Program-made: the position numbers and the translations under genes
Part shown: one piece after another, positions 1 to 64,000 of the stretch
How positions within the stretch are numbered: position 1 is the first letter of the stretch
How the letters are laid out: every line of letters starts with the position of its first letter
The notes under the pieces: generated by a model
What the model was told of the DNA's origin: nothing
The model's input: the letters and a program-made list of their open reading frames with translations, nothing else
The model's database searches: none
Assembly (NCBI GenBank): GCA_049322675.1
Contig: JBMORM010000025.1
Coordinates: 64,520-128,519, forward strand
Reading direction: 5' to 3'
Source of the DNA: Patescibacteria group bacterium
Lineage (GTDB): Bacteria > Patescibacteriota > JAHJAL01
Length of the DNA stretch: 64,000 bases

Positions 1-1834
1 CTTTGTCTCCTTTGTTGAATAAAGTAACCGATCCGTCTTTTTTGAGTAGATAGATTGAGCCATCGATTGTAAATGATATGGCGTTACTAAGATCGATGTC
101 GTTGGGGTTGTTGAGGTAACCGGCGGCAGAAGAATAGTCGGTTCCACCAAGGGTGGAGTATTTGAATATTTGGTTTTCTTTGGGTGATAAAAGGTAGAGA
201 TTGTTGTAGTATGTTTGTAAATCAATGGCTGGTTTCCAGCTAGAATCAAGAGTGGAAAGGTCTTGAACGGTGTTTCCAGATGGATCGAATTTTTGAATTA
301 AGTCATTTTGGTAGAAGATCAAATTATTGGCTTCATTGATAGTACTGGAGGCGACCAGATTTTTTATGTCAAAGCCAGTGATGTTGGTGATTTTTCCTGT
401 TTTTAAACTAATACTGGCTAGATTATTGGAGAAGGAAAATAGGTTGTCGCCAATTTTTTGCAGTTGGGAATATTTATTGCTTCCAACTGTAGAAAGGTCG
501 GCTAGAGGTTTACTGACGTCAATACGAATTATATTGTCAACTTCGTCAATTTTTGAATATATTTTATTGTCGAGATTTTTTATTTCTTCGGAAAAGTAGG
601 GTGAAGTTTTGATTTGATTTAACGAGGTTTGACTTTGTGATAATAATTCTTTGGCTTTTCCTTTGTCTCCAATGATCAGAGAATTTTCTGCTTGACCGTA
701 GAAAGAGTTGGCTTCTTCAAGTGTCTTTTGAACCGCCAATTGTTTGTTTTTCAAGTTTTGATTGCCGCGAATATAAGTGATACTGACAACAAAGATTATT
801 ATCAAAAAAATAATTGCACCAAAAAATATGTATGCTTTATAGGGTGATTTGTTGTTTATTTTTTCCAAGATGTTGTTGGTGGATTTTTTAGTTTCAAGAC
901 GGGAGTTTGGTTTGGGAGTATTGTTGATTTTTTTGGGTATTGGTTTGGCTTTGCGAATGTTTTTGTTATTTTCCGGTTCGGCGATTTTTTTGCTAGGAAT
1001 AAGTGATTTGATGTTTTGAAAAAAAGATGATATTCCAGAAAAATATTTTTCGGATTGTTTGACCATCACGGAAAATTTTGTTCCTTCGTATTTTCGATCT
1101 TGAAGAATAATTTCTTCGGGTTGGGGTCGGATTACTTCTTTGGCTAGTCTTTCTTCGGTAGTTGCTTCGAAGATAATTGCGCCAATACTGCGTATGTTTT
1201 CTTGGGCTAGGATACGTGCTAGTTCGGCGGCGCAAGTGGTTGGACTATGTTGGACAGATAGACGGCGAATGCGGTCTAGAGATATGTTATTGAAAAGATG
1301 TTCGGTGGACATAACCACTCTGTCTCCCGTTATCATTTGTCCACTGGAAATATTGGCAAAAGTATTGAGCGGATGTTTAGTGTCATTTTTTTCTGATAGT
1401 CCTTCAGAAATGTGACTGATGATTTTGTTGCGTATCAAAAAAGCTTCGGCAGAGCCGATTTGGGTGATGTGAATATCGTGATCATTGATGACGGCGATGA
1501 GGCTATTTATATTGTCAATCCAACCCGTGTTGCCTTGTTCAGCAAGTTCGGCCATTTTTTCGTTGACGTGTCTTAATGCGACTTCAAACGATCCTAGGGT
1601 GTCATCCAAATTTTTATAAAAATATTTTACAGTTGTCTCAATAATACTATCGACTACTTTTTGGGAGTCTTTATTGGGATGGTTGATATCGATTACAAAA
1701 TAAAGATTGCCGTGATTTTTGTGAGTTGATTTTTGAGGTTTATAGTCAAAAACGTGTATTAATCTATCTTGTCCGGACAATTTGCTGAGTAACTTACCTA
1801 TGCGAACAGTTTTATGTTCGGAAGTATTGTTCAT
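1..1834 (-). CDS. Large bitopic membrane protein, partial: the start codon is near 1834 and the C-terminal extracellular part runs off the window. The cytoplasmic N-terminal domain has weak PP2C/SpoIIE-like motifs.
   Basis: An uninterrupted minus-strand reading frame runs from the ATG at about 1832-1834 to position 1. It is absent from the ORF track because it is open-ended. The N-terminal translation reads MNNTSEHKTVRIGKLLSKLSG...IAVINDHDIHITQIGSAEAFLIR. One TM helix (YIFFGAIIFLIIIFVVSITY) lies at about 790-850. It is followed by a Ser/Asn/Thr-rich extracellular region. Confidence 0.55.
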   Translation of the reverse strand, partial: MNNTSEHKTVRIGKLLSKLSGQDRLIHVFDYKPQKSTHKNHGNLYFVIDINHPNKDSQKVVDSIIETTVKYFYKNLDDTLGSFEVALRHVNEKMAELAEQGNTGWIDNINSLIAVINDHDIHITQIGSAEAFLIRNKIISHISEGLSEKNDTKHPLNTFANISSGQMITGDRVVMSTEHLFNNISLDRIRRLSVQHSPTTCAAELARILAQENIRSIGAIIFEATTEERLAKEVIRPQPEEIILQDRKYEGTKFSVMVKQSEKYFSGISSFFQNIKSLIPSKKIAEPENNKNIRKAKPIPKKINNTPKPNSRLETKKSTNNILEKINNKSPYKAYIFFGAIIFLIIIFVVSITYIRGNQNLKNKQLAVQKTLEEANSFYGQAENSLIIGDKGKAKELLSQSQTSLNQIKTSPYFSEEIKNLDNKIYSKIDEVDNIIRIDVSKPLADLSTVGSNKYSQLQKIGDNLFSFSNNLASISLKTGKITNITGFDIKNLVASSTINEANNLIFYQNDLIQKFDPSGNTVQDLSTLDSSWKPAIDLQTYYNNLYLLSPKENQIFKYSTLGGTDYSSAAGYLNNPNDIDLSNAISFTIDGSIYLLKKDGSVTLFNKGDK

Positions 1835-1949
1835 ATTATTTTTTCCCTCTTTGGATAAATTGTCTCAAGGATATTATACATAATCGATATGGAAAAAAAA
1901 TCGGAAAACTGATAAATATTTTTACAGTAATGTTAATGTTTTTATATGA

Positions 1950-2813
1950 TTATTTTTGGCAAAATGGACAGAAATGCGTTCCCCGACCGGCAAATTTTAT
2001 TTTTGTGATTGGGAATTTTCGGCAGGATGGGCATAATTTTTTTTCCTGGCCGTAAACTTTGAGTAAATTTTTGTAATTTCCGATATTTCCATTTCCGTCG
2101 CGGTAATTGTTGGTGGTGGTGCCTCGGTGTTTTATGGCTTTTTTAATTATTTTTTGAGTTGAGTGATATAAATTTTTGATATTTTGGGAGGATAATTTTT
2201 GGGTGGACGTTTTAGGATTGATTTTGGCGTCAAAACATATTTCGTCAGCGTAGATATTTCCTATACCGGCAATGAGTCGTTGATTCAACAGTATGCTTTT
2301 AAGATTGGTTTTTTTGTTGGCGAATATTTTTTTGAATGCGTGGTAAGTAAAATTTTTTGTCAGAGGTTCGATTCCGTATTTTTCTAGTATTAGTTTTAAT
2401 TGATTCTTGTTAACTAGTTGGAGATAACCAAATTGTCTTAGGTCATTGAAAAAAAGGTGATTGTGGTTGGAAAAAATAATTGTGACGTGAGTGTGTCGGT
2501 TGGGTACTGGTTCTGGTTTTTTTGACGTGGAATGTCCGCCAGCGATAATACTTGTGTTTGTTGTGTATATCAATTGTCCGGTCATCTTTAAATGAATCAA
2601 AAGAAATAGATCATTTAGTTTGAGATGAAAAATGAGCAGTTTGCCTCGACGTTGAATATCGGTAAAACAATTTTTGGTCAAATTTTTTATAAAATCTGAG
2701 AGTGGGGTATGAATTATTTTTTTATTACTGACTATAACTTTGGTTATAGTTTTATTGAGAATTTTCTTTTTAAGATCTTGTCTGATTGTTTCTACTTCTG
2801 GTAGTTCGGGCAT
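1950..2813 (-). CDS. mutM: Formamidopyrimidine-DNA glycosylase (Fpg/MutM)
   Basis: The N-terminus is MPELPEVETIR, the catalytic Pro2/Glu3 motif. The C-terminal zinc finger is CPSCRKF...CPFCQK. The length is 287 aa. Confidence 0.9.
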   Translation of the reverse strand: MPELPEVETIRQDLKKKILNKTITKVIVSNKKIIHTPLSDFIKNLTKNCFTDIQRRGKLLIFHLKLNDLFLLIHLKMTGQLIYTTNTSIIAGGHSTSKKPEPVPNRHTHVTIIFSNHNHLFFNDLRQFGYLQLVNKNQLKLILEKYGIEPLTKNFTYHAFKKIFANKKTNLKSILLNQRLIAGIGNIYADEICFDAKINPKTSTQKLSSQNIKNLYHSTQKIIKKAIKHRGTTTNNYRDGNGNIGNYKNLLKVYGQEKKLCPSCRKFPITKIKFAGRGTHFCPFCQK

Positions 2814-2911
2814 ACTATATTAATTTAATTTCTAATTTTCAATTTTCATTAAATTTTCAATGTCTCAATGAACCAATGTTTTAAGTAATTCAAAAATTAT
2901 GTCATTGAAAA

Positions 2912-3829
2912 TTATGTATTTGCTATTTTCCAAAGTTCTTCGAGATGATCCAATAACAATTCGTGGGCGAGTTGTCTTTGAGATAGTAGTTGGTTTTGAG
3001 CTGATGTTTCTACGACGATTACGCTTTTGGCGGATGGGCCAGAGGTAGTTTGTTTGTTGATAAATATTGTGGTGGCGGCTAGTAGTTCATCAATCGATCC
3101 GTCCGGATTTTTTCCGATAACTCCATTGTCGATGATTTGATCAAAACGAGTTTTTCCAGATAGATGTAGAGGATAGTGAGAAAGAGTTAGGATTTTTACT
3201 ATTTCTCTGGCAACGGGATCATGATCGCTTTTTTCTCCTTGAGAATAGATGTAGCCCTGGTCCAACATGTTATCTTCGTGTAAATCTAGACTGAGAATTG
3301 GTGGAAAATAATTGGATATTTTTAAGATATGTTTGGTCAAGGCCTCGGATTGCCAACAAGATGGTTGTTTTTCTCTAGGATAATCAGGCTGATTTTGATT
3401 ATTGGGGAGTAAATATTCACTATCGCCTACACTTTGACCAATAGTATCTTTGGAAAATTTGGCTTGATTGGGATATCTCCAGCCGAGGTAATATCCTTTT
3501 GGATTGCAAAGAGGCATAACAACAATGGGAATTTTTGCGGATAGTGACCCAATTTGTCTTATTTTATTGGCAATGGCATTGGGCCCGGCCGGTTCTTCTC
3601 CGTGGATACCAGCAATTAACCATAGAGCTGGTCCGGGTATTTTTGAGGTAAAACAAAGAGACGGCAAAGTAATATCTTTTCCGTTGGAATTTTTGAATCT
3701 TTCTTTGAAGATAATTTTTTCTTCAAAATCAAAATCTTTTTGTAGAGTTTGGTAAGTTTTTAGAAGAGTTACTGACGGCAGTCGATTATCATGGAGAAAT
3801 TCAGAAGATTTATTGTTTTTGTTGGGCAT
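2912..3829 (-). CDS. Zinc hydrolase of the M14-like / succinylglutamate desuccinylase-aspartoacylase (AstE/AspA) family
   Basis: The protein carries a GIHGEEPAG motif (an H-x-x-E zinc ligand). It also has a downstream DLHED motif. The length is 305 aa. Confidence 0.55.
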   Translation of the reverse strand: MPNKNNKSSEFLHDNRLPSVTLLKTYQTLQKDFDFEEKIIFKERFKNSNGKDITLPSLCFTSKIPGPALWLIAGIHGEEPAGPNAIANKIRQIGSLSAKIPIVVMPLCNPKGYYLGWRYPNQAKFSKDTIGQSVGDSEYLLPNNQNQPDYPREKQPSCWQSEALTKHILKISNYFPPILSLDLHEDNMLDQGYIYSQGEKSDHDPVAREIVKILTLSHYPLHLSGKTRFDQIIDNGVIGKNPDGSIDELLAATTIFINKQTTSGPSAKSVIVVETSAQNQLLSQRQLAHELLLDHLEELWKIANT

Positions 3830-3852
3830 AAATATACAATTTTTGGGAAAAA

Positions 3853-3923
3853 TCGGGCTGCAGGGAATTGAACCCTGTCTACATCCACCCCATGGACGCG
3901 TACTACCGTCATACTCCAGCCCG
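3853..3923 (-). tRNA. tRNA-Pro, anticodon GGG
   Basis: The sense strand is the reverse complement of 3853-3923: CGGGCUGGAGUAUGACGGUAGUACGCGUCCAUGGGGUGGAUGUAGACAGGGUUCAAUUCCCUGCAGCCCGA. The acceptor stem is 7 bp (CGGGCUG/CAGCCCG). The D-loop contains GG. The anticodon stem is CGUCC/GGAUG and the loop is AUGGGGU, giving anticodon GGG. The T-arm is CAGGG-UUCAAUU-CCCUG. CCA is not encoded. Confidence 0.75.
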
Positions 3924-4010
3924 TCGTCGGAGTCGTTCTTATCGTTTCGTGAGAGCCGGAATACCGTCTCTCACTGCACTACTAGAACGCCTCCTCCTCT
4001 ACAAAAAAAT
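3924..4010. repeat. Conserved palindromic element, copy 1: TCGTCGGAGTCGTTCTTATCGTTTC...AGAACGCCTCCTCCTCT enclosing an internal hairpin
   Basis: A 25-nt arm and a 17-nt arm are identical to those at 7868-7968. The arms are mutually complementary (GGAGTCGTTCT against AGAACGCCTCC). The interior folds as GUGAGAG...CUCUCAC. The element sits directly at the 5' side of tRNA-Pro. Confidence 0.6.
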
Positions 4011-4275
4011 TTCTACGACAATTTTTTTGTTGTAAGATTCATTTTATTAATGTTTTTAAATTGAATCATTTATTCATTGGAAATTTAATGAAAATTGAAA
4101 ATTGGAAATTAAATAAAGTATTTCCCGCTGTACCGTATGCTAGACATTGAGCCTTTGTAAGGCCAAGTGAGTGTCCGCAGGTTTAGATTACGAAGAATCT
4201 AAACAAATATAGGACTCTCAATAAAAAAAGTGTCAGATTCAATGTTGTTAACATTCGAATACAGCAGGAATTTTT

Positions 4276-4923
4276 TTAGGTCAAAAGTGTAAGCGGTAAG
4301 CCGCGCAAAATATAGGCAAATATCATATTAACTGTAATAAATATCCAGGACAAAATTGGAATTTGTCGGTGTAGTAATAATATTATCAATAAAATTATCG
4401 GGCCGGAAGTGATAAATAATTTCATGGTTGACGGTTTTTTTATAAAATACATGATCAATTTTGAACCGTCGAGGGGATAGATAGGGAGTAGATTGAAGGT
4501 AAATAGTAATAAGTTGAGATAATATACGGTTTCTGTAAACTGCAATGCAGCTATCTTTTCAATATTGTAGCCAAGAGCAAGTGCTATAGTGGTGGGAAGG
4601 GAGGTGATTGCTGCCATGATTAGGTTAGCGATTGGTCCGGCAAATGAGGTGATTACATAATCTCGGGAGGGATTTTTGTAGTTGTTGGGGTTTGTCATGA
4701 CTGGTTTTCCCCAGCCAAATCCGGCTAATAGGAGGAAGATAGTTCCAAATGGGTCCAGATGTTTGATAGGATTAATGGTAATGCGGCCTTGAATTTTGGG
4801 AGTTGGATCGCCAAGATAATAGGCTGTCCAGGCATGAGCGTATTCGTGTATGCTTATTGCCATTATCAGAGCAATGATGGCAAAAATTGTTTGAATGGGG
4901 TCGGAAATGATGTTTTGTATCAT
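4276..4923 (-). CDS. Site-2 protease family (M50) zinc metalloprotease
   Basis: The protein has a HEYAHA (HExxH) motif inside a TM helix. It also has the LDG motif (PLDGSKL). It is polytopic. The ORF track extends to 5034; the ATG at 4923 (MIQNIISD...) is more plausible. That start avoids overlap with the divergent rpmB start. Confidence 0.75.
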   Translation of the reverse strand: MIQNIISDPIQTIFAIIALIMAISIHEYAHAWTAYYLGDPTPKIQGRITINPIKHLDPFGTIFLLLAGFGWGKPVMTNPNNYKNPSRDYVITSFAGPIANLIMAAITSLPTTIALALGYNIEKIAALQFTETVYYLNLLLFTFNLLPIYPLDGSKLIMYFIKKPSTMKLFITSGPIILLIILLLHRQIPILSWIFITVNMIFAYILRGLPLTLLT

Positions 4924-5027
4924 ATTATCTGATATTATGAATGGGAAAAGGTTTGTGTTATAATTGTTTAAGCTTTCAGATAAAATTATATCATTATTTT
5001 CTTTTATAAAAAAATGAGGTAAAAAAT

Positions 5028-5213
5028 ATGGCAAAAGTATGTCATTTCTGTCAAAAAAGGTTTTTGGCTGGTAACAATGTTAGTCATTCAAATAGAAAGA
5101 CGAGACGTCGCTTTAATCCAAATTTGCAATTGAAAAAAATTTCTCAAAACAATTCGAATGTGAGAGTATATGTTTGTGCCAAATGTATAAAGTCGCAGCT
5201 CAAGGTTGCATAA
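5028..5213 (+). CDS. rpmB: 50S ribosomal protein L28
   Basis: The protein begins [30 protein letters not shown], the L28 signature. The length is 61 aa. Confidence 0.9.
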
Positions 5214-6171
5214 TATGAAAGAGATAAGGTGGGACAATATTTTTGGGCATGAAGTGCAAAAAAGACAACTGAAAGAATTTTTTTCGGTTGGTATGCCTCA
5301 TTGTCTTTTGTTTGTCGGTCAGGATGGAATAGGTAAAAAAATGATTGCGGAAAGATTGGCTAGGGCGGCTTGGTGTCAGTCAGACAAGGCTCCGTGCGGA
5401 GAATGCGATGGATGCAAGGATTTCTCCAAACGGGGAATGTTTTTGGTGGCGGCTGATTCGGTAAAAATGTTTAATATCGATGAAGTCAGGTTCTTAAAAG
5501 AAAAATTGGAAAAAACTGATTTTTCGGGAAATTTGCGATTGGTGATTGTAGATAATGTTCATTTATTGAGCAAGATTGTCGCAAATGCGTTGTTGAAGAT
5601 TTTGGAGGAACCGGCAAAAAATATTACATTTGTATTGATTGCTTCTAACGCGTATAGTGTTTTGCCAACGATAAAATCCAGATCTTTGATGATGAGATTT
5701 GATAAGTTAAGCAAAGCGGATATAGATAAAATGATTATTGCTTGGGGTGAGACTGATTTAGATAAAAATTGGTCGATGTTGGTTTCTGGTCAACCTGGTT
5801 TGATAAAAAAAATATTTTTTGGTAATACGCAGGAAATAACGGATAAAATGATTTCATTTTGGAAAATGTTGATGGCTGATTACTGGGTAAAAAGTGAGAT
5901 TACCAAGAAAGTTTCGTCATTGGAAAAAGAAAAAATAATGGGGGTGATTTTTTTCTGGGAGATTTGTTTGCGTAGTTATTTGTTGTGGAAACAAGGGATG
6001 GAAAAATTTTGTTGGTGGCATGAGAAAGAGGTATTGGAATGGTATAATAATTGTAATTTGACTTGCGATCAGGTAGTGAGATTGTTGGATCAGTTGGGTG
6101 ATCTAAGAAATATGATTGTAAATAATTACAATAAAAAGATACAAATATTCAATTTTTTATTAGAATCATGA
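5206..6171 (+). CDS. holB: DNA polymerase III delta-prime subunit (clamp-loader AAA+ protein)
   Basis: The protein contains GHEVQKRQL...[12 protein letters not shown] (a Walker A-like box). It also contains the CGECDGC zinc module. It lies upstream of a PSP1/YaaT homologue, as in Firmicutes. The true start may be the M at 5215. Confidence 0.8.
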
Positions 6172-6172
6172 T

Positions 6173-7012
6173 ATGAACGACCAAGATGAAAAAAAACTAG
6201 TAGTTGGTTTGCGTTTTATTTCTGGTTTAAAAATATACCATTACGACCCTAATGGTGGGGATTGGCAGAGGGGTGATTATGTTGTGGTCGAAAATCAGCA
6301 GGGAGAGGAATTGGCCAAAGTTGTATATCCAAAAAAGGAAATTAGTAAGAGCCAATTGGAAGACACTGAATTATTGAAAGTAATTCGTTTGGCTACTGAG
6401 GACGACAAAAAAAATACAATTTTGTTTTTCAAAGAGAAAAAACAATATTTAGAAGAAGCTAGAAATTTGGCGAAGAGTTTAAAATTGTTGATCAAATTTA
6501 TTGATGTTAGCAAGTCGTTGGAAGAATCTGGCAGATTGTTGTTTTTGTTTGCAGCCGATGGACGAGTTGATTTTCGTGATTTATTGACTCGAATGTCAAA
6601 AAAGTTTAATTGTCCGATTCGTTTGTATCAAATTGGACCGCGAGATACAGCTCGAATGATCGGAGGGGTGGGGGTGTGTGGTCAGCAATTGTGTTGCCAT
6701 AGATTTTTAACTAAATTTGAAAGTATTACCATGGATATGGCGAGAGAGCAGGATATGTTGAGTGTAGGAAGCAATAAAATATCTGGTGTATGTGGAAAAC
6801 TTTTGTGTTGTTTGGAATATGAGTTGGAGATATACAAGAAATTGAAAAAAGGAATGCCTCCTTTGTATAGAAATGTGATGACGAATGACAAACAGACCGG
6901 AAAAATTATAGAAAGAAACGTATTGATGCGTACTGTGACGTTGGAGATGGAAAATGGGTCAAAAAAAACATATGCGGTGGAAGATGTAAAATTGATTGAT
7001 GACGTTAAATAA
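6173..7012 (+). CDS. PSP1 C-terminal domain protein (YaaT/RicT-like)
   Basis: The conserved Cys cluster is GVCGQQLCCHRF...GVCGKLLCCLEYE. It sits immediately downstream of holB, as B. subtilis yaaT/ricT does. Confidence 0.8.
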   Translation: MNDQDEKKLVVGLRFISGLKIYHYDPNGGDWQRGDYVVVENQQGEELAKVVYPKKEISKSQLEDTELLKVIRLATEDDKKNTILFFKEKKQYLEEARNLAKSLKLLIKFIDVSKSLEESGRLLFLFAADGRVDFRDLLTRMSKKFNCPIRLYQIGPRDTARMIGGVGVCGQQLCCHRFLTKFESITMDMAREQDMLSVGSNKISGVCGKLLCCLEYELEIYKKLKKGMPPLYRNVMTNDKQTGKIIERNVLMRTVTLEMENGSKKTYAVEDVKLIDDVK

Positions 7013-7056
7013 TTTATTATTGTTTTGAGTGTATAGTTTAAATAATATAAGATGGT

Positions 7057-7683
7057 ATGTACGAGTTGATTGTAATTTTGGTAGTTGCGGTAATTTTGAT
7101 ATATATCATATGGAAGTTTAGTCGGCCGAAATCGGTTGATTATGGTATAGAGGTAGTGGCTGCCAAGGATGCGAAAAAAAATTTGAATTTTGATACGACT
7201 TTGGAAGAAAATTATGAAGAAAGTCAGACAAGTGATCAGACAGGTCCCGTCTCTCGTAAGGCAATTGATAAGTTGACTGGGGAGATGGAACAGGAATGTA
7301 TTGAGAGAATATACAAAAATCCGAAAGATATTAATGCTTATATAAAATTGTCTGTTTATTATATTCAAAGAAAAAAATGGATAGATGCAAAAGAAGTGTT
7401 ATTGGAGGCAGTCAAGATAGAACCTGATAACGATAAGGTGCAAAATAATTTGGGAGTGATATTTTTTCATCAAAAAACTTATAACAATGCTATTCGATCT
7501 TTTGAAAAGGCTATTGCCAAGAACGATAAAGTAGCTCACAGATTTGTGAATATTGCTTTGGCATATTCCGCCATAGGAGAAAATGTACGAGCGGCTGAAT
7601 ATTTTTCCAAGGCGATTACTCTGGATCCGGAGCAGAAGCAATATCAGGAGTTGTTGTCAGAAGTAAAGAGTCTTTTGGTATAG
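7057..7683 (+). CDS. Membrane-anchored tetratricopeptide-repeat protein
   Basis: The N-terminal TM helix is LIVILVVAVILIYIIW. TPR-like repeats follow (AYIKLSVYYIQRKKWIDAKEVLLEAVKIEPDN..., NNLGVIFFHQKTYNNAIRSFEKAI). Confidence 0.6.
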   Translation: MYELIVILVVAVILIYIIWKFSRPKSVDYGIEVVAAKDAKKNLNFDTTLEENYEESQTSDQTGPVSRKAIDKLTGEMEQECIERIYKNPKDINAYIKLSVYYIQRKKWIDAKEVLLEAVKIEPDNDKVQNNLGVIFFHQKTYNNAIRSFEKAIAKNDKVAHRFVNIALAYSAIGENVRAAEYFSKAITLDPEQKQYQELLSEVKSLLV

Positions 7684-7687
7684 GAGA

Positions 7688-7780
7688 GAATTTTAAATTT
7701 CCAATTTTCAATTTTCAAATATGTTTTGAATTTGATATTCGGATATTTTTGGAAATTGAGAATTGGAAATTGAAAATTAT
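7688..7780. repeat. Heptamer-based palindromic intergenic element (GGAAATT/GAAAATT family)
   Basis: The sequence is ...ttccaattttcaattttcaaatatgttttgaatttgatattcggatatttttggaaattgagaattggaaattgaaaatt. It has a left arm, a conserved core and an inverted right arm. Confidence 0.8.
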
Positions 7781-7793
7781 ATTTTGTATGTTT

Positions 7794-7866
7794 GCCGGGA
7801 TAGCTCAGTTGGTAGAGCAACAGTTTTGTAAACTGTGGGTCGCGGGTTCGAATCCTGTTCCCGGCT
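7794..7866 (+). tRNA. tRNA-Thr, anticodon UGU
   Basis: The sequence is GCCGGGAUAGCUCAGUUGGUAGAGCAACAGUUUUGUAAACUGUGGGUCGCGGGUUCGAAUCCUGUUCCCGGCU. The acceptor stem is 7 bp. The D-arm is GCUC/GAGC. The anticodon loop is UUUGUAA. The T-loop is UUCGAAU. Confidence 0.85.
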
Positions 7867-7867
7867 T

Positions 7868-7968
7868 TTCGTCGGAGTCGTTCTTATCGTTTCACCAGAG
7901 CTAAGAATACCTTTTTGGACGGGTAGGTTATGACCTACCCCTACGACCAGAACGCCTCCTCCTCTTTC
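7868..7968. repeat. Conserved palindromic element, copy 2 (same arms as 3924-4010, different interior hairpin GGGUAGGU-UAUG-ACCUACCC)
   Basis: The 25-nt and 17-nt arms are identical to those of copy 1. The element lies immediately 3' of tRNA-Thr(UGU). Confidence 0.6.
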
Positions 7969-8129
7969 CAAAAATTTTCATTTCCTGATTGATCCTCGTT
8001 ACACTCCGGTCAATCGGAGCATTCGCAATTTTTGGAAGTAAGTGGGAAATGGGAAAAAATACTGGATTTTCGGGTACTGGAAATGTTATTTTGGAAATTG
8101 GACATTGAAAATTGGAAATTTAAAAATAA

Positions 8130-8213
8130 GGGTAGGTAGCGAAGTGGTTAAACGCGACAGACTGTAAATCTGTTGGCTTTATGCCTTCGGTGGTTCGAAT
8201 CCACCCCTGCCCA
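8130..8213 (+). tRNA. tRNA-Tyr, anticodon GUA (type II, long variable arm)
   Basis: The acceptor stem is GGGUAGG/CCUGCCC. The anticodon stem is ACAGA/UCUGU with loop CUGUAAA. The long variable arm is UGGCUUUAUGCCUUCGG. The T-arm is GGUGG-UUCGAAU-CCACC. Confidence 0.8.
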
Positions 8214-8217
8214 CTTC

Positions 8218-8322
8218 AAAAAAATTTTCAATTTTCAATTTTTAATTTCCAAACATATTTTGTATGCGATATTCGGATATTTATTGAAAAACGAGAATTG
8301 GAAATTGTATTTTTGTTTGCGC
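8218..8322. repeat. Heptamer-based palindromic intergenic element
   Basis: The core is ccaaacatattttgtatgcgatattcggata. It is flanked by ttttcaattttcaat on one side and gagaattggaaattg on the other. It lies between tRNA-Tyr and tRNA-Thr. Confidence 0.8.
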
Positions 8323-8395
8323 GCCTGGATAGCTCAGCTGGTAGAGCACTTCCATGGTAAGGAAGAGGTCACCGGTTCGATCCCGGTTCCAGGCT
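8323..8395 (+). tRNA. tRNA-Thr, anticodon GGU
   Basis: The sequence is GCCUGGAUAGCUCAGCUGGUAGAGCACUUCCAUGGUAAGGAAGAGGUCACCGGUUCGAUCCCGGUUCCAGGCU. It folds as a canonical cloverleaf. Confidence 0.85.
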
Positions 8396-8464
8396 TTTAG
8401 AATAGTTGGTTGATTGTAAATTAATAAAATTAATCATAGTTCGTGCGATGGTTTGTGATTTTTT

Positions 8465-8615
8465 GGTTATTTAATTTCCAATTTTCAATTTCCAATTTCC
8501 AAAAAATATTCAATGACCAATTTTCAATAAAGTATTTTTGTTTGGAAATTGAAAATTGGAAATTTTATGGAAATTGGAAACTGGAAATTGAAAATTAATT
8601 ATTAATAAAATTATA
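8465..8615. repeat. Heptamer-based palindromic intergenic element (ccaatgaccaa variant)
   Basis: The sequence is tttccaattttcaatttccaatttccaaaaaatattcaatgaccaattttc...ggaaattgaaaattggaaattttatggaaattggaaactggaaattgaaaatt. Confidence 0.8.
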
Positions 8616-8788
8616 TGGCCAAGGAAAATCGCGAAGTTATAAATATGGAATGTACAGTGTGTGGACGATTGAATTATCAAACCACCAAAAGAATGAAACC
8701 AAAATCCGGTGAGCAGATTACCAGGTTGGAGCTGATAAAGTTCTGTCGACATTGTAAAAAAAGAACACCACATAAGGAAACAAAATAA
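8615..8788 (+). CDS. rpmG: 50S ribosomal protein L33 (C4 zinc-ribbon type)
   Basis: The translation is MAKENREVINMECTVCGRLNYQTTKRMKPKSGEQITRLELIKFCRHCKKRTPHKETK, 57 aa. It is below the 60-aa cutoff of the ORF track. It carries the CxxC...CxxC L33 fold. It lies between the tRNA-Thr and tRNA-Trp genes. Confidence 0.85.
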   Translation: MAKENREVINMECTVCGRLNYQTTKRMKPKSGEQITRLELIKFCRHCKKRTPHKETK

Positions 8789-8789
8789 A

Positions 8790-8917
8790 TTTTCAATTTC
8801 CAATTTTAAATTTACAAACGATATTATGTTGGGATATTGGGATAAGATTTTTTGTGTCCGTACAAAAAATAGATTTCATTGAAAATTGGAAATTGATCAT
8901 TGGAAATTTTTTTGAAT
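8790..8917. repeat. Heptamer-based palindromic intergenic element
   Basis: The sequence is attttcaatttccaattttaaatttacaaacgatattatgttgggatatt...ttgaaaattggaaattgatcattggaaattt. Confidence 0.75.
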
Positions 8918-8919
8918 GC

Positions 8920-8990
8920 GGGGATATAGTTCAATGGTAGAATCCCGGTCTCCAAAACCGGTGATCTCAGTTCGAATCTGAGTGTCCCCG
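8920..8990 (+). tRNA. tRNA-Trp, anticodon CCA
   Basis: The sequence is GGGGAUAUAGUUCAAUGGUAGAAUCCCGGUCUCCAAAACCGGUGAUCUCAGUUCGAAUCUGAGUGUCCCCG. The anticodon loop is CUCCAAA. It is similar to E. coli tRNA-Trp. Confidence 0.85.
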
Positions 8991-9192
8991 TTTTAAACAA
9001 AATACCAATTTATAATTTTTCCCTCACGGGACTTAAGCTGCTGCTGGCAATTTTCAAATATATTTTGTTGGGATTCTTGGGAGATTGTTAATTTATATAA
9101 GGATAGAACATTGTTCTGTCTTTTTTAACGTTTGGAAACTGGAAATTTTTTGGAAACTGGAAATTGGAAATTGGAAATTGTATGATATTGGT

Positions 9193-10203
9193 ATGTTGAA
9201 AAAAAATAGATTATCAATATATTTCTGTTTATTCTCATTTGTTCTCAGTTTGTTCATGTTCGAAACGGTAAAAGCTGCCAATATAAATTTGGTTGGTGAT
9301 ATTGACGTGATCAAAGAAGGTGATGATTTTAGTTTGACTGATTACAAATTGGTATTGCGCAAGATTGGTCTTGATCAATTATGGCAAGGTGGTTTGAGTA
9401 GGGACGGAGAGAAGCTAAGTTTCAATTTGCCGATTGAAAATATCCAAAAAAATGACCAATTGGTATTGACTATTGAAGCCAAGGGAAGAAATGAAGTAGG
9501 TCGTGAGGCTGGGTATTTTGGAGGTAAGACAATTGTGGTGACATCTGATCAAGTTGAAAGGACAATGATCGATGATATTACTTTGGAAATGAGAATGATT
9601 CCGATACCCGAATATGAACAAACCGATGAAAAGACTATGAAAATTTGTTGGAAAGGGATGAGTGATTTCTCAGTGGTTGGCTATGAAGTTTATCGTTCGG
9701 ATGAAAAATCTGGTGATAGTTGGCAGTCGGTTGGCAGGTCAGGACAAAATGCAAACAAACAGGTTTGTTTTTTGGATAGTGAATTGACTGATGAGATTAT
9801 ATATTATCGTTTGGGGATATTAACCAGTTGGAATGCTGGAGAAAATAAAGAAGTGTTTGTTTCCAATATTTTGTCAGAAGTGAGTGATGGTTTGAGATTT
9901 GGAAGTGGCGTGGAAGATAAATTGATTAGAGAAGCTAGTATATTGAAAGAGACAGAAGATGACCAGACTCAAAGTGTCGTTAGTGCAAGCGAGAGCGATA
10001 GTGGGATGGTGAAGTATTGGACGTTTGCAGACAATTGGATCAACGTATTGTTTTCGAAATTGAAGGATAACAATATTTCAATTCAATTAACAATATTGTT
10101 GGTTTTGGCGGTGATTTTGTTGGCGGTAATTTTTTATTTTGTTTTGTCGGTTTGGTTTAGCAATGTGACTTCAAATGGCAGTAATGTTTGGAGAGAGAAG
10201 TAG
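9193..10203 (+). CDS. Hypothetical type-I membrane protein with an FN3-like extracellular domain (signal peptide plus C-terminal TM anchor)
   Basis: The N-terminus MLKKNRLSIYFCLFSFVLSLFMFETVKA is a signal peptide. The C-terminal TM helix is ILLVLAVILLAVIFYFVLSVWF. The ORF track starts at 9085, which reads through the heptamer repeat, so the start is likely at 9193. Confidence 0.5.
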   Translation: MLKKNRLSIYFCLFSFVLSLFMFETVKAANINLVGDIDVIKEGDDFSLTDYKLVLRKIGLDQLWQGGLSRDGEKLSFNLPIENIQKNDQLVLTIEAKGRNEVGREAGYFGGKTIVVTSDQVERTMIDDITLEMRMIPIPEYEQTDEKTMKICWKGMSDFSVVGYEVYRSDEKSGDSWQSVGRSGQNANKQVCFLDSELTDEIIYYRLGILTSWNAGENKEVFVSNILSEVSDGLRFGSGVEDKLIREASILKETEDDQTQSVVSASESDSGMVKYWTFADNWINVLFSKLKDNNISIQLTILLVLAVILLAVIFYFVLSVWFSNVTSNGSNVWREK

Positions 10204-10336
10204 AAAAGATAAGTTGTAAGTTGCAAGTAACAAGCAGCAAGTGGAGGGAAAATACAATTCAATAAAATAACTTGAAACTTGGTACTTGATACTTAATCCT
10301 TGTAGTGGATATAATTTAAATTAATAAATATAAAAT

Positions 10337-12553
10337 TTGAAGATGAAAAAAGAGGGTTGGAAATTGGGTCTGGCACTAGTGGCGGTAGCTGCTTTGTTTG
10401 TTGCTGGATCTATTATAGTGCGTCCTTTTCCTTGGTTAAAAGCCAATGAATATAATATTATTGGAAGTTTGAAGGTTGCGGGTAAAGATTTTGTTTTTTC
10501 TGGTGATAATCCGTTGGTAATCGACAATGTCAGAGTGATCAAGGGTTATGCTTTGGCAAATGATGGTAGTAAGATTTATTTTGATGGTCAGGGTGGGGCG
10601 GAGATGGAAATTGATCAAATTGGATTTTTACATGGAAGGTTGTATTCATCCGATTTAGGCGTTGTGGATATTGGTTTGAATAGCAATAGAATTGCCAAGA
10701 TTGATTTAGCTGGTAATTTATCAGCGGATTTTTTGTTGGACAATGGTCAAAATGTTCTTTTGTCTGGTAAAACTTCTTGGCGTCCTTATGAATTAAATAA
10801 GGTTTCTGTGCCTGAAAAGTTGGATTTGGGAGTAAACTCTACTGTTAGGATTGATCCTGTTGTTTTGGGTTTGGCGGGAAGAGATTTGTATGATGTTCAG
10901 ACAAAGTGGTCGAGTGGTGACGAGAATATTTCGGTGGATGAGTACGGATATGTTACCGCAAAAAAGCCTGGAGTATATGAAGGAGCGGTGATTTTTCAAG
11001 TGGGAGAAACAAAAAAGGCGATTACTTTGGCGGCTACTCAAGGGATAGATAAAATATCTCTAAAGCCAGCGGTAGTTCTTGCTCCGTCGGGTCCTCAAAA
11101 TTTTGATTTGACTTTTGACCCTTCTAGCAAAGGTGATGAGATAAGGGGAGCAACTGGAATAACTGTAACAGGAACATTTGTAAATTCGGCTAACAAAAGA
11201 GTAACATGCGGTGACTATGATAGAAATTTTAATCAGTTGAAAAATTGTATTTTTGCTCAGGCTGAGGACGCTGGAGTGTGGAATTTGGAGTTTGTTATTG
11301 ACGAAGGTGGTCAGCAGGGAAAGTACGTTTTTCCGAGTGTATTGACGGTAATCAAAAAAGATAGCGCGTTAAATATGTCTTTATTGGCCAATGTTTACAA
11401 TGGTAAAAATACTGTTGCCGAAGCAGATATCAATCCGGAAAATATTATTAAGTTGGAACCGGAGTCAGCAGGAGGTCCATGGTATAAGTATTTGCGTTAT
11501 AAAGCTATTATCAATTGGCCCGGTTATTTGTTGCCTAAGGATGCGCAAAAGGGAAAAATTAATTCGGGTGTTTTAAATATTTCTTTTAAAGGACAAGGAG
11601 TGAGTGTTTCTGGTGCTGATTCATGTAATGTTTCAGATGGTATTCCTTCGTCTTTTTCGGTGACAGTTGGTAGTCAAGATATTGCTACTGACAGTTTGGC
11701 GATTGATATTCCTGAGTCGGTGTCTGATGCAGTAGAGATGAATGCTTTATTGGTACAGGGTTGTGATTTTGTTGCTATGTTGGATGCCGATTTCAATGTG
11801 GTTTTGCCTGATGGGACAGTAATGAGTGGGATAAAAGGTGGGGCCGAAGTGAGGACAGCGGTAGCCGGTCGTAAAAGGGTGTCGATAACCGGGGATGTGT
11901 TGGTAGAGCAGGGTGATTTGCAGATTAAACGATTGGACGAAGATCAAAATTTATATTTGCTGGTTGCAAGTGAAGATGTAAAAGCTAGTGGCGGCCAGGG
12001 GACTGCGGGTAGTGTTTCAGATTATCAATTGGGAGAGGATTCAACTTATAATAAAATGATTAGTACTTTGAGAGATAAGGTAAATAAGTTGGTGATTGAA
12101 AGAGGGGTGCAGCCCCCTTTTGATCCGTCTTCGACTGGCTCGGTTGGAGTTTTGCAGAGTTTTAATCTTGAACAAAAACAAAAAAATCCGGAAGGGCGGA
12201 TTTTGGTAGCCAATTCGGCAGGCGGTGAGGTAAGGCTAAATAATTTCGATGTTGGTGGTTTACAAATATGTGCTCCGACTACCTTAGTAGTATATGGTCG
12301 GGACGTAGTAATTGAGGATGATATTATTATGAATACTGGTGGAAATAGCACTTGTGTGGAAAGGGGGAATTTTGGCTTGATTGTGTTTGATGGAAATATT
12401 AGTTTTGCTGGAGATAGTGGTCCCAACGGGGCAGTAGAGAAAGTGGAAGGTTTTTACTTTACAACCGGTACGATTTCTACAGGGGCCAGTCACAAGAAGT
12501 TTTCATTGCAAGGTGTTGCTTTTGCTCATGATTATATTTTGGAAAGATTTTAG
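10337..12553 (+). CDS. Large secreted or surface protein (738 aa) with Ig-like (Big_2-type) domain(s)
   Basis: The signal peptide is MKMKKEGWKLGLALVAVAALFVAGS. A Big_2-like segment reads KWSSGDENISVDEYGYVTAKKPGVYEGAVIFQV. The protein is Gly/Ser/Asp-rich. Confidence 0.55.
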   Translation: MKMKKEGWKLGLALVAVAALFVAGSIIVRPFPWLKANEYNIIGSLKVAGKDFVFSGDNPLVIDNVRVIKGYALANDGSKIYFDGQGGAEMEIDQIGFLHGRLYSSDLGVVDIGLNSNRIAKIDLAGNLSADFLLDNGQNVLLSGKTSWRPYELNKVSVPEKLDLGVNSTVRIDPVVLGLAGRDLYDVQTKWSSGDENISVDEYGYVTAKKPGVYEGAVIFQVGETKKAITLAATQGIDKISLKPAVVLAPSGPQNFDLTFDPSSKGDEIRGATGITVTGTFVNSANKRVTCGDYDRNFNQLKNCIFAQAEDAGVWNLEFVIDEGGQQGKYVFPSVLTVIKKDSALNMSLLANVYNGKNTVAEADINPENIIKLEPESAGGPWYKYLRYKAIINWPGYLLPKDAQKGKINSGVLNISFKGQGVSVSGADSCNVSDGIPSSFSVTVGSQDIATDSLAIDIPESVSDAVEMNALLVQGCDFVAMLDADFNVVLPDGTVMSGIKGGAEVRTAVAGRKRVSITGDVLVEQGDLQIKRLDEDQNLYLLVASEDVKASGGQGTAGSVSDYQLGEDSTYNKMISTLRDKVNKLVIERGVQPPFDPSSTGSVGVLQSFNLEQKQKNPEGRILVANSAGGEVRLNNFDVGGLQICAPTTLVVYGRDVVIEDDIIMNTGGNSTCVERGNFGLIVFDGNISFAGDSGPNGAVEKVEGFYFTTGTISTGASHKKFSLQGVAFAHDYILERF

Positions 12554-12601
12554 TTTTATTGGAATCAGTATTTCTTTGAAGTTTGGTTAAAAAGGAAAAA
12601 T

Positions 12602-13261
12602 ATGTCAGTAAAAAACAGCGAACTATTTGTAAGGATGGGGAAGTTGTTTTTGGTGGTGACGATGTTGTGTGTCGCTTTTGTAGTGACCTATTTTCTTATT
12701 ATGATGTCTTCTGGCAAGTATTTGCATTTTTCTGATTCACAGAAGTTGGAGGTGGAAAAAGAATATGAAGCTGTGACAGTTATGGCTAAAATATTTAGTG
12801 TGGATGAAAATAATTTAGTATTGCTTGAAGAAGGTACCGGGCGTTCGCTCAGTTTGGTACTTTCAAGTGCGAGCAAAATTGAAAAATATAATTCTGTAAA
12901 TAGAACGATTGATGTTTTAAATATATCCTCATTGATTTCCGGGTTACCAGTGATGGCGACTTTTAATCATACTAGCAAATTGATAGAAAAAATCACGATA
13001 TTGCCGGCGACTGTTTCCGGTAGAGTTTTGAGAAATGTTGCTGGGGTTGTGACGATAGATAATCTTTCGCAAGATAATTCGATTAGAACCGATATTAATA
13101 CTCTGGTCAGCAAGCAGGATGGCTTGGGTTCGATTGAGAGCGATTTGACTATTGCCGATGTAGTCATTGATGATAGAGTTTTGATTACTTTATCTGATAG
13201 TGGAGATAGGTTGGCATCCGAGATTAGTATTTTGTCGATTTCGGCGGAGGAACCTATATGA
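12602..13261 (+). CDS. Cassette A protein 1: N-terminally anchored single-pass membrane protein (paralogue of 18560-19234)
   Basis: ELFVRMGKLFLVVTMLCVAFVVTYF aligns with ELFARLGRLFLILVALCLAVILIYF in the paralogue. A shared ITILPA..SG.V.N.AGV.T motif is present. Confidence 0.5.
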   Translation: MSVKNSELFVRMGKLFLVVTMLCVAFVVTYFLIMMSSGKYLHFSDSQKLEVEKEYEAVTVMAKIFSVDENNLVLLEEGTGRSLSLVLSSASKIEKYNSVNRTIDVLNISSLISGLPVMATFNHTSKLIEKITILPATVSGRVLRNVAGVVTIDNLSQDNSIRTDINTLVSKQDGLGSIESDLTIADVVIDDRVLITLSDSGDRLASEISILSISAEEPI

Positions 13262-14109
13262 AATCGTTGCAGACAGAAAAACAAGTAGCGAAAAAATCTG
13301 TTTTATACAAGTATGTGATAATTGTTTTTATTGTGTTGGTTTTGTTTGTAATATTTATGATGATATTTTTTCGGATGTTTTCTGGTCGAGTTCCAGAATC
13401 TAGTACCGGTGATGATTTGCGTGATATTTCGGTTGTGAAAAATGAAGGTATAGATATTGTTCCAAATTTTTTGCCGGCAAAAGGTAGGTTAATTGAATTG
13501 ACCAACGCTGAAGCGACGATTCAAGATAGAATAACGGAAAAGATGGAAAAGGTGATTTTTTCTGATCTGACTACTTATTATTTTTGGGATCAAACAAATT
13601 TTGGTTATCAGCAAGGGACGCAGGAAAATTTGCACTTGGGGGATAATTTATCTTTGACCTACGCATCAAATGAAAAAAACAACGAGGAGGTATCTGTGGT
13701 TATGATTACCCCTCCATATTTTGAGTCGGGTTATGTGGAACAGATCGAAGGGAATAAGATTATCTTGGTTGACAATAAAGGTAAAAAATTTAATTTAAAT
13801 AATTGCGAGTTGGCTGTTGTGGAAAAGAGTGATGGAGTAGGACAAAAAATGAGAGCAACTTTCGATGAGATTAAAATTGGAGATTTGGTGACAGTTTATT
13901 CTTCATATGGTGTTCAGTATGATGATGCAACCTTTGAACCATCTTATCTTCAATTTATTTCTAAACAGAGCGATTTCTTGGATTTGTCTGAAATATCAAA
14001 TCAGCCGCTTGAATTTGAAGTTGAAAATCAAAATTTGGTAAACAGTGAAAATCTTCCGGCCGGGATAAATCCGACGGGGGTGGTGCCGGGGGTAGAGATT
14101 GGAAGTTGA
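13258..14109 (+). CDS. Cassette A protein 2: N-terminally anchored membrane protein (paralogue of 19255-20142)
   Basis: The N-terminal TM helix is YKYVIIVFIVLVLFVIFMMIFF. The C-terminus NLPAGINPTGVVPGVEIGS aligns with GINPSGTLPGVQIGE in the paralogue. A 4-nt ATGA overlap with the upstream gene suggests translational coupling. Confidence 0.5.
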   Translation: MKSLQTEKQVAKKSVLYKYVIIVFIVLVLFVIFMMIFFRMFSGRVPESSTGDDLRDISVVKNEGIDIVPNFLPAKGRLIELTNAEATIQDRITEKMEKVIFSDLTTYYFWDQTNFGYQQGTQENLHLGDNLSLTYASNEKNNEEVSVVMITPPYFESGYVEQIEGNKIILVDNKGKKFNLNNCELAVVEKSDGVGQKMRATFDEIKIGDLVTVYSSYGVQYDDATFEPSYLQFISKQSDFLDLSEISNQPLEFEVENQNLVNSENLPAGINPTGVVPGVEIGS

Positions 14110-14137
14110 GATGTTTTTTAATTAAAAATAATTAAAT

Positions 14138-15451
14138 TTGTTGATGAAAAAAATTCTAATTACTTTATTTTTGTCTTTTTTGATGTTACCGCTAAATGTT
14201 TTGGCGCAAGATAATCTAGATATGCAGATTGATAAATCTCAGGTTGGTGTCGAGGACGGTTTATATATATATGATGTTAAGGTTGAAGATAAAAATGATA
14301 ATAATTTAGGTGTCACTTTTGTTTTAGATAACAAGGCTAAGGCAAAGTTGAATTTGCATTACAATTTGGCGTTGGTTAAGGCTGATGGAAGTGGCCCGAT
14401 TGTAAGGTATTTTTCCAAGAACGATAAAAAGATTTTTAGTGTATCTCCTTATGAAAAAATTACTGAGCATTTGGATTTTGATGTGCCGGATTTTTATCAA
14501 GGTAGTTATAGAGTAGTGGTGAGGATTGGCAGTGTTTCTGGTTTGTCTTATGTGGGTATTTCCGAAAATGAAGTTATTTTGAGTGGTGATGGAAAATATA
14601 TCGATTTGTCTGAATGTAGAGTTTTGGTTGATACAGAAAAGGATAAAGATTATGGTTTGCAGTTGGGATTGGTTTTAAATCGTGGCGAGCGAGGGTATAT
14701 AAATTGTTTGGCAAAAAATATTTCTGATAGCGATATTCAGGTGAAAAGCAGTCAGGATATTTTTTTGAGAGACGAATTTAGCGATTTGCAAGATACAATA
14801 ACTGAAGATAGTGTTGTTGCTTTTTCGCCGAGGCAAGAAAAAAATATCAGTTTTATTATTTTGGGAACGGACGGGTTGTCTCCTCAGGCTTATACCAATG
14901 TATTACGTTTAGTTTCTGATGGTAGGATATTGTCCAATGATATTTATTTTCATTATATTATTTCTGGATTATCAGGTAGTATAAACAAAGTGGTTCTGGA
15001 TAAAGATTATTATCAAATGGGGGATGTGGCTTTGTTGGAGTTAGGTATTACAGATAGGGCTGACATATACAATGGTTCTCGGTTTACAGGAAAAGAATCA
15101 GAAAAGGGCATGATTGAAATCGAGTTGTTAAATAAAAACAACGAAGTTTGTGTTAGAAATATTACTGATTTGGATCAGTTACAAATATTGGATAATAATT
15201 ACAACTTTTCTTTAAAAATTGTAAAAGAATGTATTGATCCTTATATAAAATTAAATTTGTCCGATAAAAGTGGCAACAGTTTAGATAAATTTGATGCTAA
15301 ACTTCTGAGTAAAAGTATTTCGAGCCAAAAAAATGAAGTAAAAATTCAAAATGAAAAATATGATGTTTCTTATTTTTGGTATGTTTTGATTTTTTTGATT
15401 GGATTTATATTTGTCATTGTTCTATTTTTATCGAAGAGGAAGAAAAGATGA
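14138..15451 (+). CDS. Cassette A protein 3: type-I membrane protein (signal peptide, C-terminal TM plus KRKKR tail)
   Basis: The signal peptide is MLMKKILITLFLSFLMLPLNVLAQD. The C-terminal TM helix and tail read YFWYVLIFLIGFIFVIVLFLSKRKKR. Confidence 0.5.
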   Translation: MLMKKILITLFLSFLMLPLNVLAQDNLDMQIDKSQVGVEDGLYIYDVKVEDKNDNNLGVTFVLDNKAKAKLNLHYNLALVKADGSGPIVRYFSKNDKKIFSVSPYEKITEHLDFDVPDFYQGSYRVVVRIGSVSGLSYVGISENEVILSGDGKYIDLSECRVLVDTEKDKDYGLQLGLVLNRGERGYINCLAKNISDSDIQVKSSQDIFLRDEFSDLQDTITEDSVVAFSPRQEKNISFIILGTDGLSPQAYTNVLRLVSDGRILSNDIYFHYIISGLSGSINKVVLDKDYYQMGDVALLELGITDRADIYNGSRFTGKESEKGMIEIELLNKNNEVCVRNITDLDQLQILDNNYNFSLKIVKECIDPYIKLNLSDKSGNSLDKFDAKLLSKSISSQKNEVKIQNEKYDVSYFWYVLIFLIGFIFVIVLFLSKRKKR

Positions 15452-18429
15452 AATATTTTTATTTGTCATCGATATTGTTGGCTATATTTTTGTTTAATGC
15501 CGATTTTGCGAAGGCAAATTCAGTTAATAGTCAGTTTCGATTTGAGTGTGATGAGCCTGATTGTCCAACTGGTTGCTATAATTCTGGTTGTGATAGTTGT
15601 GATACGAATTGCGGAAATTATCCTTGTATATGCATGGGTGGAGGGCCTAATACTAGTGGCTGTATTGGTTATTCTATTAATACCAGTAAGGATGAATATC
15701 GTCCGGGAGAAAATGTTTCGATATATTACTCAACTTATGATGGCGGGGGATGTAATAACTATGGTCCTGATTGGGAAGATGCGATTAGAGTGTATTTGAA
15801 TAATATTGATGTGGGAGGCTTGGTATATTTTCCTACTGGTTGGTGGAATTATGGTTTAGCTCCGGCATGTAGCGATCCCAACGGTTGTATTTATAATGTC
15901 TCAGTTGGTTTTAGGTCGTGTAATGGTCAATCGCCTCTAAGAAATGTTAATACTGTTTCTTTTAGAGTAAGACAGCCGAACGATTATGCTCCGGTTATAA
16001 ATAGTACTTCTCCGACTAATGGTGAGGTGAAGTGCACTAATCGTCTTCGGGTGGGAATATATGCCAATGATGGAGATGGGGCGACTCAGTTGAATTCCGA
16101 TTTTTATAATGGTGCTGGGACGAAAATTGGTGATGATGATCGTTGGGCAGGGCCTGGTTTGGAGTGGTTTTTGACCAATGATTTGAATTGGAATCCGGGA
16201 AGAAATGATTGGAGTGCGAGTATTTCCGATGGAAAATTTTCAACTTCAGTTAGTCGTTATTTCGTAGTGAATAGGAATCCTTCTTGTTCGTCAGTTTCTG
16301 GTCCGACCGGTGTTAAAAATCCTGGTAGTTATCAGTTTAATATGTCCACTAGTGACCAGGATGGAAATATTAATAATGCTAAGATCGTATTGAGTAATGG
16401 AGCAGAAATTGATCCGGGTGGTTATTATAGTGCTCCTGCAGGAAATTATTCCTATTATGGTCGAGTTAGAGATATTTGTACAACATCTACTTGTGCGGGA
16501 AGTAATTTTAGATTAAATGATGTGCCGTCGATAAGTGTATTCACGGCTACTCCGGGTTGCGATGTCAATAGTGGTGAGTATTATTCTTGGACTGTAAATA
16601 TCAGTGATCAAGACAATGTATCTTGGAGGTTGTATGAGAGTATAAATTCCGGAGCTTATACCCAAATCTATAGTTCGACACAAAAAAATAGGCAAGGCAC
16701 AAGATCGTTCGGTTTTGGTAATAAGAATATAAGATTGCGTTTGGATGTAGTTGATGATTATGGTGCTTCTGCGACAAGATCATATGGACCTTTTACTTTA
16801 AATTGTTCGCCCAAGTCTCCAACTGATTTGAGAGAGACGGTTAGTTGTCGTAATGTCAATTTGTCCGCTTGGGTAGAAGATCCTGATGGAGGTAATTTGA
16901 CGGTTACATTTAGTCCGAATGTAACATTTACTCCATCTGGGGGGAATGTTGTCAATGTTTCTAGTGGGAGGAGGGCGAGTGTAGATTTGGTATTACCCAT
17001 GAATTCCAATTTCACTTGGTCGGTTAGTGCAACTGATAATTTGTCTCCTTTGGTTCGGACTAATAGGGGTTTGTCGTTGTGGACCAATCGTACTCCTTTT
17101 GATAAACATTCCGATGGTATTACTTATGTCGGTGTTTTGAATCCGGTAGCAATTAATCTTGATTTGACTCAAAATCCAAATAGTTTGGTTATTAGTCCCA
17201 GGTTTGTGATTGATTATGATAAAACTGGGTTGGGAGCATTGAATATGGATGATTATAGTACTGAGAACGGTGATACATCTGATCCTTCGGCTTTGAATCA
17301 GGAAGTGAAGTCGAGGTTTTATCTTGATGTTTGGACTTTGGTCAATGGTAGTTGGGTTTGGTACAATGTTGGTTATAGTCCAAATCTTCTTGATCCTGCA
17401 GTAACATCGCTATCTTCGTCTAGCGCTCAATACTCACATAGAGAAAATTTCTCTGGTTTGTATGCTGGAGATTGGCAATATCGGGCAACTGATACTGATA
17501 AATGTGGAGCGGCGGTGACTAGTCCAAATTATTTATTTAGAGTAGCGCCACCAGTGCCAATCAATCTATCGGTCAATATGGGTACGGCTGGTTGTCCGAT
17601 TTGCGGGAATAGAAATACGGCAATCGTGTTGGATTGGGATGATGTGCCATATATTCAGTATGCTCAATCAACGTCAATTGGAGGAGGATATCGAGTTGAT
17701 TGGAGCAATGATGGAGGAACAACTTGGCGGCCGGTGACCAAATCTTTGCCTGATTCTACTGCTGGTTGGACAAGTGATAGCCGAATAGTATTGGTGACTG
17801 ATGTGTTAAATTTGTATGATTTGTCTACTTCAACTGTTAGAAATATTCGTTATCGTGTAGCTTCATACTCAAATGGTATAAGATCAAATTGGCTATATTC
17901 TGATATTGTGCCATACAATTGTGAGATACCTACCGGAGTGGCTGTCAATTCTGGAAATTCGATTGAATTGCGTGCCGATGAAAATTCTCAACCTGTCAAT
18001 GTTTTGTTGACATGTAGAAGATTCAATGATCCTTCGGGTGTGGTGTCCGGGACATCGACAATCAATCAAGTTGACCGGGCGAGAGCCGCCAATCCTAATA
18101 ATTCTTCTCCGACTATCAACTGGACTATTGTTAATTTAACCAATTGTTCGAGCGGGACGGAAATGGTAAATAATCCTGTTTCAGATGGAACGATCCCAAA
18201 AAATATTTTGCATGCTGGAACTAATACTACTCTCAGCCCATGCGATGGGTATTTGTGGGCCAAATTAACCAACTTTGGTTGGTCAGATGTGGGAATCAAC
18301 GAACTAAATGGTAATGTATATGTGGCGATAAATCCGCGAGCAACAGAAGAATTCAACTATTCCGGGGAAGTTATTTCCAATCCGCCGCCTGGTTTTGAAA
18401 AATTGGATTTACCGGGTGTGGAGAAATAA
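15448..18429 (+). CDS. Cassette A giant secreted Cys/Asn/Gly/Trp-rich surface protein (about 993 aa; paralogue of 21534-24458)
   Basis: The signal peptide MKYFYLSSILLAIFLFNADFAKA starts at 15448 (ATGA overlap with the upstream stop). The ORF track begins earlier, at 15376. The C-terminal roughly 290 aa are near-identical to the paralogue. That stretch includes GTAGCPICGNRNTAIVLDWDDVPYIQ. The shared terminal motif is INPRATEEFNYSGEVISNPPPGFEKLDLPG. Confidence 0.6.
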   Translation: MKYFYLSSILLAIFLFNADFAKANSVNSQFRFECDEPDCPTGCYNSGCDSCDTNCGNYPCICMGGGPNTSGCIGYSINTSKDEYRPGENVSIYYSTYDGGGCNNYGPDWEDAIRVYLNNIDVGGLVYFPTGWWNYGLAPACSDPNGCIYNVSVGFRSCNGQSPLRNVNTVSFRVRQPNDYAPVINSTSPTNGEVKCTNRLRVGIYANDGDGATQLNSDFYNGAGTKIGDDDRWAGPGLEWFLTNDLNWNPGRNDWSASISDGKFSTSVSRYFVVNRNPSCSSVSGPTGVKNPGSYQFNMSTSDQDGNINNAKIVLSNGAEIDPGGYYSAPAGNYSYYGRVRDICTTSTCAGSNFRLNDVPSISVFTATPGCDVNSGEYYSWTVNISDQDNVSWRLYESINSGAYTQIYSSTQKNRQGTRSFGFGNKNIRLRLDVVDDYGASATRSYGPFTLNCSPKSPTDLRETVSCRNVNLSAWVEDPDGGNLTVTFSPNVTFTPSGGNVVNVSSGRRASVDLVLPMNSNFTWSVSATDNLSPLVRTNRGLSLWTNRTPFDKHSDGITYVGVLNPVAINLDLTQNPNSLVISPRFVIDYDKTGLGALNMDDYSTENGDTSDPSALNQEVKSRFYLDVWTLVNGSWVWYNVGYSPNLLDPAVTSLSSSSAQYSHRENFSGLYAGDWQYRATDTDKCGAAVTSPNYLFRVAPPVPINLSVNMGTAGCPICGNRNTAIVLDWDDVPYIQYAQSTSIGGGYRVDWSNDGGTTWRPVTKSLPDSTAGWTSDSRIVLVTDVLNLYDLSTSTVRNIRYRVASYSNGIRSNWLYSDIVPYNCEIPTGVAVNSGNSIELRADENSQPVNVLLTCRRFNDPSGVVSGTSTINQVDRARAANPNNSSPTINWTIVNLTNCSSGTEMVNNPVSDGTIPKNILHAGTNTTLSPCDGYLWAKLTNFGWSDVGINELNGNVYVAINPRATEEFNYSGEVISNPPPGFEKLDLPGVEK

Positions 18430-18465
18430 ATTGTTGTTTGGCGATGTTGTTTATTTGAGGCGGGC

Positions 18466-18499
18466 TTTCAAGTCCGCCCGGATTTTTTTGTAAAATCTG
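18466..18499 (+). terminator. Rho-independent terminator (GC-rich hairpin plus T7)
   Basis: GGCGGGCTTTCAAGTCCGCCCGG is followed by ATTTTTTTG. It is the only GC-rich stretch after the giant gene. Confidence 0.7.
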
Positions 18500-18559
18500 A
18501 TCGATTATTATGTTAAAATTGTAATTAGTTTAAGGTTTTATATTAAGGAGTGGAAAAAT

Positions 18560-19234
18560 ATGCCTGGGAAAAATAATGGTGAGTTATTTGCACGGCTTGG
18601 AAGATTATTTTTAATATTGGTAGCTTTGTGTTTGGCAGTAATATTAATATATTTCGTTGTTTTGCTGGCGACAGGTCAGGTGACCAATCCACAAAAAAAT
18701 ATTAATGAAAAAGAGTCGGAAATATCTCAAGTTCAAGTTCCGATAAATATTTTGAGTGGAGAAATAAGAAAAATTGAAGATAAAAATATAGAGTTTTTTG
18801 ATATGCAAAAGAATCAATTGTTGCAGTTGACCGTTTTGGATTATGCCGTGATTGATAAATACAATCCAAGCACAAATATTAATAGCGAGTTGACCTTAGA
18901 AGAAATTCAACCTGTATCTTTGGGTAATCTGACTTTGGACGATCAAGGCCAAGTGTCTCATATTACTATTTTACCCGCGGTAAATATTTCGGGTGAAGTG
19001 ACAAATAATCAGGCCGGAGTTATCACCTTGAAGTCAAACAATTCTGATTACACAGTGCGGGTTAATGCAATGACAAAAATTAATAAACAAAAAACTGATG
19101 GTACTTTGGAAAATGACTTGACTGAGTCTGATATCCAAGTGGGTGAAGTAATTTCTGTTGTATCTGACAGCGATACAAAAGTTGGGTCCAAGTCATTTGT
19201 GGCGGGCTTGATTAGTATTTTATCCAGATCATAA
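18560..19234 (+). CDS. Cassette B protein 1: N-terminally anchored membrane protein (paralogue of 12602-13261)
   Basis: See the paralogue alignment under cassette A protein 1. The TM helix is LFLILVALCLAVILIYFVVLL. Confidence 0.5.
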   Translation: MPGKNNGELFARLGRLFLILVALCLAVILIYFVVLLATGQVTNPQKNINEKESEISQVQVPINILSGEIRKIEDKNIEFFDMQKNQLLQLTVLDYAVIDKYNPSTNINSELTLEEIQPVSLGNLTLDDQGQVSHITILPAVNISGEVTNNQAGVITLKSNNSDYTVRVNAMTKINKQKTDGTLENDLTESDIQVGEVISVVSDSDTKVGSKSFVAGLISILSRS

Positions 19235-19254
19235 TTTTTATTAAAAGTATTTTT

Positions 19255-20142
19255 ATGGATCAAAATATAAATGGAAAAAAGAATATTGGTAAAATAATTT
19301 TGATAGTATTTGTGGTTTTGGTGGTGTTTATTATTTTTATCGGTGTGATTTTTAAGATTTTGTATGGACAGCAAAGCAAGCCGGGAGATTTGAGCAATAA
19401 TCAAATCTCCAATGAGGCAGATTTGACGGGAAATGCTTCCTCGCAAAAAAATGAACCAATAGAGCCGGAAAGTCAGGAAAAAATTCAAAATAAATCTGGT
19501 TTGGTTAATACCGGTAGGTTAATTCAGATTAACAAGGGCAGTATGGCCGTTAAAGAAGAATCTAGCGGAAAAATGTCGGATGTTAAAGTGACTGATCGAA
19601 CGGTAATTTATCGTTGGAGTTTGGAGAATGGAAACTTGGAAATAGCAAAATCATCTGATGCCAAAGTGGGACAAAAAGTGGCTTTGAGCTATTTTGATGA
19701 GGACAAAGGAAATAATGAAGTGAGTGTGATGTCGATTTATCCGCCCTTTATGGTGACGGGAGTAGTGGAAAGTATTGATAGTGAAAAGATGATTGTAAAT
19801 GATACGGTTGAAGGAAAAAAATATACGGCAAATTTATTGAGTCCTAAAGTTTCCAAGTTTGATGATAGTGGTCAAAAGGTAACATCTTCTGTTGCGGAGA
19901 TTGCCAAAGGTGATAGGTTGATTGTTTATTCTGATTATGATGTGGAATATTCCAAATCAAATTTTGATGCCATATTGGTGGAGATAGTGGTAAAAAATAA
20001 TGCCAAATTGGTTGTGCCGGATAACGGTAATCAGCTTTCAAATCCGACTGATAGTAATATTCAACCGGTTGATGTTGCAACTCCGCCGCCGGTGGGTATC
20101 AATCCAAGTGGCACGTTGCCGGGTGTGCAGATTGGGGAGTAA
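19255..20142 (+). CDS. Cassette B protein 2: N-terminally anchored membrane protein (paralogue of 13258-14109)
   Basis: The TM helix is IILIVFVVLVVFIIFIGVIF. It shares the EVSVMSIYPPF and GINPSGTLPGVQIGE motifs with the paralogue. Confidence 0.5.
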   Translation: MDQNINGKKNIGKIILIVFVVLVVFIIFIGVIFKILYGQQSKPGDLSNNQISNEADLTGNASSQKNEPIEPESQEKIQNKSGLVNTGRLIQINKGSMAVKEESSGKMSDVKVTDRTVIYRWSLENGNLEIAKSSDAKVGQKVALSYFDEDKGNNEVSVMSIYPPFMVTGVVESIDSEKMIVNDTVEGKKYTANLLSPKVSKFDDSGQKVTSSVAEIAKGDRLIVYSDYDVEYSKSNFDAILVEIVVKNNAKLVVPDNGNQLSNPTDSNIQPVDVATPPPVGINPSGTLPGVQIGE

Positions 20143-20168
20143 ATATTTTCTAAATAAAGGGAAATTTT

Positions 20169-20801
20169 GTGAAGAAAAAAGGAAAGACAAGAGTGGTGTC
20201 ATTTTGGTGGGTTGTTTTGATTGTTCTCGCCTTGTTTTTGTTTGTTTTGTCGTCAATTTTTATAAAAAATAATTACTCTAAAAATCCCGAGGTTGCACAA
20301 AAAGAAAAAAGTTATTACGGGTATTTTCAAATGTTGGATGGTGAAGAATTGAGTTTTAGAGATGTTTTAAAAAATACTGATGAAAAAATAATACTTGGGG
20401 AAGATGTAACTTTTGAGTTGATGGATGCTTATTCGAAAGATCGTTCTTTTATTTCTAGGGCTGATTTAAAAGAAAATAAATTATATACAGTTTTTTGTCA
20501 TATTTCTGGGGACAAGAATGAGGCATTTAATGTTGTGGAGATTCCTTCGGTGAGTATTATTGGTAGAGTAAAGGAAATTTCTGAGAATATGATTAAAGTT
20601 ATTTACAACGGTGAAATTTATGAAGTGAAGTATGATGAAAAAACGATAAAGCAGCAATATGATGGTAAAAAATATAGTGATTATGTTGGAGATTATAGTG
20701 AATATCCAATGGTTGTAGTAACTTCGGACAATATGGCGTTATACGATGATACATCAATTAACGTAGCCCATATTGATGTGGTTCCTTTTGAGTCATTTTA
20801 G
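20169..20801 (+). CDS. Cassette B protein 3a: N-terminally anchored membrane protein
   Basis: The start codon is GTG. The TM helix is VVSFWWVVLIVLALFLFVLSSIFI. A beta-rich ectodomain follows (VYSDY...-type segments shared with the family). Confidence 0.45.
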   Translation: MKKKGKTRVVSFWWVVLIVLALFLFVLSSIFIKNNYSKNPEVAQKEKSYYGYFQMLDGEELSFRDVLKNTDEKIILGEDVTFELMDAYSKDRSFISRADLKENKLYTVFCHISGDKNEAFNVVEIPSVSIIGRVKEISENMIKVIYNGEIYEVKYDEKTIKQQYDGKKYSDYVGDYSEYPMVVVTSDNMALYDDTSINVAHIDVVPFESF

Positions 20802-20818
20802 CAAAAAGTAAAAATATT

Positions 20819-21520
20819 ATGAGAAAGATTTTTTATTGGTTTCTTTTGGTTGCGGTATTAATTTTACTAGGTGCGGGTTGGTATTATTATTCGGCCTTAT
20901 GGGAGGCGCAAAAGGGGATTGAGATTAAAGTGGAAGGCAGTAATGTGTCTAAGCCGGAAAATGATTCTGATTTGGCAAAGGAGGATGATTTGACTTCGGT
21001 GACGGGACAAGGAGAAGTAGTTTTGATTGATGAGAAAAATATAGTGATAAAAGATATTGATGGGCGTCAGCAATCATGGAAAATTGCCGAACGTCCGATG
21101 GTGCAAACTTTGAACATGAATAATTTAATATATGAAGATAGTTTGTTGGCTGATATTAAAGTGGGTTCCAATGTTTTTTTGGCGGGTCTGGGAAATGATA
21201 AAACGAGATATGCTCATTTATTTCAAATTGAATTTGGGAAAAGACTTGAAGGTAAGTTATTTTCGATTAGTGGTAAGAATTTTGTTATTGAAATAGATGG
21301 TGGGGAAAAGATAAAAGTGTTTTATGATGATAAAACACTTTTAAAAGAGATCAAAACAAACCAAGAAATAGTTGATAATTTTGAGTTGAATGTTGGAAAT
21401 TATCTTGTGCTATATTGCGACGTAATTGAGAATGGCAATTATAAAGCCAATGTAATATTCCAAAGATTGATTAAAGAAGATAATTTGCAAGTGATTAACA
21501 TTGAAAATAATAGTAAATAA
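20819..21520 (+). CDS. Cassette B protein 3b: N-terminally anchored membrane protein
   Basis: The TM helix is IFYWFLLVAVLILLGAGWYYY. The ectodomain is Lys/Glu-rich. Confidence 0.45.
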   Translation: MRKIFYWFLLVAVLILLGAGWYYYSALWEAQKGIEIKVEGSNVSKPENDSDLAKEDDLTSVTGQGEVVLIDEKNIVIKDIDGRQQSWKIAERPMVQTLNMNNLIYEDSLLADIKVGSNVFLAGLGNDKTRYAHLFQIEFGKRLEGKLFSISGKNFVIEIDGGEKIKVFYDDKTLLKEIKTNQEIVDNFELNVGNYLVLYCDVIENGNYKANVIFQRLIKEDNLQVINIENNSK

Positions 21521-21533
21521 AAATAGTCTATTT

Positions 21534-24458
21534 ATGAATTTCTATTTTAAGTTAATTTTAATTGTCGTATTGTTTTTTTTGAATGCAGAAAGAGTTGATG
21601 CTGGTTGCCCAGATTCGCCTTGTTATAATAGTTGGGGAAATGGCATGAATTTTGGTCCTGTTAGTTATTATTTTGACAATAGTTCTAAAGTTTTGACAAT
21701 GCATAATTGGGTTGGTTGTCTAACTTCTCGCAATGGTTGCACCTTGAATGGTGCAAGTGTTTATGTGTTTATCAGAGTTATGGGTAGGCAGTTGAGTCCG
21801 GGTTGGAATACTAAGTTATGGTCTAGTGGTGATATTTGGAGTGCAGCTGGTCATTCTTGGGGAGGGGTTAATCTTTACACGCCTTCGTCGATATATCCTG
21901 GCTCGCCAACAGCTTCAATTTCAGGAACTGTTATGAATGTAAGGGAAGGATCTGTTTCGGCTCAGTTTACCGATCTCAATGATGGGGAAACTTTTTTTGT
22001 CACCCCATCATATTTAGTTGGTGGTACAAATTGTAATTTTGGTTGTTTAGCAGATAACTCGTATTATACGTCTTTTACATATGTAAAACCAAATTATTAT
22101 CGTCCAATATTTTATCAGGATTGGCCGCCAAATGGTATTACAATGTGTTATAACGGTTTTGGGTTACAGGGGCATATAAGGGATTATGATTATCCTTCCA
22201 CGGGTGATTACGCTAAGATATATTCTACTGCTTATGGTTGGGCAGATGTTGCAAATTCTGGTAATTTGGGTGATTGGGGAACAGCGGCAATTGGTGGTCG
22301 AAATTGGCCGAGTGGGAATACTGGGTGGTATGGATATGCTTATGACAGGTATGGCGATGGACCTACTCCGGGGTATTATAACTTTAACATCAATCGTTCG
22401 CCTTCGATAAGTTCTACCAATGGACCTTCTTGCAATTATACTTATCCTCAACCGCAAAGTTTTTACTTTGCAATAAATCCAAATGATCCAGATGGAAATT
22501 ATTCTTCGATTAATGTGATTATTGATGGTGGAACATATGGAAATGGTTCTTGGATATATTTGAATCCGGGAAATCATAGTTGGTATGGTCGGGTATGTGA
22601 TAGTTGCGGTCAGTGCGCACAGACGTCAACTTGTAATTTTAGAGTTAATAGTATACCAACGGTGTCGGCGGGTTGGCCGTCTGCTGGTTGTAATACTGTA
22701 ACTTTGAGTGCAACGGCATATCATGATTTTTCTCCCGGTGATCAGGCTTGGATCAGGTTTGATTATTGGGGAGGAAGAAGTGGATCAGCAACATATCAGA
22801 TAAGTTGGAATGGACAATCTTTTAGTTTGCCTTTGGGTGGAGTTCCTGGTAATAGTACGGTGTATTGGAGTGCCACCGTTTGGGATAGTAATGGAACATC
22901 AAATCGGGTGAATGGTCAAGCGGTGACTCCCAACTGTACCCCCAACCCACCATATGGTTTTAACCAAACTATCAATTGTGCCAATGCCACTTTGTACGCT
23001 AGCGGATCCGATCCGGATGGTGGTCAGCTATATATGACTTTTACTACCAATAATCCCTGGATGTCCAATCAGGTTAACATTTGGAGTGGACAACAAGCCA
23101 GTACGACTTTCAATTTGGGTTTTGATCGAGCCTTTTCCTGGATGGTTTCTGCCAGGGATCCATATGGCGCACAAAGAGATTCGGGATGGATGGGAACATA
23201 TCTGACTGACAGATCACCACAAGGAAAAGTTTCCGATGTGTTAACTTACAAAGCGGTAAATTACAATCCGTCATCAAATCCCAGATTTGTAATCGACGAT
23301 GCCGCTACCAGATTGCAACCAGTGACTGTAAATGATCATAGTTATGATCCTGATGGCAATAATCAAAATGTGCAAGCGACTTTCTGGTTGGAAATATATA
23401 ATGCCGGAACAGGATCTTGGCAATCTCTCGGTTCTTCTGCCTTGAGACCACCAACTAATATTGTCGGGGGGACGTATTATCATGATGTTCCATTCAACAA
23501 CCTCTACGCCGGTCAACACCGTTATCGCGCCCAAGATCGGGATGCTTGTGGAGCAGTGTCATCGGTTAGTTCATATTACAACTTTACGATTGCGCCACCG
23601 GCGGTTAAAAATATTACAGTAAACAGTGGTACGGCGGGTTGTCCGGCTTGCGGAAACAGAAATACCGCAATCGTGGTTGATTGGGATGATGTGCCATACA
23701 TTCAAAATGCTCAATCCAGTGGAATCGGAGGCGGATATTACGTAGAGTGGAGCAATGACGGTGGAGCAACATATCGGGCGGTAACCAAATCACTTCCCGA
23801 CGCAACCGCTGGTTGGACGAGTGATAGTCGAATTGTTTTAGTTACAGATGTTTTAAATCTTTACAATTTGCCTACTTCTACTGCCCGCAATATTCGTTAT
23901 CGCGTAGCTTCATACTCCAATGGGGTGTATTCCGACTGGTTGTATTCAAATGTGGTAACTTACAACTGTCCGATACCGGGTGGGTTGACTCTTTCTCCCA
24001 ATCCGGTAGATATGCGCGGTGACGAAGATTCACAACCGTTAACGGCGAGAATTCATTGCCGAGACTTTAATGGTGGAGTGGTAGGAGTATTAGGTGGAGA
24101 TATGATTAGTGCAGCTCAAGCCAATAGAATTTATTCGCCTGATACGACTCCGGTTTCCTTTGTTTGGAATCAAACTGATATCACTAATTTGAACAATTGT
24201 TCGACCGGAACACAGATCAATACTCCGCCAAATCCGGGAAATACCATTCATGCTGGTTCTAATACGACAGTTGATCCTTGTGAAGGCAAATTGGGCGCAA
24301 CTTTGACCAATTACGGTTGGCCGGAAATCGGCGCTTTGACCGGTGACACTTGGATATCTATCAACCCAAGAGCAACAGAAGAATTCAATTATTCCGGTGA
24401 AGTCATATCCAATCCACCACCGGGTTTTGAGAAATTGGATTTGCCCGGGATGCAGTAG
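21534..24458 (+). CDS. Cassette B giant secreted Cys/Asn/Gly/Trp-rich surface protein (about 974 aa; paralogue of 15448-18429)
   Basis: The signal peptide MNFYFKLILIVVLFFLNAERVDA suggests the ATG at 21534; the ORF track starts at a TTG at 21501. The C-terminal module aligns with the paralogue, including TIAPPAVKNITVNSGTAGCPACGNRNTAIVVDWDDVPYIQ. The terminal motif is INPRATEEFNYSGEVISNPPPGFEKLDLPGMQ. Confidence 0.6.
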   Translation: MNFYFKLILIVVLFFLNAERVDAGCPDSPCYNSWGNGMNFGPVSYYFDNSSKVLTMHNWVGCLTSRNGCTLNGASVYVFIRVMGRQLSPGWNTKLWSSGDIWSAAGHSWGGVNLYTPSSIYPGSPTASISGTVMNVREGSVSAQFTDLNDGETFFVTPSYLVGGTNCNFGCLADNSYYTSFTYVKPNYYRPIFYQDWPPNGITMCYNGFGLQGHIRDYDYPSTGDYAKIYSTAYGWADVANSGNLGDWGTAAIGGRNWPSGNTGWYGYAYDRYGDGPTPGYYNFNINRSPSISSTNGPSCNYTYPQPQSFYFAINPNDPDGNYSSINVIIDGGTYGNGSWIYLNPGNHSWYGRVCDSCGQCAQTSTCNFRVNSIPTVSAGWPSAGCNTVTLSATAYHDFSPGDQAWIRFDYWGGRSGSATYQISWNGQSFSLPLGGVPGNSTVYWSATVWDSNGTSNRVNGQAVTPNCTPNPPYGFNQTINCANATLYASGSDPDGGQLYMTFTTNNPWMSNQVNIWSGQQASTTFNLGFDRAFSWMVSARDPYGAQRDSGWMGTYLTDRSPQGKVSDVLTYKAVNYNPSSNPRFVIDDAATRLQPVTVNDHSYDPDGNNQNVQATFWLEIYNAGTGSWQSLGSSALRPPTNIVGGTYYHDVPFNNLYAGQHRYRAQDRDACGAVSSVSSYYNFTIAPPAVKNITVNSGTAGCPACGNRNTAIVVDWDDVPYIQNAQSSGIGGGYYVEWSNDGGATYRAVTKSLPDATAGWTSDSRIVLVTDVLNLYNLPTSTARNIRYRVASYSNGVYSDWLYSNVVTYNCPIPGGLTLSPNPVDMRGDEDSQPLTARIHCRDFNGGVVGVLGGDMISAAQANRIYSPDTTPVSFVWNQTDITNLNNCSTGTQINTPPNPGNTIHAGSNTTVDPCEGKLGATLTNYGWPEIGALTGDTWISINPRATEEFNYSGEVISNPPPGFEKLDLPGMQ

Positions 24459-24483
24459 GGGAGGATGTTATTTTTTTGATATA

Positions 24484-24511
24484 TATTGTAGGGGCGGTTC
24501 ATGAACCGCCC
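24484..24511 (+). terminator. Perfect palindromic GC-rich hairpin terminator (GTAGGGGCGGTTCATGAACCGCCCCTAC)
   Basis: It is a 28-nt perfect palindrome directly after the giant gene stop codon. It belongs to the GGGGCGG hairpin family. Confidence 0.7.
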
Positions 24512-24526
24512 CTACATTTATGTACG

Positions 24527-24561
24527 TTGACAAATTTGGAGGTCATATGTTATACTGTATA
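24527..24561 (+). promoter_or_regulatory. Sigma70-like promoter for the pil operon (TTGACA, 17 bp spacer, TTATAC/TATACT)
   Basis: The sequence is TTGACAaatttggaggtcatatgTTATACtgta. It lies about 30 bp upstream of pilM, right after the terminator. Confidence 0.5.
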
Positions 24562-24586
24562 GATTTGTAAAAATATAGAAAAAAAT

Positions 24587-25579
24587 ATGCCGGAAACAGA
24601 TACAAAAACAAAAAAAGAAAAACCAATTGGAATTGATTTAAGTACGACAAGTATCAAATTGGTTTCATTGGATGAAAATAATATTTTGGAAGAATATGGT
24701 ATTTTTGATTTGCCGGTGAGTGCCAACGATACTGATATTATTTTGGGATTGAAAGGTTTGTTGGCTAAAAATTTTAAAAGTAAAGATGTGGTAATGGGTT
24801 TACGTGGTTTGGATGTGTTGACAAAACTGATCAAGGTAAAATATGGAGAATATGATGAAGTTGAAAAGCAAGTGGAAGAAATTGTTAAAGATATTTTGCC
24901 GGTTGATCGAAATGAGGTTGAGGTTAGTTGGGAAGTGATTGGTCAAGAAAATGAGATGGTGAATTTGTTGTTGATTATCATTCCCAATTCGGTCATTGAA
25001 CGATATGAAAGATTGATTACAGGAGCAGGTTTAAATATTTTGGCGGCCGAGATAAATTCATTGGCGATCAAACGAGCACTTGATTATGATTCCAATCAGG
25101 AGATAAAGATGATTGTTGATATACACGCTGATGAGACAAATATCGAAATATACAATCAAAGTGTTTTGAGTTTGGATAAAACTATTTCGATTGGAGGGAT
25201 GCAGATAACGCGCAATATGTCCAAGAAAATGGCGATTTCTATTCCTGAAGCCGAAAAACAAAAACGAACGAATACGACTATATCTGAAAAGATTTTTAAT
25301 GAATCATATAAGCCAGTAGGTGACGATATTTTGGCGGAAGTGGGGCGGGTAATGTCGATGGCTAGATTGGATTATGGTATCAAGGTTGGTTATATCGGTT
25401 TGAGCGGTGGTGATTTTAATGCGATTGAGTTTAGAGAATATTTTATTGATAACTTGTCTGAGTTTGCCAAAACTGAATTGTCTATTCCAAAAGCAGTGGA
25501 GTCGAGTTTAAATATTGATAAAAATAGCGGTGATAGATTGAGATTAATCAATGCTGTTGGTTTGGCGATGAAATACTAA
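24587..25579 (+). CDS. pilM: Type IV pilus assembly protein PilM (actin-like ATPase fold)
   Basis: The N-terminus reads IGIDLSTTSIKLVSLDEN. The length is 330 aa. It is the first gene of the pilMNO-pilBTC block. Confidence 0.75.
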   Translation: MPETDTKTKKEKPIGIDLSTTSIKLVSLDENNILEEYGIFDLPVSANDTDIILGLKGLLAKNFKSKDVVMGLRGLDVLTKLIKVKYGEYDEVEKQVEEIVKDILPVDRNEVEVSWEVIGQENEMVNLLLIIIPNSVIERYERLITGAGLNILAAEINSLAIKRALDYDSNQEIKMIVDIHADETNIEIYNQSVLSLDKTISIGGMQITRNMSKKMAISIPEAEKQKRTNTTISEKIFNESYKPVGDDILAEVGRVMSMARLDYGIKVGYIGLSGGDFNAIEFREYFIDNLSEFAKTELSIPKAVESSLNIDKNSGDRLRLINAVGLAMKY

Positions 25580-25676
25580 ATAAAATTTCCAATTTTCAGT
25601 TTCCGGTTTCCAATAGATATTTTGTTAGGATATTTGGGAAAAATTTAAATAAAATAAAAAATAATAATACATAAAA

Positions 25677-26339
25677 ATGGAACAAGGAAAAATTGTCTTA
25701 AATGAAAAACAGGGGAAAGAGTTGGATTTTTATCCTCCTTCGACAACCCCAGTAGTTGTTTATACAATCTTGTTGGTATTGATGGTTGCTCTTTTGGGCG
25801 GTGGTTTATATTATTTCAATTTTGATCAAACTAAAAAAATATCCGATTTGAAGTCCAAGGTGGAAATATTGGAAAATCAAATGGCCAAAGAAGATTCTGA
25901 TGGTAATTTGGTTAATCAATCTGAAAGATTGGCTAAGGCGGTAAAGAGTTACAATGCTTATAAACAAAATGATGTCAATTGGCAGTTGTTTTTGAGTCGT
26001 GTTAAGGATCAAACAATCAATGATATAACCTATACATCGTTTGCTATTGATCGGATAAAAAGCGATTTTCGGGTTGATGGAGTTGCTCCGAGTTATCGAG
26101 TGATTGCTGAGCAGATGAATATTTTTAGCAATGATCCAAATTATTCTAGTGTAAAATTGAAAACTGCGGTATTGCGTCCGGAAAGCGACAGTAGGAGCAG
26201 AGTGGCTTTCAACTTGGAACTAACACTAAAACCGGAAGCTTTTAGAAAACCAGAAGAAAAGAAAGACGTATTTGAATTGATTGGTGGTGAAAGCGATCAG
26301 ACAGTTGTTGGGGTAGAGGAAAGCGATTTGACAAAGTAA
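25677..26339 (+). CDS. pilN: PilN-like bitopic pilus assembly protein
   Basis: A single N-terminal TM helix (VVVYTILLVLMVALLGGGLYYF) is followed by a coiled coil. The call rests on its position between pilM and pilO. Confidence 0.55.
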   Translation: MEQGKIVLNEKQGKELDFYPPSTTPVVVYTILLVLMVALLGGGLYYFNFDQTKKISDLKSKVEILENQMAKEDSDGNLVNQSERLAKAVKSYNAYKQNDVNWQLFLSRVKDQTINDITYTSFAIDRIKSDFRVDGVAPSYRVIAEQMNIFSNDPNYSSVKLKTAVLRPESDSRSRVAFNLELTLKPEAFRKPEEKKDVFELIGGESDQTVVGVEESDLTK

Positions 26340-26342
26340 GAA

Positions 26343-26450
26343 TACATTAAAATTTCCAGTTTCCAATTTCCAGTTTCCAAAAAATTTCCAATTTTCAAAC
26401 AAATTAAATAATATTTCGTTTGGAAATTGAGAATTGAAAATTGGAAATTA
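26343..26450. repeat. Heptamer-based palindromic intergenic element
   Basis: The sequence is aaaatttccagtttccaatttccagtttccaaaaaatttccaattttcaaac...tttggaaattgagaattgaaaattggaaatt. It lies upstream of pilO. Confidence 0.8.
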
Positions 26451-26519
26451 GTGATATTTTTGATTGTTAGTTAAGCATTCGAATCAAAAAAATATAAATT
26501 AAAAAAAGTAATAATTAAA

Positions 26520-27095
26520 ATGGAAAAACAAACAGCTTTTAAGCTTTATGAAAAAAAACAAATACCTTTATTGATCGGCGTGATGGGAACGTTGGTAGTG
26601 GCTTTGTTGATTTCCTATTGGATTATGCCGTTGTGGAGTAGTACCAGACAAGTATTGTTGGACTATGAAAAAACTGTTTCTTTGTTGGATGCCAAGGATA
26701 AAGAGTTGAATGCGATGCAACAATTCAAGATTTATCTTAAGAAGGATTTGGACAAAGTAAATCTTTTGAATGATATCTTGCCGAAAAAAGAAAATATGGA
26801 TGATGTATTGATTCAAGTTGAAAGACTGGCGATAGATAATACCTTGTTTGTAAAAAGTGTTACTGTGACTGATGCTGGCGCTGATAGTTTATCGACTGAG
26901 GTGTCGGGAGTAGAAAAGTCGAGTGTGATCATGCAGATCGAAGGAGAATTTCCTAATGTGCTCAATTTTATTGATAGTATTCAAAAGAGTACCAGATTGG
27001 TTTTGATCAATAAGATGGGAGTGGCGAGTAATATTTCCGCTGTTGATCAACCGGTGACGTTTACGATTGATATGGATGTGCTTTATCAGAAGTAG
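26520..27095 (+). CDS. pilO: PilO-like bitopic pilus assembly protein
   Basis: An N-terminal TM helix (IPLLIGVMGTLVVALLISYWIM) is followed by a coiled coil. The call rests on position. Confidence 0.55.
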   Translation: MEKQTAFKLYEKKQIPLLIGVMGTLVVALLISYWIMPLWSSTRQVLLDYEKTVSLLDAKDKELNAMQQFKIYLKKDLDKVNLLNDILPKKENMDDVLIQVERLAIDNTLFVKSVTVTDAGADSLSTEVSGVEKSSVIMQIEGEFPNVLNFIDSIQKSTRLVLINKMGVASNISAVDQPVTFTIDMDVLYQK

Positions 27096-27107
27096 GGAAA
27101 GGAGAAA

Positions 27108-27240
27108 AATTTCCAATTTCCAATTTCCAAACATATTTTGTATGCGATATTTGGATAAAAAGACAGATTAATTTAGAAATTGGTCATTGGAAATTTATTG
27201 GAAATTGAAAATTGAAAATTGGGAATTAAAAATTTAAGAA
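27108..27240. repeat. Heptamer-based palindromic intergenic element (full-length archetype)
   Basis: The sequence is aatttccaatttccaatttccaaacatattttgtatgcgatatttggataaaaagacagattaatttagaaattggtcattggaaatttattggaaattgaaaattgaaaattgggaatt. Confidence 0.85.
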
Positions 27241-27259
27241 ATAAATTTTTGGAGTTTAT

Positions 27260-27511
27260 ATGAAAAATACGTGGATAACTGGAGGACTAGTATTATTTGT
27301 TTTGTTTTTGGCGGCGGTTGGGTCAACTTGGTATTTTTCGATTCCGTCACAGATTGAAAAACAAAGCGTGTTGGTATCTCCAAAATTATTGATTTCTAAA
27401 CCGGTTAATGACGAGATGGCCAAGGTATTAAAAGAAAGACAAAAATACGGTTCCTGGCCAATCAACGTCGAACCCGGTCGTTTGGGAAAAAATAATCCGT
27501 TTAGACAATAA
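27260..27511 (+). CDS. Small membrane protein (83 aa), candidate PilP-like component
   Basis: The N-terminus is MKNTWITGGLVLFVLFLAAVGSTWYF. It sits between the pilO-like gene and pilB. Confidence 0.35.
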   Translation: MKNTWITGGLVLFVLFLAAVGSTWYFSIPSQIEKQSVLVSPKLLISKPVNDEMAKVLKERQKYGSWPINVEPGRLGKNNPFRQ

Positions 27512-27519
27512 ATACAAAA

Positions 27520-27655
27520 TACAATTTTCAATTCTCAATTCTCAATTTTCAATTTTCAAATATATTTTGTATGTGATATTTGGATAAAGAGACAAAACAT
27601 TTGGAAATTGAATATTTTTTGGAAATTGGAAACTGAAAATTGGAAATTAAAAAAA
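27520..27655. repeat. Heptamer-based palindromic intergenic element
   Basis: The left arm is caattttcaattctcaattctcaattttcaattttcaaatatattttgtatgtgatatttggataaa. The right arm is ggaaattggaaactgaaaattggaaatt. It ends 8 nt before the pilB ATG. Confidence 0.85.
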
Positions 27656-27656
27656 T

Positions 27657-29627
27657 ATGGACAACATTTTATATAAAAATAGCTTACTGAATTTTCTGGT
27701 GATTGAGGGTAAATTGGATAAAGATCAGGCGGAGAGAATCTTGGATGAAGTAGAAAAAAGTAATCGCAGTATTGTTGATGCGATTTTGGCGAAAGCTTTG
27801 ATCGATGAAATATCTTTGCGGGACTTGTTGGCCAAGTATGCCAATTTGAAAGTTGGGGATGTGCCATATGGTTTATCTCTGAAAACCTATCAGTTTTTGA
27901 ATTTTTCCACTTCATATCGATATCGTATAGTAAGTTTTGATTTGGCTGAAGATGCGGTCAAAATTGCTTGCGACAATCCTTTGAATTTGGAAATGCAAGA
28001 AGTGATAGATTTTTTGAGTCGGGCCAGAAAGATAAAAATTGAATATTATGTGGTGACAAGATCAGAATTGATCCAGCTTTTGGCCAATTATCAAAAAATG
28101 ATGTTGGAAAGGGGATTAATAGATAAGTCGGAAATAGATATAATAAAGCAGAAATATGGTGAATTGGGTACAGATATTATTGAAGCGCCGGTTTTGAAAA
28201 ATGAAGTAAAAGAAGAGGTGATAGAACAAAAGAAGTCGGATGAAGATGAGAAAAAAATTGAGGATGCCGATTTGTTGGGTTTGGAGATAGAAGCAGAGGC
28301 GGAGGCTAGAGTTCAAGAGGTAGAAAAGGGTATGATGAGTGATGATGGCTATTCGGATGAACAGAAATCATGGTTAAAATTATTGCAGGACAAGGTCGAA
28401 TCGATCGATCAATTGAAAAAAATTATTAACTCTCGTGATATTCCTCGGATGGTGGCTAGTTTCGTTCATTATGCCATCATGATGGGAGCTTCGGATATTC
28501 ATATTGAACCGATGACTTCATCAATCAGGGTTCGTTATCGAGTGGATGGAGTTTTGCAGGAAATATTGGAATTGGATAAATCTCTTTTGCCGGCTTTGAT
28601 CTCGCGTATTAAAATTTTGGCTCTACTAAAGATAGATGAACATCGTATTCCTCAGGATGGTCAGTTTAGGGTTACTTTTGAAGGTCGGATGGTTGATTTG
28701 CGTATTTCTTCGTTGCCGACGGTTTATGGTGAAAAAGTGGTGATACGTATTTTGGATGTTTCATCGGGACGATTGACTTTGGATCAATTGGGTTTGCAAG
28801 GGATAAATAAGGATAAAGTATCAAAGAATATTTTGCGTAGCAACGGGATGATTTTGTCCACCGGTCCGACTGGAAGCGGAAAATCGACTTCATTGTTTTC
28901 GATATTGGGGATGGTGTCTTTACCCGGAGTCAATGTGGTTACTTTGGAAGATCCGGTTGAATATCACATTTCCGGAGTCAATCAAGTTCAGATTAGACCG
29001 GATATTGGATTTACTTTTGCTACTGGTTTGAGAAGTATATTGCGTCAAGATCCAAATGTGGTGATGGTGGGTGAAATCCGTGATTCAGAGACAGCCGAGT
29101 TGGCTGTCCATGCTTCTTTGACAGGTCACTTAGTATTGTCAACTTTGCATACCAACGATGCTCCTTCGGCGATTCCAAGATTGATTGATATGGGAATTGA
29201 ACCGTTTTTAATTAGTTCTTCTTTGGTGTTGGTGATGGCGCAAAGATTGGTACGAAAGGTATGTGATCATTGTCGATCCGAAATCGAGGTCCCGGCGGAG
29301 AAGGCCAATGAGATAATTGAATATTTGCATAATGTACCGAAAGAACATATAGAAAAATTGGGTCTGGATTTGGCTAAACCAAAATTTTATCGCGGGTTGG
29401 GTTGTACATATTGTCACAATAGTGGTTATAAAGGTAGGATGGGTGTTTTTGAAGTTTTGGAGATGACTGAGACATTACATGATCTGACAATTAAAAAATC
29501 ATCAGGTGTAGATATTTTTAATCAAGCGGTCAATGAAGGAATGATCACAATGAGACAGGACGCTTTTATGAAAGCATTGCAAGGGATTACGACGTTGGAT
29601 GAGGTTTATAGGGTAACGACAAAGTAA
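27657..29627 (+). CDS. pilB: Type IV pilus assembly ATPase PilB (GspE family)
   Basis: The Walker A box is GPTGSGKST. The tetracysteine motif is CDHC...CTYC. An N-terminal GSPII_E-N-like domain is present. The length is 656 aa. Confidence 0.9.
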   Translation: MDNILYKNSLLNFLVIEGKLDKDQAERILDEVEKSNRSIVDAILAKALIDEISLRDLLAKYANLKVGDVPYGLSLKTYQFLNFSTSYRYRIVSFDLAEDAVKIACDNPLNLEMQEVIDFLSRARKIKIEYYVVTRSELIQLLANYQKMMLERGLIDKSEIDIIKQKYGELGTDIIEAPVLKNEVKEEVIEQKKSDEDEKKIEDADLLGLEIEAEAEARVQEVEKGMMSDDGYSDEQKSWLKLLQDKVESIDQLKKIINSRDIPRMVASFVHYAIMMGASDIHIEPMTSSIRVRYRVDGVLQEILELDKSLLPALISRIKILALLKIDEHRIPQDGQFRVTFEGRMVDLRISSLPTVYGEKVVIRILDVSSGRLTLDQLGLQGINKDKVSKNILRSNGMILSTGPTGSGKSTSLFSILGMVSLPGVNVVTLEDPVEYHISGVNQVQIRPDIGFTFATGLRSILRQDPNVVMVGEIRDSETAELAVHASLTGHLVLSTLHTNDAPSAIPRLIDMGIEPFLISSSLVLVMAQRLVRKVCDHCRSEIEVPAEKANEIIEYLHNVPKEHIEKLGLDLAKPKFYRGLGCTYCHNSGYKGRMGVFEVLEMTETLHDLTIKKSSGVDIFNQAVNEGMITMRQDAFMKALQGITTLDEVYRVTTK

Positions 29628-29629
29628 AT

Positions 29630-29760
29630 TTCCAATTCTCAATTTCCAATTTCCAAACATATTTTGCATACGATATTCGGATAAAAAAATGATAATTTGG
29701 AAATTGATCATTGGAAATTTATTGGAAATTGAGAATTGAAAATTGGAAATTAATAATAAA
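29630..29760. repeat. Heptamer-based palindromic intergenic element
   Basis: It is near-identical to the 27108 copy (core ccaaacatattttgcatacgatattcggataaaaaaa; right arm ttggaaattgatcattggaaatttattggaaattgagaattgaaaattggaaatt). It lies immediately upstream of pilT. Confidence 0.85.
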
Positions 29761-29764
29761 AAAT

Positions 29765-30853
29765 ATGCTTACATCACAAAAATTTAATTCTGACGAAAGT
29801 TCTCTTTTAGAAGAGTTGTTGGATATTGCGATTAAAGAAAACGCATCCGATATCCATATTGTCGCGGACAATTATCCGGTGATTCGGGTAGATGGCGATT
29901 TGAAATATTTGGAAAAATATGACAAATTGTCTTCTTCTTCGACGGCGCAACTTTGTTATGCAATGATGGACGAGAGGCAACGCGAACGGTTGATTCAAGT
30001 ACGGGAAATTGATTTCTCGTTTCCTTATAAAGAATCATATCGTTTTCGAGCAAATATATTTTATCAAAAGGGAACCGTCTCTGCGGCTTTGCGTTTGATC
30101 AAGTCGATGGAACGCACTTTTGATGAATTGGGTTTGCCACCGATAGTTGAAAGATTTACCAAGTTGTCACATGGTTTGGTCTTGGTGACCGGGCCAACCG
30201 GACATGGAAAATCAACTACGTTGGCTTCTTTGATCAATACTATCAATAAAAATCGCCAAGATCATATTATTACCATTGAAGATCCGATTGAAAATATTTT
30301 CAACAGTCATCAAAGTTTGATTGTGCAAAGAGAAATTCCGCATGATTCGCATGATTTCGCTTCGGCTTTGCGAGCGGCCTTGCGTGAAGATCCGGATGTG
30401 GTTTTGATTGGTGAAATGCGTGATTTGGAAACTATTTCGGCAGCTTTGACGGTGGCGGAAACCGGGCATTTGGTGTTTGGTACTTTGCATACCAATGATG
30501 CTGCTCAGACGGCGGATCGTATTATTAACGTTTTTCCATCTCATCAACAACAGCAAGTGCGAACGATATTGGCCAATGTGTTTGAAGGTGTTTTGTCACA
30601 GAGATTACTCAAGAAAAAAGGTGGTGGTCGTATCGCGGCTTGCGAAATCATGACCGGAAGCATGGCAGTGCGATCTCTGATTCGTGAAGGCAAAGCTCAC
30701 CAGTTGCAAGGTGTTATTCAAACCAGCGCCGCCGATGGAATGATTACTTTGGACAAATCTTTGGCCGACTTGGTAAAACGGGGAATTGTTGATCTCGACG
30801 AAGCCTTGATGTGGGCGATTGATCAGGACAACCTTAAAACTATGATTGCATAG
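29765..30853 (+). CDS. pilT: Twitching-motility retraction ATPase PilT
   Basis: The protein reads MLTSQKF...DIHIVADNYPVIRVDGDL and has Walker A box GPTGHGKSTT. The ORF track starts at 29711, which reads through the heptamer repeat (WKLRIENWKL), so the true ATG is at 29765. Confidence 0.85.
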   Translation: MLTSQKFNSDESSLLEELLDIAIKENASDIHIVADNYPVIRVDGDLKYLEKYDKLSSSSTAQLCYAMMDERQRERLIQVREIDFSFPYKESYRFRANIFYQKGTVSAALRLIKSMERTFDELGLPPIVERFTKLSHGLVLVTGPTGHGKSTTLASLINTINKNRQDHIITIEDPIENIFNSHQSLIVQREIPHDSHDFASALRAALREDPDVVLIGEMRDLETISAALTVAETGHLVFGTLHTNDAAQTADRIINVFPSHQQQQVRTILANVFEGVLSQRLLKKKGGGRIAACEIMTGSMAVRSLIREGKAHQLQGVIQTSAADGMITLDKSLADLVKRGIVDLDEALMWAIDQDNLKTMIA

Positions 30854-30962
30854 GGAAAAATTTCCAATTTTCAATTTCCAGTTTTCAAACATATTTTGAA
30901 TTCGATATTTGGAAATTGGACATTGAAAATTTATTGGAAATTGAGAATTGGAAATTATAATG
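30853..30962. repeat. Heptamer-based palindromic intergenic element
   Basis: The sequence is tttccaattttcaatttccagttttcaaacatattttgaattcgatatttggaaattggacattgaaaatttattggaaattgagaattggaaatt. It lies upstream of pilC. Confidence 0.85.
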
Positions 30963-30999
30963 AATTAAATAGAAAAATAAAAATAATATTGAAAACTGT

Positions 31000-32202
31000 A
31001 TGAGCGAATATTTATTTGAAGCGAAAACATTGAGTGGGGAAAAAGTAGCTGGCATGCTGGAAGCCGATAGCATGAAGGATGCTTTGGAAATGCTCAAGCA
31101 ACAAAACTATACTCCGATGGCTTTGGAAAAGAAAAGAGCCATGTGGGATTCTATTACCAATATTTTGAATCGGGTTTCGGTATCGGATTTGGCTGTTTTT
31201 GCTCGACAGTTGGCGATTATGGTTGAAGCTGGTTTTCCTTTGATTCAGGCGATCAAGACGTCCGTCAATCAGACTCGAAATGAAAAATTGAGAGAGACTT
31301 TGGCTTTGATGGCGGTTGATTTGGAATCTGGTTTGAGTTTGTCGATGTCCACCGCCAAACATCCGGAAATTTTTTCCCGATTTGTGGTCAATATGATTCG
31401 TTCTGGTGAGGAAACCGGTCAGTTGAATAAGGTTTTGCGAGAAGTGGCAGAGGAATTGGAAAAACAAAAAGGCTATCAATCGAAAATCAATAGTGTTTTG
31501 ATGTATCCGATATTTGTTTTGGTGATGATGGTGGCGGCAATGATTGTGGTGATGGTGTATGTTATTCCCCAGTTAAAATCTTTGTTTGAAGATTTGGGAG
31601 CGGAGTTGCCGATTGCTACCAAAATTTTAATATGGACAAGTGATTTTGCCGTTAACTATTGGTATATCGTAGTGATTATTACTGCTTTGGTAGTGGCTGC
31701 GATTGTCAGTTTCTTGCGTTCGGATTATGGTCGGGAATGGAAAGATAAATATATACTCAAAGTTCCGGTGGTTGGCAAATTGGTTTTGATGTCGTCGATG
31801 ATGAGATTTTCTCGGACTTTTGGAATGTTGGTGGAAGGTGGAATCGCTATTTTGGATGCGATTGAGATTACCGCTGGAGTTATGGAAAATTCAAATTTTA
31901 AAAAAGCGATAAGAGGATGTTCAGTTTATGTTGAAAAAGGTATTCCTTTTTCCAGTCCGTTAAAAAGAAATAACATATTTCCGATTGTGGTTGGTCAGAT
32001 GGTAGCTATCGGCGAACAATCCGGTCAATTGGCCAAGGCGATGGATAACTTGTCAAAATATTTTGAAGAAGAAACTGATACGATGATAAAGGGTGTGTTT
32101 TCATTGTTTGAACCGTTGATGTTGGTAATAGTTGGTTTGGGCGTTGGTGGTTTGGTGTTTGCTGTCTTGCTGCCAGTGTTTCAGGCGTCGCAAGTACTAT
32201 AA
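31000..32202 (+). CDS. pilC: Type IV pilus inner-membrane platform protein PilC (GspF family)
   Basis: The protein is 400 aa with two GspF repeats and three TM segments (for example, MYPIFVLVMMVAAMIVVMVYVIP). Confidence 0.85.
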   Translation: MSEYLFEAKTLSGEKVAGMLEADSMKDALEMLKQQNYTPMALEKKRAMWDSITNILNRVSVSDLAVFARQLAIMVEAGFPLIQAIKTSVNQTRNEKLRETLALMAVDLESGLSLSMSTAKHPEIFSRFVVNMIRSGEETGQLNKVLREVAEELEKQKGYQSKINSVLMYPIFVLVMMVAAMIVVMVYVIPQLKSLFEDLGAELPIATKILIWTSDFAVNYWYIVVIITALVVAAIVSFLRSDYGREWKDKYILKVPVVGKLVLMSSMMRFSRTFGMLVEGGIAILDAIEITAGVMENSNFKKAIRGCSVYVEKGIPFSSPLKRNNIFPIVVGQMVAIGEQSGQLAKAMDNLSKYFEEETDTMIKGVFSLFEPLMLVIVGLGVGGLVFAVLLPVFQASQVL

Positions 32203-32242
32203 AACAGGAAATTGGAAATTATTAACATTCGTTTATAACTCT

Positions 32243-32310
32243 TACGCGGAGTCGAGCGTAAATTATAATAAAAAGTTTAGAAAATAAAAAAATAGTTAAT
32301 CTAAGGAGAG
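32243..32310 (+). promoter_or_regulatory. pilA leader: inverted repeat TTACGC-N8-GCGTAA, TATAAT -10 box and strong AAGGAGAG Shine-Dalgarno
   Basis: The sequence is cTTACGCggagtcgaGCGTAAatTATAATaaaaag...ctAAGGAGAGcaaaaATG. The strong SD is unusual here, because most genes in the window lack one. Confidence 0.45.
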
Positions 32311-32315
32311 CAAAA

Positions 32316-32756
32316 ATGCGTAAAATTTCTTTTGAGCGCTCAAAAGGTTTTACCCTTGTCGAGTTGATGGTTGTAATTGCCATTATTGGTATTTTGGCCG
32401 TCGCCGCATTGGGTATCGTCCGTGGAGCTCAACAAAAAGCTGTTAATGCAGCTGTTCAAGCTTCAGCTTCAAATTTGTCAACTGCCGTTGAAACATATTA
32501 TACACAAGAAGGACATTATCCTTCTACTGCTGGTTTGATGACGGAGTTGGTTGATACTGCTAAAGTAATTAATCGTCCTATCACTTTGCCAACACAGTGC
32601 AATGATGGTGATATTCAGACAGCTGCTTTGACTGCAACCGATACAGGAGTTTGCGGTATTCAGTATACTCAAGGATCAACAAGTCAATCTTATACCATTA
32701 ATGTTAAATTATTGGGTAAGGGTGCTTTGGAAGAACCTATTACCGGTGGTCAGTAA
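32316..32756 (+). CDS. pilA: Type IV major pilin (class III signal peptide)
   Basis: The N-terminus is MRKISFERSKG|FTLVELMVVIAIIGILAVAAL, the canonical prepilin cleavage site with Glu at +5. The length is 146 aa. Confidence 0.85.
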   Translation: MRKISFERSKGFTLVELMVVIAIIGILAVAALGIVRGAQQKAVNAAVQASASNLSTAVETYYTQEGHYPSTAGLMTELVDTAKVINRPITLPTQCNDGDIQTAALTATDTGVCGIQYTQGSTSQSYTINVKLLGKGALEEPITGGQ

Positions 32757-32842
32757 TTAATTAGCATTTCACGGAGATTCAGGATTTTTCCTGGATCTTC
32801 GGAAAATACTAATTAATATATTTTAATACAATAAGTGATGTC

Positions 32843-32895
32843 ATTCTGGAGCCGGAAGCGTACTCGCATTCCGACATCCAGAATCCAGGATTTTA
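32843..32895. repeat. Hairpin repeat (GTCATTCTGGAGCCGGAAGCGTACTCGCATTCCGACATCCAGAATCCAGGA), copy 1
   Basis: It recurs at about 33837-33889 and 37231-37285. It folds into an imperfect hairpin of about 50 nt. Confidence 0.55.
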
Positions 32896-33048
32896 ATTTC
32901 CAATTTTCAATTCTCAATTTTCAACAAATTCTCAATTTCCAATTTCCAAACAAATACAGGCAACAATTATTATGAATTTGAGTTCGTTTGAAAATTGGTC
33001 ATTGGACATTTTTTGGAAATTGGAAACTGGAAATTGAAAATTGAATAT
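32893..33048. repeat. Heptamer-based palindromic intergenic element (ccaaacaaata...gcaacaattatta subfamily)
   Basis: It shares the core ccaaacaaatacaggcaacaattattatgaatttgagttcgtttgaaaattggtcattgg with the 37270-37440 copy. It lies upstream of pilD. Confidence 0.8.
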
Positions 33049-33050
33049 TT

Positions 33051-33806
33051 ATGAATATCATAATCTTCACAATCGGCTTACTCTTCGGTAGCTTTTTGAA
33101 TAGCTTTATCTGGCGCTATCGGAAGAATGTTTTGGAGACTATCTGGAGTGGGCGTTCGATTTGTCCGGCTTGTGGTCATGCTTTGTCTCCCAATGATTTG
33201 GTGCCTTTATTTAGTTTTCTGGTGTTGGGTGGCAAGTGCCGGTATTGTAAAAGTCCGATCAGTTGGCAGTATCCGATGGTAGAATTGTTTTTTGGTCTTT
33301 TGTCATTTTTGATTTTTTGGAAATTTGGCTTGGAATTTTCATTTATTTTTTATCTAATCATTGGTTTTTTACTGACAGCGTTGATGGTGATTGATATTTT
33401 GGATGGTATCTTGCCCAATGGTCTTATTGTGATTACGATTTTTGTCTGGTTGCTATATATGATATTTACCAAAGCCAATGTCTATGATTGGACCAATGTG
33501 GTTTTTGCAGCTTTGATCGGTTTTGGTTTCTTTTTGTCAATCTGGTTGATTACGTTGGGAAAAGGCATGGGAGTAGGGGATATCAAGTTGGCGTTGCTGC
33601 TTGGTTTATTGGCGGGAATCCCCAATATCTACTATATTATTTTCTTTGCATTTATCCTGGGCGCTCTATATGTTTTGCCATTGCTTTTACTCGGGAAATC
33701 GAAATGGAAAAACCCAATTGCCTTCGGACCGTTCCTTATTCTTTCTTACTTTTTGATGCTGTTCATGGGAAATGAGATTCAATTGGTGTTTTTGAGAATG
33801 TTTTAA
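33051..33806 (+). CDS. pilD: Prepilin peptidase (A24 family) PilD
   Basis: The N-terminal zinc module is CPACGHAL...CRYCKS. It has eight TM segments. The catalytic aspartates are in GVGDIKLALL. Confidence 0.85.
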   Translation: MNIIIFTIGLLFGSFLNSFIWRYRKNVLETIWSGRSICPACGHALSPNDLVPLFSFLVLGGKCRYCKSPISWQYPMVELFFGLLSFLIFWKFGLEFSFIFYLIIGFLLTALMVIDILDGILPNGLIVITIFVWLLYMIFTKANVYDWTNVVFAALIGFGFFLSIWLITLGKGMGVGDIKLALLLGLLAGIPNIYYIIFFAFILGALYVLPLLLLGKSKWKNPIAFGPFLILSYFLMLFMGNEIQLVFLRMF

Positions 33807-33836
33807 ATTAATTTTTAATTTCTAAACAATAATAGA

Positions 33837-33961
33837 TGTCATTCTGGAGCCGAAAGCGTAATCGCGTTTCGACATCCAGAATCCAGAAAGAAAAAATTTA
33901 ATAAATTAAGGAAATGGATCCTGGATATTGGAGCGGATTACCTTCCAGTTCCAGGATGACA
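33837..33961. repeat. MITE-like element with terminal inverted repeats TGTCATTCTGGA...TCCAGGATGACA (hairpin repeat copy 2 plus the GGATCCTGGATATTGGAGCGGATTACCTTCCAGTTCCAGGATGACA half-element)
   Basis: The two ends are reverse complements of each other. The right half recurs at 35650-35700. The left half recurs at 32843-32895 and 37231-37285. Confidence 0.5.
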
Positions 33962-34003
33962 CAGATTAGTATGTTTAAAAATTAAAAATTAAAAATTAAA
34001 AAT

Positions 34004-35623
34004 TTGAGTACAGATATGTTTTCCAAAATAAACACAAAAGTAAAAAAAATGTTTAAAGACTTGTATCGGTCTTCTTCCGGTATGACTTTGATTGAGATTC
34101 TTGTCGCTTGCGCTATTATCGTGATCTTGATGGGTGTGACGATGATTTCGTTGCCACGTTATCGTGATAGTCAGACTTTGGAACAGTTTTCCAAGGATGT
34201 CAATGATAGTCTGCGTCAGGCTCAGACGTGGGCTTTATCCCCCAATGTGCCCAAGGCGGAATATTATGTATGGGATATCAAGACGGGGGCGGCGGACGAT
34301 GATCAATGTCCAAATCGACAATATATCGGAGTGATGGCGGATGTGGAAGATGCATATGAAAAGAAGACTTGTTTGGATGATAAAGTAAATTTAAAGGCGG
34401 AAAATATTGGTCCGTTGTATTTTGAGGTCAAGACCGGAAAAATTTTCAATGATGAAGCTTTGACCACTCCGGCCAATGGAAAATTGACCATGGAGCATGA
34501 TAATCATCCCGGTGATTTAGGTTTGTATTATGAAATCAATGTGGCGGCGGATACATTTTCTTTGGGAAAAGAAGTAGTGAGCGGGGATCAAGGTGGTTTG
34601 ACCTTGGCTTGCGGCAATGGTGAGTGCGAGGCGGAAAAAGGTGAAAAATGCGGAACTTGCGGTGACTGTGAATGTCTTTGTCCAAATGACGGTTTGCAAT
34701 ATTGTAGTCAGCAAAGTTGTCCATCGGCCAATTGGTATGATGGTTCTTGTCACGAATTGGCAAAACCAAGCGCGACTTGCGGTGATGGCGATCGTCAACC
34801 GGGTGAGGTCTGTGATGATGGAAATGTGTCTGGTGGTGATTATTGTTCAGCGGATTGCCAGGAGGTAACAGGAGTTTGTGGCGATGGTCAAAAACAAGGA
34901 AGCGAAAGATGTGACGATGGGGCAAACAATGGAAAATATGGTTATTGTAATGCCAATTGTTCAGCCCAGATAAAATGTGGCGACGGGACTGTACAAACTT
35001 CAAATGAGTCTTGTGATGATGGCTCAGCCAATGGCACTTATGGAAAATGCAATACTTCTTGCAGCGCGGTTTTGCGTTGTGGAGATCAAATAATTACTTC
35101 CCCCGAGGTTTGCGATGATGGAGATTTAAACGGAACCAATGGGAAATGTAATCGAGAATGTAGCGGTATTTTGCGTTGCGGAGACGGAGTAGTGACTAGT
35201 CCTGAAGCTTGTGACGATGGTCAGGCCAACGGTCAATACAATAAATGTAATAGTGATTGTACAGCGGTTTTGAAATGTGGTGATGGAATACCTCAGACTC
35301 AGTTTGGTGAAGTGTGCGATAGCGGCACAGCCAATGGAACAGCGATTGGAAAGTGTAATACTCAGTGTACCGGATTGTTGCGTTGCGGAGATAGAATTGT
35401 AACTGCACCCGAAGTCTGTGACGAAGGAAATCTCAATGGTACCTCAGGACATTGCAATACTAGCTGTTCGGCAATAATAACATTGCGTGATGGTAGTCAG
35501 TGTTCGGCTAGCAATCAGTGTCAAAGTGGTTTGTGCGCCGCGTGGTATGGTTCAAGTAATTTTACTTGTGTGAATTCTTTTTATAGAAATTATTGCGGTT
35601 ATTCGTTTATTACTTGTAAATAA
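34004..35623 (+). CDS. Prepilin-like protein fused to a Cys-rich CGDG/CDDG repeat domain, a candidate pilus-associated adhesin
   Basis: The internal ATG near 34049 gives the leader MFKDLYRSSSG|MTLIEILVACAIIVIL, a class III signal. At least eight tandem modules of about 35 aa follow, of the type CGDG.....CDDG..NG.YG.CN..C. The C-terminus is a Cys-knot-like tail. Confidence 0.6.
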   Translation: MSTDMFSKINTKVKKMFKDLYRSSSGMTLIEILVACAIIVILMGVTMISLPRYRDSQTLEQFSKDVNDSLRQAQTWALSPNVPKAEYYVWDIKTGAADDDQCPNRQYIGVMADVEDAYEKKTCLDDKVNLKAENIGPLYFEVKTGKIFNDEALTTPANGKLTMEHDNHPGDLGLYYEINVAADTFSLGKEVVSGDQGGLTLACGNGECEAEKGEKCGTCGDCECLCPNDGLQYCSQQSCPSANWYDGSCHELAKPSATCGDGDRQPGEVCDDGNVSGGDYCSADCQEVTGVCGDGQKQGSERCDDGANNGKYGYCNANCSAQIKCGDGTVQTSNESCDDGSANGTYGKCNTSCSAVLRCGDQIITSPEVCDDGDLNGTNGKCNRECSGILRCGDGVVTSPEACDDGQANGQYNKCNSDCTAVLKCGDGIPQTQFGEVCDSGTANGTAIGKCNTQCTGLLRCGDRIVTAPEVCDEGNLNGTSGHCNTSCSAIITLRDGSQCSASNQCQSGLCAAWYGSSNFTCVNSFYRNYCGYSFITCK

Positions 35624-35649
35624 AAAAATGGATAGTCGAAAATTTGGAA

Positions 35650-35700
35650 AGTGGATCCTGGATATTTGAACGGATTACCTTCCTAGTTCTAAGGATGACA
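35650..35700. repeat. Half-element repeat GGATCCTGGATATTTGAACGGATTACCTTCCTAGTTCTAAGGATGACAG (copy of 33916-33961)
   Basis: It is about 85% identical to the right half of the 33837-33961 element. Confidence 0.5.
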
Positions 35701-35845
35701 GAAAGGAAATTTCCAATTTTCAATTCTCAATTTCCAAACATATTTTGTAATCGATATTAGTAAAAAAAATAATTGAAAATTGTATCATTGGAAATTGGAA
35801 ATTTAATGAAAATTGAAAATTGGAAATTGAAAATTAAAGAATAAA
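35700..35845. repeat. Heptamer-based palindromic intergenic element
   Basis: The left arm and core read tttccaattttcaattctcaatttccaaacatattttgtaatcgatatt. The right arm is ggaaattggaaatttaatgaaaattgaaaattggaaattgaaaatt. Confidence 0.8.
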
Positions 35846-35846
35846 A

Positions 35847-36416
35847 ATGCAATACAAACATCAAAATAAAAAAAATCTTAACTCGCAACGAGGCTTTGGA
35901 CTCATCGAGGTCATCGTCGGTATTGCCATGTTGCTGATCACGGCCACGGCCGCATTATCGATTGCGCATTTTACGACCAAAGCGGAACGATACAATGAAA
36001 AACGTATTGTCGCTTACAATCTGGCACAGCAGGTAGTGGAAGAAGTTCGTCGTCAACGTGATAGTGCGTGGGATGATTTCAAATCCGATACCAGATGGGA
36101 GAGTACGACCGGCGAGATCGTAGTGGACAATTTAAATAATTTTTACTTGAATGGTTCGACGGGTGATGGGTGCGTGAGTGGTGGAACAGGAATGATTGAT
36201 TGCACGATTGGCGGAAGTGATTTTGATATCGAAGTCCAAACTGAAGCTTTGGGCGACGTGATCAGCAAATTGCACGGGCATGATATAGACGGAACCGACG
36301 ATATGGCCGACTCAGTGGCGCGACGTGTTTACGTCGATGTCACTTGGACAGACGCGGGAACAGATAGAAATTTGACAATAGTGACATTGCTGACAGACTG
36401 GAAGCCGATGATATAA
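35847..36416 (+). CDS. Minor pilin / pseudopilin (class III signal)
   Basis: The N-terminal signal is QRG|FGLIEVIVGIAMLLITATAAL. The length is 189 aa. Confidence 0.65.
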   Translation: MQYKHQNKKNLNSQRGFGLIEVIVGIAMLLITATAALSIAHFTTKAERYNEKRIVAYNLAQQVVEEVRRQRDSAWDDFKSDTRWESTTGEIVVDNLNNFYLNGSTGDGCVSGGTGMIDCTIGGSDFDIEVQTEALGDVISKLHGHDIDGTDDMADSVARRVYVDVTWTDAGTDRNLTIVTLLTDWKPMI

Positions 36417-36424
36417 TACGGCGA

Positions 36425-36585
36425 GAAATTTTCAATTTTCAATTCTCAATTTCCAAACGATATTTTGTTAGGATATTAGAAAGAAAAAAATATCAAAAAA
36501 AAGTTGAAAATTGTATTTGTTTGAAAATTGGTCATTGGAAATTTATTGGAAATTGGAAACTGGAAATTGGAAATTTAAAAAAAGT
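36425..36585. repeat. Heptamer-based palindromic intergenic element
   Basis: The left arm and core read ttttcaattttcaattctcaatttccaaacgatattttgttaggatatt. The right arm is ttgaaaattggtcattggaaatttattggaaattggaaactggaaattggaaattt. Confidence 0.8.
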
Positions 36586-36587
36586 AT

Positions 36588-37226
36588 ATGCAAAATAAAA
36601 ATATGAAAAATAATGAAATGTGGATTGACAATAAAGGTTTCACCCTAGTTGAAGTATTGGTCGCTATGACCGTCTTTATCATCGCGTCGATCATGTTTAT
36701 GTCCACTTTTAATCTGGTGAGCCAGACTACGATGCGGGTGGAGAGTTCGCGGTTGGCGCAACAGGATGCACGTTATGCGATTGAACAGATTTCGCGGGAA
36801 ATTCGCAATGGTTGGGATTTTGAAGTGCGTAATCCGACCGGAGCTCAAGAAGGGAAGGCTTTGTTTTACGCCACCAGTGATACAAATGGCAACGAACAAC
36901 ATTATCTGATATCCGAGCAATATTTGGAAAATGATACTCGCACGATTGTGCGACAACTTGTTGATTCAAACGGAAATCCAACTGGCGGCAGTACGCCTTT
37001 GCCAATGCTTTCCACGGTAGTCGGTTTGACCGACAAAACCGAAGGCGCGGACGATGGCGGCCTACGTTTTCGCCTGATCGAACCCGCCAGCGAATACCCG
37101 GCAGTGGAAATCGAAATGACCGTCCAAAGGGAAAACGCGGAAAGATTTTCCAAACCGTTGTCAGTCATTACACGGGTTACGAGTAGGATGAGGGGGGAGG
37201 AATTAAAAAGTCGGAATGAAGGTTAA
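36588..37226 (+). CDS. Minor pilin, PilW/PulJ-like
   Basis: The N-terminal signal is NKG|FTLVEVLVAMTVFIIASIMF. The length is 212 aa. Confidence 0.65.
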   Translation: MQNKNMKNNEMWIDNKGFTLVEVLVAMTVFIIASIMFMSTFNLVSQTTMRVESSRLAQQDARYAIEQISREIRNGWDFEVRNPTGAQEGKALFYATSDTNGNEQHYLISEQYLENDTRTIVRQLVDSNGNPTGGSTPLPMLSTVVGLTDKTEGADDGGLRFRLIEPASEYPAVEIEMTVQRENAERFSKPLSVITRVTSRMRGEELKSRNEG

Positions 37227-37230
37227 AACA

Positions 37231-37285
37231 TTTATGTCATTCTGGAAAGAAAGTGTAATCACGCTTCTTATCCAGAATCCAGCAC
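37231..37285. repeat. Hairpin repeat copy 3 (TATGTCATTCTGGAAAGAAAGTGTAATCACGCTTCTTATCCAGAATCCAGCA)
   Basis: It has the same outer stem (GTCATTCTGGA / TCCAGAAT) as the copies at 32843 and 33837. Confidence 0.5.
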
Positions 37286-37440
37286 CTTAATTTCCAATTT
37301 CCAGTTTCCAATTTCCAGTAAATGCTCAATTTCCAATTTCCAAACAAATATTAAGCAACAATTATTATTAATTTGAATTCGTTTGAAAATTGGTCATTGG
37401 AAATTTATTGGAAACTGGAAATTGTGAATTGGAAATTTCT
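37270..37440. repeat. Heptamer-based palindromic intergenic element (same subfamily as 32893)
   Basis: The left arm is ttaatttccaatttccagtttccaatttccagtaaatgctcaatttccaatttccaaacaaatattaagcaacaattattattaatttgaattcgtttgaaaattggtcattggaaatttattggaaactggaaattg. Confidence 0.8.
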
Positions 37441-37445
37441 CTGAG

Positions 37446-37790
37446 TCATTTCTTATTGAGTGAGTTAACAATTTTTTGAAAGATCATATTCAGTTGCTGA
37501 CTTTCTTGATAGAGTTTTTGAATTTCTACTCTATTATCTAGTTCACTTGAATACAGCATTTTGAGCCAATATTTTGTTTCATTCGTTTCTTTTTTGCAAA
37601 TAAATATTTTGTTTTTAAAATCTCGTTTTGAACTTGAATCATTGGCTTCATGATAATTTGCTCCGATACTTGTTCCTGAACGTATGACTTGATTGATTGT
37701 GTTTTTATTGATTATGTTGATTTTTATAGATTTGCAAAGACTAATTATTTTTATTCCAAAATCTGATGTTCGTTTTTCCAAATTGTACAT
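37446..37790 (-). CDS. Four-helix-bundle protein (TIGR02436 family, the type found in 23S rRNA intervening sequences)
   Basis: The protein carries the family signature SGTSIGANYHEANDSSSKRDFKNKIFICKKETNETKYWLKML. It is the only minus-strand gene inside the pilus island. Confidence 0.7.
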   Translation of the reverse strand: MYNLEKRTSDFGIKIISLCKSIKINIINKNTINQVIRSGTSIGANYHEANDSSSKRDFKNKIFICKKETNETKYWLKMLYSSELDNRVEIQKLYQESQQLNMIFQKIVNSLNKK

Positions 37791-37942
37791 GGATTGTTGT
37801 TAAAAAGTATTTATAATTACTTATAACAAATCTCGATTAACTAGAAATTAATAAAAATTTAAAATTAGATTATCGTTTGGAAATTGGTCATTGGAAATTT
37901 ATTGGAAATTGGAAACTGAAAATTGGAAATTAATAAACAACT

Positions 37943-38947
37943 ATGTTTACAAAACTAAAAAAAATATTAATAAATGACGATCGCGGATCAGCGATCATCC
38001 TCGCTTTAATAATAATAGCTGCCTTGGCTACCACCGGTATCGGCGCGGCCCGTTTGACCAAATCCAATATCTCGCAAACCACCAGTTTTGAAGACGGTCT
38101 CAAGGCTTACTATGCGGCGGAAGCGGGGGTGGAGGCGGCGCTGCTGGAATGGCGGTTTGATCATGATGTGGAGTTTTGGAACGCGGACAAAGCGCGGACT
38201 TGTTACAACGCCGTCAAATCCAGCCCGGATACTTTGGATGATCCTAGTTGTGAGTTGGCCAAGATGACAAGGATTGTTAATCTGCAGGGGAAAGCGGGGG
38301 AGAACCCGGTGGATATTACGAACAATAAGTTTGATGCTGAGGGGAATGTTACCAATGAGGATTACAAGGGTCCGACCAATCAACCTTGGTATGAGTTGAA
38401 GATTTATTATCGAGATCCGAAGAGACCAATAATTGGCAATCAAGATAATCCCAAGGATTTGACAAAAAATCCTGTTTACATTGATAAAGATCAAACTTAT
38501 GAGGTTAAATTTCCAGTAAGTGATAATGTTAGAAGTTTATATTTGCAATGGGCAAATAAAAATAATCCTGATGTTACAAAATTAATGTGGCATCCCATAG
38601 CTGAAAAGAATGGACAGGATACAATAATTGATATGGCGGCAAATAGATATTATAGCCAAGACTTTGAGTATAATTTTCCTGTAATAGTTGATAGTAATTA
38701 TTCTTCGGGCTTAAAAAGTCTGAGAGTTAAATGTTTATCTGACAATCAGGGAGTATATTTATCTTTATATGCTGAAGACGAGAATTTTGAGGTTGTCCAT
38801 TTACCTACTGATGAAGTGAATATTGAAGTGGTTGGACATTATAATAATACGGAAAGAAAAATTACTTATAAATTATCCAGACAGGCAGGTACCATTATGG
38901 ATATTTTTGATTTTGGAGTATTTTCTCAGAGTAGTTTAAGAAAATAA
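37943..38947 (+). CDS. PilX-like minor pilin (334 aa)
   Basis: The N-terminus DDRGSAIILALIIIAALATTGIGAARL is a PilX-type hydrophobic segment. Confidence 0.55.
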   Translation: MFTKLKKILINDDRGSAIILALIIIAALATTGIGAARLTKSNISQTTSFEDGLKAYYAAEAGVEAALLEWRFDHDVEFWNADKARTCYNAVKSSPDTLDDPSCELAKMTRIVNLQGKAGENPVDITNNKFDAEGNVTNEDYKGPTNQPWYELKIYYRDPKRPIIGNQDNPKDLTKNPVYIDKDQTYEVKFPVSDNVRSLYLQWANKNNPDVTKLMWHPIAEKNGQDTIIDMAANRYYSQDFEYNFPVIVDSNYSSGLKSLRVKCLSDNQGVYLSLYAEDENFEVVHLPTDEVNIEVVGHYNNTERKITYKLSRQAGTIMDIFDFGVFSQSSLRK

Positions 38948-38968
38948 ATAAAATTGGGCAAATAAAAA

Positions 38969-38992
38969 GCCTTGGGCAAGGGGGCCCAAGGC
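38969..38992. terminator. Bidirectional terminator hairpin GCCTTGGGC-AAGGGG-GCCCAAGGC
   Basis: It has a perfect 9-bp GC stem. It sits between the convergent pilX-like gene (+) and the lipoprotein gene (-). It is flanked by A and T runs. Confidence 0.65.
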
Positions 38993-39056
38993 ACAAATTT
39001 TAAATCTATATTTTTATATAGATTTTTATTTTTGTTTTGAGGAGAAAAGCAGGGGA

Positions 39057-40538
39057 TTAGTAAGTGTCGTTATTAAATGATGAAATGTTAATATTGTCTA
39101 TTTCTGTTTGGACAATTTTATTATCATCTGTTAGCGCGAAGCCTGTGGAGTTTTGGCATGAAATTTTGTATTTAAGTTCTTTTGTAGTGTTGTCAATTAC
39201 TATTAGAAAATAGTTATTGTCAACTATGTTTTTTCCTACAATTAAGGTGTAACTGTTAAAGATGTTGATAGGACCATATGAATAAGTGTCTGGGTAGTTG
39301 TTACCATATTTATGGCTCCAAGTTCCTAATTTATTGAATACATCGATTTCATGATTTGTTGTATCTGACACATAAATGTTGTCAGAATCTACACATAATG
39401 ATTGAGGAATGGATAGTTTATCACTGCCGAAACTGTTGACTCTATTTCCAGTAAGATTAAATACCTCAACTTCACTTGTTGTTGCATTAATTCCAAAAAT
39501 ATCGTCTCCAATGATGTCTATATCACGTAAGTTAGGAGAGTAATTGTTCCCATCTTTTTTTATTATGACGGTAGATTCATAATTTCCGGTGTTGTCTAGG
39601 ATAAATAGTTTCCCGATACCAGCTACGTAGATTTTATCTTGGGACCCATCGGGAAAGGATGTGTTGTAATATATCGCTATACCGATTGCTGATGGCGAAC
39701 CACCAGGTATTATTGTGTCTTTCACTATTTTTCTATAAGTGGCAGAATCTGGATCTGTGTCTATGACATATACACTACTTCCTGCTGCAATAAATCCTTT
39801 TTTCTTGTATATTTCGATATCATTAGGTCTCTTCGTAATTTGTGTTTCAATTAAGAAATTGGAGTGTTGCAACGATAGGTGAGGGTATGGTCCAGGCAAT
39901 GGAGTATTTGTCGCCGTAGGCACAGGAATGGTATTTGTTGCCGTCGGAACCACAACATTGGTCGGTGTCGCCGTAGGCGGCACCGGTGTCGGGGTTCCTG
40001 GCCCGACTGTATTTGTCGGTGTAGGTGTCAATGTAGGTCCACCCGGCGTCACCGTCGGGGTCGGAGTCAAAGTCGGACCGCCCGGTGTAACCGTGGCGGT
40101 TGGAGTCGCTGTTGCGACTCCATTTTGTCCGTCGATAATCAGCGATGTTGTTTCGGAATTTGAGGTTGAAAAAGAAGTTGCTCCAACCGTAACTCCGGAG
40201 GAATTTTTTGATGTTACATCATAGTTTGAGTCTCTTGGAAGATCTTTTGTTGCGGTTCCTTCCACATTTAAATTCACCACAACTACTGCCTGTCCTTCAA
40301 TTATTTTTCCAGACGAATCCTTTTTAAGTATTTCCAGAGTTCCGTTATCGAGAACGGGATTTTTTGTAATAAAAAATACTCTGGTCATATCCGAATTAGG
40401 TGGAAAATCGATGGTTGGAACAGCCGTGGGCTGTATTGGATTGGGGTCTAATGCCCCACCTCCGCCACAACCGACTGCAACTCCAAGAGCCAACAAGAAA
40501 AAACTAAGAAAAAAATATCTAAAAAAAGCCTTTTTCAC
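39057..40538 (-). CDS. Lipoprotein with Pro/Thr-rich linker and NHL-repeat beta-propeller domain
   Basis: The lipobox is LALGVAVGC. The linker reads TPTATVTPGGPTLTPTPTVTPGGPTLTPTPTNTVGPGTPTPVPP. An NHL-like repeat reads YVSDTTNHEIDVFN. Confidence 0.65.
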   Translation of the reverse strand: MKKAFFRYFFLSFFLLALGVAVGCGGGGALDPNPIQPTAVPTIDFPPNSDMTRVFFITKNPVLDNGTLEILKKDSSGKIIEGQAVVVVNLNVEGTATKDLPRDSNYDVTSKNSSGVTVGATSFSTSNSETTSLIIDGQNGVATATPTATVTPGGPTLTPTPTVTPGGPTLTPTPTNTVGPGTPTPVPPTATPTNVVVPTATNTIPVPTATNTPLPGPYPHLSLQHSNFLIETQITKRPNDIEIYKKKGFIAAGSSVYVIDTDPDSATYRKIVKDTIIPGGSPSAIGIAIYYNTSFPDGSQDKIYVAGIGKLFILDNTGNYESTVIIKKDGNNYSPNLRDIDIIGDDIFGINATTSEVEVFNLTGNRVNSFGSDKLSIPQSLCVDSDNIYVSDTTNHEIDVFNKLGTWSHKYGNNYPDTYSYGPINIFNSYTLIVGKNIVDNNYFLIVIDNTTKELKYKISCQNSTGFALTDDNKIVQTEIDNINISSFNNDTY

Positions 40539-40834
40539 AAAACATCATCCTTTCATTCGAAAAATTCTGCCAACCAATCCAGGGGCTGGCTGTTCTGGGT
40601 CACATGAAACACCGCTGTGTAACTTTTTTCTGTTTCCTCGAAGACTTTCGGAAATCCGTCTGTTGAGGAAAAGAAAAAAATAATTGTTAGAAAAATCATC
40701 AAGAAGACTTTTTTCAACTTTTCTCACATCCCTTCTTTTTGTTTATTTAAAAAATTTTAATTTAATACAAAAATTTTGGCTTCTTGTCTTTTTTTAATTT
40801 TTGACAAAGAAACCGAGAAATAGACAGAATATTA

Positions 40835-40975
40835 ATTTCCAGTTTCCAATTTCCAAGTTCCAAAGAATTTCCAATGATCAATTTCTAAACCTTTTTGATA
40901 TATCCGAATATTTTAACGATATATTGTTTGAAAATTGAGAATTGAAAATTGGAAATTGCATTTCTGTCTGTTTCC
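40835..40975. repeat. Heptamer-based palindromic intergenic element
   Basis: The left arm is aatttccagtttccaatttccaagttccaaagaatttccaatgatcaatttc. The right arm is tttgaaaattgagaattgaaaattggaaattg. Confidence 0.75.
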
Positions 40976-41237
40976 CGGTTCCCTTGTCGTTGTTAAAGTG
41001 CGCACATTTTCCCACTTCAATTATACCTCGATTATTAACAAATATATATGTTGACAAAATGTGCAAAATATTTATTTGTAATAATTGCTGGGGTTTAATA
41101 ATATATTCACTGCAAAATGTGGGTTTTGTTCTTCACGGCTAGAACTGTATCAGAAGATCAGATTTCGGGCAAGGGTTTTTGGAGATAAAAAATGCTATCA
41201 GTAAAAATACTAATAGCAAAATATTATGAAGTTATAT

Positions 41238-41429
41238 TTATGTATTTGGTTTTATTTGATTAACTTTGATCTGAACTATAACTTCAAATTCTGAATTTTC
41301 GTGTTCGAACTTGGAAATGAAGTGTTTGATAACTTCTTTTTCTTTGTCGTTTCCATCTTTTCTAACCACTTTTAATTCTTTTATCTTTTCAGCGTCAAGA
41401 ATTGGTAAACATTTTGACAAATCAATCAT
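41238..41429 (-). CDS. Small hypothetical protein (about 63 aa); start uncertain
   Basis: The ORF lies downstream of the rSAM operon and has one Cys. The ORF track extends to 41465, but that upstream part overlaps the terminator hairpin. Confidence 0.3.
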   Translation of the reverse strand: MIDLSKCLPILDAEKIKELKVVRKDGNDKEKEVIKHFISKFEHENSEFEVIVQIKVNQIKPNT

Positions 41430-41456
41430 CTCCTTTTCAGGGTTTAATATAAATAA

Positions 41457-41490
41457 ACCCCGCAACGGAATTATTTCCGTGCGGGGAAAA
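41457..41490 (-). terminator. Hairpin CCCCGCAACGGAATTATTTCCGTGCGGGG followed by a T-run on the minus strand
   Basis: It is a GC-rich stem downstream of the minus-strand operon 43822-41585. The T-run lies on the minus strand (plus strand reads aaataaa). Confidence 0.5.
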
Positions 41491-41584
41491 AGGTTATTTC
41501 TTTATATTTGTATCTGTGTTTTTCTGAGCTTTAACCTTTTTTTGGATTTTGATTTCCTTTACCTTGTTTTGATCAAGGCTTGAT

Positions 41585-42151
41585 TTACACTTGGACATCC
41601 GTTTCCACCTCCTTTACTATCTGGTAGTTATTCTTTTCGGTTGAAGTAGTTAGAAAAAACATTTTTCGAAATGTTGAGGCGATATTACTCATGAGGGTTG
41701 GTTGTATTCTCTCGATGAGATTTTTTGTAGTTTGAATAAAATGTGAAAAAGTATTTTCTACTATTTTATTTTGGATAAATAGGCAGTCGGTGTGTATGAC
41801 CCAATAAAGTTTGTCATCCTCGCATTCAAGACCTAGTGGATATGAGTGACAAACGAATGGTCTTTGGTCGTAGATTTGACAGTCTCTGTCATTTTGACAT
41901 AGACTGCACTTTGGGTATTTTTTATAGAGATTGGCTTGATAATTTTGCGGTGCGATGAAATTGGCTTCGTTATTAATATTCAAAATTTCTGCGCCAGTTT
42001 CATATATTTGATCAATCTCTTCATCTAATAACCAAATAAAACCCATGCAATCGGGAAAATTACACTTTTGGCAACAGTCCATGTCAGACATTAATTTATC
42101 AAATTCTTGGTTTAATTCAGTTAAGGAATTAATTGCGTTCAAGAATGACAC
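41585..42151 (-). CDS. YkgJ/UPF0153-family Cys-cluster (Fe/Zn-chelating) protein
   Basis: One Cys cluster is CCQKCNFPDC. A second is CSLCQNDRDCQIYDQRPFVCHSYP (the CxIYxxRPxxCRxYP signature). Confidence 0.6.
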   Translation of the reverse strand: MSFLNAINSLTELNQEFDKLMSDMDCCQKCNFPDCMGFIWLLDEEIDQIYETGAEILNINNEANFIAPQNYQANLYKKYPKCSLCQNDRDCQIYDQRPFVCHSYPLGLECEDDKLYWVIHTDCLFIQNKIVENTFSHFIQTTKNLIERIQPTLMSNIASTFRKMFFLTTSTEKNNYQIVKEVETDVQV

Positions 42152-42155
42152 CTCC

Positions 42156-43517
42156 TTATATTGAATCCAGAGCTTCTATTTTGAATAGTTGATCGACGAA
42201 GAATCCGATGTCATCTTTTTCGACTTCATCCTGAAATAATTTGACTAAGTCAATTTCAGATTCAATGTGATTTTTAATTATTGTGTTAAACATGGCTAGG
42301 GCTTGATCATTTAGTTTAACCGTTTGGTATCTTGTTTTCAGAAATTTGTCATCATATTTTAAAATTAATTTGGTATATTTATTAATTTTAAAAAACCTAT
42401 TTGCCTGAAGGGAAGGTGGAGTTGTTATGACATTTTTTTTAGTTTCATGGTTTGAAATAAATTTTTTGTCGATATTTTCGTGGCGAACAGCATAGTCGAT
42501 GCAGAATTCATTTGAACAGTTTGTGTCGACTTTGCATCCGCAGCGACAATCATTGAGTAGTTTACAAGATTTGCATGGTTCGGTAACCCAACTTAGATCT
42601 CGAAAAATATCGAGATTCTTTTTTTGCCAGATTTTTTCTATCGGTTCTTCAAGGATGTTGCCAAATGATAGCTGAGATTGATTACACATTCTGACTTCAC
42701 CATCAGGATTAATGGCTGCGAAATAATCTCCAACTCCACAGTCGCAAGTCATGTTGTGTTCCAATAATCTTGAATCAAGACAGAAAGGTATGGCGGTTCC
42801 AAAACCGACTTTGCCTTTGAGTCCTTTAAAATCATCTCTGGCATTAATCATCTGGCCTAAGGCGATTCTGAATTGTTCTAAAGTTGGTCTGAGACGGTAT
42901 TTGTCGGATTGTTTTGCTCCAACTCCCCCGTCTTCGTATCTGTCGACAAAGATTGATTCCATGCCGAGGCTTTCAGCTAAGCCAATAATGTCGTAGATCT
43001 GATCGTAGTTGTATCCAGATAAAACAGGAATGCAGCGAACGTCAAATCCTTGCGAAACATAATATTTGGTATTTTCTATGATTTTAGGAAAACTTCCAGG
43101 GACCTGATTCAAAAACTCGTGTGTTTCTTGATTTCTGCCGTGCAAGGGAATGCCAATACAGGCTAATTTATTAGATAAACCATCCAGTTTAACAATTCCA
43201 TTTGTAACAATAGTTACTGAAGAATGATCGCTTAAAATATTGATGTATTCATTCAGTTTTTTTGTCCCAAGTAAACTAGGCTCTCCACCGATGAGATAAA
43301 CATGTGGTATCTGACTTTCTGCTATATTCTTTACAATCCGATCAATTATTCCAAAATCAATTTTTTGGGAACGATTTGGGTTATAGCAAAAAAGACATTT
43401 GCCGTTGCAGGCATATGTCGTTTCGATGTGACAGAGGTGAGGAATAGAGTCAAAAGAAATGTAATTTTCTGGATTGATATCTTTTGACTTGTAATCAGTT
43501 ACTCTGACGGTTTTCAA
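42156..43517 (-). CDS. Radical SAM enzyme with C-terminal SPASM domain (peptide or cofactor maturase class)
   Basis: The radical-SAM motif is CNGKCLFC (CxxxCxxC). The SPASM part reads CDCGVGDYFAAINPDGEVRMC...GNILEEPIEKIW...CKSCKLLNDCRCGC. Confidence 0.8.
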   Translation of the reverse strand: MKTVRVTDYKSKDINPENYISFDSIPHLCHIETTYACNGKCLFCYNPNRSQKIDFGIIDRIVKNIAESQIPHVYLIGGEPSLLGTKKLNEYINILSDHSSVTIVTNGIVKLDGLSNKLACIGIPLHGRNQETHEFLNQVPGSFPKIIENTKYYVSQGFDVRCIPVLSGYNYDQIYDIIGLAESLGMESIFVDRYEDGGVGAKQSDKYRLRPTLEQFRIALGQMINARDDFKGLKGKVGFGTAIPFCLDSRLLEHNMTCDCGVGDYFAAINPDGEVRMCNQSQLSFGNILEEPIEKIWQKKNLDIFRDLSWVTEPCKSCKLLNDCRCGCKVDTNCSNEFCIDYAVRHENIDKKFISNHETKKNVITTPPSLQANRFFKINKYTKLILKYDDKFLKTRYQTVKLNDQALAMFNTIIKNHIESEIDLVKLFQDEVEKDDIGFFVDQLFKIEALDSI

Positions 43518-43822
43518 ATTGTATCAGCTCCTTTTCTAGAAATTTCTATTATCTTGTCAAAATTATCATTTTGGGCAACTTTATTCTTTTTTTGATAATT
43601 GCATTTGACACATTGATGAACAAGAATATAGTTTCCATTTTTTGATTCAATGGATATTGGTCTCATGAGAGATTGACAATTTGACATCCTGTCACCAGGG
43701 TTAATATCTACATGCTTACTGTGGAGACAGTTTGGACAATGATTGGTATAACCATTGCCGATAACTTTTTCTCCACAATGTTCGCAGGTAAAATTCTCTA
43801 TTTTTCGTTGAAATTTTTTCAT
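43514..43822 (-). CDS. RNHCP-domain Cys-rich protein (7 Cys, zinc-ribbon-like)
   Basis: The protein reads FTCEHCGEKVIGNGYTNHCPNCLHSKHVD. A 4-nt ATGA overlap joins it to the rSAM gene. Confidence 0.6.
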   Translation of the reverse strand: MKKFQRKIENFTCEHCGEKVIGNGYTNHCPNCLHSKHVDINPGDRMSNCQSLMRPISIESKNGNYILVHQCVKCNYQKKNKVAQNDNFDKIIEISRKGADTI

Positions 43823-43967
43823 TGCTTATAATTTACCTCCTATTTTTATTTTTGTAAAAAAAGAGCCCTAAACATTGTCTAGGTCTCAATTTTAAAGTTC
43901 GAAGTCTGATTGAATTGTAATTTTTTTTTTGCATAGATGTCAATAGGGAAGAGGATTTTATATTTTA

Positions 43968-44456
43968 TTGTCAATGGAGGTTGCAGTGGAGACAGAATGT
44001 GTATTTTGTAAAATTGTAAAAGGGGAGATACCATGTCATAAAATTTGGGAGGATGAGAAATATTTGGCGTTTTTGTCGATATTTCCGAATACTGATGGGT
44101 TTACGGTTGTAATATCAAAGGAACATTATCCCAGTTATGGATTTGATGTAGAAAATCAAGTATTGGTCGGGTTGTTGCTGGCATGCAAATCGGTGGCGAA
44201 ATTGATTGATAAAAATATGGACGATGTTGGTCGAACGGCGTTGATTATGGAAGGATTTGGGGTTGACCATTTGCACATGAAATTGTTTCCGATGCATGGG
44301 ACCAAGATGAAAGAGTGGAGACCAATTAATTTTTCTTCGGATAAGTATTTTGACAGATATGAGGGATATGTTTCTTCGCATGATTGCGAGAGAATTGACG
44401 ATGAAAAATTGGTGCAAATTGCTAGAAAAATAAGAGGAGAGATAAACGAAAATTAA
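43968..44456 (+). CDS. HIT-family (histidine triad-like) hydrolase
   Basis: The N-terminus carries CVFCKIVKGEIPC. The HIT-like motif is VDHLHMKLFP, with Lys in place of the third histidine. Confidence 0.7.
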   Translation: MSMEVAVETECVFCKIVKGEIPCHKIWEDEKYLAFLSIFPNTDGFTVVISKEHYPSYGFDVENQVLVGLLLACKSVAKLIDKNMDDVGRTALIMEGFGVDHLHMKLFPMHGTKMKEWRPINFSSDKYFDRYEGYVSSHDCERIDDEKLVQIARKIRGEINEN

Positions 44457-44477
44457 TTATGTACTTGTTGGGATTAA

Positions 44478-44912
44478 TTATAAGTGAAATCCAAATTCGG
44501 TATATGTCGTTCCTTTTATGATTTCGTTGATTCCGACTGATACGTGATCAATCAGTGATGAAGGCAGATCAGAAGTATTAAACCACTTTATTTCACTGCA
44601 TTTTTCCGGCTCGTTGTTTGTGGCGGTTCCGGTCCATTTTTTGACTAGAAAGAAAACATAGATTCTTTCTCCGCGATCATCTTTGTGATGCATAAACAGA
44701 GGAGTTCCAAAATCGGAAATTTTGACAGATAAATTTACTTCCTCTTGTGCTTCTCTGATAGTAGCTTGTCTGATGGTTTCATTCTTTTCCAACCGTCCGG
44801 CCGGTACTGACCATTTGCTATCATTGAAGCCGGTATTGCATCGTTTTAATAATAGTATTGATTGGTTTTCGAGAAATATAATGTTGACGGCAAGGGGGAA
44901 ATTGTTGTTCAT
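44478..44912 (-). CDS. NUDIX hydrolase
   Basis: The Nudix box is GRLEKNETIRQATIREAQEEVNL (Gx5Ex7REUxEExGU). Confidence 0.8.
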   Translation of the reverse strand: MNNNFPLAVNIIFLENQSILLLKRCNTGFNDSKWSVPAGRLEKNETIRQATIREAQEEVNLSVKISDFGTPLFMHHKDDRGERIYVFFLVKKWTGTATNNEPEKCSEIKWFNTSDLPSSLIDHVSVGINEIIKGTTYTEFGFHL

Positions 44913-44946
44913 GGTTTTTTTAGATAATTTTGATGAAATTTTATGC

Positions 44947-44971
44947 AGGGGCGGGTTTCAAACCCGCCCCT
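44947..44971. terminator. Bidirectional GC-rich palindromic hairpin AGGGGCGGGTTTCAAACCCGCCCCT
   Basis: The stem is a perfect 12-bp pairing. It lies between two minus-strand genes. It belongs to the GGGGCGG family. Confidence 0.6.
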
Positions 44972-44999
44972 ACGATGCAAAACCCACTGAAAATATTTA

Positions 45000-45242
45000 T
45001 TAGATTTTATCTTCCAAAACCTTAACTCGATGGACTAGGCGGTTGTGATCGATTTTATAGACGTAATTGTTTTTGGCAATTTGCAGATCCTGGATGTCGG
45101 TTTTCATGTCAGTGATGTCGATTTGTATTTGGTCGATTTTATGATTAATTTCTTCGAATTTTTTATCAAATTTTTTATCAACTTCACAGAAGCCGTTGGC
45201 GATCATACGGGCAAGTTGGTTGGTGGTGACTTTTTGGTTCAT
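45000..45242 (-). CDS. Small coiled-coil hypothetical protein (80 aa)
   Basis: The ORF is intact. A heptad-like stretch reads IDQIQIDITDMKTDIQDLQIAKNNYVYKI. Confidence 0.4.
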   Translation of the reverse strand: MNQKVTTNQLARMIANGFCEVDKKFDKKFEEINHKIDQIQIDITDMKTDIQDLQIAKNNYVYKIDHNRLVHRVKVLEDKI

Positions 45243-45340
45243 AAATTTTTTTATTATGTATTTATTGTATAAAAATATATTAACAAATTGAAGGTTAAGA
45301 ATATTTTAGGAAATGATTAACATAATATTATATTTTATCC

Positions 45341-45423
45341 CGTAGGGGCGACCCTCGCGGTTGCCCTAATCGAGATTTAAGGTGGTTGTCTGATTTCCGT
45401 AGGGGCGGGTCGCGACCCGCCCC
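45341..45423. repeat. Two further GC-rich hairpins of the GTAGGGGCG family (CGTAGGGGCGACCCTCGCGGTTGCCCTA and GTAGGGGCGGGTCGCGACCCGCCCC)
   Basis: They share the CCGTAGGGGCG 5' arm with the hairpins at 24484 and 44947. They are GC islands in an AT-rich intergenic spacer. Confidence 0.5.
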
Positions 45424-45549
45424 ATATTGAAAAAATGACAAGAAAAAAAGGCAATCTGTATTGGGACAGACGGCCTTTTGATGGTAATTTGTGTGAGAAG
45501 TTTTAGGGAATATTTGGAGTCAGAGCGTGGTATTGGAAAAATTAAATGG

Positions 45550-46059
45550 TTATTGGAAAATAACCACACTCTGATATTCCGACCGTTCCGGCGGAGCGTT
45601 TTCTCGTTGTGACTTGTCTAAATACAAGTCAATAACACAACTCGAAAACTCCTTCGGAACTTTTATGATATTATGGCCGGAGGGGTCCAAATTTCCCTCT
45701 TGTATTATCTGCAAGCTACTAGCGCTAGTGCTAGAATTTTTTACAGAAACAGTAAAATAGGTCACATTGGAAGAAGGTGCGTCGAACGCGACGCAAAAAT
45801 ATGGATCCGGAGTGGGGATGCTGACAACGTCAGCTTCACTCCGAAATCCTATCCCTCCTCCTCCGCAACCTACTACAAATAGAACAACGGCAAGAGTTAT
45901 TCCCCCACAATAAAAAAAGAGTGAGGGAAAATTGAATTTGGACTTGGGATTTCTCAGAAATTTCACCTCCTTTCCGGGTGAAATTTTCTCACACAAATTG
46001 TTAAAGAAATATTTCTTTTTCTTTTTATTTATGTGATTGATGATAACAAAAATAACCAT
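45550..46059 (-). CDS. Lipoprotein (signal peptide plus VGCGGGG lipobox); start codon uncertain, possibly non-ATG internal to the ORF
   Basis: The signal and lipobox read FPSLFFYCGGITLAVVLFVVGCGGGG. An in-frame GGAGGTG lies just upstream of the hydrophobic region, which suggests an internal start. Confidence 0.5.
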   Translation of the reverse strand: MVIFVIINHINKKKKKYFFNNLCEKISPGKEVKFLRNPKSKFNFPSLFFYCGGITLAVVLFVVGCGGGGIGFRSEADVVSIPTPDPYFCVAFDAPSSNVTYFTVSVKNSSTSASSLQIIQEGNLDPSGHNIIKVPKEFSSCVIDLYLDKSQRENAPPERSEYQSVVIFQ

Positions 46060-46061
46060 AT

Positions 46062-46421
46062 ATGCAATGGTTATTTTTGTTTGGGGCGTTGCTAAAATTG
46101 CTGGTTTGTTTTATTTTATTAATATTATATTTGTTTATTAATAGTAGAAAAATTATGTTGGATAAAAGACGATTTGGTTTCAAGAGAAGGTTGATGGGAA
46201 AGAGTAACTCATCAATGGTTGAGTATTCGAGAGTAAAATTTAAAGAGGGAAGTTTGGATGGGGCAACGGAAGATTATAGCAGTGTTGGTTCTTCGGTTTT
46301 GACAAAAGAAAGTAAGGAAAAAATCGATAAAAAAAGAATTAGATTCAGTAGTAAAAATGATAAGCAGAATATTATTGAAGAGGTGTTAAAAAAGATCAGA
46401 GAAATAGAGAATATTGAATAA
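46062..46421 (+). CDS. Hypothetical small protein
   Basis: The ORF is 119 aa and Lys/Ser-rich with no recognisable domain. Confidence 0.3.
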   Translation: MQWLFLFGALLKLLVCFILLILYLFINSRKIMLDKRRFGFKRRLMGKSNSSMVEYSRVKFKEGSLDGATEDYSSVGSSVLTKESKEKIDKKRIRFSSKNDKQNIIEEVLKKIREIENIE

Positions 46422-46557
46422 TGGATAGTTTGTAAAAAGGTCGGGGTATTTATCCTGTCTTTTTTTGTTTTTTTATGTTTTATTTCGCGTGAAATGAGTT
46501 GACAATGTGAGAATATGATTATTATATTAAATCAAGTATATAAATTAATGTAAAATC

Positions 46558-47940
46558 ATGAAAAACAATTCCGAGAGTTCGTTTTCTGGTGAAAGACAAG
46601 GCGATGATATCGATAAAGGTTTAAATAGAAGGGAGTTTTTGAAAAGATTGGGTTGGTTTGGGTTGGGATTGGCGGCGAGCGGTTTGGGGTCAGGGTGTGA
46701 AAAACAAACAGCTGATGAGACGATAGAAGTAGGCGAATTGTATGATCGTATTAATAACAAGGAAAAACCGGTTGCAATTTGCAGTGGGTTTGATTTGGTG
46801 AAAGCCAAGGGTTTGTCGTTGGAATTTGATTTAAATTTGGAAAAGTTTTCCGAGGAAAGATTGGAGTTAATTTTTCCTATTGCCGGTAGTCAGGATAATT
46901 ATTATCTATTGGATATTTCCCGGGGGATCGACGGTAAATGTCGTTTGACTGATGCTATGGTTTATGATGATCGAACATTGGTGGAAAATGATTATACTAA
47001 AAAGGTAAATCATGAAAAAGTGGTGACATTGAGGTTATTACTGGATCCGACTGACAATTATATTCACAATTACCATAAGGAAAATCCAGAACAAAAGTAT
47101 AAATTTATTTCTCGAATTAATCACAATAGTATTTGGCGGGAGGAGAAGAAAAAGATTTACAATGTCGCGCAATTTCCTTTGGTTTATCGGGAAAAAATGA
47201 GCGATGATTTATTGATCGGTGTTGACAATGCCGCAAATCGTATAACTTTGTCCAATCAAGAGTTTGATAAGTTGATAAAAGATATTTATAGGGCAGCGCG
47301 ACAAACGAATATAATGTGTAATACGTGGAATAAAGATCTTGGTTTGGCCGTCAATCAGATTATATTTTATGAGCCAACTGATGAAATTAAAGGTAAAAAT
47401 AAGGTGTTGTCTGTGTTGCCGGCGACTTTGTATTGTTACAATCAAACAGCAAATCGCAAATTTGTGTTTTTAAAAAATAATATTATCTTGAGCAATAAAT
47501 TGTTGAATAATCCTTCTGATGCGAAAAAGGCGGTTTTATATGAGTTGGTTAAACAATCTTCTCGATATCTTTTTGGAAATAATGAGACCAGTTTAGAAAC
47601 GCAATATTTTCGCTTCCGAGAAATTAACGGACAGGTTGTTTTTGATTATCGTAATGACAATTTGTTTGGGACGGTTATAAATACGGTGGACGAGGATCGG
47701 GAGATAGATGTTATGAAAACCGGTTCAGTGATAAATGATTCAGTAGATATGTATGCTTCTGTAGTGGCTTCGATGGGTTATGATTTTGATCGGGTAGTGG
47801 ATAAAATTGAAAGAATGTCAAAAGAAGAAGATAAAAAAACAATGAAGGGAATAATTCATTCTTTGATAAACATACTTGGTGATTCTGGGGAAGTGATAAT
47901 GGGCGAAAATTATGCCAAGATAAAAAAATACTTGCAGTAG
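46558..47940 (+). CDS. Hypothetical lipoprotein with twin-arginine (Tat) signal peptide
   Basis: The Tat motif is NRREFLKRLGWFGLGLAASGLGSGC (RRxFLK). It is followed by a lipobox Cys. Confidence 0.55.
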   Translation: MKNNSESSFSGERQGDDIDKGLNRREFLKRLGWFGLGLAASGLGSGCEKQTADETIEVGELYDRINNKEKPVAICSGFDLVKAKGLSLEFDLNLEKFSEERLELIFPIAGSQDNYYLLDISRGIDGKCRLTDAMVYDDRTLVENDYTKKVNHEKVVTLRLLLDPTDNYIHNYHKENPEQKYKFISRINHNSIWREEKKKIYNVAQFPLVYREKMSDDLLIGVDNAANRITLSNQEFDKLIKDIYRAARQTNIMCNTWNKDLGLAVNQIIFYEPTDEIKGKNKVLSVLPATLYCYNQTANRKFVFLKNNIILSNKLLNNPSDAKKAVLYELVKQSSRYLFGNNETSLETQYFRFREINGQVVFDYRNDNLFGTVINTVDEDREIDVMKTGSVINDSVDMYASVVASMGYDFDRVVDKIERMSKEEDKKTMKGIIHSLINILGDSGEVIMGENYAKIKKYLQ

Positions 47941-48057
47941 AGATCTGTCAGGTAACTAGTATAATCGCATATTTTATCAAGGTATTATTTGGACGATTGA
48001 TTTGATAGAATAAAGTTACAGGTTTGGAAAAAAATTTATTTATGTATAGATATTTTT

Positions 48058-49194
48058 ATGATTAAAAAAACTTTTGCTTGTTTATTGTTGATTTGTTGCA
48101 TGATGTTTCCCGCTTCGACTATGGCAGCGGTGGATTTTCGTTCTGGGGAGGAAATTGATTTGTCCACCCAGGTTTTTGCCGATGATGTGATGGTGGCTGG
48201 GGCGATGTTGAGTGGAGCGCCAGAGATCAAGGGAGATTCTTTTATAGTTGGTAGTAGTATCGATTTGAAAGGCAGATATGGGGATGATCTCAATGTGGCC
48301 GGTAGCCAGGTTGACGTGTCTGGGGAAATTGCTGATGATTTGCGTATGGCTGGTGGAAATGTGTCAGTCGATGCGCGGATTGGCGGCAATGTTTTTATTG
48401 CTGGTGGACAAGTAGATATCAATGAGTATTCGGTTATTGCCGGTGATGTTTATGTTGCAGGAGGGATGGTAACGATTGGTGGCGAGATAAAGGGCAAGTT
48501 GCATGTTTCCGGCGGCAAGGTTATTTTAAATGGTATTGTTGATGGAAATACTGTTATAGAAGCGGAAGATTTTTCGATGGGAGAGGATGCCAAAGTTTTG
48601 GGTGATCTGAAATATGTAGCAAAGGAAAGATTGGTTGATAATGGAGAGGAAAATGTATCGGGAAAAGTTGAATTTACCAAATTTGAAGACATGACGGTGC
48701 CAGCGGTTGATATTGGAAAGGCGGCTTGGGTTGGACAAGTTTCTGGTTGGTTGGTTGGAGTGGTGATGATGTTTGTAGTGGGTTTACTGTTTGTTTTGTT
48801 GTTCAAAAAGTTTTCTGACAGTATTTGTCAAAATTACGTCAAAAAGATGGGATGGAGTTTGTTAATCGGATTGTTGATGTGGATCGTGATTCCTGTTTTG
48901 TCGATAATTGTTATGATTACAGTAGTCGGTATTCCGTTGGGAATTATGATGTTGTTGGCGTATGGTATTGTCTGGTATCTTGCCAAGGTAATGGCGGGAT
49001 TGGCGGTGGGCTCTTTGATATTGTCTAGAAAAAATGATAGAGCGGGGGGCATGGTGTTGTCTTTAGCGATAGGTTTGTTGGTAACCGAGTTGATTTCCGT
49101 GATTCCTTTTGTGGGTTGGTTGTTTGATTTGGTTCTAATGCTGGCTGGAATGGGAGCGATTGGAATGTTGTTTGGAAAGAAAGTTGAAAGTTAG
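48058..49194 (+). CDS. Bactofilin-like beta-helix repeat protein with N-terminal signal peptide and C-terminal polytopic membrane domain
   Basis: Repeated V.G.V.V.G segments are present (VAGSQVDVSGEIADDLRMAGGNVSVDARIGGNVFIAGGQVDI...). The signal peptide is MIKKTFACLLLICCMMFPASTMA. About four C-terminal TM helices follow. Confidence 0.5.
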   Translation: MIKKTFACLLLICCMMFPASTMAAVDFRSGEEIDLSTQVFADDVMVAGAMLSGAPEIKGDSFIVGSSIDLKGRYGDDLNVAGSQVDVSGEIADDLRMAGGNVSVDARIGGNVFIAGGQVDINEYSVIAGDVYVAGGMVTIGGEIKGKLHVSGGKVILNGIVDGNTVIEAEDFSMGEDAKVLGDLKYVAKERLVDNGEENVSGKVEFTKFEDMTVPAVDIGKAAWVGQVSGWLVGVVMMFVVGLLFVLLFKKFSDSICQNYVKKMGWSLLIGLLMWIVIPVLSIIVMITVVGIPLGIMMLLAYGIVWYLAKVMAGLAVGSLILSRKNDRAGGMVLSLAIGLLVTELISVIPFVGWLFDLVLMLAGMGAIGMLFGKKVES

Positions 49195-49250
49195 AAAGTT
49201 GTAAGATCATAAAGTGATAGTTAAAAATTAAAAATGTTTGGAGGTGGACA

Positions 49251-49568
49251 ATGGTAAAGGTTTTAGAATTGGAGACAGTAGATGATTTTTCCAAAAATAT
49301 TGCGGGGACTTTGACGATAGTTGATTTTTTTGCGGTCTGGTGTGGTCCTTGTCAAATGATGAAACCGATTTTTGAAAAAGTGGCCGAAGAAATGGAAGGT
49401 ATAAATTTTATATCGGTTGATGTTGATAAATTTTCTGAGTTGGCGGCCAAATATGATGTTATGAGTATTCCAACTTTTGTTATTTTCAAGGATGGACAAG
49501 CGATTACGGTAAAAAATGGCGCCATGAGCGAGTCGGATTTTAGAAATTGGATAGAGAAGAACAAATAA
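49251..49568 (+). CDS. trxA: Thioredoxin
   Basis: The active site is WCGPC. The length is 105 aa. Confidence 0.9.
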   Translation: MVKVLELETVDDFSKNIAGTLTIVDFFAVWCGPCQMMKPIFEKVAEEMEGINFISVDVDKFSELAAKYDVMSIPTFVIFKDGQAITVKNGAMSESDFRNWIEKNK

Positions 49569-49574
49569 AAAAAC

Positions 49575-49720
49575 AGTTTCCAATTTTCAATTCTCTATTT
49601 TTCCCTCACGGGATCGAACTGCTGCTGACAAACATGTTTTGTTGAAATATACGGAGATAATTTATAATATTTGGAAATTTATTGGAAATTGATCATTGGA
49701 AATTGAAAATTTTTATGAAA
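49575..49720. repeat. Heptamer-based palindromic intergenic element carrying the ttttccctcacggga...ctgctgctg motif
   Basis: The left arm reads tttccaattttcaattctctatttttccctcacgggatcgaactgctgctgacaaacatgttttgttgaaatatacgg. The right arm is ttggaaatttattggaaattgatcattggaaattgaaaatt. It lies between trxA and tpiA. Confidence 0.75.
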
Positions 49721-50461
49721 AATTATTTATTTGTTGCCAATTGGAAAATGAATACCACGGTTGCTGAAGCTGAAGAGTTGATAGATGGTGTGGTTGATGG
49801 TTGGGAAAAAGAAGAAGATGTTGTTGTACTGTGTCCACCTGCTTGTTTTTTGGAACAGTGCAGCTTGGTTTTAGATTCCAAGAAGGTTAAAAATATATTT
49901 TTGGGTGCGCAAAATGTTTCTTGGGAACAAAAAGGAGCGATTACTGGCGATATTTCCGTGACAATGGTTAAGGATTGGGTGGATTATGCGATTGTTGGTC
50001 ATTCGGAAAGGCGTCAGTATTTTTCGGAGACTGCTGTTTTGATCAATAAAAAGATAAAATTATGTTTTGAGTGCGATATTAATCCGGTCTTGTGCGTGGG
50101 TGAAAAGAGATTGTTGTCAGATGATATTACTGAGATTGGTCGGGATTTGTCGGAATGTTTGGCGGGTCTATCTATAGGCGAAGCAAAGAAAATATCTATT
50201 GCTTATGAGCCGGTGTGGGCGATTGGAACAGGCGAACCGGCCAATCCAAATTATGTCAATCGCGTTATTCGTGATTTGCGAGCTTGGGTCAAAGATGAAT
50301 TTGGGTTTGAAGTGGCAGAATCTATTAAATTTTTGTATGGCGGTAGCGTGGATGAAAAAAACTCGGTTGATTATTTGAAGCAAGAACATGTTGATGGTTT
50401 ATTGATTGGTGGAGCCAGTTTAAAGAAGGATAAGTTTTTAAAAATAGTAAATTTTTCTTAA
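49715..50461 (+). CDS. tpiA: Triosephosphate isomerase
   Basis: The N-terminus is MKNYLFVANWKMN. Further motifs are AYEPVWAIGTG and GGASLK. The ORF track start at 49682 reads through the heptamer repeat. Confidence 0.9.
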   Translation: MKNYLFVANWKMNTTVAEAEELIDGVVDGWEKEEDVVVLCPPACFLEQCSLVLDSKKVKNIFLGAQNVSWEQKGAITGDISVTMVKDWVDYAIVGHSERRQYFSETAVLINKKIKLCFECDINPVLCVGEKRLLSDDITEIGRDLSECLAGLSIGEAKKISIAYEPVWAIGTGEPANPNYVNRVIRDLRAWVKDEFGFEVAESIKFLYGGSVDEKNSVDYLKQEHVDGLLIGGASLKKDKFLKIVNFS

Positions 50462-50524
50462 AAAATAATTGCTTGCTGCTTGATATAATATTTGGTTTTT
50501 GTTAATATTTCAGATAGTTTGTTA

Positions 50525-50640
50525 AAATTTCCAATTTAAAAATTATCAATTTCCAGAGAATTTCCAATTTCTTGTTTCTAAAAGTTTTCTAATATTCCAA
50601 CGGAATATGTTTGAAAATTGAGAATTGAAAATTGGAAATT
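50525..50640. repeat. Heptamer-based palindromic intergenic element
   Basis: The left arm is tttccaatttaaaaattatcaatttccagagaatttccaatttcttgtttc. The right arm is tttgaaaattgagaattgaaaattggaaattg. It lies directly upstream of tRNA-Glu. Confidence 0.75.
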
Positions 50641-50654
50641 GCGTTTGTATCTAT

Positions 50655-50726
50655 GGCTCCATCGTCTAACGGTTAGGACGTCAGATTTTCAATCTGAAAA
50701 TCGGGGTTCGATTCCCCGTGGGGCTA
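50655..50726 (+). tRNA. tRNA-Glu, anticodon UUC
   Basis: The sequence is GGCUCCAUCGUCUAACGGUUAGGACGUCAGAUUUUCAAUCUGAAAAUCGGGGUUCGAUUCCCCGUGGGGCUA. The anticodon loop is UUUUCAA. The acceptor stem has two G-U pairs. Confidence 0.75.
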
Positions 50727-50841
50727 CTTTTTAAATACAATTTTTAATTTTTTAATTTTCAATTTCCAATTGACGGAAGTTGAATTTTTTTGAACCTTTA
50801 TACTTGATAAAATTACTGATTTATGTCATTGTATAAATTGA

Positions 50842-51225
50842 ATGCGGGAAATAATTATGACAAAGAAAATAATAATATCATTTATAAGTGTGTTTTTGAT
50901 GACCGGACTTTCAGGTTGCTGGTTATTGGATTTTAACGCGAGGATGGCGATGCGGGCTATTCCCGGTTTTGAGCACAATGACGAGGTTCTATTGAATGAA
51001 GCTCGTTCGTTTTTTTTCGAAAAAAAAGCCGCATATAGCGCGGCTGATTGGGTGCAAGGACCTTGTTTGGGCAAGATGAACGATGAATGGGTGGTGGATG
51101 TCGTTCATAATCCTAGATTGCCTTTAGATAACGATCAGGCCAATCAATGTCCTGATTATTACAATAAAATAGTAGCCCATTATATTTTGATTGATATGGA
51201 TGGGAAAGTGGTGGAGATGAAATAG
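50842..51225 (+). CDS. Small lipoprotein, hypothetical
   Basis: The signal peptide and lipobox read MTKKIIISFISVFLMTGLSGC. Confidence 0.5.
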   Translation: MREIIMTKKIIISFISVFLMTGLSGCWLLDFNARMAMRAIPGFEHNDEVLLNEARSFFFEKKAAYSAADWVQGPCLGKMNDEWVVDVVHNPRLPLDNDQANQCPDYYNKIVAHYILIDMDGKVVEMK

Positions 51226-51276
51226 GGGGCTTCATTTTTGTTGAAGATGGATTGAAAACATGAAAAGATAGGTTGA

Positions 51277-51753
51277 TCAATGCTTTTTTCGGTAGTGATA
51301 AAATATTTGCAAAGCAAAAAGATAACTAGATAGTCGGTTGAGAAATTTGAGGATTTCGGGCGGAGGGGTTTCCAGACGGTTGATAGAACGTTCGGCACGG
51401 CGGGCAATGGTACGGGTTATGTTGATAAATATTGGTATTTCGCTATCACCAGGTAGATAAAATTGTTTGGGGCAGGGAGTGTTTGATTCAATTTTTTTAA
51501 TTTGATTATCCAATTCGTTAGTGGAGATATATCGATTGTTGGTTGGAAAATTGGCTAAAATTGAAGCAAAACAGGACAACTGTTTTTGAATGAGAAAAAC
51601 AGTTTTTTTGTGTTCAAAGGAAATAAATCTGATAAGACCCAAATATCCTATCAATTCATCTAAATCTCCAAGGGCGTCTATTAGTTTGCTGTTTTTTGGT
51701 AAAATATTTCCTTGAAAATCTTTTGTGTAGCCATTGTCGCCGAAATGCTTCAT
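51277..51753 (-). CDS. PduO-type ATP:cob(I)alamin adenosyltransferase family protein
   Basis: The C-terminal half aligns with B. subtilis YvqK: FYLPGDSEIPIFINITRTIARRAERSI...ILKFLNRLSSYLFAL against FILPGGSEAAATIHIARTVVRRAERSI...VLKYVNRLSDYLFAI. Confidence 0.75.
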   Translation of the reverse strand: MKHFGDNGYTKDFQGNILPKNSKLIDALGDLDELIGYLGLIRFISFEHKKTVFLIQKQLSCFASILANFPTNNRYISTNELDNQIKKIESNTPCPKQFYLPGDSEIPIFINITRTIARRAERSINRLETPPPEILKFLNRLSSYLFALQIFYHYRKKH

Positions 51754-51837
51754 AGATTCTTAATAATTGTTCATGTCTTATTTTAAAATATTTTTTTGTG
51801 ATATGATAGGGTAGAAGGCTATTTTTAGGGGGTATAT

Positions 51838-53634
51838 ATGAGCGGACTTTTTGGTTATGTGGGAAAGAGACGGGCTTTGCCTGTGTTAATGCAAGGTTTA
51901 AAGTTGATGGATTCGTTTGCTTTTGATTCTTGTGGATTGTTGTTGAAAGATAGAAACAGAATATATACCAAGAGAATAATCGGGAGTGTAAATGATTTGG
52001 AAAGAAGTTTGATTGATTATCCGGGCCAGGAGAGGATGGGCGCGGTACACTTGCGTTGGGCAACGCACGGAAGTGTTGAGGAAAAAAACACTCATCCGAT
52101 AATGGATTGTGAAGGAAAGATTGCCGTGATGCATAAGGGGATGATATTAAACTATTTGGAATTGAAAGAAAAATTGGAGGTTGAGGGTCATGTTTTTAGA
52201 ACTGATACTGATTCTGAAGTGATTGCTCATTTGATAGAAAAAAATTATGGTGGGGATTTGTCGGTTGCAGTGAGAAAGGCATTATTGGAAGTTGATGGTA
52301 CGTATGGTTTGTTGGTTTTTCATGAAGATAACAATAAAGAGATGGTGGTGGCCAATGCGGGTATGGGGATGATTATCGGTTTGACAGAGGGTGAGTATAT
52401 GGTAGCGCTGGATGAAAGGGTTTTATTTCCGTTTACCGATAGGGTTATATATTTAAATGACGGCGAAATGTCGTCTATTTCAGAAAATGGGGTGATTAGT
52501 TCTTTGATTACTGGTGGAAGTATAAATGTAATTAATAAATTTGTAGAAAAAATAAAAAAATCAGATTCGGGATTAAACAATTATTTTGATAGTATTGAAA
52601 AGGAAATATTTAGTCAGCCGGAAATGGTGGAAAATATTCTGGCTGGTCGTATAGATTTGTCTAGCGCGACTGCTCATTTTGGCGGTTTGGGCAAATACAA
52701 GGATTTTTTAAGACAAATAAATCGAATAGTATTTGTTGGGTCGGGAAGTTCTTTTTTTGCGGCTTTGTTGGCCAAGGAGTTGATTGAAGATTATACGGCG
52801 ATTATGGTAAATAGTTATTCGGGGTTGCAGTTTAGATATAAAAGATTTAATTTGTCAAATGAAAAGACGGCTTTTTTTGTCATCAGCCAATCCGGTTCGA
52901 CCGACGATACTGTTGCTGCCTTGAGAGAAGCAAGGTTGTTGGGAGTGAATGTTTTTGGTATTACCAATACTGTTGGTAGTCCGGTAGCGAGAGAGACAAA
53001 TGCCGGTGTTTTTTTACATTCTGGTCCGAGTTTAGGTATGCCTTCGACTAGGTCTTTCTTGGCTCAATTGATAGCTTTGATTTTATTGTCGGTTTATATT
53101 GGTCGCTTAAAAGGATTGTCACCGAATACCGGGTTGGATATTTTGAGGTTATTAAAAAAATTACCTCAGGAACTGAAAATTGTTTTGGCTCAGTCTTTCT
53201 CTATTCGTGAAATTGTAAAAAAATATTGCGAGTCAAATATTTTCTTGGTAATTGGAGAAAAATATTGTCAGGCGATTGCCAGAGAGACGGCATTGATGTT
53301 GAGTGAGATAGGAGATGTGTCTGCTGAAGCTTCTTCTTTGAGTGAGGTAAAGTATGGAATGATTAATAAGATCAATGAAAATTTTTCGGTGATATGTTTA
53401 TTGCCTAGAGATTTGTTGTTTGAGGAAAATGTAAAAATGGCTAAGGCAATAAAAAATCAAGGAGCAAAGGTGATAATAGTAACTGATGAAAAAAATGAGG
53501 AGTTTGAAAAAGTTTTTAGCGACGTGATCTATGTGCCAAAGAGCAGAGATATCATTTCTCCGATTTTGTTTTTGATGGCATTGCAAATGTTTGTTTTTTA
53601 TTTGGGCAAGGAAAAAAATTCATTGATAGTGTAA
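51838..53634 (+). CDS. glmS: Glutamine--fructose-6-phosphate aminotransferase homologue (GlmS-like) with a substituted glutaminase active site
   Basis: It has the class-II amidotransferase N-terminal domain (RWATHG; TDTDSEVIAHL) plus two SIS domains. The N-terminus is MSGLFGYVG, not the canonical MCGIVG. The HNG motif is replaced by HKG. Confidence 0.75.
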   Translation: MSGLFGYVGKRRALPVLMQGLKLMDSFAFDSCGLLLKDRNRIYTKRIIGSVNDLERSLIDYPGQERMGAVHLRWATHGSVEEKNTHPIMDCEGKIAVMHKGMILNYLELKEKLEVEGHVFRTDTDSEVIAHLIEKNYGGDLSVAVRKALLEVDGTYGLLVFHEDNNKEMVVANAGMGMIIGLTEGEYMVALDERVLFPFTDRVIYLNDGEMSSISENGVISSLITGGSINVINKFVEKIKKSDSGLNNYFDSIEKEIFSQPEMVENILAGRIDLSSATAHFGGLGKYKDFLRQINRIVFVGSGSSFFAALLAKELIEDYTAIMVNSYSGLQFRYKRFNLSNEKTAFFVISQSGSTDDTVAALREARLLGVNVFGITNTVGSPVARETNAGVFLHSGPSLGMPSTRSFLAQLIALILLSVYIGRLKGLSPNTGLDILRLLKKLPQELKIVLAQSFSIREIVKKYCESNIFLVIGEKYCQAIARETALMLSEIGDVSAEASSLSEVKYGMINKINENFSVICLLPRDLLFEENVKMAKAIKNQGAKVIIVTDEKNEEFEKVFSDVIYVPKSRDIISPILFLMALQMFVFYLGKEKNSLIV

Positions 53635-53661
53635 AATAAAGTAGTTGAGCTAATTTTTTTT

Positions 53662-54819
53662 GTGAAAATAATAAAAATATTATTTGTTATTGTTTTGATG
53701 CTTTCTTCCTTTTTTTTAGGAAGTGCTGTTTCTATTAGTAAAAGTTTTGTTGAAAATAGTCATCAGAGTATTTTTAAACAATTTGTTGCCAATAGGGATA
53801 TAATAAATGAGATTCAAAGTTTGGTGGAAACGGATTTTATTGGTGAAGTTGACACGAAGCAGATGTTCGATCAAGCAGTAAAAGGTATGATATACGGTTT
53901 AAATGATCCATATACCGAGTACTACAATGCAGCGGAGGCAAAAGCGTTTTGGGACGATTTGAATGGTAATTTTGAAGGCATAGGTGTTGAAATAAGTAAT
54001 TCTGATGGTCGGGCTTTGGTAATGAGTGTATTGGACAATTCTCCGGCAAAAAAATCAGGTTTATTGAAAGGAGATGTGGTTTTATTGGTGGATGAAATTG
54101 ATGTGGAAGGTATGACAATAGGAGAAATTGCCAGTAAAATAAAAGGAGCAGCTGGGACTGTGGTAAAATTGAAAGTATTGAGAAATCAAGAGTTATTGGA
54201 TTTTTCTATAGAGCGAGCGGAGGTAGTTGCGGAGAGTGTAATGACTTATATACAAGACGATGTTTTGATTTTGCGTTTTTTGCGTTTCGATGAAGATACT
54301 GATTTGGAATTGAAAAACAAGATACAAGGTTACGATTTGTCAAAAATAAGGGGCATTATTGTCGATGTTCGAGGAAATCCGGGAGGTTATTTTGATTCGG
54401 CAATAAAAGTGTCTGACCTTTTTTTGAAGGAAGGCTTAATAGTTAGCGAGAGACACAAAGACCAGTCAAAGGAAGATTGGAAAGCAAAAGAAGGTGATAT
54501 TTTTGAAGATCAAAAAATTGTTGTATTGATTGATGAATATTCTGCCAGCGCTTCGGAAATATTGGCAGGGGCTATTAGTGACAATGACCGGGGTGAGTTG
54601 GTGGGAAAAAAGACATATGGTAAGGGTTCGGTGCAAACTGTAGAGGAGCTTAGTGATGGCTCGATATTAAAGATAACTTCTGGTGAGTGGTTGACTCCCA
54701 AGGGATTAAATTTACGCAAGGATGGAATATTACCCGATTTAGAAGTTGATTTGCAGGATTTGAAAGATGATTTACAATTGAAGAAGGGCATGGAGTTGTT
54801 ATTAGATAAAACTAAATAA
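53662..54819 (+). CDS. ctpA: Carboxy-terminal processing protease (S41 family) with PDZ domain
   Basis: The protein has a signal peptide. The PDZ domain reads GIGVEISNSDGRALVMSVLDNSPAKKSGLLKGDVV. The S41 core reads SASASEILAGA...TYGKGSVQ. Confidence 0.8.
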   Translation: MKIIKILFVIVLMLSSFFLGSAVSISKSFVENSHQSIFKQFVANRDIINEIQSLVETDFIGEVDTKQMFDQAVKGMIYGLNDPYTEYYNAAEAKAFWDDLNGNFEGIGVEISNSDGRALVMSVLDNSPAKKSGLLKGDVVLLVDEIDVEGMTIGEIASKIKGAAGTVVKLKVLRNQELLDFSIERAEVVAESVMTYIQDDVLILRFLRFDEDTDLELKNKIQGYDLSKIRGIIVDVRGNPGGYFDSAIKVSDLFLKEGLIVSERHKDQSKEDWKAKEGDIFEDQKIVVLIDEYSASASEILAGAISDNDRGELVGKKTYGKGSVQTVEELSDGSILKITSGEWLTPKGLNLRKDGILPDLEVDLQDLKDDLQLKKGMELLLDKTK

Positions 54820-54836
54820 AATGATAAAGGAAAATT

Positions 54837-55283
54837 ATGAAAGTAATGTTATTGGACAGTGTGCCAAAATTGGGAAAGATGGGAGATATAGTGGATGTTT
54901 CAGATGGTTATGCTCGCAATTATTTATTGTTGCGTAGGTTAGCGGTACTAGCTACTGATTCACAGATAAAAAAACAAAGCGAAATGATTGCTAAAAGAAA
55001 GGCGGCCATAGATTTGGAGAAAGAAAAATTCCAGCAGTTACTTGCTAGCTTATCTGGGAGAGTGGTTAATTTAAAAAGAAAAGCTACAAGTGATGGTAAA
55101 CTTTTTGGCAAAGTAACTGCAGTTGATATAAAAAAAGAGTTAACCGTGGCTGGGTTTGATATGTCTGAAATCGAAGTGGACGCTGGTAATATTTCTAAAG
55201 TGTTGGGAGAATATGAGGTTGACTTGACTTATGACGCTGAACTCAAGACAAAAATTAAAGTAATAATTGATAAAGAGGAATAA
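54837..55283 (+). CDS. rplI: 50S ribosomal protein L9
   Basis: The N-terminus is MKVMLLDSVPKLGKMGDIVDVSDGYARNYLL. The length is 148 aa. Confidence 0.85.
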   Translation: MKVMLLDSVPKLGKMGDIVDVSDGYARNYLLLRRLAVLATDSQIKKQSEMIAKRKAAIDLEKEKFQQLLASLSGRVVNLKRKATSDGKLFGKVTAVDIKKELTVAGFDMSEIEVDAGNISKVLGEYEVDLTYDAELKTKIKVIIDKEE

Positions 55284-55295
55284 TAAAAGTAAATT

Positions 55296-55622
55296 ATGGG
55301 AATAATTGATCAGGCTAAACAAAAGTTTAGCGATGCTAAGCAGTTGTATAAATTGCAGAGTCAGGCAAAGGCGATTCAAAAAGAATTGCGCGATTTGTTG
55401 ATAGAGGCATCTTCATTGGATGGTAGAGTTTCTGTTGTTTTTAATGGTGAACAAAAACTGGAAGAGATTCATATTGATGATTCTTTGATGGTTGCCGGAG
55501 GAACGGCCATTTTGGAAAAAGGTTTGCGGGATGCAATTACTCAGGCTTTGAAAAAATCTCAACAGGTTGCAGCAGAAAAGATGAAGGAAGTTGCTGGTCA
55601 ACTAGGTATTCCTGGTTTGTAA
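55296..55622 (+). CDS. ybaB: Nucleoid-associated protein YbaB/EbfC
   Basis: The protein is 108 aa and reads QKELRDLLIEASSLDGRVSVVFNGEQKLEEIHIDDSL. Confidence 0.8.
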   Translation: MGIIDQAKQKFSDAKQLYKLQSQAKAIQKELRDLLIEASSLDGRVSVVFNGEQKLEEIHIDDSLMVAGGTAILEKGLRDAITQALKKSQQVAAEKMKEVAGQLGIPGL

Positions 55623-55632
55623 TTTTTGATTA

Positions 55633-56235
55633 ATGAAAATTATAGTTGGTTTAGGTAATCCGGGGATTGAATATGAAATGACTCGACATAATGTTGGGTT
55701 TTTGGTGGTGGATCAGATTGCAAATATTGAGAAGATTGATGGTTGGAAGGAAAAACGGAATTTAAATTGTAAGATTACCGAGTGGACGTTTGATGAAAAG
55801 ATTTTTCTGATTAAACCGACTACTTTTATGAATAATTCAGGGATTGCCGTGTCCAAGGTTTTAGAATATTACAAGTTGACTATAGATGATTTGTTGGTGA
55901 TTCACGATGATATGGATATTGAGTTTGGTGATATAAGAATAAAAAATGGTGGTGGTACTGCTGGTCATCATGGATTGGAATCAATAGTATCCTATTTGGG
56001 AAGTGAAAAATTTTTAAGGATTAGGGTTGGGATTGGAAAAAAAGGTAACAATGTTTTGTCTTCTGATAAAGGCGGGAAACATGTTGTGGGCAAATTTAAC
56101 GATGAGGAAATAAAAAAACTACCCGGTGTTATTGGTCGGGTAGTTGAAGCTGTAAAATGTTGTTTTCGTTATGATTTGGATTATTGCATGACTGAATTCA
56201 ATAAAAAAATATCCGATAACCTGCTTATGGAGTGA
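55633..56235 (+). CDS. pth: Peptidyl-tRNA hydrolase
   Basis: The N-terminus is MKIIVGLGNPGIEYEMTRHNVGF. Confidence 0.9.
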   Translation: MKIIVGLGNPGIEYEMTRHNVGFLVVDQIANIEKIDGWKEKRNLNCKITEWTFDEKIFLIKPTTFMNNSGIAVSKVLEYYKLTIDDLLVIHDDMDIEFGDIRIKNGGGTAGHHGLESIVSYLGSEKFLRIRVGIGKKGNNVLSSDKGGKHVVGKFNDEEIKKLPGVIGRVVEAVKCCFRYDLDYCMTEFNKKISDNLLME

Positions 56236-56365
56236 AATTAGCTCAAAGGAGGGCAAAAAAGCTAATTGGCTCCATAAGCAAGTTGCCGGATATTTGTTAA
56301 AAATTATTCTTTGTCGTTCTTCAATTTATAAATTATCATGCATTTTGTAAAATGTCAAGGATTTA

Positions 56366-59300
56366 GTGATGGATATTATTGATATATCTGATAATTTGGC
56401 TAATATTTCTCGAGTTTGGAAAAGGTTTAAACAAAATATTGAAACAAAACAAAAGGTATATATTAATATGCCTCAGGATGAGTATTTTTCCTGGGTGTTG
56501 GCTGCATGCACAAAGAAAATTGACTTAAATATAATTGTTTGTCGGGATCATGTTTGGGTGAGTAGAATAGAAGGCGATTTGTTGAGCAATGGTTTGATGG
56601 ATGTGGTTGCTTTGCCAAGTCCCTGGAGTCAAATGTCTAGAGAAGAAATGTCGATTTTATCCAAGAAAATTGATGTCATTTTGAAGAAAAATAGTGGTTA
56701 TTTTATTATTGCGGCCGAAGATATTTCCTCCGGTTGGGAATATAAGTGGTTAAATGGTTTGTCAGTTTGCGCAAAATCGAATTATCGTTTTTCTGATTTG
56801 AGTAGCAGTTTGGTTGAGGCCGGATATTTGCGTGTGACAAAAGTTATGGAGCAGGGAGAATTTTCTGTAATAGGTGATATGTGGCAGATATGGGGGATTG
56901 GCGAGGAAAAGCCATATTTGTTGTATTTTGAGAACAACTTGTTGGATAAAATTGAGTTGGGAAAGAAAAAATTGCCTGATGCCAAATTACGGGGACAGTT
57001 GGTTAGAACAGGAGAGAGAGAAGATATATTGGATTGGATATTAAAGTTGGAAATTGGTAGAGTGGTGTATTTCGGTTTAGATGAAGACATCAAGGAGGTA
57101 TTACCGGGAAAAAAAATTTGGGTAAATTGTTTGAACAAAAATCAAAAAGACACATTATTTTTGCCAATGAGCGGTTTTGGTTGGGTTTTTGGAGGGAGGG
57201 ACAATTTTATAAATGCGATCAATAAAAAACAACCAACTAAAAATTTGATTATCAGTGAACATGAATCTGAAGTGAAAAAGTGGGTTAATGAAGATGGTTT
57301 TAATGATCGTGATTTTAAATTTTTCTTGTCAAAAATGGCGATTGGAGGATGGTTGGATGAGGAAAAAATATTGATTTGGACAGATAGAGAATTGTTTCGA
57401 GCAAGACAAAATGATTTTGCCGTCAAAACAAAATCAAAAAAAGATATAAACTGGCAAAAATTGGTTCAATTTCATGTGGGCGATTTGGTTGTTCATAGTG
57501 ACCACGGAATAGGCTTGTTAAAGGATTTTGTTACAAAAGATATCGCTGGTGTGGTGAAAGATTATTTTGTGGTGTCCTATGCCAAAGGAGATTTATTGTA
57601 TGTTCCGATTGAACAATTGAATAAGTTGGCCAAATATGTTGGTTCAAAATTAATTAAGTTAAATAGATTGGGTAGTGTAGTTTGGGGGAAAAGAAAAAGA
57701 AAGGCGTTCAAACAAGTTGAAAAAATGGCCAAGGAATTGTTGCGACTATATGCTAAGAGAAAATTAATAAGGCGAAAACCGTATTTTGTTGCTGATGATA
57801 TGATTGAAAAATTGGATGTGGGGTTTGGATATGAATTGACGATTGATCAGCAGGATGCTTTGAAAGATATAAATGAAGATTTGGAAAGAAATTTTCCTAT
57901 GGATCGTTTGTTGTGTGGTGATGTTGGTTTTGGAAAAACTGAGATCGCTATCAGAGCGGCGGCAAAGGTAGCAATAAGTGGAAAGCAGGTAGCGGTGTTG
58001 GTGCCAACTACCGTATTGGCTGAACAGCACTATATTACTTTTTTAGAAAGATTAAAAGAATTAAAAATTAGAGTGGATGTGTTGAGTCGGATGCGCGATA
58101 AAGATTATCAAAAAAATGTACTATCAGGGATACAAAATGGAAAAATACAAGTTTTGATTGGAACTCATCGTTTATTACAACGAGATGTTGTTTTTAAAGA
58201 TTTAGGTTTGATCGTAATTGACGAGGAACAAAAATTTGGTGTAAGAGCAAAAGAGCAGTTGAAAAAACTTCGTTACGAGATTGATGTATTGAGTATGAGT
58301 GCGACGCCTATTCCCAGAACTTTGAATATGTCGATGGGCGGAGTGAGAGATTTAAGTATTTTAGAGACTCCTCCCTTGGGTCGTCGTTCGGTGGAAACGA
58401 ATGTAATGCCATATTCTTCTCAAGTAGTTTTGAATGCAGTTGAAAGGGAAGTGGTCAGAGGAGGTCAGGTGTTTGTGGTACATAATCGAGTTAGAACAAT
58501 TGATAGTGTTGTGAGCGAGTTGGTTAATATTTTGGGAGAGAAAATAAAGATAGGGGTTGCTCATGGTCAAATGTCGGAAAAACAATTGGCAATGGCCATG
58601 AATAAATTTGCTAAGAATGAATATAATGTTTTGGTGGCGACAACGATTGTGGAAAATGGTTTGGATTTGCCCAATGTGAATACTTTGATTGTAGAAAACG
58701 CGACTGGATTGGGCTTGTCTCAGTTGTATCAGTTGCGAGGAAGGGTTGGGCGTTCTTCAAAAAAAGCATATGCATATTTTTTCTATCGAAGTGAGAAACT
58801 TAAGGATAAGGCCAAACAACGTTTGGATGCTTTGGCATCGGCTAAAGAATTGGGAAGCGGTTTGAAATTGGCAATTGCTGATATGGAAATACGAGGCGTA
58901 GGAAATATTTTGGGAATTCAGCAACATGGAAACGCCTATGCAGTGGGTTTGGGGATGTTTTTAGATATGTTGGGCGAAATGGTGGAAAAATTAAAAGAGA
59001 ATCAGAATTTTGAGGATATTATGAAGGAAAAAGAAGTGGTAATAGATTTGCCGGTTAGTTTTTCGATTCCTAGATACTATGTTGAAAAAATGGAGGAAAG
59101 GATATTACTGGAACAAAAAATTTCTGCCCAGATAGATTTGGAAAGCGTGGATGAAATTGCTAAAAGAGTGATAGAGAGGCATGGTCCTTTGCCCGATGAG
59201 TGCTCAAATTTATTTAAAATCGTGAAAATTAGAATATTGGCGGAAAGAATGCAGATTAGGCAGTTGGTTACAAGAACACAAACGCTGGTGAATGGCGCAA

Positions 59301-59488
59301 GGGAAAATAATTTATTTATTACTTTTGATGACGAAATCAGTCTTGACTGGGTACAATATCTCTTTAATTTGAATAGTAATTGGGTGTTTCGGAATAACGA
59401 AGCCAGAATTGATTTAAGTAAAATTTCAAAAAACATTATTGATTGGTTGTTGGATGTCTTGGTGAAGAAAAATCAAGTTGGTATTTAA
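56366..59488 (+). CDS. mfd: Transcription-repair coupling factor Mfd (shortened N-terminal region)
   Basis: The CarD/TRCF motif is VVHSDHGIGLL. The helicase motif I is GDVGFGKTE and motif II is DEEQKFG. A C-terminal TRCF domain is present. The length is 1040 aa. Confidence 0.8.
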   Translation: MMDIIDISDNLANISRVWKRFKQNIETKQKVYINMPQDEYFSWVLAACTKKIDLNIIVCRDHVWVSRIEGDLLSNGLMDVVALPSPWSQMSREEMSILSKKIDVILKKNSGYFIIAAEDISSGWEYKWLNGLSVCAKSNYRFSDLSSSLVEAGYLRVTKVMEQGEFSVIGDMWQIWGIGEEKPYLLYFENNLLDKIELGKKKLPDAKLRGQLVRTGEREDILDWILKLEIGRVVYFGLDEDIKEVLPGKKIWVNCLNKNQKDTLFLPMSGFGWVFGGRDNFINAINKKQPTKNLIISEHESEVKKWVNEDGFNDRDFKFFLSKMAIGGWLDEEKILIWTDRELFRARQNDFAVKTKSKKDINWQKLVQFHVGDLVVHSDHGIGLLKDFVTKDIAGVVKDYFVVSYAKGDLLYVPIEQLNKLAKYVGSKLIKLNRLGSVVWGKRKRKAFKQVEKMAKELLRLYAKRKLIRRKPYFVADDMIEKLDVGFGYELTIDQQDALKDINEDLERNFPMDRLLCGDVGFGKTEIAIRAAAKVAISGKQVAVLVPTTVLAEQHYITFLERLKELKIRVDVLSRMRDKDYQKNVLSGIQNGKIQVLIGTHRLLQRDVVFKDLGLIVIDEEQKFGVRAKEQLKKLRYEIDVLSMSATPIPRTLNMSMGGVRDLSILETPPLGRRSVETNVMPYSSQVVLNAVEREVVRGGQVFVVHNRVRTIDSVVSELVNILGEKIKIGVAHGQMSEKQLAMAMNKFAKNEYNVLVATTIVENGLDLPNVNTLIVENATGLGLSQLYQLRGRVGRSSKKAYAYFFYRSEKLKDKAKQRLDALASAKELGSGLKLAIADMEIRGVGNILGIQQHGNAYAVGLGMFLDMLGEMVEKLKENQNFEDIMKEKEVVIDLPVSFSIPRYYVEKMEERILLEQKISAQIDLESVDEIAKRVIERHGPLPDECSNLFKIVKIRILAERMQIRQLVTRTQTLVNGARENNLFITFDDEISLDWVQYLFNLNSNWVFRNNEARIDLSKISKNIIDWLLDVLVKKNQVGI

Positions 59489-59572
59489 TCGGAAATTAAT
59501 TTTTCTTTTAATAGTTATTCATTTTGAAATTGGTAGTATAAGTGGTATATGAATAATTATTAAAATTTTTAA

Positions 59573-60667
59573 TTGATGTTTACCGAACGTCAAGCGATAG
59601 TGATTTTTTCTTTCTGTGAAGGATTTGGAATCAAAAAAATCGAGAAAATTAGACGATATTTTGGAAGTATTGCGGCGGGATTAAATTGTCATAGTATTAG
59701 AGAGTGGTCTCAAACAGGATTGTCGGCCAAAGAGATAGAAAAGTGGTTTGATTTTAGAAAAAATGGTGCTTGGGAGGAAAGAATATTATCTCTTGAAAAA
59801 AATGTTTCATTTTTTACTTATGTCGATGATGATTATCCTTTGTTATTGAGAGAAATTCATAGTTCGCCTTTGGTGTTGTACTATAAAGGAAATTGGTCTC
59901 TTTTAAAAAAGAAATGTTTGGCGGTGGTGGGTACGAGAAAATCAACTGATTATAGTAAGAAGATTATTGATGCTTGGATTCCTGCTTTGGTTAAAAATAA
60001 TATTGTGATTGTAAGCGGTTTGGCATTGGGAGTTGATAGTCTGGCTCATGATTTTTGTTTAAAAAACAATGGCATGACTGTTGCGGTGTTGGCGGGTGGA
60101 TTTGACCAAATTTATCCGGTTATCAATCGGGGTTTGGCGGGGAAAATATTGGAACAAGGAGGATTGTTGTTGAGTGAATATCCGCCTGATTACAAGGCTT
60201 TGCCATTCAATTTTCCTGCTAGAAATAGAATAGTTAGTGGAGTGTCGGCGGGAGTTTTGGTGACTGAAGCTCCGGAAAAAAGTGGAGCCATGATTACTGC
60301 TTATATGGCAATTGAACAAAATCGTTCGGTGATGGCAGTTGGAGGAAATATTTTTGGTTTTTCCAGTCAAGGGTGCAATAAGCTCATCCAACAAGGAGCT
60401 TTGTTTGTGAGCAAAGTTGATGATATATTATTGGAATTGGGTATAAATAATTGTAATTTGAAATCCGCGAGTAAAAGAAGTAATTTTCAGCCGAGAAGTG
60501 AAACTGAGGCAAAAATTTATCAATTATTGAATGATGGAGAAAAATGTATTGATGAATTGTGTTTATTGACTGATTTGGGTTCGGATGAAATAATTTCGGT
60601 ATTAAATATTTTGAGTTTGGAAGGATATATCGAAGAGTTGTCGGGTGGAAGGTGGTCGGTAATCTAG
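59573..60667 (+). CDS. dprA: DNA-processing protein DprA/Smf
   Basis: The Rossmann core reads AVVGTRKSTDYS...VSGLALGVDSLAHDFCL...AVLAGGFDQIYP. A C-terminal wHTH domain is present. Confidence 0.85.
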   Translation: MMFTERQAIVIFSFCEGFGIKKIEKIRRYFGSIAAGLNCHSIREWSQTGLSAKEIEKWFDFRKNGAWEERILSLEKNVSFFTYVDDDYPLLLREIHSSPLVLYYKGNWSLLKKKCLAVVGTRKSTDYSKKIIDAWIPALVKNNIVIVSGLALGVDSLAHDFCLKNNGMTVAVLAGGFDQIYPVINRGLAGKILEQGGLLLSEYPPDYKALPFNFPARNRIVSGVSAGVLVTEAPEKSGAMITAYMAIEQNRSVMAVGGNIFGFSSQGCNKLIQQGALFVSKVDDILLELGINNCNLKSASKRSNFQPRSETEAKIYQLLNDGEKCIDELCLLTDLGSDEIISVLNILSLEGYIEELSGGRWSVI

Positions 60668-60701
60668 TTGCGTTATTTTAGAATGAATAATTATTATTGT
60701 T

Positions 60702-62927
60702 ATGAAAAATTTGATTATTGTAGAGTCGCCGGCCAAAGCCAAAACAATTGAGCGTATTTTGGGAAAAGACTATAAGGTTGTGGCGTCTTTTGGGCATGTT
60801 AGGGATTTGCCTAAAAATAATTTAGGCGTAGATGTGGAAAATGATTATGCGCCGAAATATGTCATACCGTTAAAGGCGAAAAAGACGATTAAGACAATGA
60901 AAGATATGTTTGCCAAGTCGAAGAACATTTATTTGGCTTCAGACTTGGATCGGGAGGGAGAAGCGATTGCTTGGCATATTGTTCAAGCGATCAAACCAAA
61001 AAAAGATCAATCAGTGCAAAGGGTTATTTTTCCGGCCATTACTAAATCGGCGGTAGAATTGGGTATGAAAAATCCTCGGGAAATTGATTTGAATTTGGTT
61101 GATGCTCAGCAGGCAAGAAGAGTTTTGGATCGTTTGGTCGGTTACAAGTTAAGCCCATTGCTTTGGAAAAAAATATTCAAGGGTTTGTCTGCAGGTCGGG
61201 TTCAGTCTGTTGCTCTGAGATTGATAGTCGAAAGGGAGAGAGAAATTCAAAAGTTTGTTCCGGAGGAATATTGGACGGTAGAGGCGGATTTTTCCAAAGT
61301 TGATGATGAAACAAGATTTTTGGGAAAAATGTTGACGGTAAATGGGAAAAAGTTTGAACCTATCAATGAAGAACAGGCTGCTCAATACAAAAGTCAGATT
61401 GAAAAGTCAGATTATAAAGTGGGTAGTATCAAGGTTTCAGGAAAAAAAAGAAATCCATATGCGCCATTTATCACTAGTACACTGCAACAGGAGGCATATA
61501 AGAAGTTGCATTTTACAGCTAAGAAAACTATGATGTTGGCACAGAAATTGTACGAGGGAGTCGAAGTGGAGGGAAAACAATTGGGTTTGATTACCTATAT
61601 GCGTACAGACTCGAGAAATATTTCTGGAGAGGCGATAGATATGATCAGAAAACAGATATCAAAAATGTATGGCGAAAAATATTTGCCGGAAAAGCCGGTG
61701 ATATATAAAAAGGCAAGTAAATTGGCTCAAGAGGCTCATGAAGCGATAAGAGTGACCTATCCCAATCGAACGCCGGATAGTATAGACAAATTTTTGGACA
61801 AAGATTTGGCGCGTCTCTATCAGTTGATATGGAAAAGAACGATTGCTTGTCAGATGAAACCGGCGGAAATGGAGAATACGGCTATAGATATTTTGGGGAA
61901 AAATAAAAATGATGTCTTTTTGTTTAGAGTCAATGGAACGGTAATTGTTTTTAACGGTTTTTTGGAAGTTTGGGATTATAAATCGTCAACCAATGATGAA
62001 AATTTGTTGCCGAAGTTGGAAGAGAATGAAAATTTGGTTTTACGCGAGTTATTTGTGGAGCAGCATTTCACACAGCCGCCGCCACGTTTTACCGACGCGT
62101 CTTTGGTTAAGGAGTTGGAAAAAAATGGAGTGGGCCGTCCTTCGACGTATGCTAGTATTATGAGTACGATTCAAGTTAGGGGCTATGTCGAAAAAGAAGA
62201 AGGGAAGTTTAAGCCGACTGATACGGGTTTTACCGTTAATGATTTTTTGGTAAAACATTTTTCCGATGTAGTAGATGTGAGTTTTACCGCCAAGATGGAA
62301 AATGAATTGGATGAAATTGCTTTGGGGAAGAAACATTGGGTGCCGGTGATCGACGATTTTTACAAGCCATTTATTAAAAATATCGGCGAAAAAGAGAAAG
62401 AAGTTTCCAAAGAAGAGGTAGTGGGGAAGATGGAAGAGACTGATGAAAAATGTCCTGATTGTGGTTTGCCGATGCAGGTCAAGATGAGTCGATATGGAAA
62501 ATTTTTAGCTTGCACCGGATATCCAAAATGCAAATATACCAAGCCTTTAGGTTTGTCTGAATCTGATCAAAAGAAAGAAGCCGAAGCGGAACCATGTGAA
62601 AAGTGTGGATCAAAGATGATAATAAAAAAGGGTAGATTCGGGAGTTTTCTGGCTTGCAGTAATTATCCAAAGTGTAAAAATATTCGTTCTATTGCCAAGA
62701 CGGATCTGAATATTGATTGTCCAAAATGTAAAAAGGGAAAGTTGGTAGAAAAAAGGAGTAAGCGGGGCAAGGTGTTTTATGCCTGCAATCGATATCCGGA
62801 ATGTGATCAGGCGGTTTGGAATGAGCCTACAGATAAAAAGTGTGAGGTTTGTGGGTTTGTTTTAACCAAAAATAAAAGTGGGAGTTTAAAATGCGAACAG
62901 TGTGCCAAGGATGCGAAAAAAAAGTAG
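60702..62927 (+). CDS. topA: DNA topoisomerase I with four C-terminal C4 zinc ribbons
   Basis: The TOPRIM N-terminus is MKNLIIVESPAKAKTIERILG. The active-site region is present. There are four CxxC...CxxC modules at the C-terminus. Confidence 0.9.
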   Translation: MKNLIIVESPAKAKTIERILGKDYKVVASFGHVRDLPKNNLGVDVENDYAPKYVIPLKAKKTIKTMKDMFAKSKNIYLASDLDREGEAIAWHIVQAIKPKKDQSVQRVIFPAITKSAVELGMKNPREIDLNLVDAQQARRVLDRLVGYKLSPLLWKKIFKGLSAGRVQSVALRLIVEREREIQKFVPEEYWTVEADFSKVDDETRFLGKMLTVNGKKFEPINEEQAAQYKSQIEKSDYKVGSIKVSGKKRNPYAPFITSTLQQEAYKKLHFTAKKTMMLAQKLYEGVEVEGKQLGLITYMRTDSRNISGEAIDMIRKQISKMYGEKYLPEKPVIYKKASKLAQEAHEAIRVTYPNRTPDSIDKFLDKDLARLYQLIWKRTIACQMKPAEMENTAIDILGKNKNDVFLFRVNGTVIVFNGFLEVWDYKSSTNDENLLPKLEENENLVLRELFVEQHFTQPPPRFTDASLVKELEKNGVGRPSTYASIMSTIQVRGYVEKEEGKFKPTDTGFTVNDFLVKHFSDVVDVSFTAKMENELDEIALGKKHWVPVIDDFYKPFIKNIGEKEKEVSKEEVVGKMEETDEKCPDCGLPMQVKMSRYGKFLACTGYPKCKYTKPLGLSESDQKKEAEAEPCEKCGSKMIIKKGRFGSFLACSNYPKCKNIRSIAKTDLNIDCPKCKKGKLVEKRSKRGKVFYACNRYPECDQAVWNEPTDKKCEVCGFVLTKNKSGSLKCEQCAKDAKKK

Positions 62928-64000
62928 TTTTATTTTTTGCGTTAGTATTATTTTGTTTGGCAGGTCAGTTTTTTCCCCAGATGGCTTTGGCGCAAACGGA
63001 AAATGTTTTGGATTATAAACATGCGGTGGTTTTGGAGACGGCTGATTTTGATCAAACACAGCCTACTGAAGTCAAGATGCAGAAAGTGAATGTCAAATTT
63101 TTGGATGAAAAAAATAATATATCGGTTTGGTTTGACAATAATCCTACTTTTTCGGTAATCAATGATCGAAGGATAAATAAGGGAGACAAGATTATTGTCT
63201 CTTATCAGGTTGTGGACGGCCAAGAAAAGGTATCTTTAGTGGATTTTGATCGAAGTTTACAATTGTTGATATTGGTATTGATTTGCATTGGTTTGGTGTT
63301 GGTGATTGGGCTTTGGACAGGTATAAAATCATTGATATCTTTTTCGTGGATAGGATTGATTTTATTTGGGTGGCTTTTACCTGGAATTTTGCGGGGGAGC
63401 AATGTATTTTTTTTGGTGACAGTGGCAATTGTTTTAATTGTGATAGGTACTTCTGTTTTGTTGATGGGTTTTTCTAGAAAAATGTTGTTGGTGACAGCCA
63501 GTTCTTTGTTTGGGGTTTTGGTGGCTACGTTGTTGACTTTGCTATTTGGTTGGTGGTCTCGATATTCTCCTTCCGGCCAGGAAGATCTGTCGTTGTTTAG
63601 AATTTCACCGGTTTTATCGAAGTTGAATTTATTGGATATTATTTATGCCAGTATTATGATCGGTGGCGTTGGTTCGATGATGGATATGACAATTTCTATC
63701 GTAGCTGGAATAGAAGAGACGATTATTACGGCACAAACAAAAGGAATTGGCAGGCTGGATTCAAAAGAGCTGTTTTTGACAGGATTAAATATTGGTCGAA
63801 GTGTGATGGCGGCTGAGACCAATACTATGGTTTTAGCATATTTTGGTTCTGCTTTGACTTTGTGGTTGGTAGCATTATCGCAAAATTATACTTGGGGTTT
63901 GTTGATTAGCTTTGGAATGGTTTTTGGTGAACTTTTAAGGATATTGGCGGTGGCAGTTGGTATTTTTAGTTCCATTCCTATGACCGCATTTTTAGCTTCA
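62891..64000 (+). CDS. YibE/F-family polytopic membrane protein, partial (runs off window end)
   Basis: The ATG at 62891 overlaps the last 35 nt of topA in another frame. The signal and N-terminus read MRTVCQGCEKKVVLFFALVLFCLAGQFFPQMALA|QTEN. Multiple TM helices follow. The ORF is open to position 64000. Confidence 0.6.
   Translation, partial: MRTVCQGCEKKVVLFFALVLFCLAGQFFPQMALAQTENVLDYKHAVVLETADFDQTQPTEVKMQKVNVKFLDEKNNISVWFDNNPTFSVINDRRINKGDKIIVSYQVVDGQEKVSLVDFDRSLQLLILVLICIGLVLVIGLWTGIKSLISFSWIGLILFGWLLPGILRGSNVFFLVTVAIVLIVIGTSVLLMGFSRKMLLVTASSLFGVLVATLLTLLFGWWSRYSPSGQEDLSLFRISPVLSKLNLLDIIYASIMIGGVGSMMDMTISIVAGIEETIITAQTKGIGRLDSKELFLTGLNIGRSVMAAETNTMVLAYFGSALTLWLVALSQNYTWGLLISFGMVFGELLRILAVAVGIFSSIPMTAFLAS

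Follow-up and report, generated by a model that had tools for sequence, protein, structure and literature searches.

The heptad palindromes that occupy the short intergenic gaps of the window, the 64-kb stretch of DNA from an ultra-small bacterium of the Patescibacteria (CPR) analysed here, are most plausibly dispersed foldback repeats that have inserted into these gaps and are transcribed there, with the arms forming an AU-rich helix and RNA punctuation as the likeliest role. We would give this account about an even chance. The elements resemble the MITE, REPIN and RPE families.

Matches to GRAAATTGRAAATT (GRAAATT dimers, at most one mismatch) number 112 in the window, against 2.0 ± 1.3 in shuffled sequences, and the arrays that they form are intergenic in every case. 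The arrays form 24 elements (Table 1), about one per 2.7 kb, which account for 3.7% of all bases in the window and for 35% of those that are intergenic. The earlier note had described a heptamer-based palindromic element at about 23 loci, and arrays are indeed found at all 23 positions that it listed; an additional site is the two-unit remnant at 32207. The core sequence given there recurs exactly at 8251 and 27129, and the right-arm sequence at 29697–29751. A looser core pattern, AAAYATATTTTG-N5-GATATT, gives 16 matches in the window where 1.1 are expected, and the eight clear copies all lie on the plus strand. The period of 7 was confirmed by TRF, and an inverted-repeat finder recovered the arm pairs, which in all families measure 24–74 nt with 76–96% complementarity.

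Arm length is quantised. A full arm has 53 nt and comprises an outer block of four heptads, a 4-nt linker (TATT, TTTT or TAAT), an inner block of three heptads in the order unit-GRTCATT-unit, and a terminal GTTT/AAAC. Twenty-three outer blocks have four heptads; a further four were scored as five because the flank is A-rich. The heptad arms are not free-running microsatellites. The elements are non-coding, 90–150 bp in size, with their two arms, fixed 53-nt modules, inverted around a loop. A conserved core had been placed between the arms, but it lies off centre, next to one arm, where it takes the place of that arm's inner 25 nt. Judged by eye, the core is forward in 12 copies and inverted in two (40873 and 50590). 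Loop subfamilies are common to unlinked copies, core A being present at no fewer than eight loci, loop B at 32948 and 37342.

Table 1. Heptad elements of the window and features of their context.
Feature	Position	Strand	Remarks
Element, AstE-like gene/fpg (both −)	2827–2911	−	right arm 2858 to 2827, 13 nt before fpg ATG; one-unit left remnant 2904–2910
Solo arm, AATTTYC type on − strand	4079–4110	−	7 nt downstream of 6S RNA gene (4118–4273, −)
Full element, TPR gene/tRNA-Thr	7689–7778	+	loop subfamily A; right arm ends 15 nt before tRNA
Solo four-heptad right arm	8093–8120	+	9 nt before tRNA-Tyr
Element, tRNA-Tyr/tRNA-Thr	8223–8306	+	exact core A at 8251–8273
Full element, tRNA-Thr/rpmG	8473–8596	+	two 53-nt arms, 18-nt loop
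Element, rpmG/tRNA-Trp	8788–8908	+	left arm from stop codon; right arm ends 10 nt before tRNA
Element, tRNA-Trp/hypothetical gene	9049–9179	+	one-unit left arm, core A variant, long right arm
Palindromic tandem-repeat element of another unit (TAAGTTG ... AACTTGA)	10210–10294	+	only one of its kind in window
Context: GC-rich terminator hairpin and TTGACA-N18-TATACT promoter before pilM	24487–24556	+	element-free gap
Element, pilM/pilN	25584–25640	+	left arm and core A variant, without right arm
Element, pilN/pilO	26351–26449	+	short loop (AAACAAATTAAATAATATTTCGTTT)
Element, pilO/83-aa gene	27108–27227	+	exact core A; absent from orthologous gap of L122
Element, 83-aa gene/pilB	27523–27648	+	arms and leader 95% identical to related strain
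Element, pilB/pilT	29627–29751	+	starts at stop codon, ends 13 nt before ATG; 10-mer-unit palindrome there in L122 and L123
Element, pilT/pilC	30859–30956	+	
Two-unit remnant after pilC stop codon	32207–32220	+	followed by pilin's own upstream region with Shine-Dalgarno sequence
Full 53+53-nt element, pilin/pilD	32895–33042	+	loop subfamily B
Element, minor pilin-like 539-aa gene/189-aa gene	35706–35835	+	core A
Element between two minor-pilin-like genes	36427–36575	+	
Full 53+53-nt element	37289–37437	+	loop subfamily B; convergent genes, 212-aa (+) and 23S-rRNA-IVP (−)
Solo full 53-nt right arm	37879–37931	+	11 nt before ATG at 37943
Element with inverted core	40834–40957	+	divergent gap
Element, thioredoxin/tpiA	49575–49711	+	extra module TTTTTCCCTCACGGGA..CTGCTGCTG
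Context: conserved sigma-70-type promoter TTGATA-N17-TAATAT upstream of tRNA-Glu element	50481–50509	+	hexamers read from alignment
Element with inverted core, promoter/tRNA-Glu	50526–50640	+	site empty in L216, different palindrome in L217
Two-unit left-arm remnant after tRNA-Glu	50754–50767	+	intact element there in L217

The elements are found between co-directional genes (pilMNO-BTC-D and the minor pilins) and around tRNAs, and their landing sites are very short gaps, from stop to start inside operon-like clusters or in tRNA leaders and trailers; one element (37289–37437) lies between convergent genes. Where nothing else is inserted, the left arm begins −1 to 12 nt after the stop codon. 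The right arm had been reported to end typically 8–30 nt before the start; the distance measures 3–18 nt in all but three of 18 cases, namely pilC (43 nt), pilO (70 nt) and h83 (32 nt). Five tRNA genes have an arm upstream, and the 6S RNA gene has one downstream. Gaps of the window that contain a canonical GC hairpin terminator and a TTGACA-N18-TATACT promoter hold no element, and at tRNA-Glu the element follows the conserved promoter. Because of this position downstream of an operon or tRNA promoter, the elements are probably transcribed within polycistronic RNA or pre-tRNA.

The elements behave as dispersed insertions. Unlinked copies have the same loops, and orthologous sites are empty or hold a palindrome of another unit, in keeping with the MITE-like repeat family that the earlier note had entertained. 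Two relatives whose PilB is 95% and 82% identical carry palindromes of 10-mer units in gaps that hold heptad ones in the window; at no fewer than four gaps heptad elements have cleanly replaced 10-mer ones since the split from L122, which fits awkwardly with simple random insertion. The pilO/x gap is filled in the window and in L123, at insertion points about 10 nt apart, and empty in L122, and the x/pilB gap holds three different unit families in three relatives. In the tRNA-Glu leader, which is empty and 14 nt long in L216, the window has a heptad element and L217 a palindrome of 8-mer units. A right arm upstream of trx is present in L217 and absent in the window. No element occurs between pilM, N, O, x and B of L124, where the gaps are 10–40 nt. 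The structured arm is also present in other Patescibacteria (L020, L030, L031 and L061) and, in frame inside genes, in L023 and L098. The boundaries of filled and empty sites coincide with the outer ends of the arms; target-site duplications are ambiguous, since AATT or AAA is indistinguishable from the arm ends. No gene for a transposase, a RAYT-type protein or a reverse transcriptase was found among the approximately 58 window proteins scanned.

The earlier note had proposed conservation in related genomes and folding of the palindrome as checks. Conservation is evident: arms and leader are identical at 78 of 82 positions, against 44 of 64 neighbouring third codon positions (p = 2.5e-5), and for the right arm and leader 52 of 54 positions are identical between strains. 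Between L122 and L123, orthologous elements of the 10-mer type share 0.86–0.96 identity, against 0.45 at four-fold sites, and the order of variant units is also kept in orthologous copies. As to folding, the predicted minimum free energies of individual elements lie between −18 and −53 kcal/mol. Plus-strand RNA folds only about 10% better than minus-strand RNA (−516 versus −466 kcal/mol), which does not demonstrate selection on the RNA. Shuffling the unit order of the right arm did not weaken pairing (mean z = +0.35); there is therefore no register-specific compensation between the arms.

It is possible, though unlikely, that the right arm supplies a promoter together with a short leader, as a cassette carried outward by a foldback element whose mirror end is the left arm. 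The TT of the linker and the first heptad would form a −35-like TTGGAA or TTGAAA, the last heptad, 18 nt on, a −10-like GAAATT, while an UP-like AT tract would be supplied by the inner 25 nt; a start 6–8 nt past the arm would yield leaderless or near-leaderless mRNAs and tRNA leaders of 2–9 nt. The fixed outer block of four heptads suits such a design, as does an arm of 53 nt, the span of a promoter from −59 to −7. Arm ends lie 3–18 nt from ATGs and tRNA 5′ ends alike, and genes behind arms start with ATG and lack a Shine-Dalgarno sequence. The recognisable canonical promoters of the lineage mostly have an 18-nt spacer, for example before pilM in the window; by eye this spacer also precedes h460 in the window and pilM in L123 and L124, the tRNA-Glu promoter having 17. 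Strong conservation of the right arm and the fixed start distance would also be expected of a promoter or a leader module. Some TTGRRA-N16–18 matches of the promoter scan do fall in right arms (29729, 30934, 33034 and 35813), but the agreement of the proposed hexamers is weak, with GAAATT correct at three of six positions, and promoter-like matches are not enriched in the window (70 versus 57 ± 7.5). Moreover, the tRNA-Glu element stands behind a canonical promoter that is conserved, and L216 dispenses with the element; the element at 37289–37437 points towards the 3′ end of a gene that converges on it. If the mirror left arms, which often also have four heptads, acted likewise, they would drive antisense transcription of the upstream gene. 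In L122 and L123, inspection of the 10-mer palindromes that occupy these gaps showed no comparable −35/−10 pair. With element-free promoter gaps and no enrichment of matches, a promoter function, as proposed earlier, is unsupported as the general role.

A purely selfish nature of these foldback repeats, without any function for the cell, is distinctly unlikely. Their apparent conservation would then reflect recent spread and gene conversion among hundreds of copies, and they would persist because a palindrome looped out in RNA is harmless in short gaps. Filled/empty polymorphism and repeated insertion at identical sites would be expected of such repeats, as would decay, seen in degenerate copies at pilM/N and N/O in L123 and in the window remnants at 32207 and 50754. 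The number of arm units varies between close strains, and a compensatory pattern between arms is absent. The in-frame copies of other Patescibacteria, which lie in variable protein loops, resemble the RPEs of Rickettsia. However, orthologous copies are far closer than neutral sites in both comparisons and retain the order of their variant units, whereas concerted evolution alone should leave a family consensus that drifts at the neutral rate. The 12:2 bias in loop orientation, and the occupation of about a third of intergenic DNA in a streamlined genome, also argue against a purely selfish repeat.

An improbable proposal is that the arms act as double-stranded DNA. A sequence-specific protein, for instance a nucleoid-associated one, would bind them as phased arrays of 7-bp sites in which one step measures 11 bp; or the competence machinery of the type IV pilus would recognise them as a lineage-specific signal for DNA uptake or kin recognition, in a "dialect" peculiar to each lineage. 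This would account for constraint on sequence rather than on structure only, for the quantised 4+3 arrays with their 7+4 step, and for the dominance of one unit family per genome and of another in the equivalent gaps of a sister species. The density of the elements is also in line with it; their inverted pairs in gaps and the in-frame copies in variable protein loops recall DUS and USS. Genes for DprA, for a YbaB/EbfC protein and for a complete type IV pilus set are present in the window. Known uptake signals, however, are frequent in coding DNA, whereas arrays in the window are strictly intergenic, and the 27 single heptad units that fall within genes are no more than a modest excess over anagram controls (mean 10, 95th percentile 23.5). 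The GRAAATT-type array is frequent in unrelated phyla and in viral contigs and is therefore not lineage-specific by itself; heptad and 10-mer units differ in the sequence itself, which goes beyond a shift of dialect; and the binding protein is hypothetical.

It is hardly credible that the GGAAAUU units are Shine-Dalgarno surrogates or S1/Csp-binding translation enhancers, a ribosome-binding role put forward in the earlier note and unsupported as a general one: although arms end 3–18 nt before start codons without a Shine-Dalgarno sequence, and a role of translation-enhancer or surrogate type has been proposed for the TAACTGA repeats of Beggiatoaceae (PMC4679880), the identical arm type precedes tRNA genes, the units of relatives before these genes lack GGA, L217 retains GGAGG between the arm and the trx start, and the mirror arm has no such reading.

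If the elements are instead inserted, co-transcribed foldback repeats, their arms would fold in the transcript into an AU-rich helix of 28–53 bp, which could span the gap or, where a gene is short, enclose that gene. Such a helix would loop the insert out and hold the stop and next start codons 15–25 nt apart at its base, and operons may tolerate the insert because the two codons stay close. The constraint on the sequence of the arms implies a sequence-specific reader. The helix may serve as RNA punctuation, the least certain step, acting either as a site of double-strand-specific cleavage or as a stabilising hairpin that separates cistrons or tRNAs.

The chromosome segment examined here has a GC content of 35% and carries a type IV pilus cluster, several tRNAs, a 6S RNA and housekeeping genes; its PilB and TpiA homologues place it in the Patescibacteria (CPR). 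The abundance of the palindromic heptad element, as claimed in the earlier note, is borne out. Allowing one mismatch at most, there are 112 matches to the motif GRAAATTGRAAATT where 2.0 would be expected, and arrays are found at all 23 positions listed there as well as at one more. All arrays in the window are intergenic, none lying inside a gene, and the elements account for 3.7% of all bases in the window and for 35% of the intergenic ones. They constitute a dispersed, insertion-type foldback repeat family with arms of fixed architecture. The family lies inside transcription units, is under sequence constraint, and is replaced by related families in sister lineages.

The full arm is 53 nt long and is structured unlike a free-running microsatellite. 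From the outside inward it consists of four heptads (GGAAATT, GAAAATT, GAGAATT or GGAAACT), a 4-nt linker (TATT, TTTT or TAAT), three further heptads, the middle one being GATCATT or GGTCATT, and an innermost GTTT, read as AAAC on the left arm. The period of 7 is confirmed, and copy number is quantised at 4+3, with no free variation: 23 contiguous heptad blocks contain exactly four units, and the score of five given to another four is due only to an A-rich flank that fits the pattern. In some elements, both arms are full and the loop is short. Most copies have a left arm confined to the outer four heptads, and a conserved motif, core A (AAACATATTTTGTATGCGATATTYGGATAAA), replaces the inner part, so that the core marks the shortened side. 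Judged by eye, 12 copies have core A in forward orientation and two have it inverted. GC skew is positive over the whole window (1-64000). For the most part it is unusually strong, with values of +0.2 to +0.47 in 2-kb intervals, and it drops to +0.03 at 40-44 kb. Nearly all genes are on the plus strand, and the orientation bias of the loop thus cannot be assigned to transcription or to replication from the window alone. Two elements contain a module, TTTTTCCCTCACGGGA(N5-6)CTGCTGCTG, between left arm and core.

Among the 24 loci in 64 kb, the core A loop is found at no fewer than eight unlinked loci and a second type, loop B, at two. The unique loops that unlinked copies have in common show that the elements arose by copying from one another, not by local expansion. 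Many dispersed copies with common internal sequence, inverted arms of 28-53 nt that are 76-96% complementary, and element sizes of 84-149 bp are all features of a MITE.

Elements fill the co-directional gaps of the series pilM-N-O-x-B-T-C (x being an 83-aa gene), pilin-pilD-minor pilins, tRNA-Thr-Tyr-Thr-rpmG-tRNA-Trp, and trx-tpiA-tRNA-Glu. Where the gap holds no other insert, the left arm begins -1 to 12 nt past the stop codon. In 15 of 18 cases, 3-18 nt separate the end of the right arm from the following ATG or tRNA 5' end. No element occurs in gaps where a GC-rich terminator and a TTGACA-N18-TATACT promoter can be recognised, as before pilM. Reading through the arms makes false ORF extensions, as the earlier note had pointed out. 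One element lies between convergent genes, because its minus-strand neighbour is a real 23S-rRNA-IVP gene. Small genes of this family, PF05635 (23S-rRNA-intervening-sequence protein), sit at differing places in the same clusters among relatives, often adjoining palindromes, and from these positions the small gene looks mobile. The 6S RNA gene (Rfam, 59 bits) begins 2 nt past the M50 protease gene, which leaves no room for a promoter of its own, and a heptad arm follows 7 nt after it.

Syntenic pil loci of four relatives were recovered by PilB identity (L122, 95%; L123, 82%; L124, 66%; L125, 65%). Between the window and L122, coding sequences are 88-94% identical, except for a divergent pilin gene (77%), and four-fold sites are 0.69 identical; for L123, the outgroup, four-fold sites are 0.45-0.48 identical. 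The orthologous gaps in these relatives also hold tandem-repeat palindromes, built from other units: ~10-nt units (nnAAACnCTT / AAGnGTTTnn) in L122 and most of L123, CTTGATM heptamers in L124, and GCAATAT heptamers with CAAACTTTA 9-mers in L125. At the swapped gaps, homology between the window and L122 resumes a few bases past the stop codon and ~13 nt before the ATG. The gaps between pilM, N, O, x and B in L124 are element-free and measure 10-40 nt.

Orthologous sites that are filled in one genome and empty in another, as looked for under the MITE-like interpretation, are seen at three places. The pilO-x gap is empty in L122 and filled in both the window and L123, at insertion points ~10 nt apart, and the region upstream of trx is filled only in L217, a locus from another genome. 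The clearest insertion case is tRNA-Glu. Its TTGATA-N17-TAATAT promoter is kept in three genomes; L216, from the same genome as L123, has only 14 nt from the -10 box to the tRNA, the window leader holds a 115-nt heptad element, and the L217 leader holds a palindrome of ~8-nt units. The conserved upstream promoter and the empty leader in L216 indicate that the element is a dispensable insertion into a transcribed leader. At the junctions, AATT or AAA is indistinguishable from the arm ends, and a possible target-site duplication, GTTTGTWA, is seen in one case only, at tRNA-Glu. Domain scans of the ~58 window proteins revealed no transposase domain.

Two comparisons speak against the view that these are old insertions decaying neutrally. 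Before pilB, the arms and leader match those of a closely related strain (L129, JGI sample 3300029288) at 78 of 82 positions, as compared with 44 of 64 third codon positions in the flanking genes (Fisher p = 2.5e-5). Orthologous 10-mer elements at four gaps in L122 and L123 are 0.86-0.96 identical, against 0.45 at four-fold sites, and exactly those four gaps carry heptad elements in the window.

Each element is predicted to fold at -18 to -53 kcal/mol. As RNA it would form an AU-rich helix of 28-53 bp that loops the insert out and keeps the stop codon near the following start codon at its base. By analogy with known hairpins, the helix may act as a cleavage or stabilising signal between cistrons and tRNAs: RNase III cuts the folded ends of Correia elements, and REP hairpins stabilise operon transcripts in E. 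coli. In a strand-asymmetry test based on G-U pairs, the transcribed strand gave a total of -516 kcal/mol and its complement -466 kcal/mol, a difference of only ~10% and with mixed signs. Shuffling of heptad order in the right arm left arm-to-arm pairing unweakened (mean z = +0.35) and so gave no sign of compensation between the arms, in a test of low power because the same units pair well in whatever order. At gathering and E-value thresholds, Rfam matches in the window were to tRNAs and a 6S RNA only, with none for the elements; these resembled plant and animal miRNA hairpins below threshold only, which was rejected as chance. The elements are not intrinsic (Rho-independent) terminators, since their stems are AU-rich and followed by A-rich sequence, without the GC-rich stem and U tract; the matches of a terminator scan fall elsewhere.

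The main alternative to a signal in RNA is that the right arm contains a weak outward-facing promoter, TTGGAA-N18-GAAATT. Such a putative promoter would fit the quantised arm length, the distance of the arms from gene starts, and the 18-nt spacer of most recognisable canonical promoters in the lineage. It clashes, however, with the tRNA-Glu case, where a canonical promoter lies upstream of the element, with the copy between convergent genes, and with the mirror-image left arms and the 10-mer family. The match in the outer block is weak, and promoter-like matches in the element-rich 17.5 kb are not enriched (70 versus 57 +/- 7.5). Core A was rejected as a general promoter: GATATT with an upstream TG is found in only ~5 of 13 copies, and ATTTCC occupies the -35 position. 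Of the interpretations offered in the earlier note, that of a MITE-like repeat family stands and that of a promoter is not supported as a general role, while the proposed action of the arms as Shine-Dalgarno or ribosome-binding surrogates is contradicted by arms that precede tRNAs and by the units of relatives, which have no GGA.

There is a small chance that the elements form a 'punctuation code' used throughout the genome and recognised by a cognate sequence-specific factor, with one spelling per lineage: GGAAATT heptads in the window, AAGnGTTTnn 10-mers in the sister with 95% PilB identity, and other units further out. The factor might be an RNA-processing, RNA-binding, DNA-binding or DNA-uptake protein, and upon its change the spelling would be replaced as a set at the same gaps. 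Such a code would account for arms that are more conserved than synonymous sites, for the 4+3 architecture common to distant Patescibacteria, and for the clean swaps of heptads for 10-mers.

It seems quite improbable that the reader acts at the level of DNA, the elements being targets of a nucleoid protein or uptake signals with lineage dialects. The DUS of Neisseria and the USS of Pasteurellaceae occur at high density and as inverted pairs in gaps, have lineage 'dialects' that change between clades at orthologous positions, and include in-frame copies in variable protein regions. The heptad elements resemble them in density, gap pairs, in-frame copies, dialects and orthologous changes. Uptake sequences, however, are single 9-12-mers frequent in coding DNA, whereas the arms here are 53-nt composites that are strictly intergenic in the window. 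Arrays are intergenic only, and single genic units are modestly above anagram controls, unlike an uptake motif, which is short and strongly over-represented on both strands of the whole genome, coding DNA included. Further readings were rejected: core A is not an IHF site (WATCAANNNNTTR is absent on inspection), the distances of 3-18 nt fit no single offset of a leaderless-mRNA geometry, and telomerase-like repeat addition and PhoB-box-like spacing found no support.

The bare heptad trimer is found, among the matches listed (one genome per species), in Bacteroidota, Patescibacteria, Acidobacteriota, Planctomycetota and others, as well as in 82 viral contigs. By itself the array is thus a common simple repeat without diagnostic value; heptamers are the commonest long simple repeats in published surveys (PMC4679880). 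The structured 3+4 arm, among the matches listed, is seen only in Patescibacteria, namely Moranbacteria (L020), Saccharibacteria (L030, 52% GC), Parcubacteria (L061), L031 and L017, and at no viral locus. A metagenome scan for arm plus core gave four true relatives and three chance matches, and no description of such elements in Patescibacteria was found in the literature searched. Other Patescibacteria have in-frame heptad arrays, usually of exactly four units, inside real genes, including by eye PolA, DprA and RluA. In-frame arms read NFQFPIS (NFQFPISNFQ) or WKLEIGN (WKLEIGNWKL), and the AATTTYC strand is stop-free in every frame. Several arrays of 3-10 units each occur on IMG/VR contigs L148, L153/L204, L176 and L186 (GC 45-59%), from which the structured 3+4 arm is absent. 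High-GC (56-68%) Thermoanaerobaculia/Acidobacteria and Bacteroidota MAGs contain convergent pairs, (GAAAATT)3-5 / (AATTTTC)3-4, around a GC-rich hairpin; these occupy the gap directly past the stop codon, resembling an extended bidirectional terminator, and between copies the arms are kept and the centre is not.

The heptad elements belong with the MITE/REPIN/RPE kind of repeat, among which their quantised heptad arms, constraint, and family swaps at fixed gaps are unusual. Like the REPIN and REP-BIME elements of Pseudomonas and E. coli, they are abundant, extragenic, hairpin-forming inverted doublets of ~100-150 bp, often intra-operon and probably co-transcribed, which form lineage-specific families persisting under constraint and have a central motif between the arms (compare the IHF site of BIME-1). 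In contrast to REP palindromes of 20-35 nt with 5' GTAG, the arms here are 53-nt tandem heptads, and in the window they have neither an internal palindrome nor GTAG. Pfam scans of the window proteins revealed no RAYT (Y1 HUH) gene, and sister species spell the families differently at the same gaps. Rickettsia palindromic elements (RPE) are likewise ~100-150 bp palindromes of reduced-genome, host-dependent bacteria, found in intergenic DNA, beside RNA genes and in frame in protein genes (the last, for the heptad arms, in related Patescibacteria), but RPE arms lack short tandem units, and no window copy is inside a gene. The Correia/NEMIS elements of Neisseria are ~100-150 bp MITEs with inverted ends, co-transcribed with their neighbours; they differ in their 26-bp unique TIRs, TA duplication and IHF site, none of which was found here. 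Correia ends can also bear outward promoters, so that these elements exemplify the same two functional readings, cleavage and promoter, that are weighed here.

Tandem heptanucleotides directly before SD-less starts are known from the TAACTGA repeats of Beggiatoaceae (PMC4679880), cyanobacterial STRR, and long simple sequence repeats (Mrazek 2007, as cited in PMC4679880), and such heptamer direct repeats are also patchily distributed over phyla. They are one-sided and of variable length, whereas the heptad elements are quantised inverted pairs with a common loop that also flank tRNAs. Terminal inverted repeats of short tandem repeats around a central loop are found in the foldback (FB) and Galileo elements of Drosophila, but these are eukaryotic, kilobase-scale and partly autonomous.

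The window contains other repeats. A second, unrelated MITE-like family (TGTCATTCTGGA ... TCCAGGATGACA), ~130 nt when complete, adjoins several heptad elements, and a family related to it is abundant in L124. A repeat of ~90-120 nt (CGTCGGAGTCGTTCTTATCGTTTC ... AGAACGCCTCCTCCTCT) adjoins tRNA-Pro and tRNA-Thr; it has no Rfam match, and may be a structured RNA or a mobile remnant linked to tRNAs, as its complementary ends suggest. A perfect direct array, (TTAAAAA)x4.3, directly before the start of a 539-aa pilin-like gene is a one-sided heptamer array of another unit.

Coordinates of the elements and of other features discussed in the text.
Feature	Sequence	Positions
Additional heptad array	window	32207
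Two full arms and short loop	window	8473-8596; 32895-33042; 37289-37437
Element between convergent genes	window	37289-37437
Inverted core A	window	40873; 50590
Loop B	window	32948; 37342
Module between left arm and core	window	9010-9048; 49596-49630
Terminator and promoter gap before pilM	window	24487-24556
Terminator scan matches	window	24487; 38969
6S RNA gene	window	4118-4273 (-)
PF05635 gene	window	37446-37790 (-)
PF05635 genes	L125	6507-6848; 15417-15770
PF05635 gene	L217	430-795
In-frame arm, glycosyltransferase linker	L023	3852-3905
In-frame arm, LeuRS variable loops	L098	2179-2775
In-frame arrays	L016, L044, L072, L075 and others	
Convergent pair	L008	7137-7270
Convergent pair	L042	106-191
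Convergent pair	L085	5742-5826
Convergent pairs	L101	499-575; 1932-2004
Convergent pair	L117	2448-2526
Second MITE-like family	window	32825-32895; 33828-33965; 35640-35708; 37228-37290
Repeat adjoining tRNA-Pro and tRNA-Thr	window	3918-4010; 7862-7985
(TTAAAAA)x4.3 array	window	33975-34004

Gene regulation has hardly been studied in Patescibacteria, whose genomes are streamlined, at ~1 Mb. In the window, one fixed-architecture palindrome makes up a third of the intergenic DNA; it is set between cistrons and around tRNAs, shows stronger conservation than synonymous sites, and is spelled differently by sister species at the same places. In practice, short-read assemblies break at the repeats: L001 (Logan SRR32167788), the one public contig found to encode the exact PilB, is 2033 nt long and has heptad arms at both ends. 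If the elements are selfish DNA, they would be an unusually clear instance of recurrent insertion into targets of 14-40 nt, and a bacterial foldback element with tandem-repeat ends. If instead the helix serves as a signal for processing or insulation, it would provide a simple, testable account of operon punctuation in these bacteria, and a handle on the protein that reads it.

What the first reader, a model, noticed from the sequence alone, without database searches (positions are those of the whole stretch)
12602..24458. Tandemly duplicated five-gene surface cassette ending in giant Cys-rich secreted proteins, directly upstream of the type IV pilus operon
Two back-to-back co-directional gene sets, 12602-18429 and 18560-24458, are paralogous position by position. 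(1) A protein of about 220 aa has one N-terminal TM helix; ELFVRMGKLFLVVTMLCVAFVVTYF aligns with ELFARLGRLFLILVALCLAVILIYF, and a shared ITILPA..SG.V motif is present. (2) A protein of about 290 aa is N-terminally anchored and ends GINPTGVVPGVEIGS in one copy and GINPSGTLPGVQIGE in the other. (3) One or two further single-pass membrane proteins follow. (4) A secreted protein of about 1000 aa is extremely rich in Cys, Asn, Gly, Trp and Tyr. The C-terminal roughly 290 aa of the two giant proteins are highly similar, including GTAGCP(I/A)CGNRNTAIV(L/V)DWDDVPYIQ and the tail INPRATEEFNYSGEVISNPPPGFEKLDLPG. Genes within each cassette are tightly coupled, with ATGA overlaps at 13258 and 15448. Each cassette ends in a GC-rich hairpin terminator. 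The second terminator is followed within 20 bp by the pil-operon promoter. None of the five protein types shows a motif I can assign to a characterised family, apart from generic Ig/FN3-like beta-rich character. A multi-component membrane-anchored module duplicated in tandem next to pilMNOBTC-pilA-pilD points to a dedicated cell-surface apparatus. It could be an adhesin or host-attachment system working with the pilus. This would fit an episymbiotic CPR-like lifestyle.
Basis: partly seen in the sequence, partly recalled or inferred. Interest (0 to 1): 0.75.

Follow-up and report, generated by a model that had tools for sequence, protein, structure and literature searches.

The report
Variable surface-protein cassettes in a Patescibacterium
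An uncultivated ultra-small bacterium carries two tandem copies of a fast-evolving, undescribed gene set that probably tethers a very large, variable protein to the cell surface, and its position next to the pilus genes looks incidental.

Summary
The tandem duplication is real. Position 3 is not paralogous, and Cys is only 2.2-2.7%.

The giants have hypervariable N-terminal halves, Ig-like repeats and a conserved C-terminal module. That module ends in a peptide, EEFxY[ST]G..[IL][ST]xPPPGFE, present in all 11 relatives found. Its 28-aa core is invariant with only synonymous DNA changes.

A3-like anchors are overlapping with or fused to the giants. Mosaic identity and a 1,690-nt identical tract show recombination.

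Across about ten related loci the constant neighbours are two upstream membrane proteins (9085-12553), not type IV pilus genes. Pilus adjacency holds in two of four testable contexts.

The family is tiny: 11 hits among 1.84 billion representatives. It is probably a lineage-specific, recombining surface display or adhesin module. Function and docking mechanism are inferred, not shown.

The parts
9085..10203 (+). u372: signal peptide plus C-terminal TM anchor. Conserved upstream member of the locus. The true start is probably downstream of 9085, around 9190-9250.
   Evidence: TM scan. Orthologues sit in the same position in L001, L004, L009, L017/18 and L019, at 94-38% identity. No Pfam hit.
10337..12553 (+). 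u738: N-terminally anchored 738-aa beta-rich protein. The most constant neighbour of the cassette.
   Evidence: TM scan. Orthologues lie immediately upstream of the small proteins in L001, L004, L009, L014, L017/18 and L019, at 95-31% identity. No Pfam, NCBIfam or PDB hit.
12602..13261 (+). A1: type-1 small protein, with an N-terminal TM helix and tandem OB-like barrels.
   Evidence: 31% identical to B1. Superfamily membership by hmmsearch and MSA.
13258..14109 (+). A2: type-2 small protein. N-terminal TM, linker, two OB-like barrels and the C-terminal GINPTGVVPGVEIGS peptide. ATGA overlap with A1.
14138..15451 (+). A3: signal peptide, ~390-aa beta-rich ectodomain, C-terminal TM and RKKR. Overlaps the giant gene here (ATGA). 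Fused to the giant in five other copies.
   Evidence: Fusions in L003, L007, L009b, L010 and L011.
15448..18429 (+). A4: secreted giant (993 aa). Variable N-terminal part, Ig-like repeats and the conserved C-terminal module.
18334..18417 (+). Sequence encoding the invariant 28-aa tail PRATEEFNYSGEVISNPPPGFEKLDLPG of A4.
   Evidence: It differs from the B4 copy at 13 of 84 nt, and all differences are synonymous.
18459..18490 (+). Intrinsic terminator after cassette A (8-bp stem with 6 GC pairs, followed by a T run).
18560..19234 (+). B1: type-1 small protein.
19255..20142 (+). B2: type-2 small protein. Modelled as TM helix 11-37, disordered 40-79, barrels 86-162 and 166-246, and a disordered C-terminal GINPSGTLPGVQIGE peptide.
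20169..20801 (+). B3a: a further N-anchored tandem-barrel paralogue, type-1-like.
   Evidence: The type-1 profile scores E 7e-9. The L009 type-1 protein hits it at E 2e-11.
20819..21520 (+). B3b: a further N-anchored paralogue, the most divergent of the set.
   Evidence: The type-1 profile scores E 2e-4. It aligns over both barrels.
21501..24458 (+). B4: secreted giant (985 aa from TTG at 21501; an ATG at 21534 gives a cleaner signal peptide).
24366..24449 (+). Sequence encoding the invariant 28-aa tail of B4.
24487..24516 (+). Intrinsic terminator after cassette B (13-bp stem). A similar hairpin ends the L010 cassette.
24527..24556 (+). pil-operon promoter (TTGACA-18-TATACT with TG). It is a neighbour, not part of the module.
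   Evidence: It is conserved upstream of pilM in L009.

Best explanation
This is a lineage-specific, recombining cell-surface display module of a narrow Patescibacteria clade, present here in two tandem copies.

Components (shown):
- Each copy encodes two to four bitopic membrane proteins. Their ectodomains are two tandem OB-like beta-barrels, distantly related to DUF5666/DUF3221, held away from the membrane on a disordered linker.
- Each copy also encodes a ~1000-aa Sec-secreted protein with a hypervariable N-terminal region, Ig-like repeats and a conserved C-terminal module.
- That module ends in a near-invariant peptide, EEFxY[ST]G..[IL][ST]xPPPGFE.
- Usually a C-terminally anchored A3-like protein is translated together with the giant. 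The genes either overlap or are fused as a polyprotein of the form ectodomain-TM-basic loop-internal signal peptide-giant.

Mechanism (inferred):
- After export and signal-peptidase cleavage, the giant has no anchor of its own.
- It is held on the cell by non-covalent docking of its conserved C-terminal module or proline-rich tail.
- The docking platform is one of the membrane-anchored partners: the barrel proteins, the A3-like protein, or the always-adjacent u372/u738.
- The variable N-terminal half points outward as the ligand-binding end, plausibly for attachment to a host cell.
- Recombination between paralogues and strains swaps the outward half while the docking end stays fixed.

The module is transcribed separately from the type IV pilus operon and does not depend on it genomically.
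For: Topology: every product has a signal peptide or one TM. The giants have a signal peptide and no anchor.

A3-giant coupling: an ATGA overlap here, and in-frame fusions that keep TM, RKKKK and a signal-like segment in L003, L007, L009b, L010 and L011.

Constraint on the tail:
- Its 28 aa are invariant in 7 copies.
- It occurs in 5 DNA versions that differ at 6-14 of 84 nt, all synonymous.
- The core motif is kept in L011, L008 and L017/18, where u738 is only 33% identical.

Variable outward end and recombination:
- B4 versus its orthologue is 18-48% identical over aa 1-420 and 80-98% over aa 481-985.
- The two L009 paralogues share an identical 1,690-nt 3' tract.
- L007 is mosaic.

Faster evolution than the flanks: dN/dS is 0.10-0.32 in the cassette against 0.02-0.14 in flanking genes. 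In L009 the giants are 41% identical while PilM/N/O are 68-79%.

Conserved unit across loci.

Separate transcription from the pil operon.

Large, strain-variable, Cys-containing extracellular proteins have already been noted in CPR genomes as putative attachment factors (PMC4736985). Adhesin-like envelope proteins are essential for epibiotic growth of a Saccharibacterium (PMC10633639).
Against: - No experiment or expression data exist.
- The fold of the giants and of A3 could not be modelled. AF2 on the C-terminal module gave pLDDT 31.
- No docking interaction was tested, and the partner of the tail is unknown.
- The candidate partners inside the cassette are far less conserved than the tail. 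This argues for a more constant partner such as u738, a cell-wall component or an enzyme.
- Cassette B lacks an A3-like protein, and L009 cassette 1 lacks its own barrel proteins, so no single stoichiometric complex fits all copies.
- Gene-wide dN/dS is below 1, so diversifying selection is not shown.
- Tandem-barrel proteins also occur with a secreted protein that lacks the tail (L015).
Confidence: 0.5

Rival explanations
1. Pilus-associated adhesins. The giants would be functional analogues of PilY1/PilC: a variable N-terminal adhesin and a conserved C-terminal part that engages minor pilins. They would be carried on the type IV pilus, with the small barrel proteins acting as assembly cofactors in the manner of PilY2.
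Against: - No PilY1/PilC, vWA or N_methyl domain was found.
- The PilY2 match ranks 15th among generic OB folds.
- There are terminators and a separate pil promoter.
- Pil adjacency is lost in L017/18 and L007.
- The pilin genes lie at the far end of the pil operon, not next to the cassette.
Confidence: 0.12
2. Structural envelope layer. The giants and the A3-like proteins would form an S-layer-like coat, anchored by the barrel proteins. Their variability would reflect phage or predator pressure rather than host binding.
For: - The composition is S-layer-like: rich in N, S, T and G, poor in K and E.
- The precursor is split into an anchor and an exposed part, as in Clostridioides difficile SlpA (my own knowledge).
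- S-layers are seen on ultra-small groundwater bacteria (Luef 2015, as cited in PMC4736985).
Against: - No SLH, CWB2 or other S-layer domain was found.
- The giants contain 22-27 cysteines, and ten are invariant across the six aligned copies, which is unusual for S-layer proteins.
- Several divergent paralogues per genome, at several loci, fit adhesins better than a single lattice protein.
- No evidence on abundance exists.
Confidence: 0.15
3. Covalently sorted wall proteins. The conserved C-terminal peptide would be a sorting signal recognised and processed by an unidentified transpeptidase or protease, rather than a docking peptide.
For: The motif always lies 9-11 residues from the C-terminus. 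It is far more conserved than any protein in the locus. That pattern is typical of enzyme-recognised sorting signals.
Against: No TM segment or basic tail follows the motif, unlike LPXTG, PEP-CTERM or PGF-CTERM signals. No sortase or exosortase-like gene is present in the 64-kb window. NCBIfam sorting-signal models do not match the giants.
Confidence: 0.1

Closest known systems
Large, strain-variable, cysteine-containing extracellular proteins of CPR/Patescibacteria (Anantharaman et al. 2016, PMC4736985); essential adhesin-like envelope proteins of Saccharibacteria (Wang et al. 2023, PMC10633639)
   Same: They are large Sec-exported proteins without known domains, clustered and variable between strains. 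They have been proposed to mediate attachment in host-dependent ultra-small bacteria.
   Different: Cys is only 2.2-2.7% here, against about 7% in the Peribacteria cluster. No sequence relationship was tested or found. The module here has defined partners (tandem-barrel anchors, A3-like protein, u372/u738) and a conserved C-terminal peptide, neither of which those papers describe.
DUF5666 (PF18914) / DUF3221 (YobA, PDB 4qy7) small beta-barrel domains
   Different: None of the window proteins reaches any Pfam threshold (E <= 1). They have an N-terminal TM anchor, a fixed two-barrel architecture and, in type 2, a conserved C-terminal peptide. Neither DUF has a known function.
PilY1/PilC tip adhesins with PilY2 in type IVa pilus minor-pilin operons
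   Same: A large secreted protein with a variable N-terminal part and a conserved C-terminal part. It is encoded near pilus genes, has paralogues, and sits beside a small OB-fold protein.
   Different: There is no PilY1 beta-propeller or vWA domain. The module is not in the minor-pilin operon. It forms a separate transcription unit. Pil adjacency is not conserved in deeper relatives.
Anchor-plus-exposed-subunit surface systems of monoderms: C. difficile SlpA precursor cleaved into wall-bound and variable subunits; cellulosomal dockerin-cohesin tethering (analogy from my own knowledge)
   Same: One precursor or coupled gene pair yields a membrane- or wall-held part and a variable exposed part. 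A conserved terminal module may tether a large extracellular protein to anchored partners.
   Different: No CWB2, SLH, cohesin or dockerin domains are present. Cleavage would be by signal peptidase at an internal signal sequence. Docking is hypothetical.

Membership tests
PilN / PilO / PilP (T4P alignment subcomplex) | Match to PF05137, PF04350 or PF04351. N-terminal TM followed by a ferredoxin-like (PilN/O) or PilP beta-sandwich fold. | tested here: not met
   No such Pfam or NCBIfam hit at E <= 1 for any small protein, whereas the real PilO at 26520 scores 5.5e-7. The B2 model is two OB-like barrels.
DUF5666 (PF18914) | Significant match to the Pfam model. | tested here: not met
   No window protein hits PF18914 at E <= 1.
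DUF5666 (PF18914) | Profile-level homology to bona fide members, and a small beta-barrel fold. | tested here: met
Type IV pilins / pseudopilins | N-terminal class III signal: the N_methyl motif (G|F/M xxxE) before the hydrophobic helix. | tested here: not met
   There is no PF07963 hit in any cassette protein, while four real pilins downstream do hit. The N-termini lack G-F-T-L-x-E.
PilY1 / PilC adhesins | C-terminal PilY1/PilC beta-propeller (PF05567), often with an N-terminal vWA domain. | tested here: not met
   The giants have no Pfam or NCBIfam hit. The fold itself could not be modelled.
Sortase (LPXTG) substrates and other C-terminal sorting signals | A motif followed by a hydrophobic segment and a basic tail at the C-terminus. 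| tested here: not met
   The giants end 2-6 residues after ...LDLPG, with no TM. A3 has a TM and RKKR but no LPXTG-like motif; its Loki-CTERM hit is only E 0.23. No sortase gene is in the window.
S-layer proteins (SLH / CWB2 anchored) | SLH or CWB2 wall-binding domains; lattice formation. | tested here: not met
   No such domains were found. Lattice formation cannot be tested with these tools.
Bacterial Ig-like (Big/DPDG-type) domain proteins | Repeated ~90-aa beta-sandwich with an N..P...P.NG....DPDG signature. | tested here: inconclusive
   The giant profile hits PDB 9kvu_A, 'bacterial immunoglobulin domain B1', at E 5.5e-4 over one repeat. B4 has three D-P-D-G sites, at 329, 504 and 616. 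No Pfam Big model matches.
Phage or mobile-element proteins | Match to phage protein families or presence on viral contigs. | tested here: not met
   PHROGs gives nothing meaningful. The IMG/VR scan with the tail motifs found no relative.

The most novel reading that the evidence does not exclude
The conserved C-terminal peptide (EEFxY[ST]G..[IL][ST]xPPPGFE), together with the membrane-anchored tandem-barrel proteins and/or u738, constitutes a previously unrecognised non-covalent surface-docking system of wall-bearing Patescibacteria. Interchangeable giant adhesin heads, swapped by recombination, would be plugged into this system. The module would then be a host-range determinant of the episymbiotic lifestyle in this clade.
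Probability: 0.2. Interest if true: 0.7.

Novelty: new variant of a known kind. Interest (0 to 1): 0.45.

Why it matters
How Patescibacteria recognise and hold on to their hosts is largely unknown, and known candidates are mostly pili and a few adhesin-like proteins in cultivated Saccharibacteria. This locus offers a concrete, bounded candidate in an uncultivated lineage. It combines a conserved docking end with a hypervariable, recombining outward end, which is what a host-specificity determinant would look like.

The near-invariant C-terminal peptide is a simple search handle for finding such proteins in metagenomes. It also gives a clear target for interaction prediction or biochemistry.

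The scope is limited. The family is confined to a small clade, no function is demonstrated, and the attractive link to the pilus is not supported.

Tried and rejected
- AF2 of the B4 C-terminal 300 aa with a 3-sequence alignment failed (pLDDT 31).
- The first exhaustive-search job failed because the profile was too long.
The giants' C-terminal module was therefore never searched exhaustively.
- The word-index searches with the giant and with its C-terminal profile returned 2 and 1 proteins. They missed known members, including the query's own paralogue, so their negatives are weak.
- PDB profile searches were negative for the A3-like family, u738 and the C-terminal module.
- The afdb50 fold library was unavailable. 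Foldseek against the PDB gave only generic tandem-OB hits.
- PilN/O/P paralogy was rejected.
- Phage origin was rejected.
- Gene conversion as the cause of the identical tails in this window was rejected. The DNA differs at 13 of 84 positions, all synonymous. Conversion is real in L009.
- Gene-wide positive selection is not supported, because dN/dS is below 0.32.
- Polymorphic-toxin logic was rejected because the variable end is N-terminal, not C-terminal.
Full report
**1. What is in the sequence.**

The region lies in a run of + strand genes with strong positive GC skew. NCBI names the proteins 'MAG: hypothetical protein ACOZAR_04960/04980/04995 [Patescibacteria group bacterium]', on a 192,646-bp contig.

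The genes are:

| Gene | Coordinates | Length or note |
|---|---|---|
| u372 | 9085-10203 | |
| u738 | 10337-12553 | |
| A1 | 12602-13261 | |
| A2 | 13258-14109 | |
| A3 | 14138-15451 | |
| A4 | 15448-18429 | 993 aa |
| B1 | 18560-19234 | |
| B2 | 19255-20142 | |
| B3a | 20169-20801 | |
| B3b | 20819-21520 | |
| B4 | 21501-24458 | 985 aa |

Downstream follow pilM, a pilN-like gene, pilO, pilB, pilT, pilC, a pilin, pilD and three more N_methyl pilins.

**2. Check of the observation.**

- A1/B1 are 31% identical (E 1e-26), A2/B2 32% (E 2e-32), and A4/B4 41% over 864 aa (E 3e-170).
- The ATGA overlaps at 13258 and 15448 are real.
- Hairpin terminators follow A4 (18459-18478) and B4 (24487-24516, 13-bp stem).
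- An 11/12 match to a sigma-70 promoter with an extended -10 lies at 24527-24556, before pilM.
- Position 3 is not paralogous. A3 has a signal peptide and a C-terminal TM plus RKKR, whereas B3a and B3b have N-terminal anchors.
- The giants contain 2.2-2.7% Cys against 0.8% in neighbouring proteins. This is enriched but not extreme. N, G, S, T, W and Y are enriched, and K and E are depleted.
- Pfam, NCBIfam and PHROGs give nothing significant for any of the nine proteins.

**3. The small proteins.**

Profile comparison first suggested that type 1 and type 2 share a domain. Local profile searches then tied A1, B1, A2, B2, B3a and B3b into one superfamily. The type-1 profile scores B3a at 7e-9 and B3b at 2e-4, and the type-2 profile scores B1 at 1e-7. 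All align over two tandem domains.

An exhaustive HMMER search of 1.84 billion representative proteins with the type-2 profile found only 11 proteins at E <= 1e-3, and 3 at <= 1e-30. The distant hits include genuine DUF5666 repeat proteins: P0011 (Pfam 6.5e-29) and P0017.

With the 16-sequence alignment, AF2 modelled B2 at pLDDT 82-95 across residues 80-255. The model has these parts:
- a TM helix at 11-37;
- a disordered linker at 40-79;
- two beta-barrels at 86-162 and 166-246;
- a disordered C-terminal peptide.

**4. The giants.**

Six copies from three genomes align.
- The first ~180-250 residues are unalignable. Identity stays below 30% to about residue 420.
- From about residue 700 a conserved module begins, including an invariant C-P-x-C.
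- The last 28 residues, PRATEEFNYSGEVISNPPPGFEKLDLPG, are invariant.
- The tail occurs in five distinct DNA versions that differ at 6-14 of 84 positions, and every difference is synonymous. This shows purifying selection on the peptide, not homogenisation.
- More distant proteins keep the core EEFxY[ST]G..[IL][ST]xPPPGFE, always 9-11 residues from the end. These are L011, L008/P0007 and L017/18, where u738 is only 33% identical.
- One Ig-like repeat is weakly recognised (PDB 9kvu_A, E 5.5e-4), and three DPDG sites mark such repeats.
- The C-terminal module could not be folded (pLDDT 31) and matches nothing in the PDB by sequence.

**5. A3-like proteins and the fusion.**

A3 relatives are 23-27% identical across genomes and have no detectable family. 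In L003/L002, L007, L009b, L010 and L011 the A3-like ectodomain, its TM and a basic stretch are fused in frame to a hydrophobic signal-like segment and then to the giant.

Here, in L004 and in L009a the two are separate genes, and in this window they overlap by ATGA. The fused topology is self-consistent: out, TM, short cytoplasmic loop, signal-like TM, out. It predicts cleavage by signal peptidase into an anchored protein and a free giant. That cleavage is inference.

**6. Evolution.**

- Flanking genes are much more conserved than the cassette. In L009, PSP1 is 79%, PilO 79% and u738 66% identical, against 41% for the giants, 42-51% for the small proteins and 27% for A3.
- dN/dS is 0.10-0.32 in cassette genes and 0.02-0.14 in flanking genes. 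dS for B1 and B2 against L001 (~1.18) exceeds that of the flanks (0.3-0.8), which suggests allele replacement.
- B4 against its L003 orthologue is 18-48% identical over residues 1-420 and 80-98% over 481-985.
- The two L009 giants share an exactly identical 1,690-nt 3' tract.
- L007 is a mosaic of B4-like and L009-like segments.
- Recombination therefore shuffles N-terminal halves onto a conserved C-terminal half.

**7. Genomic context in relatives.**

| Locus | Gene order |
|---|---|
| L004 | u372, u738, A1, A2, A3, A4 |
| L001-3 (MAG CTOTU29514) | u372, u738, type 1, type 2, fused giant |
| L007 (same MAG) | another fused giant, followed by murE, femAB, tsaD, valS |
| L009 | u372, u738, A3-like, giant, type 1, type 2, fused giant, pilM, pilN, pilO |
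| L010, L011 | type 1, type 2, fused giant; the contigs start and end at the cassette |
| L014 | u738-like, then a barrel protein |
| L019 | u372, u738, two barrel proteins, a secreted protein |
| L017/L018 | see below |
| L015 | barrel proteins beside rnpA/yidC, with a secreted protein that lacks the tail |

L017/L018 come from a deeper relative. The order is holB, PSP1, TPR, L33, u372, u738, two barrel proteins, three secreted proteins (the last bearing the C-terminal module and the tail), then a glycosyltransferase. There are no pil genes.

The constant association is u372 + u738 + barrel proteins + tail-bearing protein. Pil adjacency holds in two of the four contexts where the downstream side is visible. 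The pilM promoter is conserved in L009.

**8. Interpretation.**

All parts are extracytoplasmic or membrane-anchored. The giants lack an anchor yet carry an extremely constrained C-terminal peptide. Their other end is hypervariable and recombining. Anchored partners are always encoded beside them and are sometimes fused to them.

The most economical reading is a surface-display module. In it, the conserved end docks the giant to anchored partners and the variable end binds an external ligand, most plausibly a host-cell surface given the lifestyle of cultivated Patescibacteria (PMC10633639). Which partner binds the tail is open. Its conservation exceeds that of every cassette protein, which points to u738, a wall component or an enzyme.

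Rivals are a pilus-borne adhesin, an S-layer-like coat and a covalent sorting signal. Each has some support and specific evidence against it, listed in the rival explanations.

**9. Novelty and verdict.**

The general kind is known: large, variable extracellular proteins in CPR genomes, proposed as attachment factors (PMC4736985). This particular architecture, its barrel-protein partners, the polyprotein form and the C-terminal motif are in no family library searched, and I found no description of them in the papers searched.

The family is very narrow, and nothing about its function is demonstrated. I rate it a new variant of a known kind, of moderate interest.

Noticed in passing
window 33836-33966 (between pilD and the 539-aa pilin); half copy at 35640-35683; related sequences in L007 at 9968-10036 and 12963-13009: A 131-nt near-perfect long hairpin (RNA fold -55.4 kcal/mol, z -8.7). 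One arm recurs upstream of the next pilin gene and in intergenic regions of a related genome at unrelated loci. It looks like a small palindromic repeat element (MITE/REP-like) or a large terminator. Rfam has no match.
   Followed up: partly
window 34004-35623: A 539-aa protein with a pilin N_methyl signal and DUF4215 Cys-rich repeats (about 100-nt periodic CDDG..NG repeats in the DNA). This would be an unusually large modular pilin. It could itself be a pilus-borne adhesin and is a better candidate for that role than the giants.
   Followed up: partly
window 35700-35850; also the first 32 nt of L010: AT-rich GGAAATTGAAAATT-type direct and inverted repeats fill the intergenic region upstream of the pilin gene at 35847. 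A similar stretch precedes the cassette in L010. It may be a shared promoter or regulatory element.
   Followed up: no
window 39060-43517, - strand: A radical SAM/SPASM enzyme (42159-43517) lies beside an NHL-repeat protein (39060-40538) and a small unannotated ORF, in the only - strand block of this part of the window, where the GC skew flattens. This may be a peptide-modification cluster.
   Followed up: no
window 4118-4273, - strand: A 6S RNA (Rfam RF00013, 59.4 bits) lies next to tRNA-Pro and an M50 peptidase gene.
   Followed up: no
L001, L002, L003, L010, L011 (contig ends): Assemblies of relatives repeatedly break inside or exactly at the ends of the cassette. L010 and L011 are essentially one cassette each, and L010 ends in the terminator hairpin. 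This fits repeats or strain heterogeneity at this locus, so the module is probably under-represented in MAGs.
   Followed up: partly
window 21501-24458 versus NCBI protein P0001: The deposited protein for B4 is 959 aa, 26 residues shorter than the ORF. That start would remove the signal peptide, so the start call is probably wrong. A4 was not returned by either word-index search although it is an intact ORF.
   Followed up: no
giant proteins, B4 residues 714-717 (A4 716-719): An invariant C-P-x-C motif (GTAGCPACGNRNT) sits at the start of the conserved C-terminal module in all copies aligned. It could be a structural disulfide or a metal or redox site. Its significance is unknown.
   Followed up: no

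Follow-up and report, generated by a model that had tools for sequence, protein, structure and literature searches.

Modular pilins are defined as proteins in which a pilin module is joined to at least one extra module whose signature is not specific to type IV filaments (PMC8179133). In S. sanguinis they act in adhesion, and they occur widely; CPR bacteria are included and prominent in the survey, which lists 264 modular-pilin architectures (Raynaud et al. 2021, PMC8179133). Little is known of how the ultrasmall, obligately episymbiotic Patescibacteria (CPR) locate their hosts and stay attached to them, and among the candidates for this role type IV pili have the best support (PMC11623550). 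Saccharibacteria require minor pilins with accessory domains for host binding, and PilX1 and PilX2 of Nanosynbacter lyticus TM7x provide the precedent, backed by genetics, for CPR type IV pili that bind a host (PMC11623550). CPR genomes are also enriched in an MdbA-like oxidoreductase and VKOR, and a role in pilin folding has been suggested for both (bioRxiv 10.1101/335083). Here, a prepilin gene with a long cysteine-rich extension was analysed in a pilus operon of a Patescibacteria group bacterium. The window, i.e. the whole stretch of DNA analysed, comprised 64,000 nucleotides of contig JBMORM010000025.1.

An ORF scan of the window gave an uninterrupted plus-strand reading frame at 34004-35623. 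Within this frame the gene was assigned to 34016..35623 (+; ATG to TAA stop, 535 aa), and its product is identical to NCBI MFZ5392520.1, which carries the name 'prepilin-type N-terminal cleavage/methylation domain-containing protein'. A 539-aa product starting at TTG 34004 and a start at the internal ATG 34049, both put forward in an earlier sequence-only reading, were replaced accordingly. Translation most likely starts at ATG 34016 (MFSKINTK...), because orthologues begin with M(FS)KINTKIK and lack a Met corresponding to 34049. Sequence 5' of ATG 34016 is not conserved in the related Patescibacteria locus L003. Relative to L003, dN/dS was 0.46 in the 22-aa leader and stayed within 0.01-0.22 in each module of the mature protein. 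These ratios indicate purifying selection over the full length of the gene and a coding sequence that is real and constrained. Antisense ORFs within the gene (34536-35003, 34517-34798 and others) were dismissed as by-products because of the sense-strand dN/dS of 0.01-0.22 over the mature protein. Promoter and terminator scans gave no signal better than that of shuffled sequences.

The gene lies in a complete pilMNO-pilB-pilT-pilC-pilin-pilD operon and is followed by three further minor pilin genes, all on the plus strand. The assembly machinery block (24587..32202) was assigned by Pfam as PilM (24587-25579), PilO (26520-27095), PilB (27657-29627), PilT (29711-30853) and PilC (31000-32202), and a PilN-like gene (25677-26339) was assigned by position and by the weak PilN match of the syntenic gene in locus L001. 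It is followed by a GspG/PilA-like major pilin candidate of 146 aa (32316..32756; MRKISFERSKG|FTLVELMVV; PF07963, 9e-10) and by pilD (33051..33806; PF06750, 3.9e-29; PF01478, 1.1e-11), which encodes a prepilin peptidase/N-methyltransferase and presumably processes the modular prepilin. The position right after pilD had been pointed out before and was borne out, with pilD immediately upstream. The same slot directly 3' of pilD was occupied in six loci (the window and Patescibacteria loci L001, L002, L003, L004 and L005). The earlier doubt that homologues might occur only outside pilus loci was removed: all homologues with readable context were found in pilus operons directly after pilD. Downstream of the modular pilin gene are minor pilins of 189 aa (35847..36416; PF07963; weakly PilV/GspI-like, TIGR02523 and TIGR01707 below cut-offs) and 212 aa (36588..37226; PF07963; weakly ComGF/GspJ-like, NF041002 and TIGR01711 below cut-offs). 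A 334-aa protein (37943..38947) with a hydrophobic N-terminus lacking Glu+5 and a faint GspK match (E 0.011) is, on sequence, a possible GspK/PilX-like tip subunit. Locus L004 carries a 346-aa ORF at the equivalent position. The 64-kb window showed no gene for a disulfide oxidoreductase, and the PilY1-type family was absent from the Pfam matches of the ORFs scanned at 19255-44456.

The N-terminal part of the 535-aa protein has the features of a prepilin. A basic leader of 22 aa (MFSKINTKVKKMFKDLYRSSSG; 34016..34081, +; pI 10.3, 6 K/R) ends in Gly-1, and its KINTKIK and terminal SG are conserved among orthologues. The other pilins of the operon have leaders of 11-17 aa. In the context ...RSSSG|MTLIEILVACAIIVILMGV, the cleavage site combines Gly-1, Met+1, Glu+5 and about 20 hydrophobic residues after the basic leader. 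The motif G|MT(L/M)(I/V)E is invariant in orthologues. When 12 homologues were aligned, Glu+5 was invariant in 12/12 pilin-module family members, as were LPxYR and W86, and Gly-1 was present in every member that retained a leader; Gly-1 is only nearly invariant because one truncated entry has no leader. The Pfam N_methyl model PF07963 scored 25.0 bits (cut-off 21.2). TIGR02532 scored 18.1 on the N-module alone and 16.2 on the full ORF, against a cut-off of 16.3. The class III signal described earlier was thus upheld by PF07963 and by the invariant cleavage motif, and the upstream ATG, which had been seen as a possible threat to the pilin N-domain, just makes the basic leader longer, at 22 aa, without disturbing the cleavage site.

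The pilin module proper (mature residues 1-176; 34082..34609, +) consists of the hydrophobic alpha1-N helix MTLIEILVA... with Glu+5, followed by a globular beta-sheet head. An AlphaFold2 model of the module (pLDDT 81.2, pTM 0.68) contained a helix at 25-74 and then 8 beta strands, i.e. the predicted fold is a pilin "lollipop". Foldseek searches with the AlphaFold2 models of the pilin module and the repeat array found no significant match among solved structures, and in PDB sequence searches similarity to geopilins and PilA/PilE was confined to alpha1-N. Taken together, the pilin identity of the protein is well supported.

By gene order the protein may resemble GspH, FimU and PpdA, since it is the first of a four-gene minor-pilin block whose downstream GspI/PilV-, GspJ/ComGF- and GspK-like members match weakly, below cut-offs. 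PpdA and GspH were the best NCBIfam matches of all 12 family members, both sub-threshold (NF007800, 31.2 bits vs cut-off 158; TIGR01708, 26.5 vs 80). When the family profile was compared with nine E. coli (pseudo)pilins using hhalign, PpdA was best, with 93.9% probability via the helix only; a head-only profile gave probabilities of <3% against E. coli PpdA, GspH and the other pilins. A GspH/FimU/PpdA identity was rejected, as the curated cut-offs were missed and the similarity was gone without the alpha1 helix. GspH and FimU also have no C-terminal extension, unlike the window protein.

The extension beyond the pilin head comprises 337 aa with 44 Cys, 34 D/E vs 15 K/R and a pI of 4.1. The even number of Cys is compatible with complete disulfide pairing. 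It begins with a Cys-rich linker of 56 aa and 10 Cys (CGNGECEAEKGEKCGTCGDCECLCPNDGLQYC...WYDGSCHEL; 34610..34777, +) with 98% identity to L003, 82% to L002 and dN/dS of 0.02-0.08. Linker-like CxxGxCxxxxxExCxxCxxDC mini-modules are present in other family members, and AlphaFold2 confidence over the linker was low. Seven tandem DUF4215/TIGR02232 units follow (34778..35482, +; aa 255-489 counted from ATG 34016), at 34778-34876, 34877-34975, 34976-35077, 35078-35176, 35177-35275, 35276-35383 and 35384-35482 (+). Each unit has 33-36 aa and 4 Cys in the arrangement CGDG-x(6-9)-C-D-D-G-x(6-9)-C-x3-C, and the seven-unit region has a pI of 4.1. The units share 38-70% identity at the protein level and 44-62% at the DNA level. 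Recent duplication or slippage-prone repeats were rejected, as Tandem Repeats Finder detected no DNA-level array within the gene.

DUF4215 (PF13948) was matched with 32.1 bits (cut-off 27) and TIGR02232 (myxo_disulf_rpt) with 52.9 bits (cut-off 20.8; E 2e-14; 6 stretches). Because both lie above curated cut-offs, the repeats are no chance pattern, and the likeness to known extracellular Cys-rich repeats suggested earlier was given a name by these HMM searches. A self-built HMM delimited 7 repeat domains (E 1e-15 to 1e-21). By HMM and unit boundaries the array therefore has seven canonical units, where at least eight had been counted in the first reading. To reach eight, the preceding 56-aa Cys-rich linker (CGNGECEAEKGEKCGTCGDCEC...) has to be accepted as a degenerate unit. 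The AlphaFold2 model of the array (per-unit pLDDT 70-86, pTM 0.32) is consistent with a string of units that each fold on their own. Its sole PDB fold matches were weak ones to single PAPP-A repeats, on which single units superposed over 37 columns (rmsd 2.2 A, 46% identity), although the match as a whole was not significant. The protein ends in a tail of 46 aa with 6 Cys (LRDGSQCSASNQCQSGLCAAWYGSSNFTCVNSFYRNYCGYSFITCK; 35483..35620, +). Its motif DGxxCxxxxQCxSGxC...C[KSTE]-end is common to long family members with very different middle arrays. A Cys-knot-like tail had been proposed; the conserved Cys-rich tail was found, and the knot fold had backing from no model, with AlphaFold2 pLDDT over the tail below 50-55. 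The initial observation was thus partly confirmed, i.e. apart from the start codon, the repeat count and the Cys-knot tail, and the earlier interpretation as a pilin with repeats is supported.

Relatives of the pilin module were collected by an exhaustive HMMER scan. A word-index search with the N-module alone gave no match despite the presence of P0001 at 91% identity, and its profile version also missed orthologues. The relatives are few, forming about 10 clusters at 50% identity, and are either bare (~190-208 aa) or carry other Cys-rich arrays on the same chassis; most long relatives finish in the same small Cys-rich tail. Bare homologues exist, and the extension is therefore dispensable for the core role of this minor pilin. 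Comparison of repeat number across orthologous loci, recommended in the earlier reading, revealed variation in DUF4215 copy number (7, 5-6 or 3). Between the window and L002, the distal repeats and tail had 38-45% identity and the proximal parts 73-82%. Elsewhere the middle cassettes are GCTDxxAxNYNxxAxxDDGSCxY units (without Pfam model) in some lineages and CGDGxCxxxENxxxCxxDC units in others. Homologues of the repeats only are far more numerous (4490) and are mostly secreted Myxococcota proteins. Among the best 120 repeat homologues, three had a pilin N-terminus and all three were orthologues; the remainder had ordinary signal peptides combined with PA14/fibro-slime, RCC1 or FG-GAP domains.

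With PF07963 and PF13948/TIGR02232 in one polypeptide, the protein falls within the definition of a modular pilin. Like S. sanguinis PilB (pilin + vWA) and PilC (pilin + lectin), it has a class III pilin module fused to a module that is not pilus-specific, is encoded in a pilus operon with monoderm-type machinery without secretin, and has a predicted tip location and binding role. Unlike in these proteins, the graft consists of about nine small disulfide-rich units (linker, seven DUF4215 units and tail) and not of one globular domain. TM7x PilX1 and PilX2 come from the same superphylum and are likewise minor pilins with large C-terminal accessory domains (PMC11623550). Those domains are lectin-like, of beta-jelly-roll or beta-propeller type, and the proteins are PilX-type, whereas the window protein carries Cys-rich repeats and occupies the first minor-pilin slot after pilD; homologue searches found no sequence relationship between them. 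The array itself resembles the DUF4215/TIGR02232 'Myxococcus cysteine-rich acidic repeat' proteins, secreted or surface proteins with tandem acidic units of four Cys and ~33 aa. Carriers of such repeats include Myxococcota fibro-slime proteins, PAPP-A and the diatom trail protein Ca5255. To the PilY1/PilC tip adhesins of type IVa pili there is only a functional analogy, that of a large attachment protein presented by a minor-pilin tip complex; PilY1 itself does not belong to the pilins, and its defining feature is a beta-propeller at the C-terminus.

With moderate confidence, we favour a modular minor pilin that is processed by PilD and, close to the pilus tip, presents an acidic stalk stapled by disulfides, with which a host or surface would be recognised. 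PilD, encoded just upstream, would cleave after Gly22 and methylate Met23, and the subunit would use its alpha1 helix to join the filament, along with the three minor pilins encoded downstream. From its joining minor pilins in a GspH-I-J-K-like gene order, the subunit would be located at or just below the pilus tip. Gene order is the sole basis for this filament position, because the GspH/FimU assignment fails curated cut-offs and vanishes without the alpha1 helix. The filament body would have no room for so bulky an extension. The extension would fold oxidatively on the outer side of the membrane, form up to 22 disulfides and project as an acidic, protease-resistant, semi-rigid stalk. Stalk and distal tail may then touch a ligand on a surface or host cell, after which PilT-driven retraction would draw the tiny cell onto its host. 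The stalk-bearing pilin is probably a host-binding tool of the ultrasmall CPR cell; its adhesin role is one that we infer. Across the family, pilin chassis and tail appear to be kept and the middle array exchanged, as expected of a module that determines specificity or sets length.

It is rather unlikely, in our estimate, that the protein is a genuine minor pilin with a passive extension (a spacer or stalk, a retraction stopper or a Ca2+-binding stabiliser) and that another subunit, such as the 334-aa GspK-like protein, does the binding. Such a role would fit a DUF4215 array without known function or ligand, units that are predicted to be simple and independent with no evident pocket, and a uniformly acidic region. 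The proximal units, at dN/dS 0.01, are under the strong constraint expected of a scaffold, bare homologues do without the extension, and the host-binding minor pilins of Saccharibacteria are PilX-type. However, the distal repeats and tail diverge faster than the chassis, and the whole array is swapped between lineages, which a specificity element fits better than an inert spacer; in the modular pilins studied so far, moreover, it is the grafted module that does the binding.

The link of CPR type IV pili to DNA uptake, and sub-threshold matches of the N-module to ComGD/ComGE and to type II secretion pseudopilins, would suit a pilus that serves mainly in competence or as a secretion-type filament, with the subunit acting in that role and not in adhesion. 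This appears improbable: the strong acidity of the extension is unfavourable for DNA binding, PilT in the operon points to a retractile pilus, and the ComG and Gsp matches are far below cut-offs and limited to the alpha1 helix. In a further reading, the hydrophobic segment is an uncleaved signal-anchor and tethers to the membrane a surface protein with no relation to the filament. A 22-aa leader, long for a type IVa pilin, and a prepilin cleavage that is predicted from sequence could be reconciled with this reading, but it is very improbable given Gly-1 in all leader-bearing members, Glu+5 in every aligned member, N_methyl HMMs above cut-offs, leaders also on the other pilins of the operon, the fixed place after pilD in all six loci and the predicted lollipop fold.

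Modular pilins are already established and the NCBI label is already prepilin-type, so that the concept is unchanged: the favoured modular minor pilin is one more example and no new kind of system. Its value lies in a specific lead and in the description of a small family architecture. More speculatively, and on balance doubtfully, the Patescibacteria-specific family may form a combinatorial display, with a conserved chassis and a terminal Cys-rich cap and, between them, interchangeable disulfide-stapled cassettes. If so, the type and number of cassettes would determine how far the pilus tip reaches and what it recognises, and in this way which hosts the episymbiont can use, much as exchanged modules do in the receptor-binding fibres of phages. 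DUF4215, a widespread repeat, would gain a defined and experimentally tractable display context, and a minor pilin with a long, lineage-variable, disulfide-rich array is a concrete, clonable candidate for host recognition by these bacteria.

The modular prepilin gene lay in a single open frame (window 34004-35623, +), and its product matched the PF07963 prepilin N-methylation motif at 25.0 bits (cut-off 21.2). The sequence-only reading had taken the class III signal from an internal ATG near 34049. This start was abandoned, since a Met at that position was absent from the three full-length orthologues (P0001, P0002 and P0003; 93%, 59% and 58% identity) and the product from ATG 34016 was identical to the 535-aa NCBI protein MFZ5392520.1, located on a 192.6-kb MAG contig. 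The orthologue N-termini read M(FS)KINTKIK, and in L003, the locus of a 91% relative, the region upstream of the Met at 34016 was unrelated to the window. Together with the exact database match, these observations place the predicted start at ATG 34016, with a basic leader (pI 10.3) of 22 aa ending in SSSG and followed by MTLIEIL. Leaders of the other pilins of the operon were likewise long (11-17 aa). Alignment of the pilin module from 12 family members showed Glu+5, an LPxYR motif and Trp86 to be invariant, and Gly-1 was kept by every member that still had a leader. The proposed class III signal was thus upheld. The earlier reading had named an upstream start combined with an unprocessed site as grounds for its refutation; only the upstream start is borne out, and it leaves the cleavage site unweakened. 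Identity of the product as a pilin is considered very probable.

The gene was the ninth of a co-directional block encoding PilM, a PilN-like protein, PilO, PilB, PilT, PilC, a 146-aa major pilin, PilD and the modular prepilin. Three genes came next, two for N_methyl pilins (189 and 212 aa) and one for a 334-aa product whose hydrophobic N-terminus has no Glu+5. Best matches of these three products, all weak and sub-threshold, were PilV/GspI, ComGF/GspJ and GspK, respectively. The related loci came from Patescibacteria group MAGs. The PilM to PilD order was complete in L001; L004 had it too and also kept the three genes downstream. L003 retained the upstream order PilB-PilT-PilC-pilin-PilD, PilD preceded the homologue in L002, and in L005 a bare 192-aa version occupied the slot after pilD. 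All homologues with a readable neighbourhood lay directly after pilD, as claimed for the window, and therefore do not occur only outside pilus loci. The window had a GC content of 36.6% and contained housekeeping genes, 6S RNA (4118-4273, -; 59.4 bits vs 46.4) and, at 3853-3923, 7794-8991 and 50655-50727, six tRNA genes in all (two for Thr and one each for Pro, Tyr, Trp and Glu).

Several neighbouring genes were recorded separately. Directly 5' of pilM were eleven co-directional ORFs (9085-24458, +), all with signal-peptide-like or single-TM N-termini and none with a Pfam match at E <= 0.001. Two of the eleven encoded large Cys-rich proteins, one of 1017 aa with 30 Cys (15376-18429, +) and one of 985 aa with 22 Cys (21501-24458, +). 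A 1421-aa gene without Pfam match likewise lay 5' of pilM in L001. The ORFs upstream of pilM may encode envelope or pilus-associated proteins. A PF05635 gene (23S rRNA-intervening-sequence-protein family) lay within the minor-pilin block in reverse orientation (37446-37790, -) and recurred beside the homologous minor pilin in L005 (8862-9218, -). A putative 493-aa lipoprotein (39057-40538, -; N-terminal LALGVAVGCGGGG), whose gene converges on the end of the pilus block, combined an NHL repeat with a long Pro/Thr-rich linker. The gene at 42156-43517 (-) encoded a radical SAM / SPASM-domain enzyme, and the small protein encoded beside it (41585-42151, -) showed a weak CxxCxxCC motif; the two may form a peptide-maturation pair.

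Nearly all intergenic spacers of the window contained two tandem heptamer arrays in inverted orientation, (AATTTCC)n immediately 3' of the stop codon and (GGAAATT)n immediately 5' of the next start. Between the two lay a short AT-rich core, for example ACAATTATTATGAATTTGA. Examples are 7695-9180, 25597-27642, 29633-30950, 32893-33043, 35706-35838, 36425-36576, 37287-37437, 37875-37933, 40833-40958, 49574-49712 and 50625-50769. TTGGAAATTGGAAAYTG (<=2 mismatches) matched 78 times in the window vs 0.31 expected. Spacers of L003 had a matching layout with a different ~10-nt unit (CTCTTTGAAA / TTTAAAAGAG); close relatives thus share the architecture but differ in the repeat unit. The arrays could be promoter or terminator cruciforms, or protein-binding arrays. 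The spacer between pilD and the modular prepilin gene was the sole operon spacer without GGAAATT arrays and carried (TTAAAAA)4 instead. Two families of GC-richer hairpins were present in the operon spacers. Type 1 followed the major pilin gene and pilD (32842-32884 and 33840-33882; -21.3 and -18.9 kcal/mol, z -3.5 and -4.7), the copies differing by a compensatory A-U to G-C change. Type 2 formed a direct repeat flanking the modular prepilin gene (33916-33962, 35653-35700); its upstream copy folded well (-22.6 kcal/mol, z -3.2), and the downstream one was degenerate. An exact type 2 31-mer also lay between pilin and pilD in L001 (9026-9056). Possible roles of both types are as terminators, as attenuators or as REP-like elements.

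Beyond the pilin module, the product matched DUF4215 (PF13948; 32.1 bits, cut-off 27) and the TIGR02232 "cysteine-rich acidic repeat" (52.9 bits vs 20.8, E 2e-14, six stretches), which confirmed the CGDG/CDDG modules. With PF07963, three curated models exceeded their cut-offs, so the reported motif is real, far beyond chance. Units were delimited by cutting the protein sequence at every CGD[GQR]. This gave seven units of 33-36 aa with four Cys each (CGDG-x6-9-CDDG-x6-9-C-x3-C), and an HMM built from them recovered exactly seven domains (E 1e-15 to 1e-21). Of the "at least eight" modules claimed, seven canonical ones stood; an eighth is reached only by counting the preceding 56-aa, 10-Cys linker. 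Identity between units was 38-70% for protein and only 44-62% for DNA, and Tandem Repeats Finder saw no DNA-level array in the gene. A slippage-prone tract was rejected on these grounds. Judged by their divergence, the repeats are old.

An exhaustive HMMER scan with the pilin module alone against 1.84 billion representatives gave 43 matches, of which only ~10 spanned the globular head. Bare members (P0123, P0125, P0129 and P0165; 192-208 aa) consisted of the pilin module without extension. DUF4215 units numbered seven in the window, P0001 and L003, five to six in P0002 and three in P0003, where CSDGxQYC repeats followed; the repeat number thus varies among orthologues, as had been put forward for checking. 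In P0121, P0126, P0127 and L010 (455-1640), GCTDxxAxNYNxxAxxDDGSCxY repeats and CGDGxCxxxENxxxCxxDC mini-modules took the place of DUF4215, and L012 is likewise listed for these units. Neither type matched a Pfam model; they are possibly undescribed disulfide-rich repeat families. Other Cys-rich stretches were present in P0122, P0124 and P0163. Most long members shared the tail motif DGxxCxxxxQCxSGxC...C[K/S/T/E]-COOH, and the Cys count of the extension was even in eight of nine members (44 in the window). Identity between window and L002 was 73-82% in pilin module, linker and first two repeats and 38-45% in repeats 3-7 and tail. The Cys-rich extension is modular and variable across lineages. 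Pilin plus DUF4215 occurred in only three clusters among the best 120 of 4490 repeat homologues.

Against L003, dN/dS was 0.12 in the pilin module, 0.02 in the linker, 0.01 in repeats 1-2, 0.07 in repeats 3-7, 0.22 in the tail and 0.46 in the short 22-aa leader; dS was ~0.3-0.5 in each mature-protein module and 0.09 in the leader. The gene is constrained, and its Cys-rich extension is under purifying selection. Antisense ORFs inside it were dismissed as by-products, given the sense-strand dN/dS.

AlphaFold2 with the 12-sequence alignment predicted a classical pilin lollipop (pLDDT 81.2, pTM 0.68; helix 25-74, then eight strands). The 340-aa extension, modelled with 41 aligned sequences, reached a per-repeat pLDDT of 70-86 and a pTM of 0.32, with linker and tail below 50; such a model is expected of units that fold independently and are strung together. 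Foldseek against the PDB returned no significant match for the head; for the repeats it returned only weak matches of single units to PAPP-A (46% identity over 37 columns, rmsd 2.2 A, E ~2). Best NCBIfam matches of all 12 members were PpdA (NF007800) and GspH (TIGR01708), far below cut-offs. Of nine E. coli pilins compared by hhalign, PpdA ranked top (93.9% probability, 89 columns), and with alpha1 removed none of the nine exceeded 3%. The protein was therefore not assigned to the GspH/FimU family, and the likeness to GspH/FimU rests on gene order.

PilD would process the prepilin, which would then join the filament end with other minor pilins; a location near the pilus tip is moderately favoured. 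The extension would fold oxidatively with up to 22 disulfides, a plausible step in view of the enrichment of MdbA-like oxidoreductase and VKOR in genomes of CPR bacteria (bioRxiv 10.1101/335083). The acidic stalk would project and touch a host or surface, and PilT-driven retraction would then draw the cell in. A role in adhesion or recognition is put forward tentatively, its main rival being a passive stalk or stopper. DNA binding by the extension is unlikely because of its charge (pI 4.1). Conservation of Gly-1 and Glu+5, together with the fixed slot after pilD, makes an uncleaved signal-anchor unlikely. Precedents for the proposed mechanism are S. sanguinis PilB and PilC, a survey that lists >1200 modular pilins of 264 architectures, many of them CPR proteins (PMC8179133), and Saccharibacteria, where host binding requires accessory-domain minor pilins (PMC11623550). 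The modular-pilin concept, the DUF4215/TIGR02232 repeat family and a generic NCBI label on MFZ5392520.1 are already known. New are the pilin plus DUF4215 architecture and the account of a small Patescibacteria family in which chassis (the pilin module) and tail are constant and the Cys-rich cassettes swappable.
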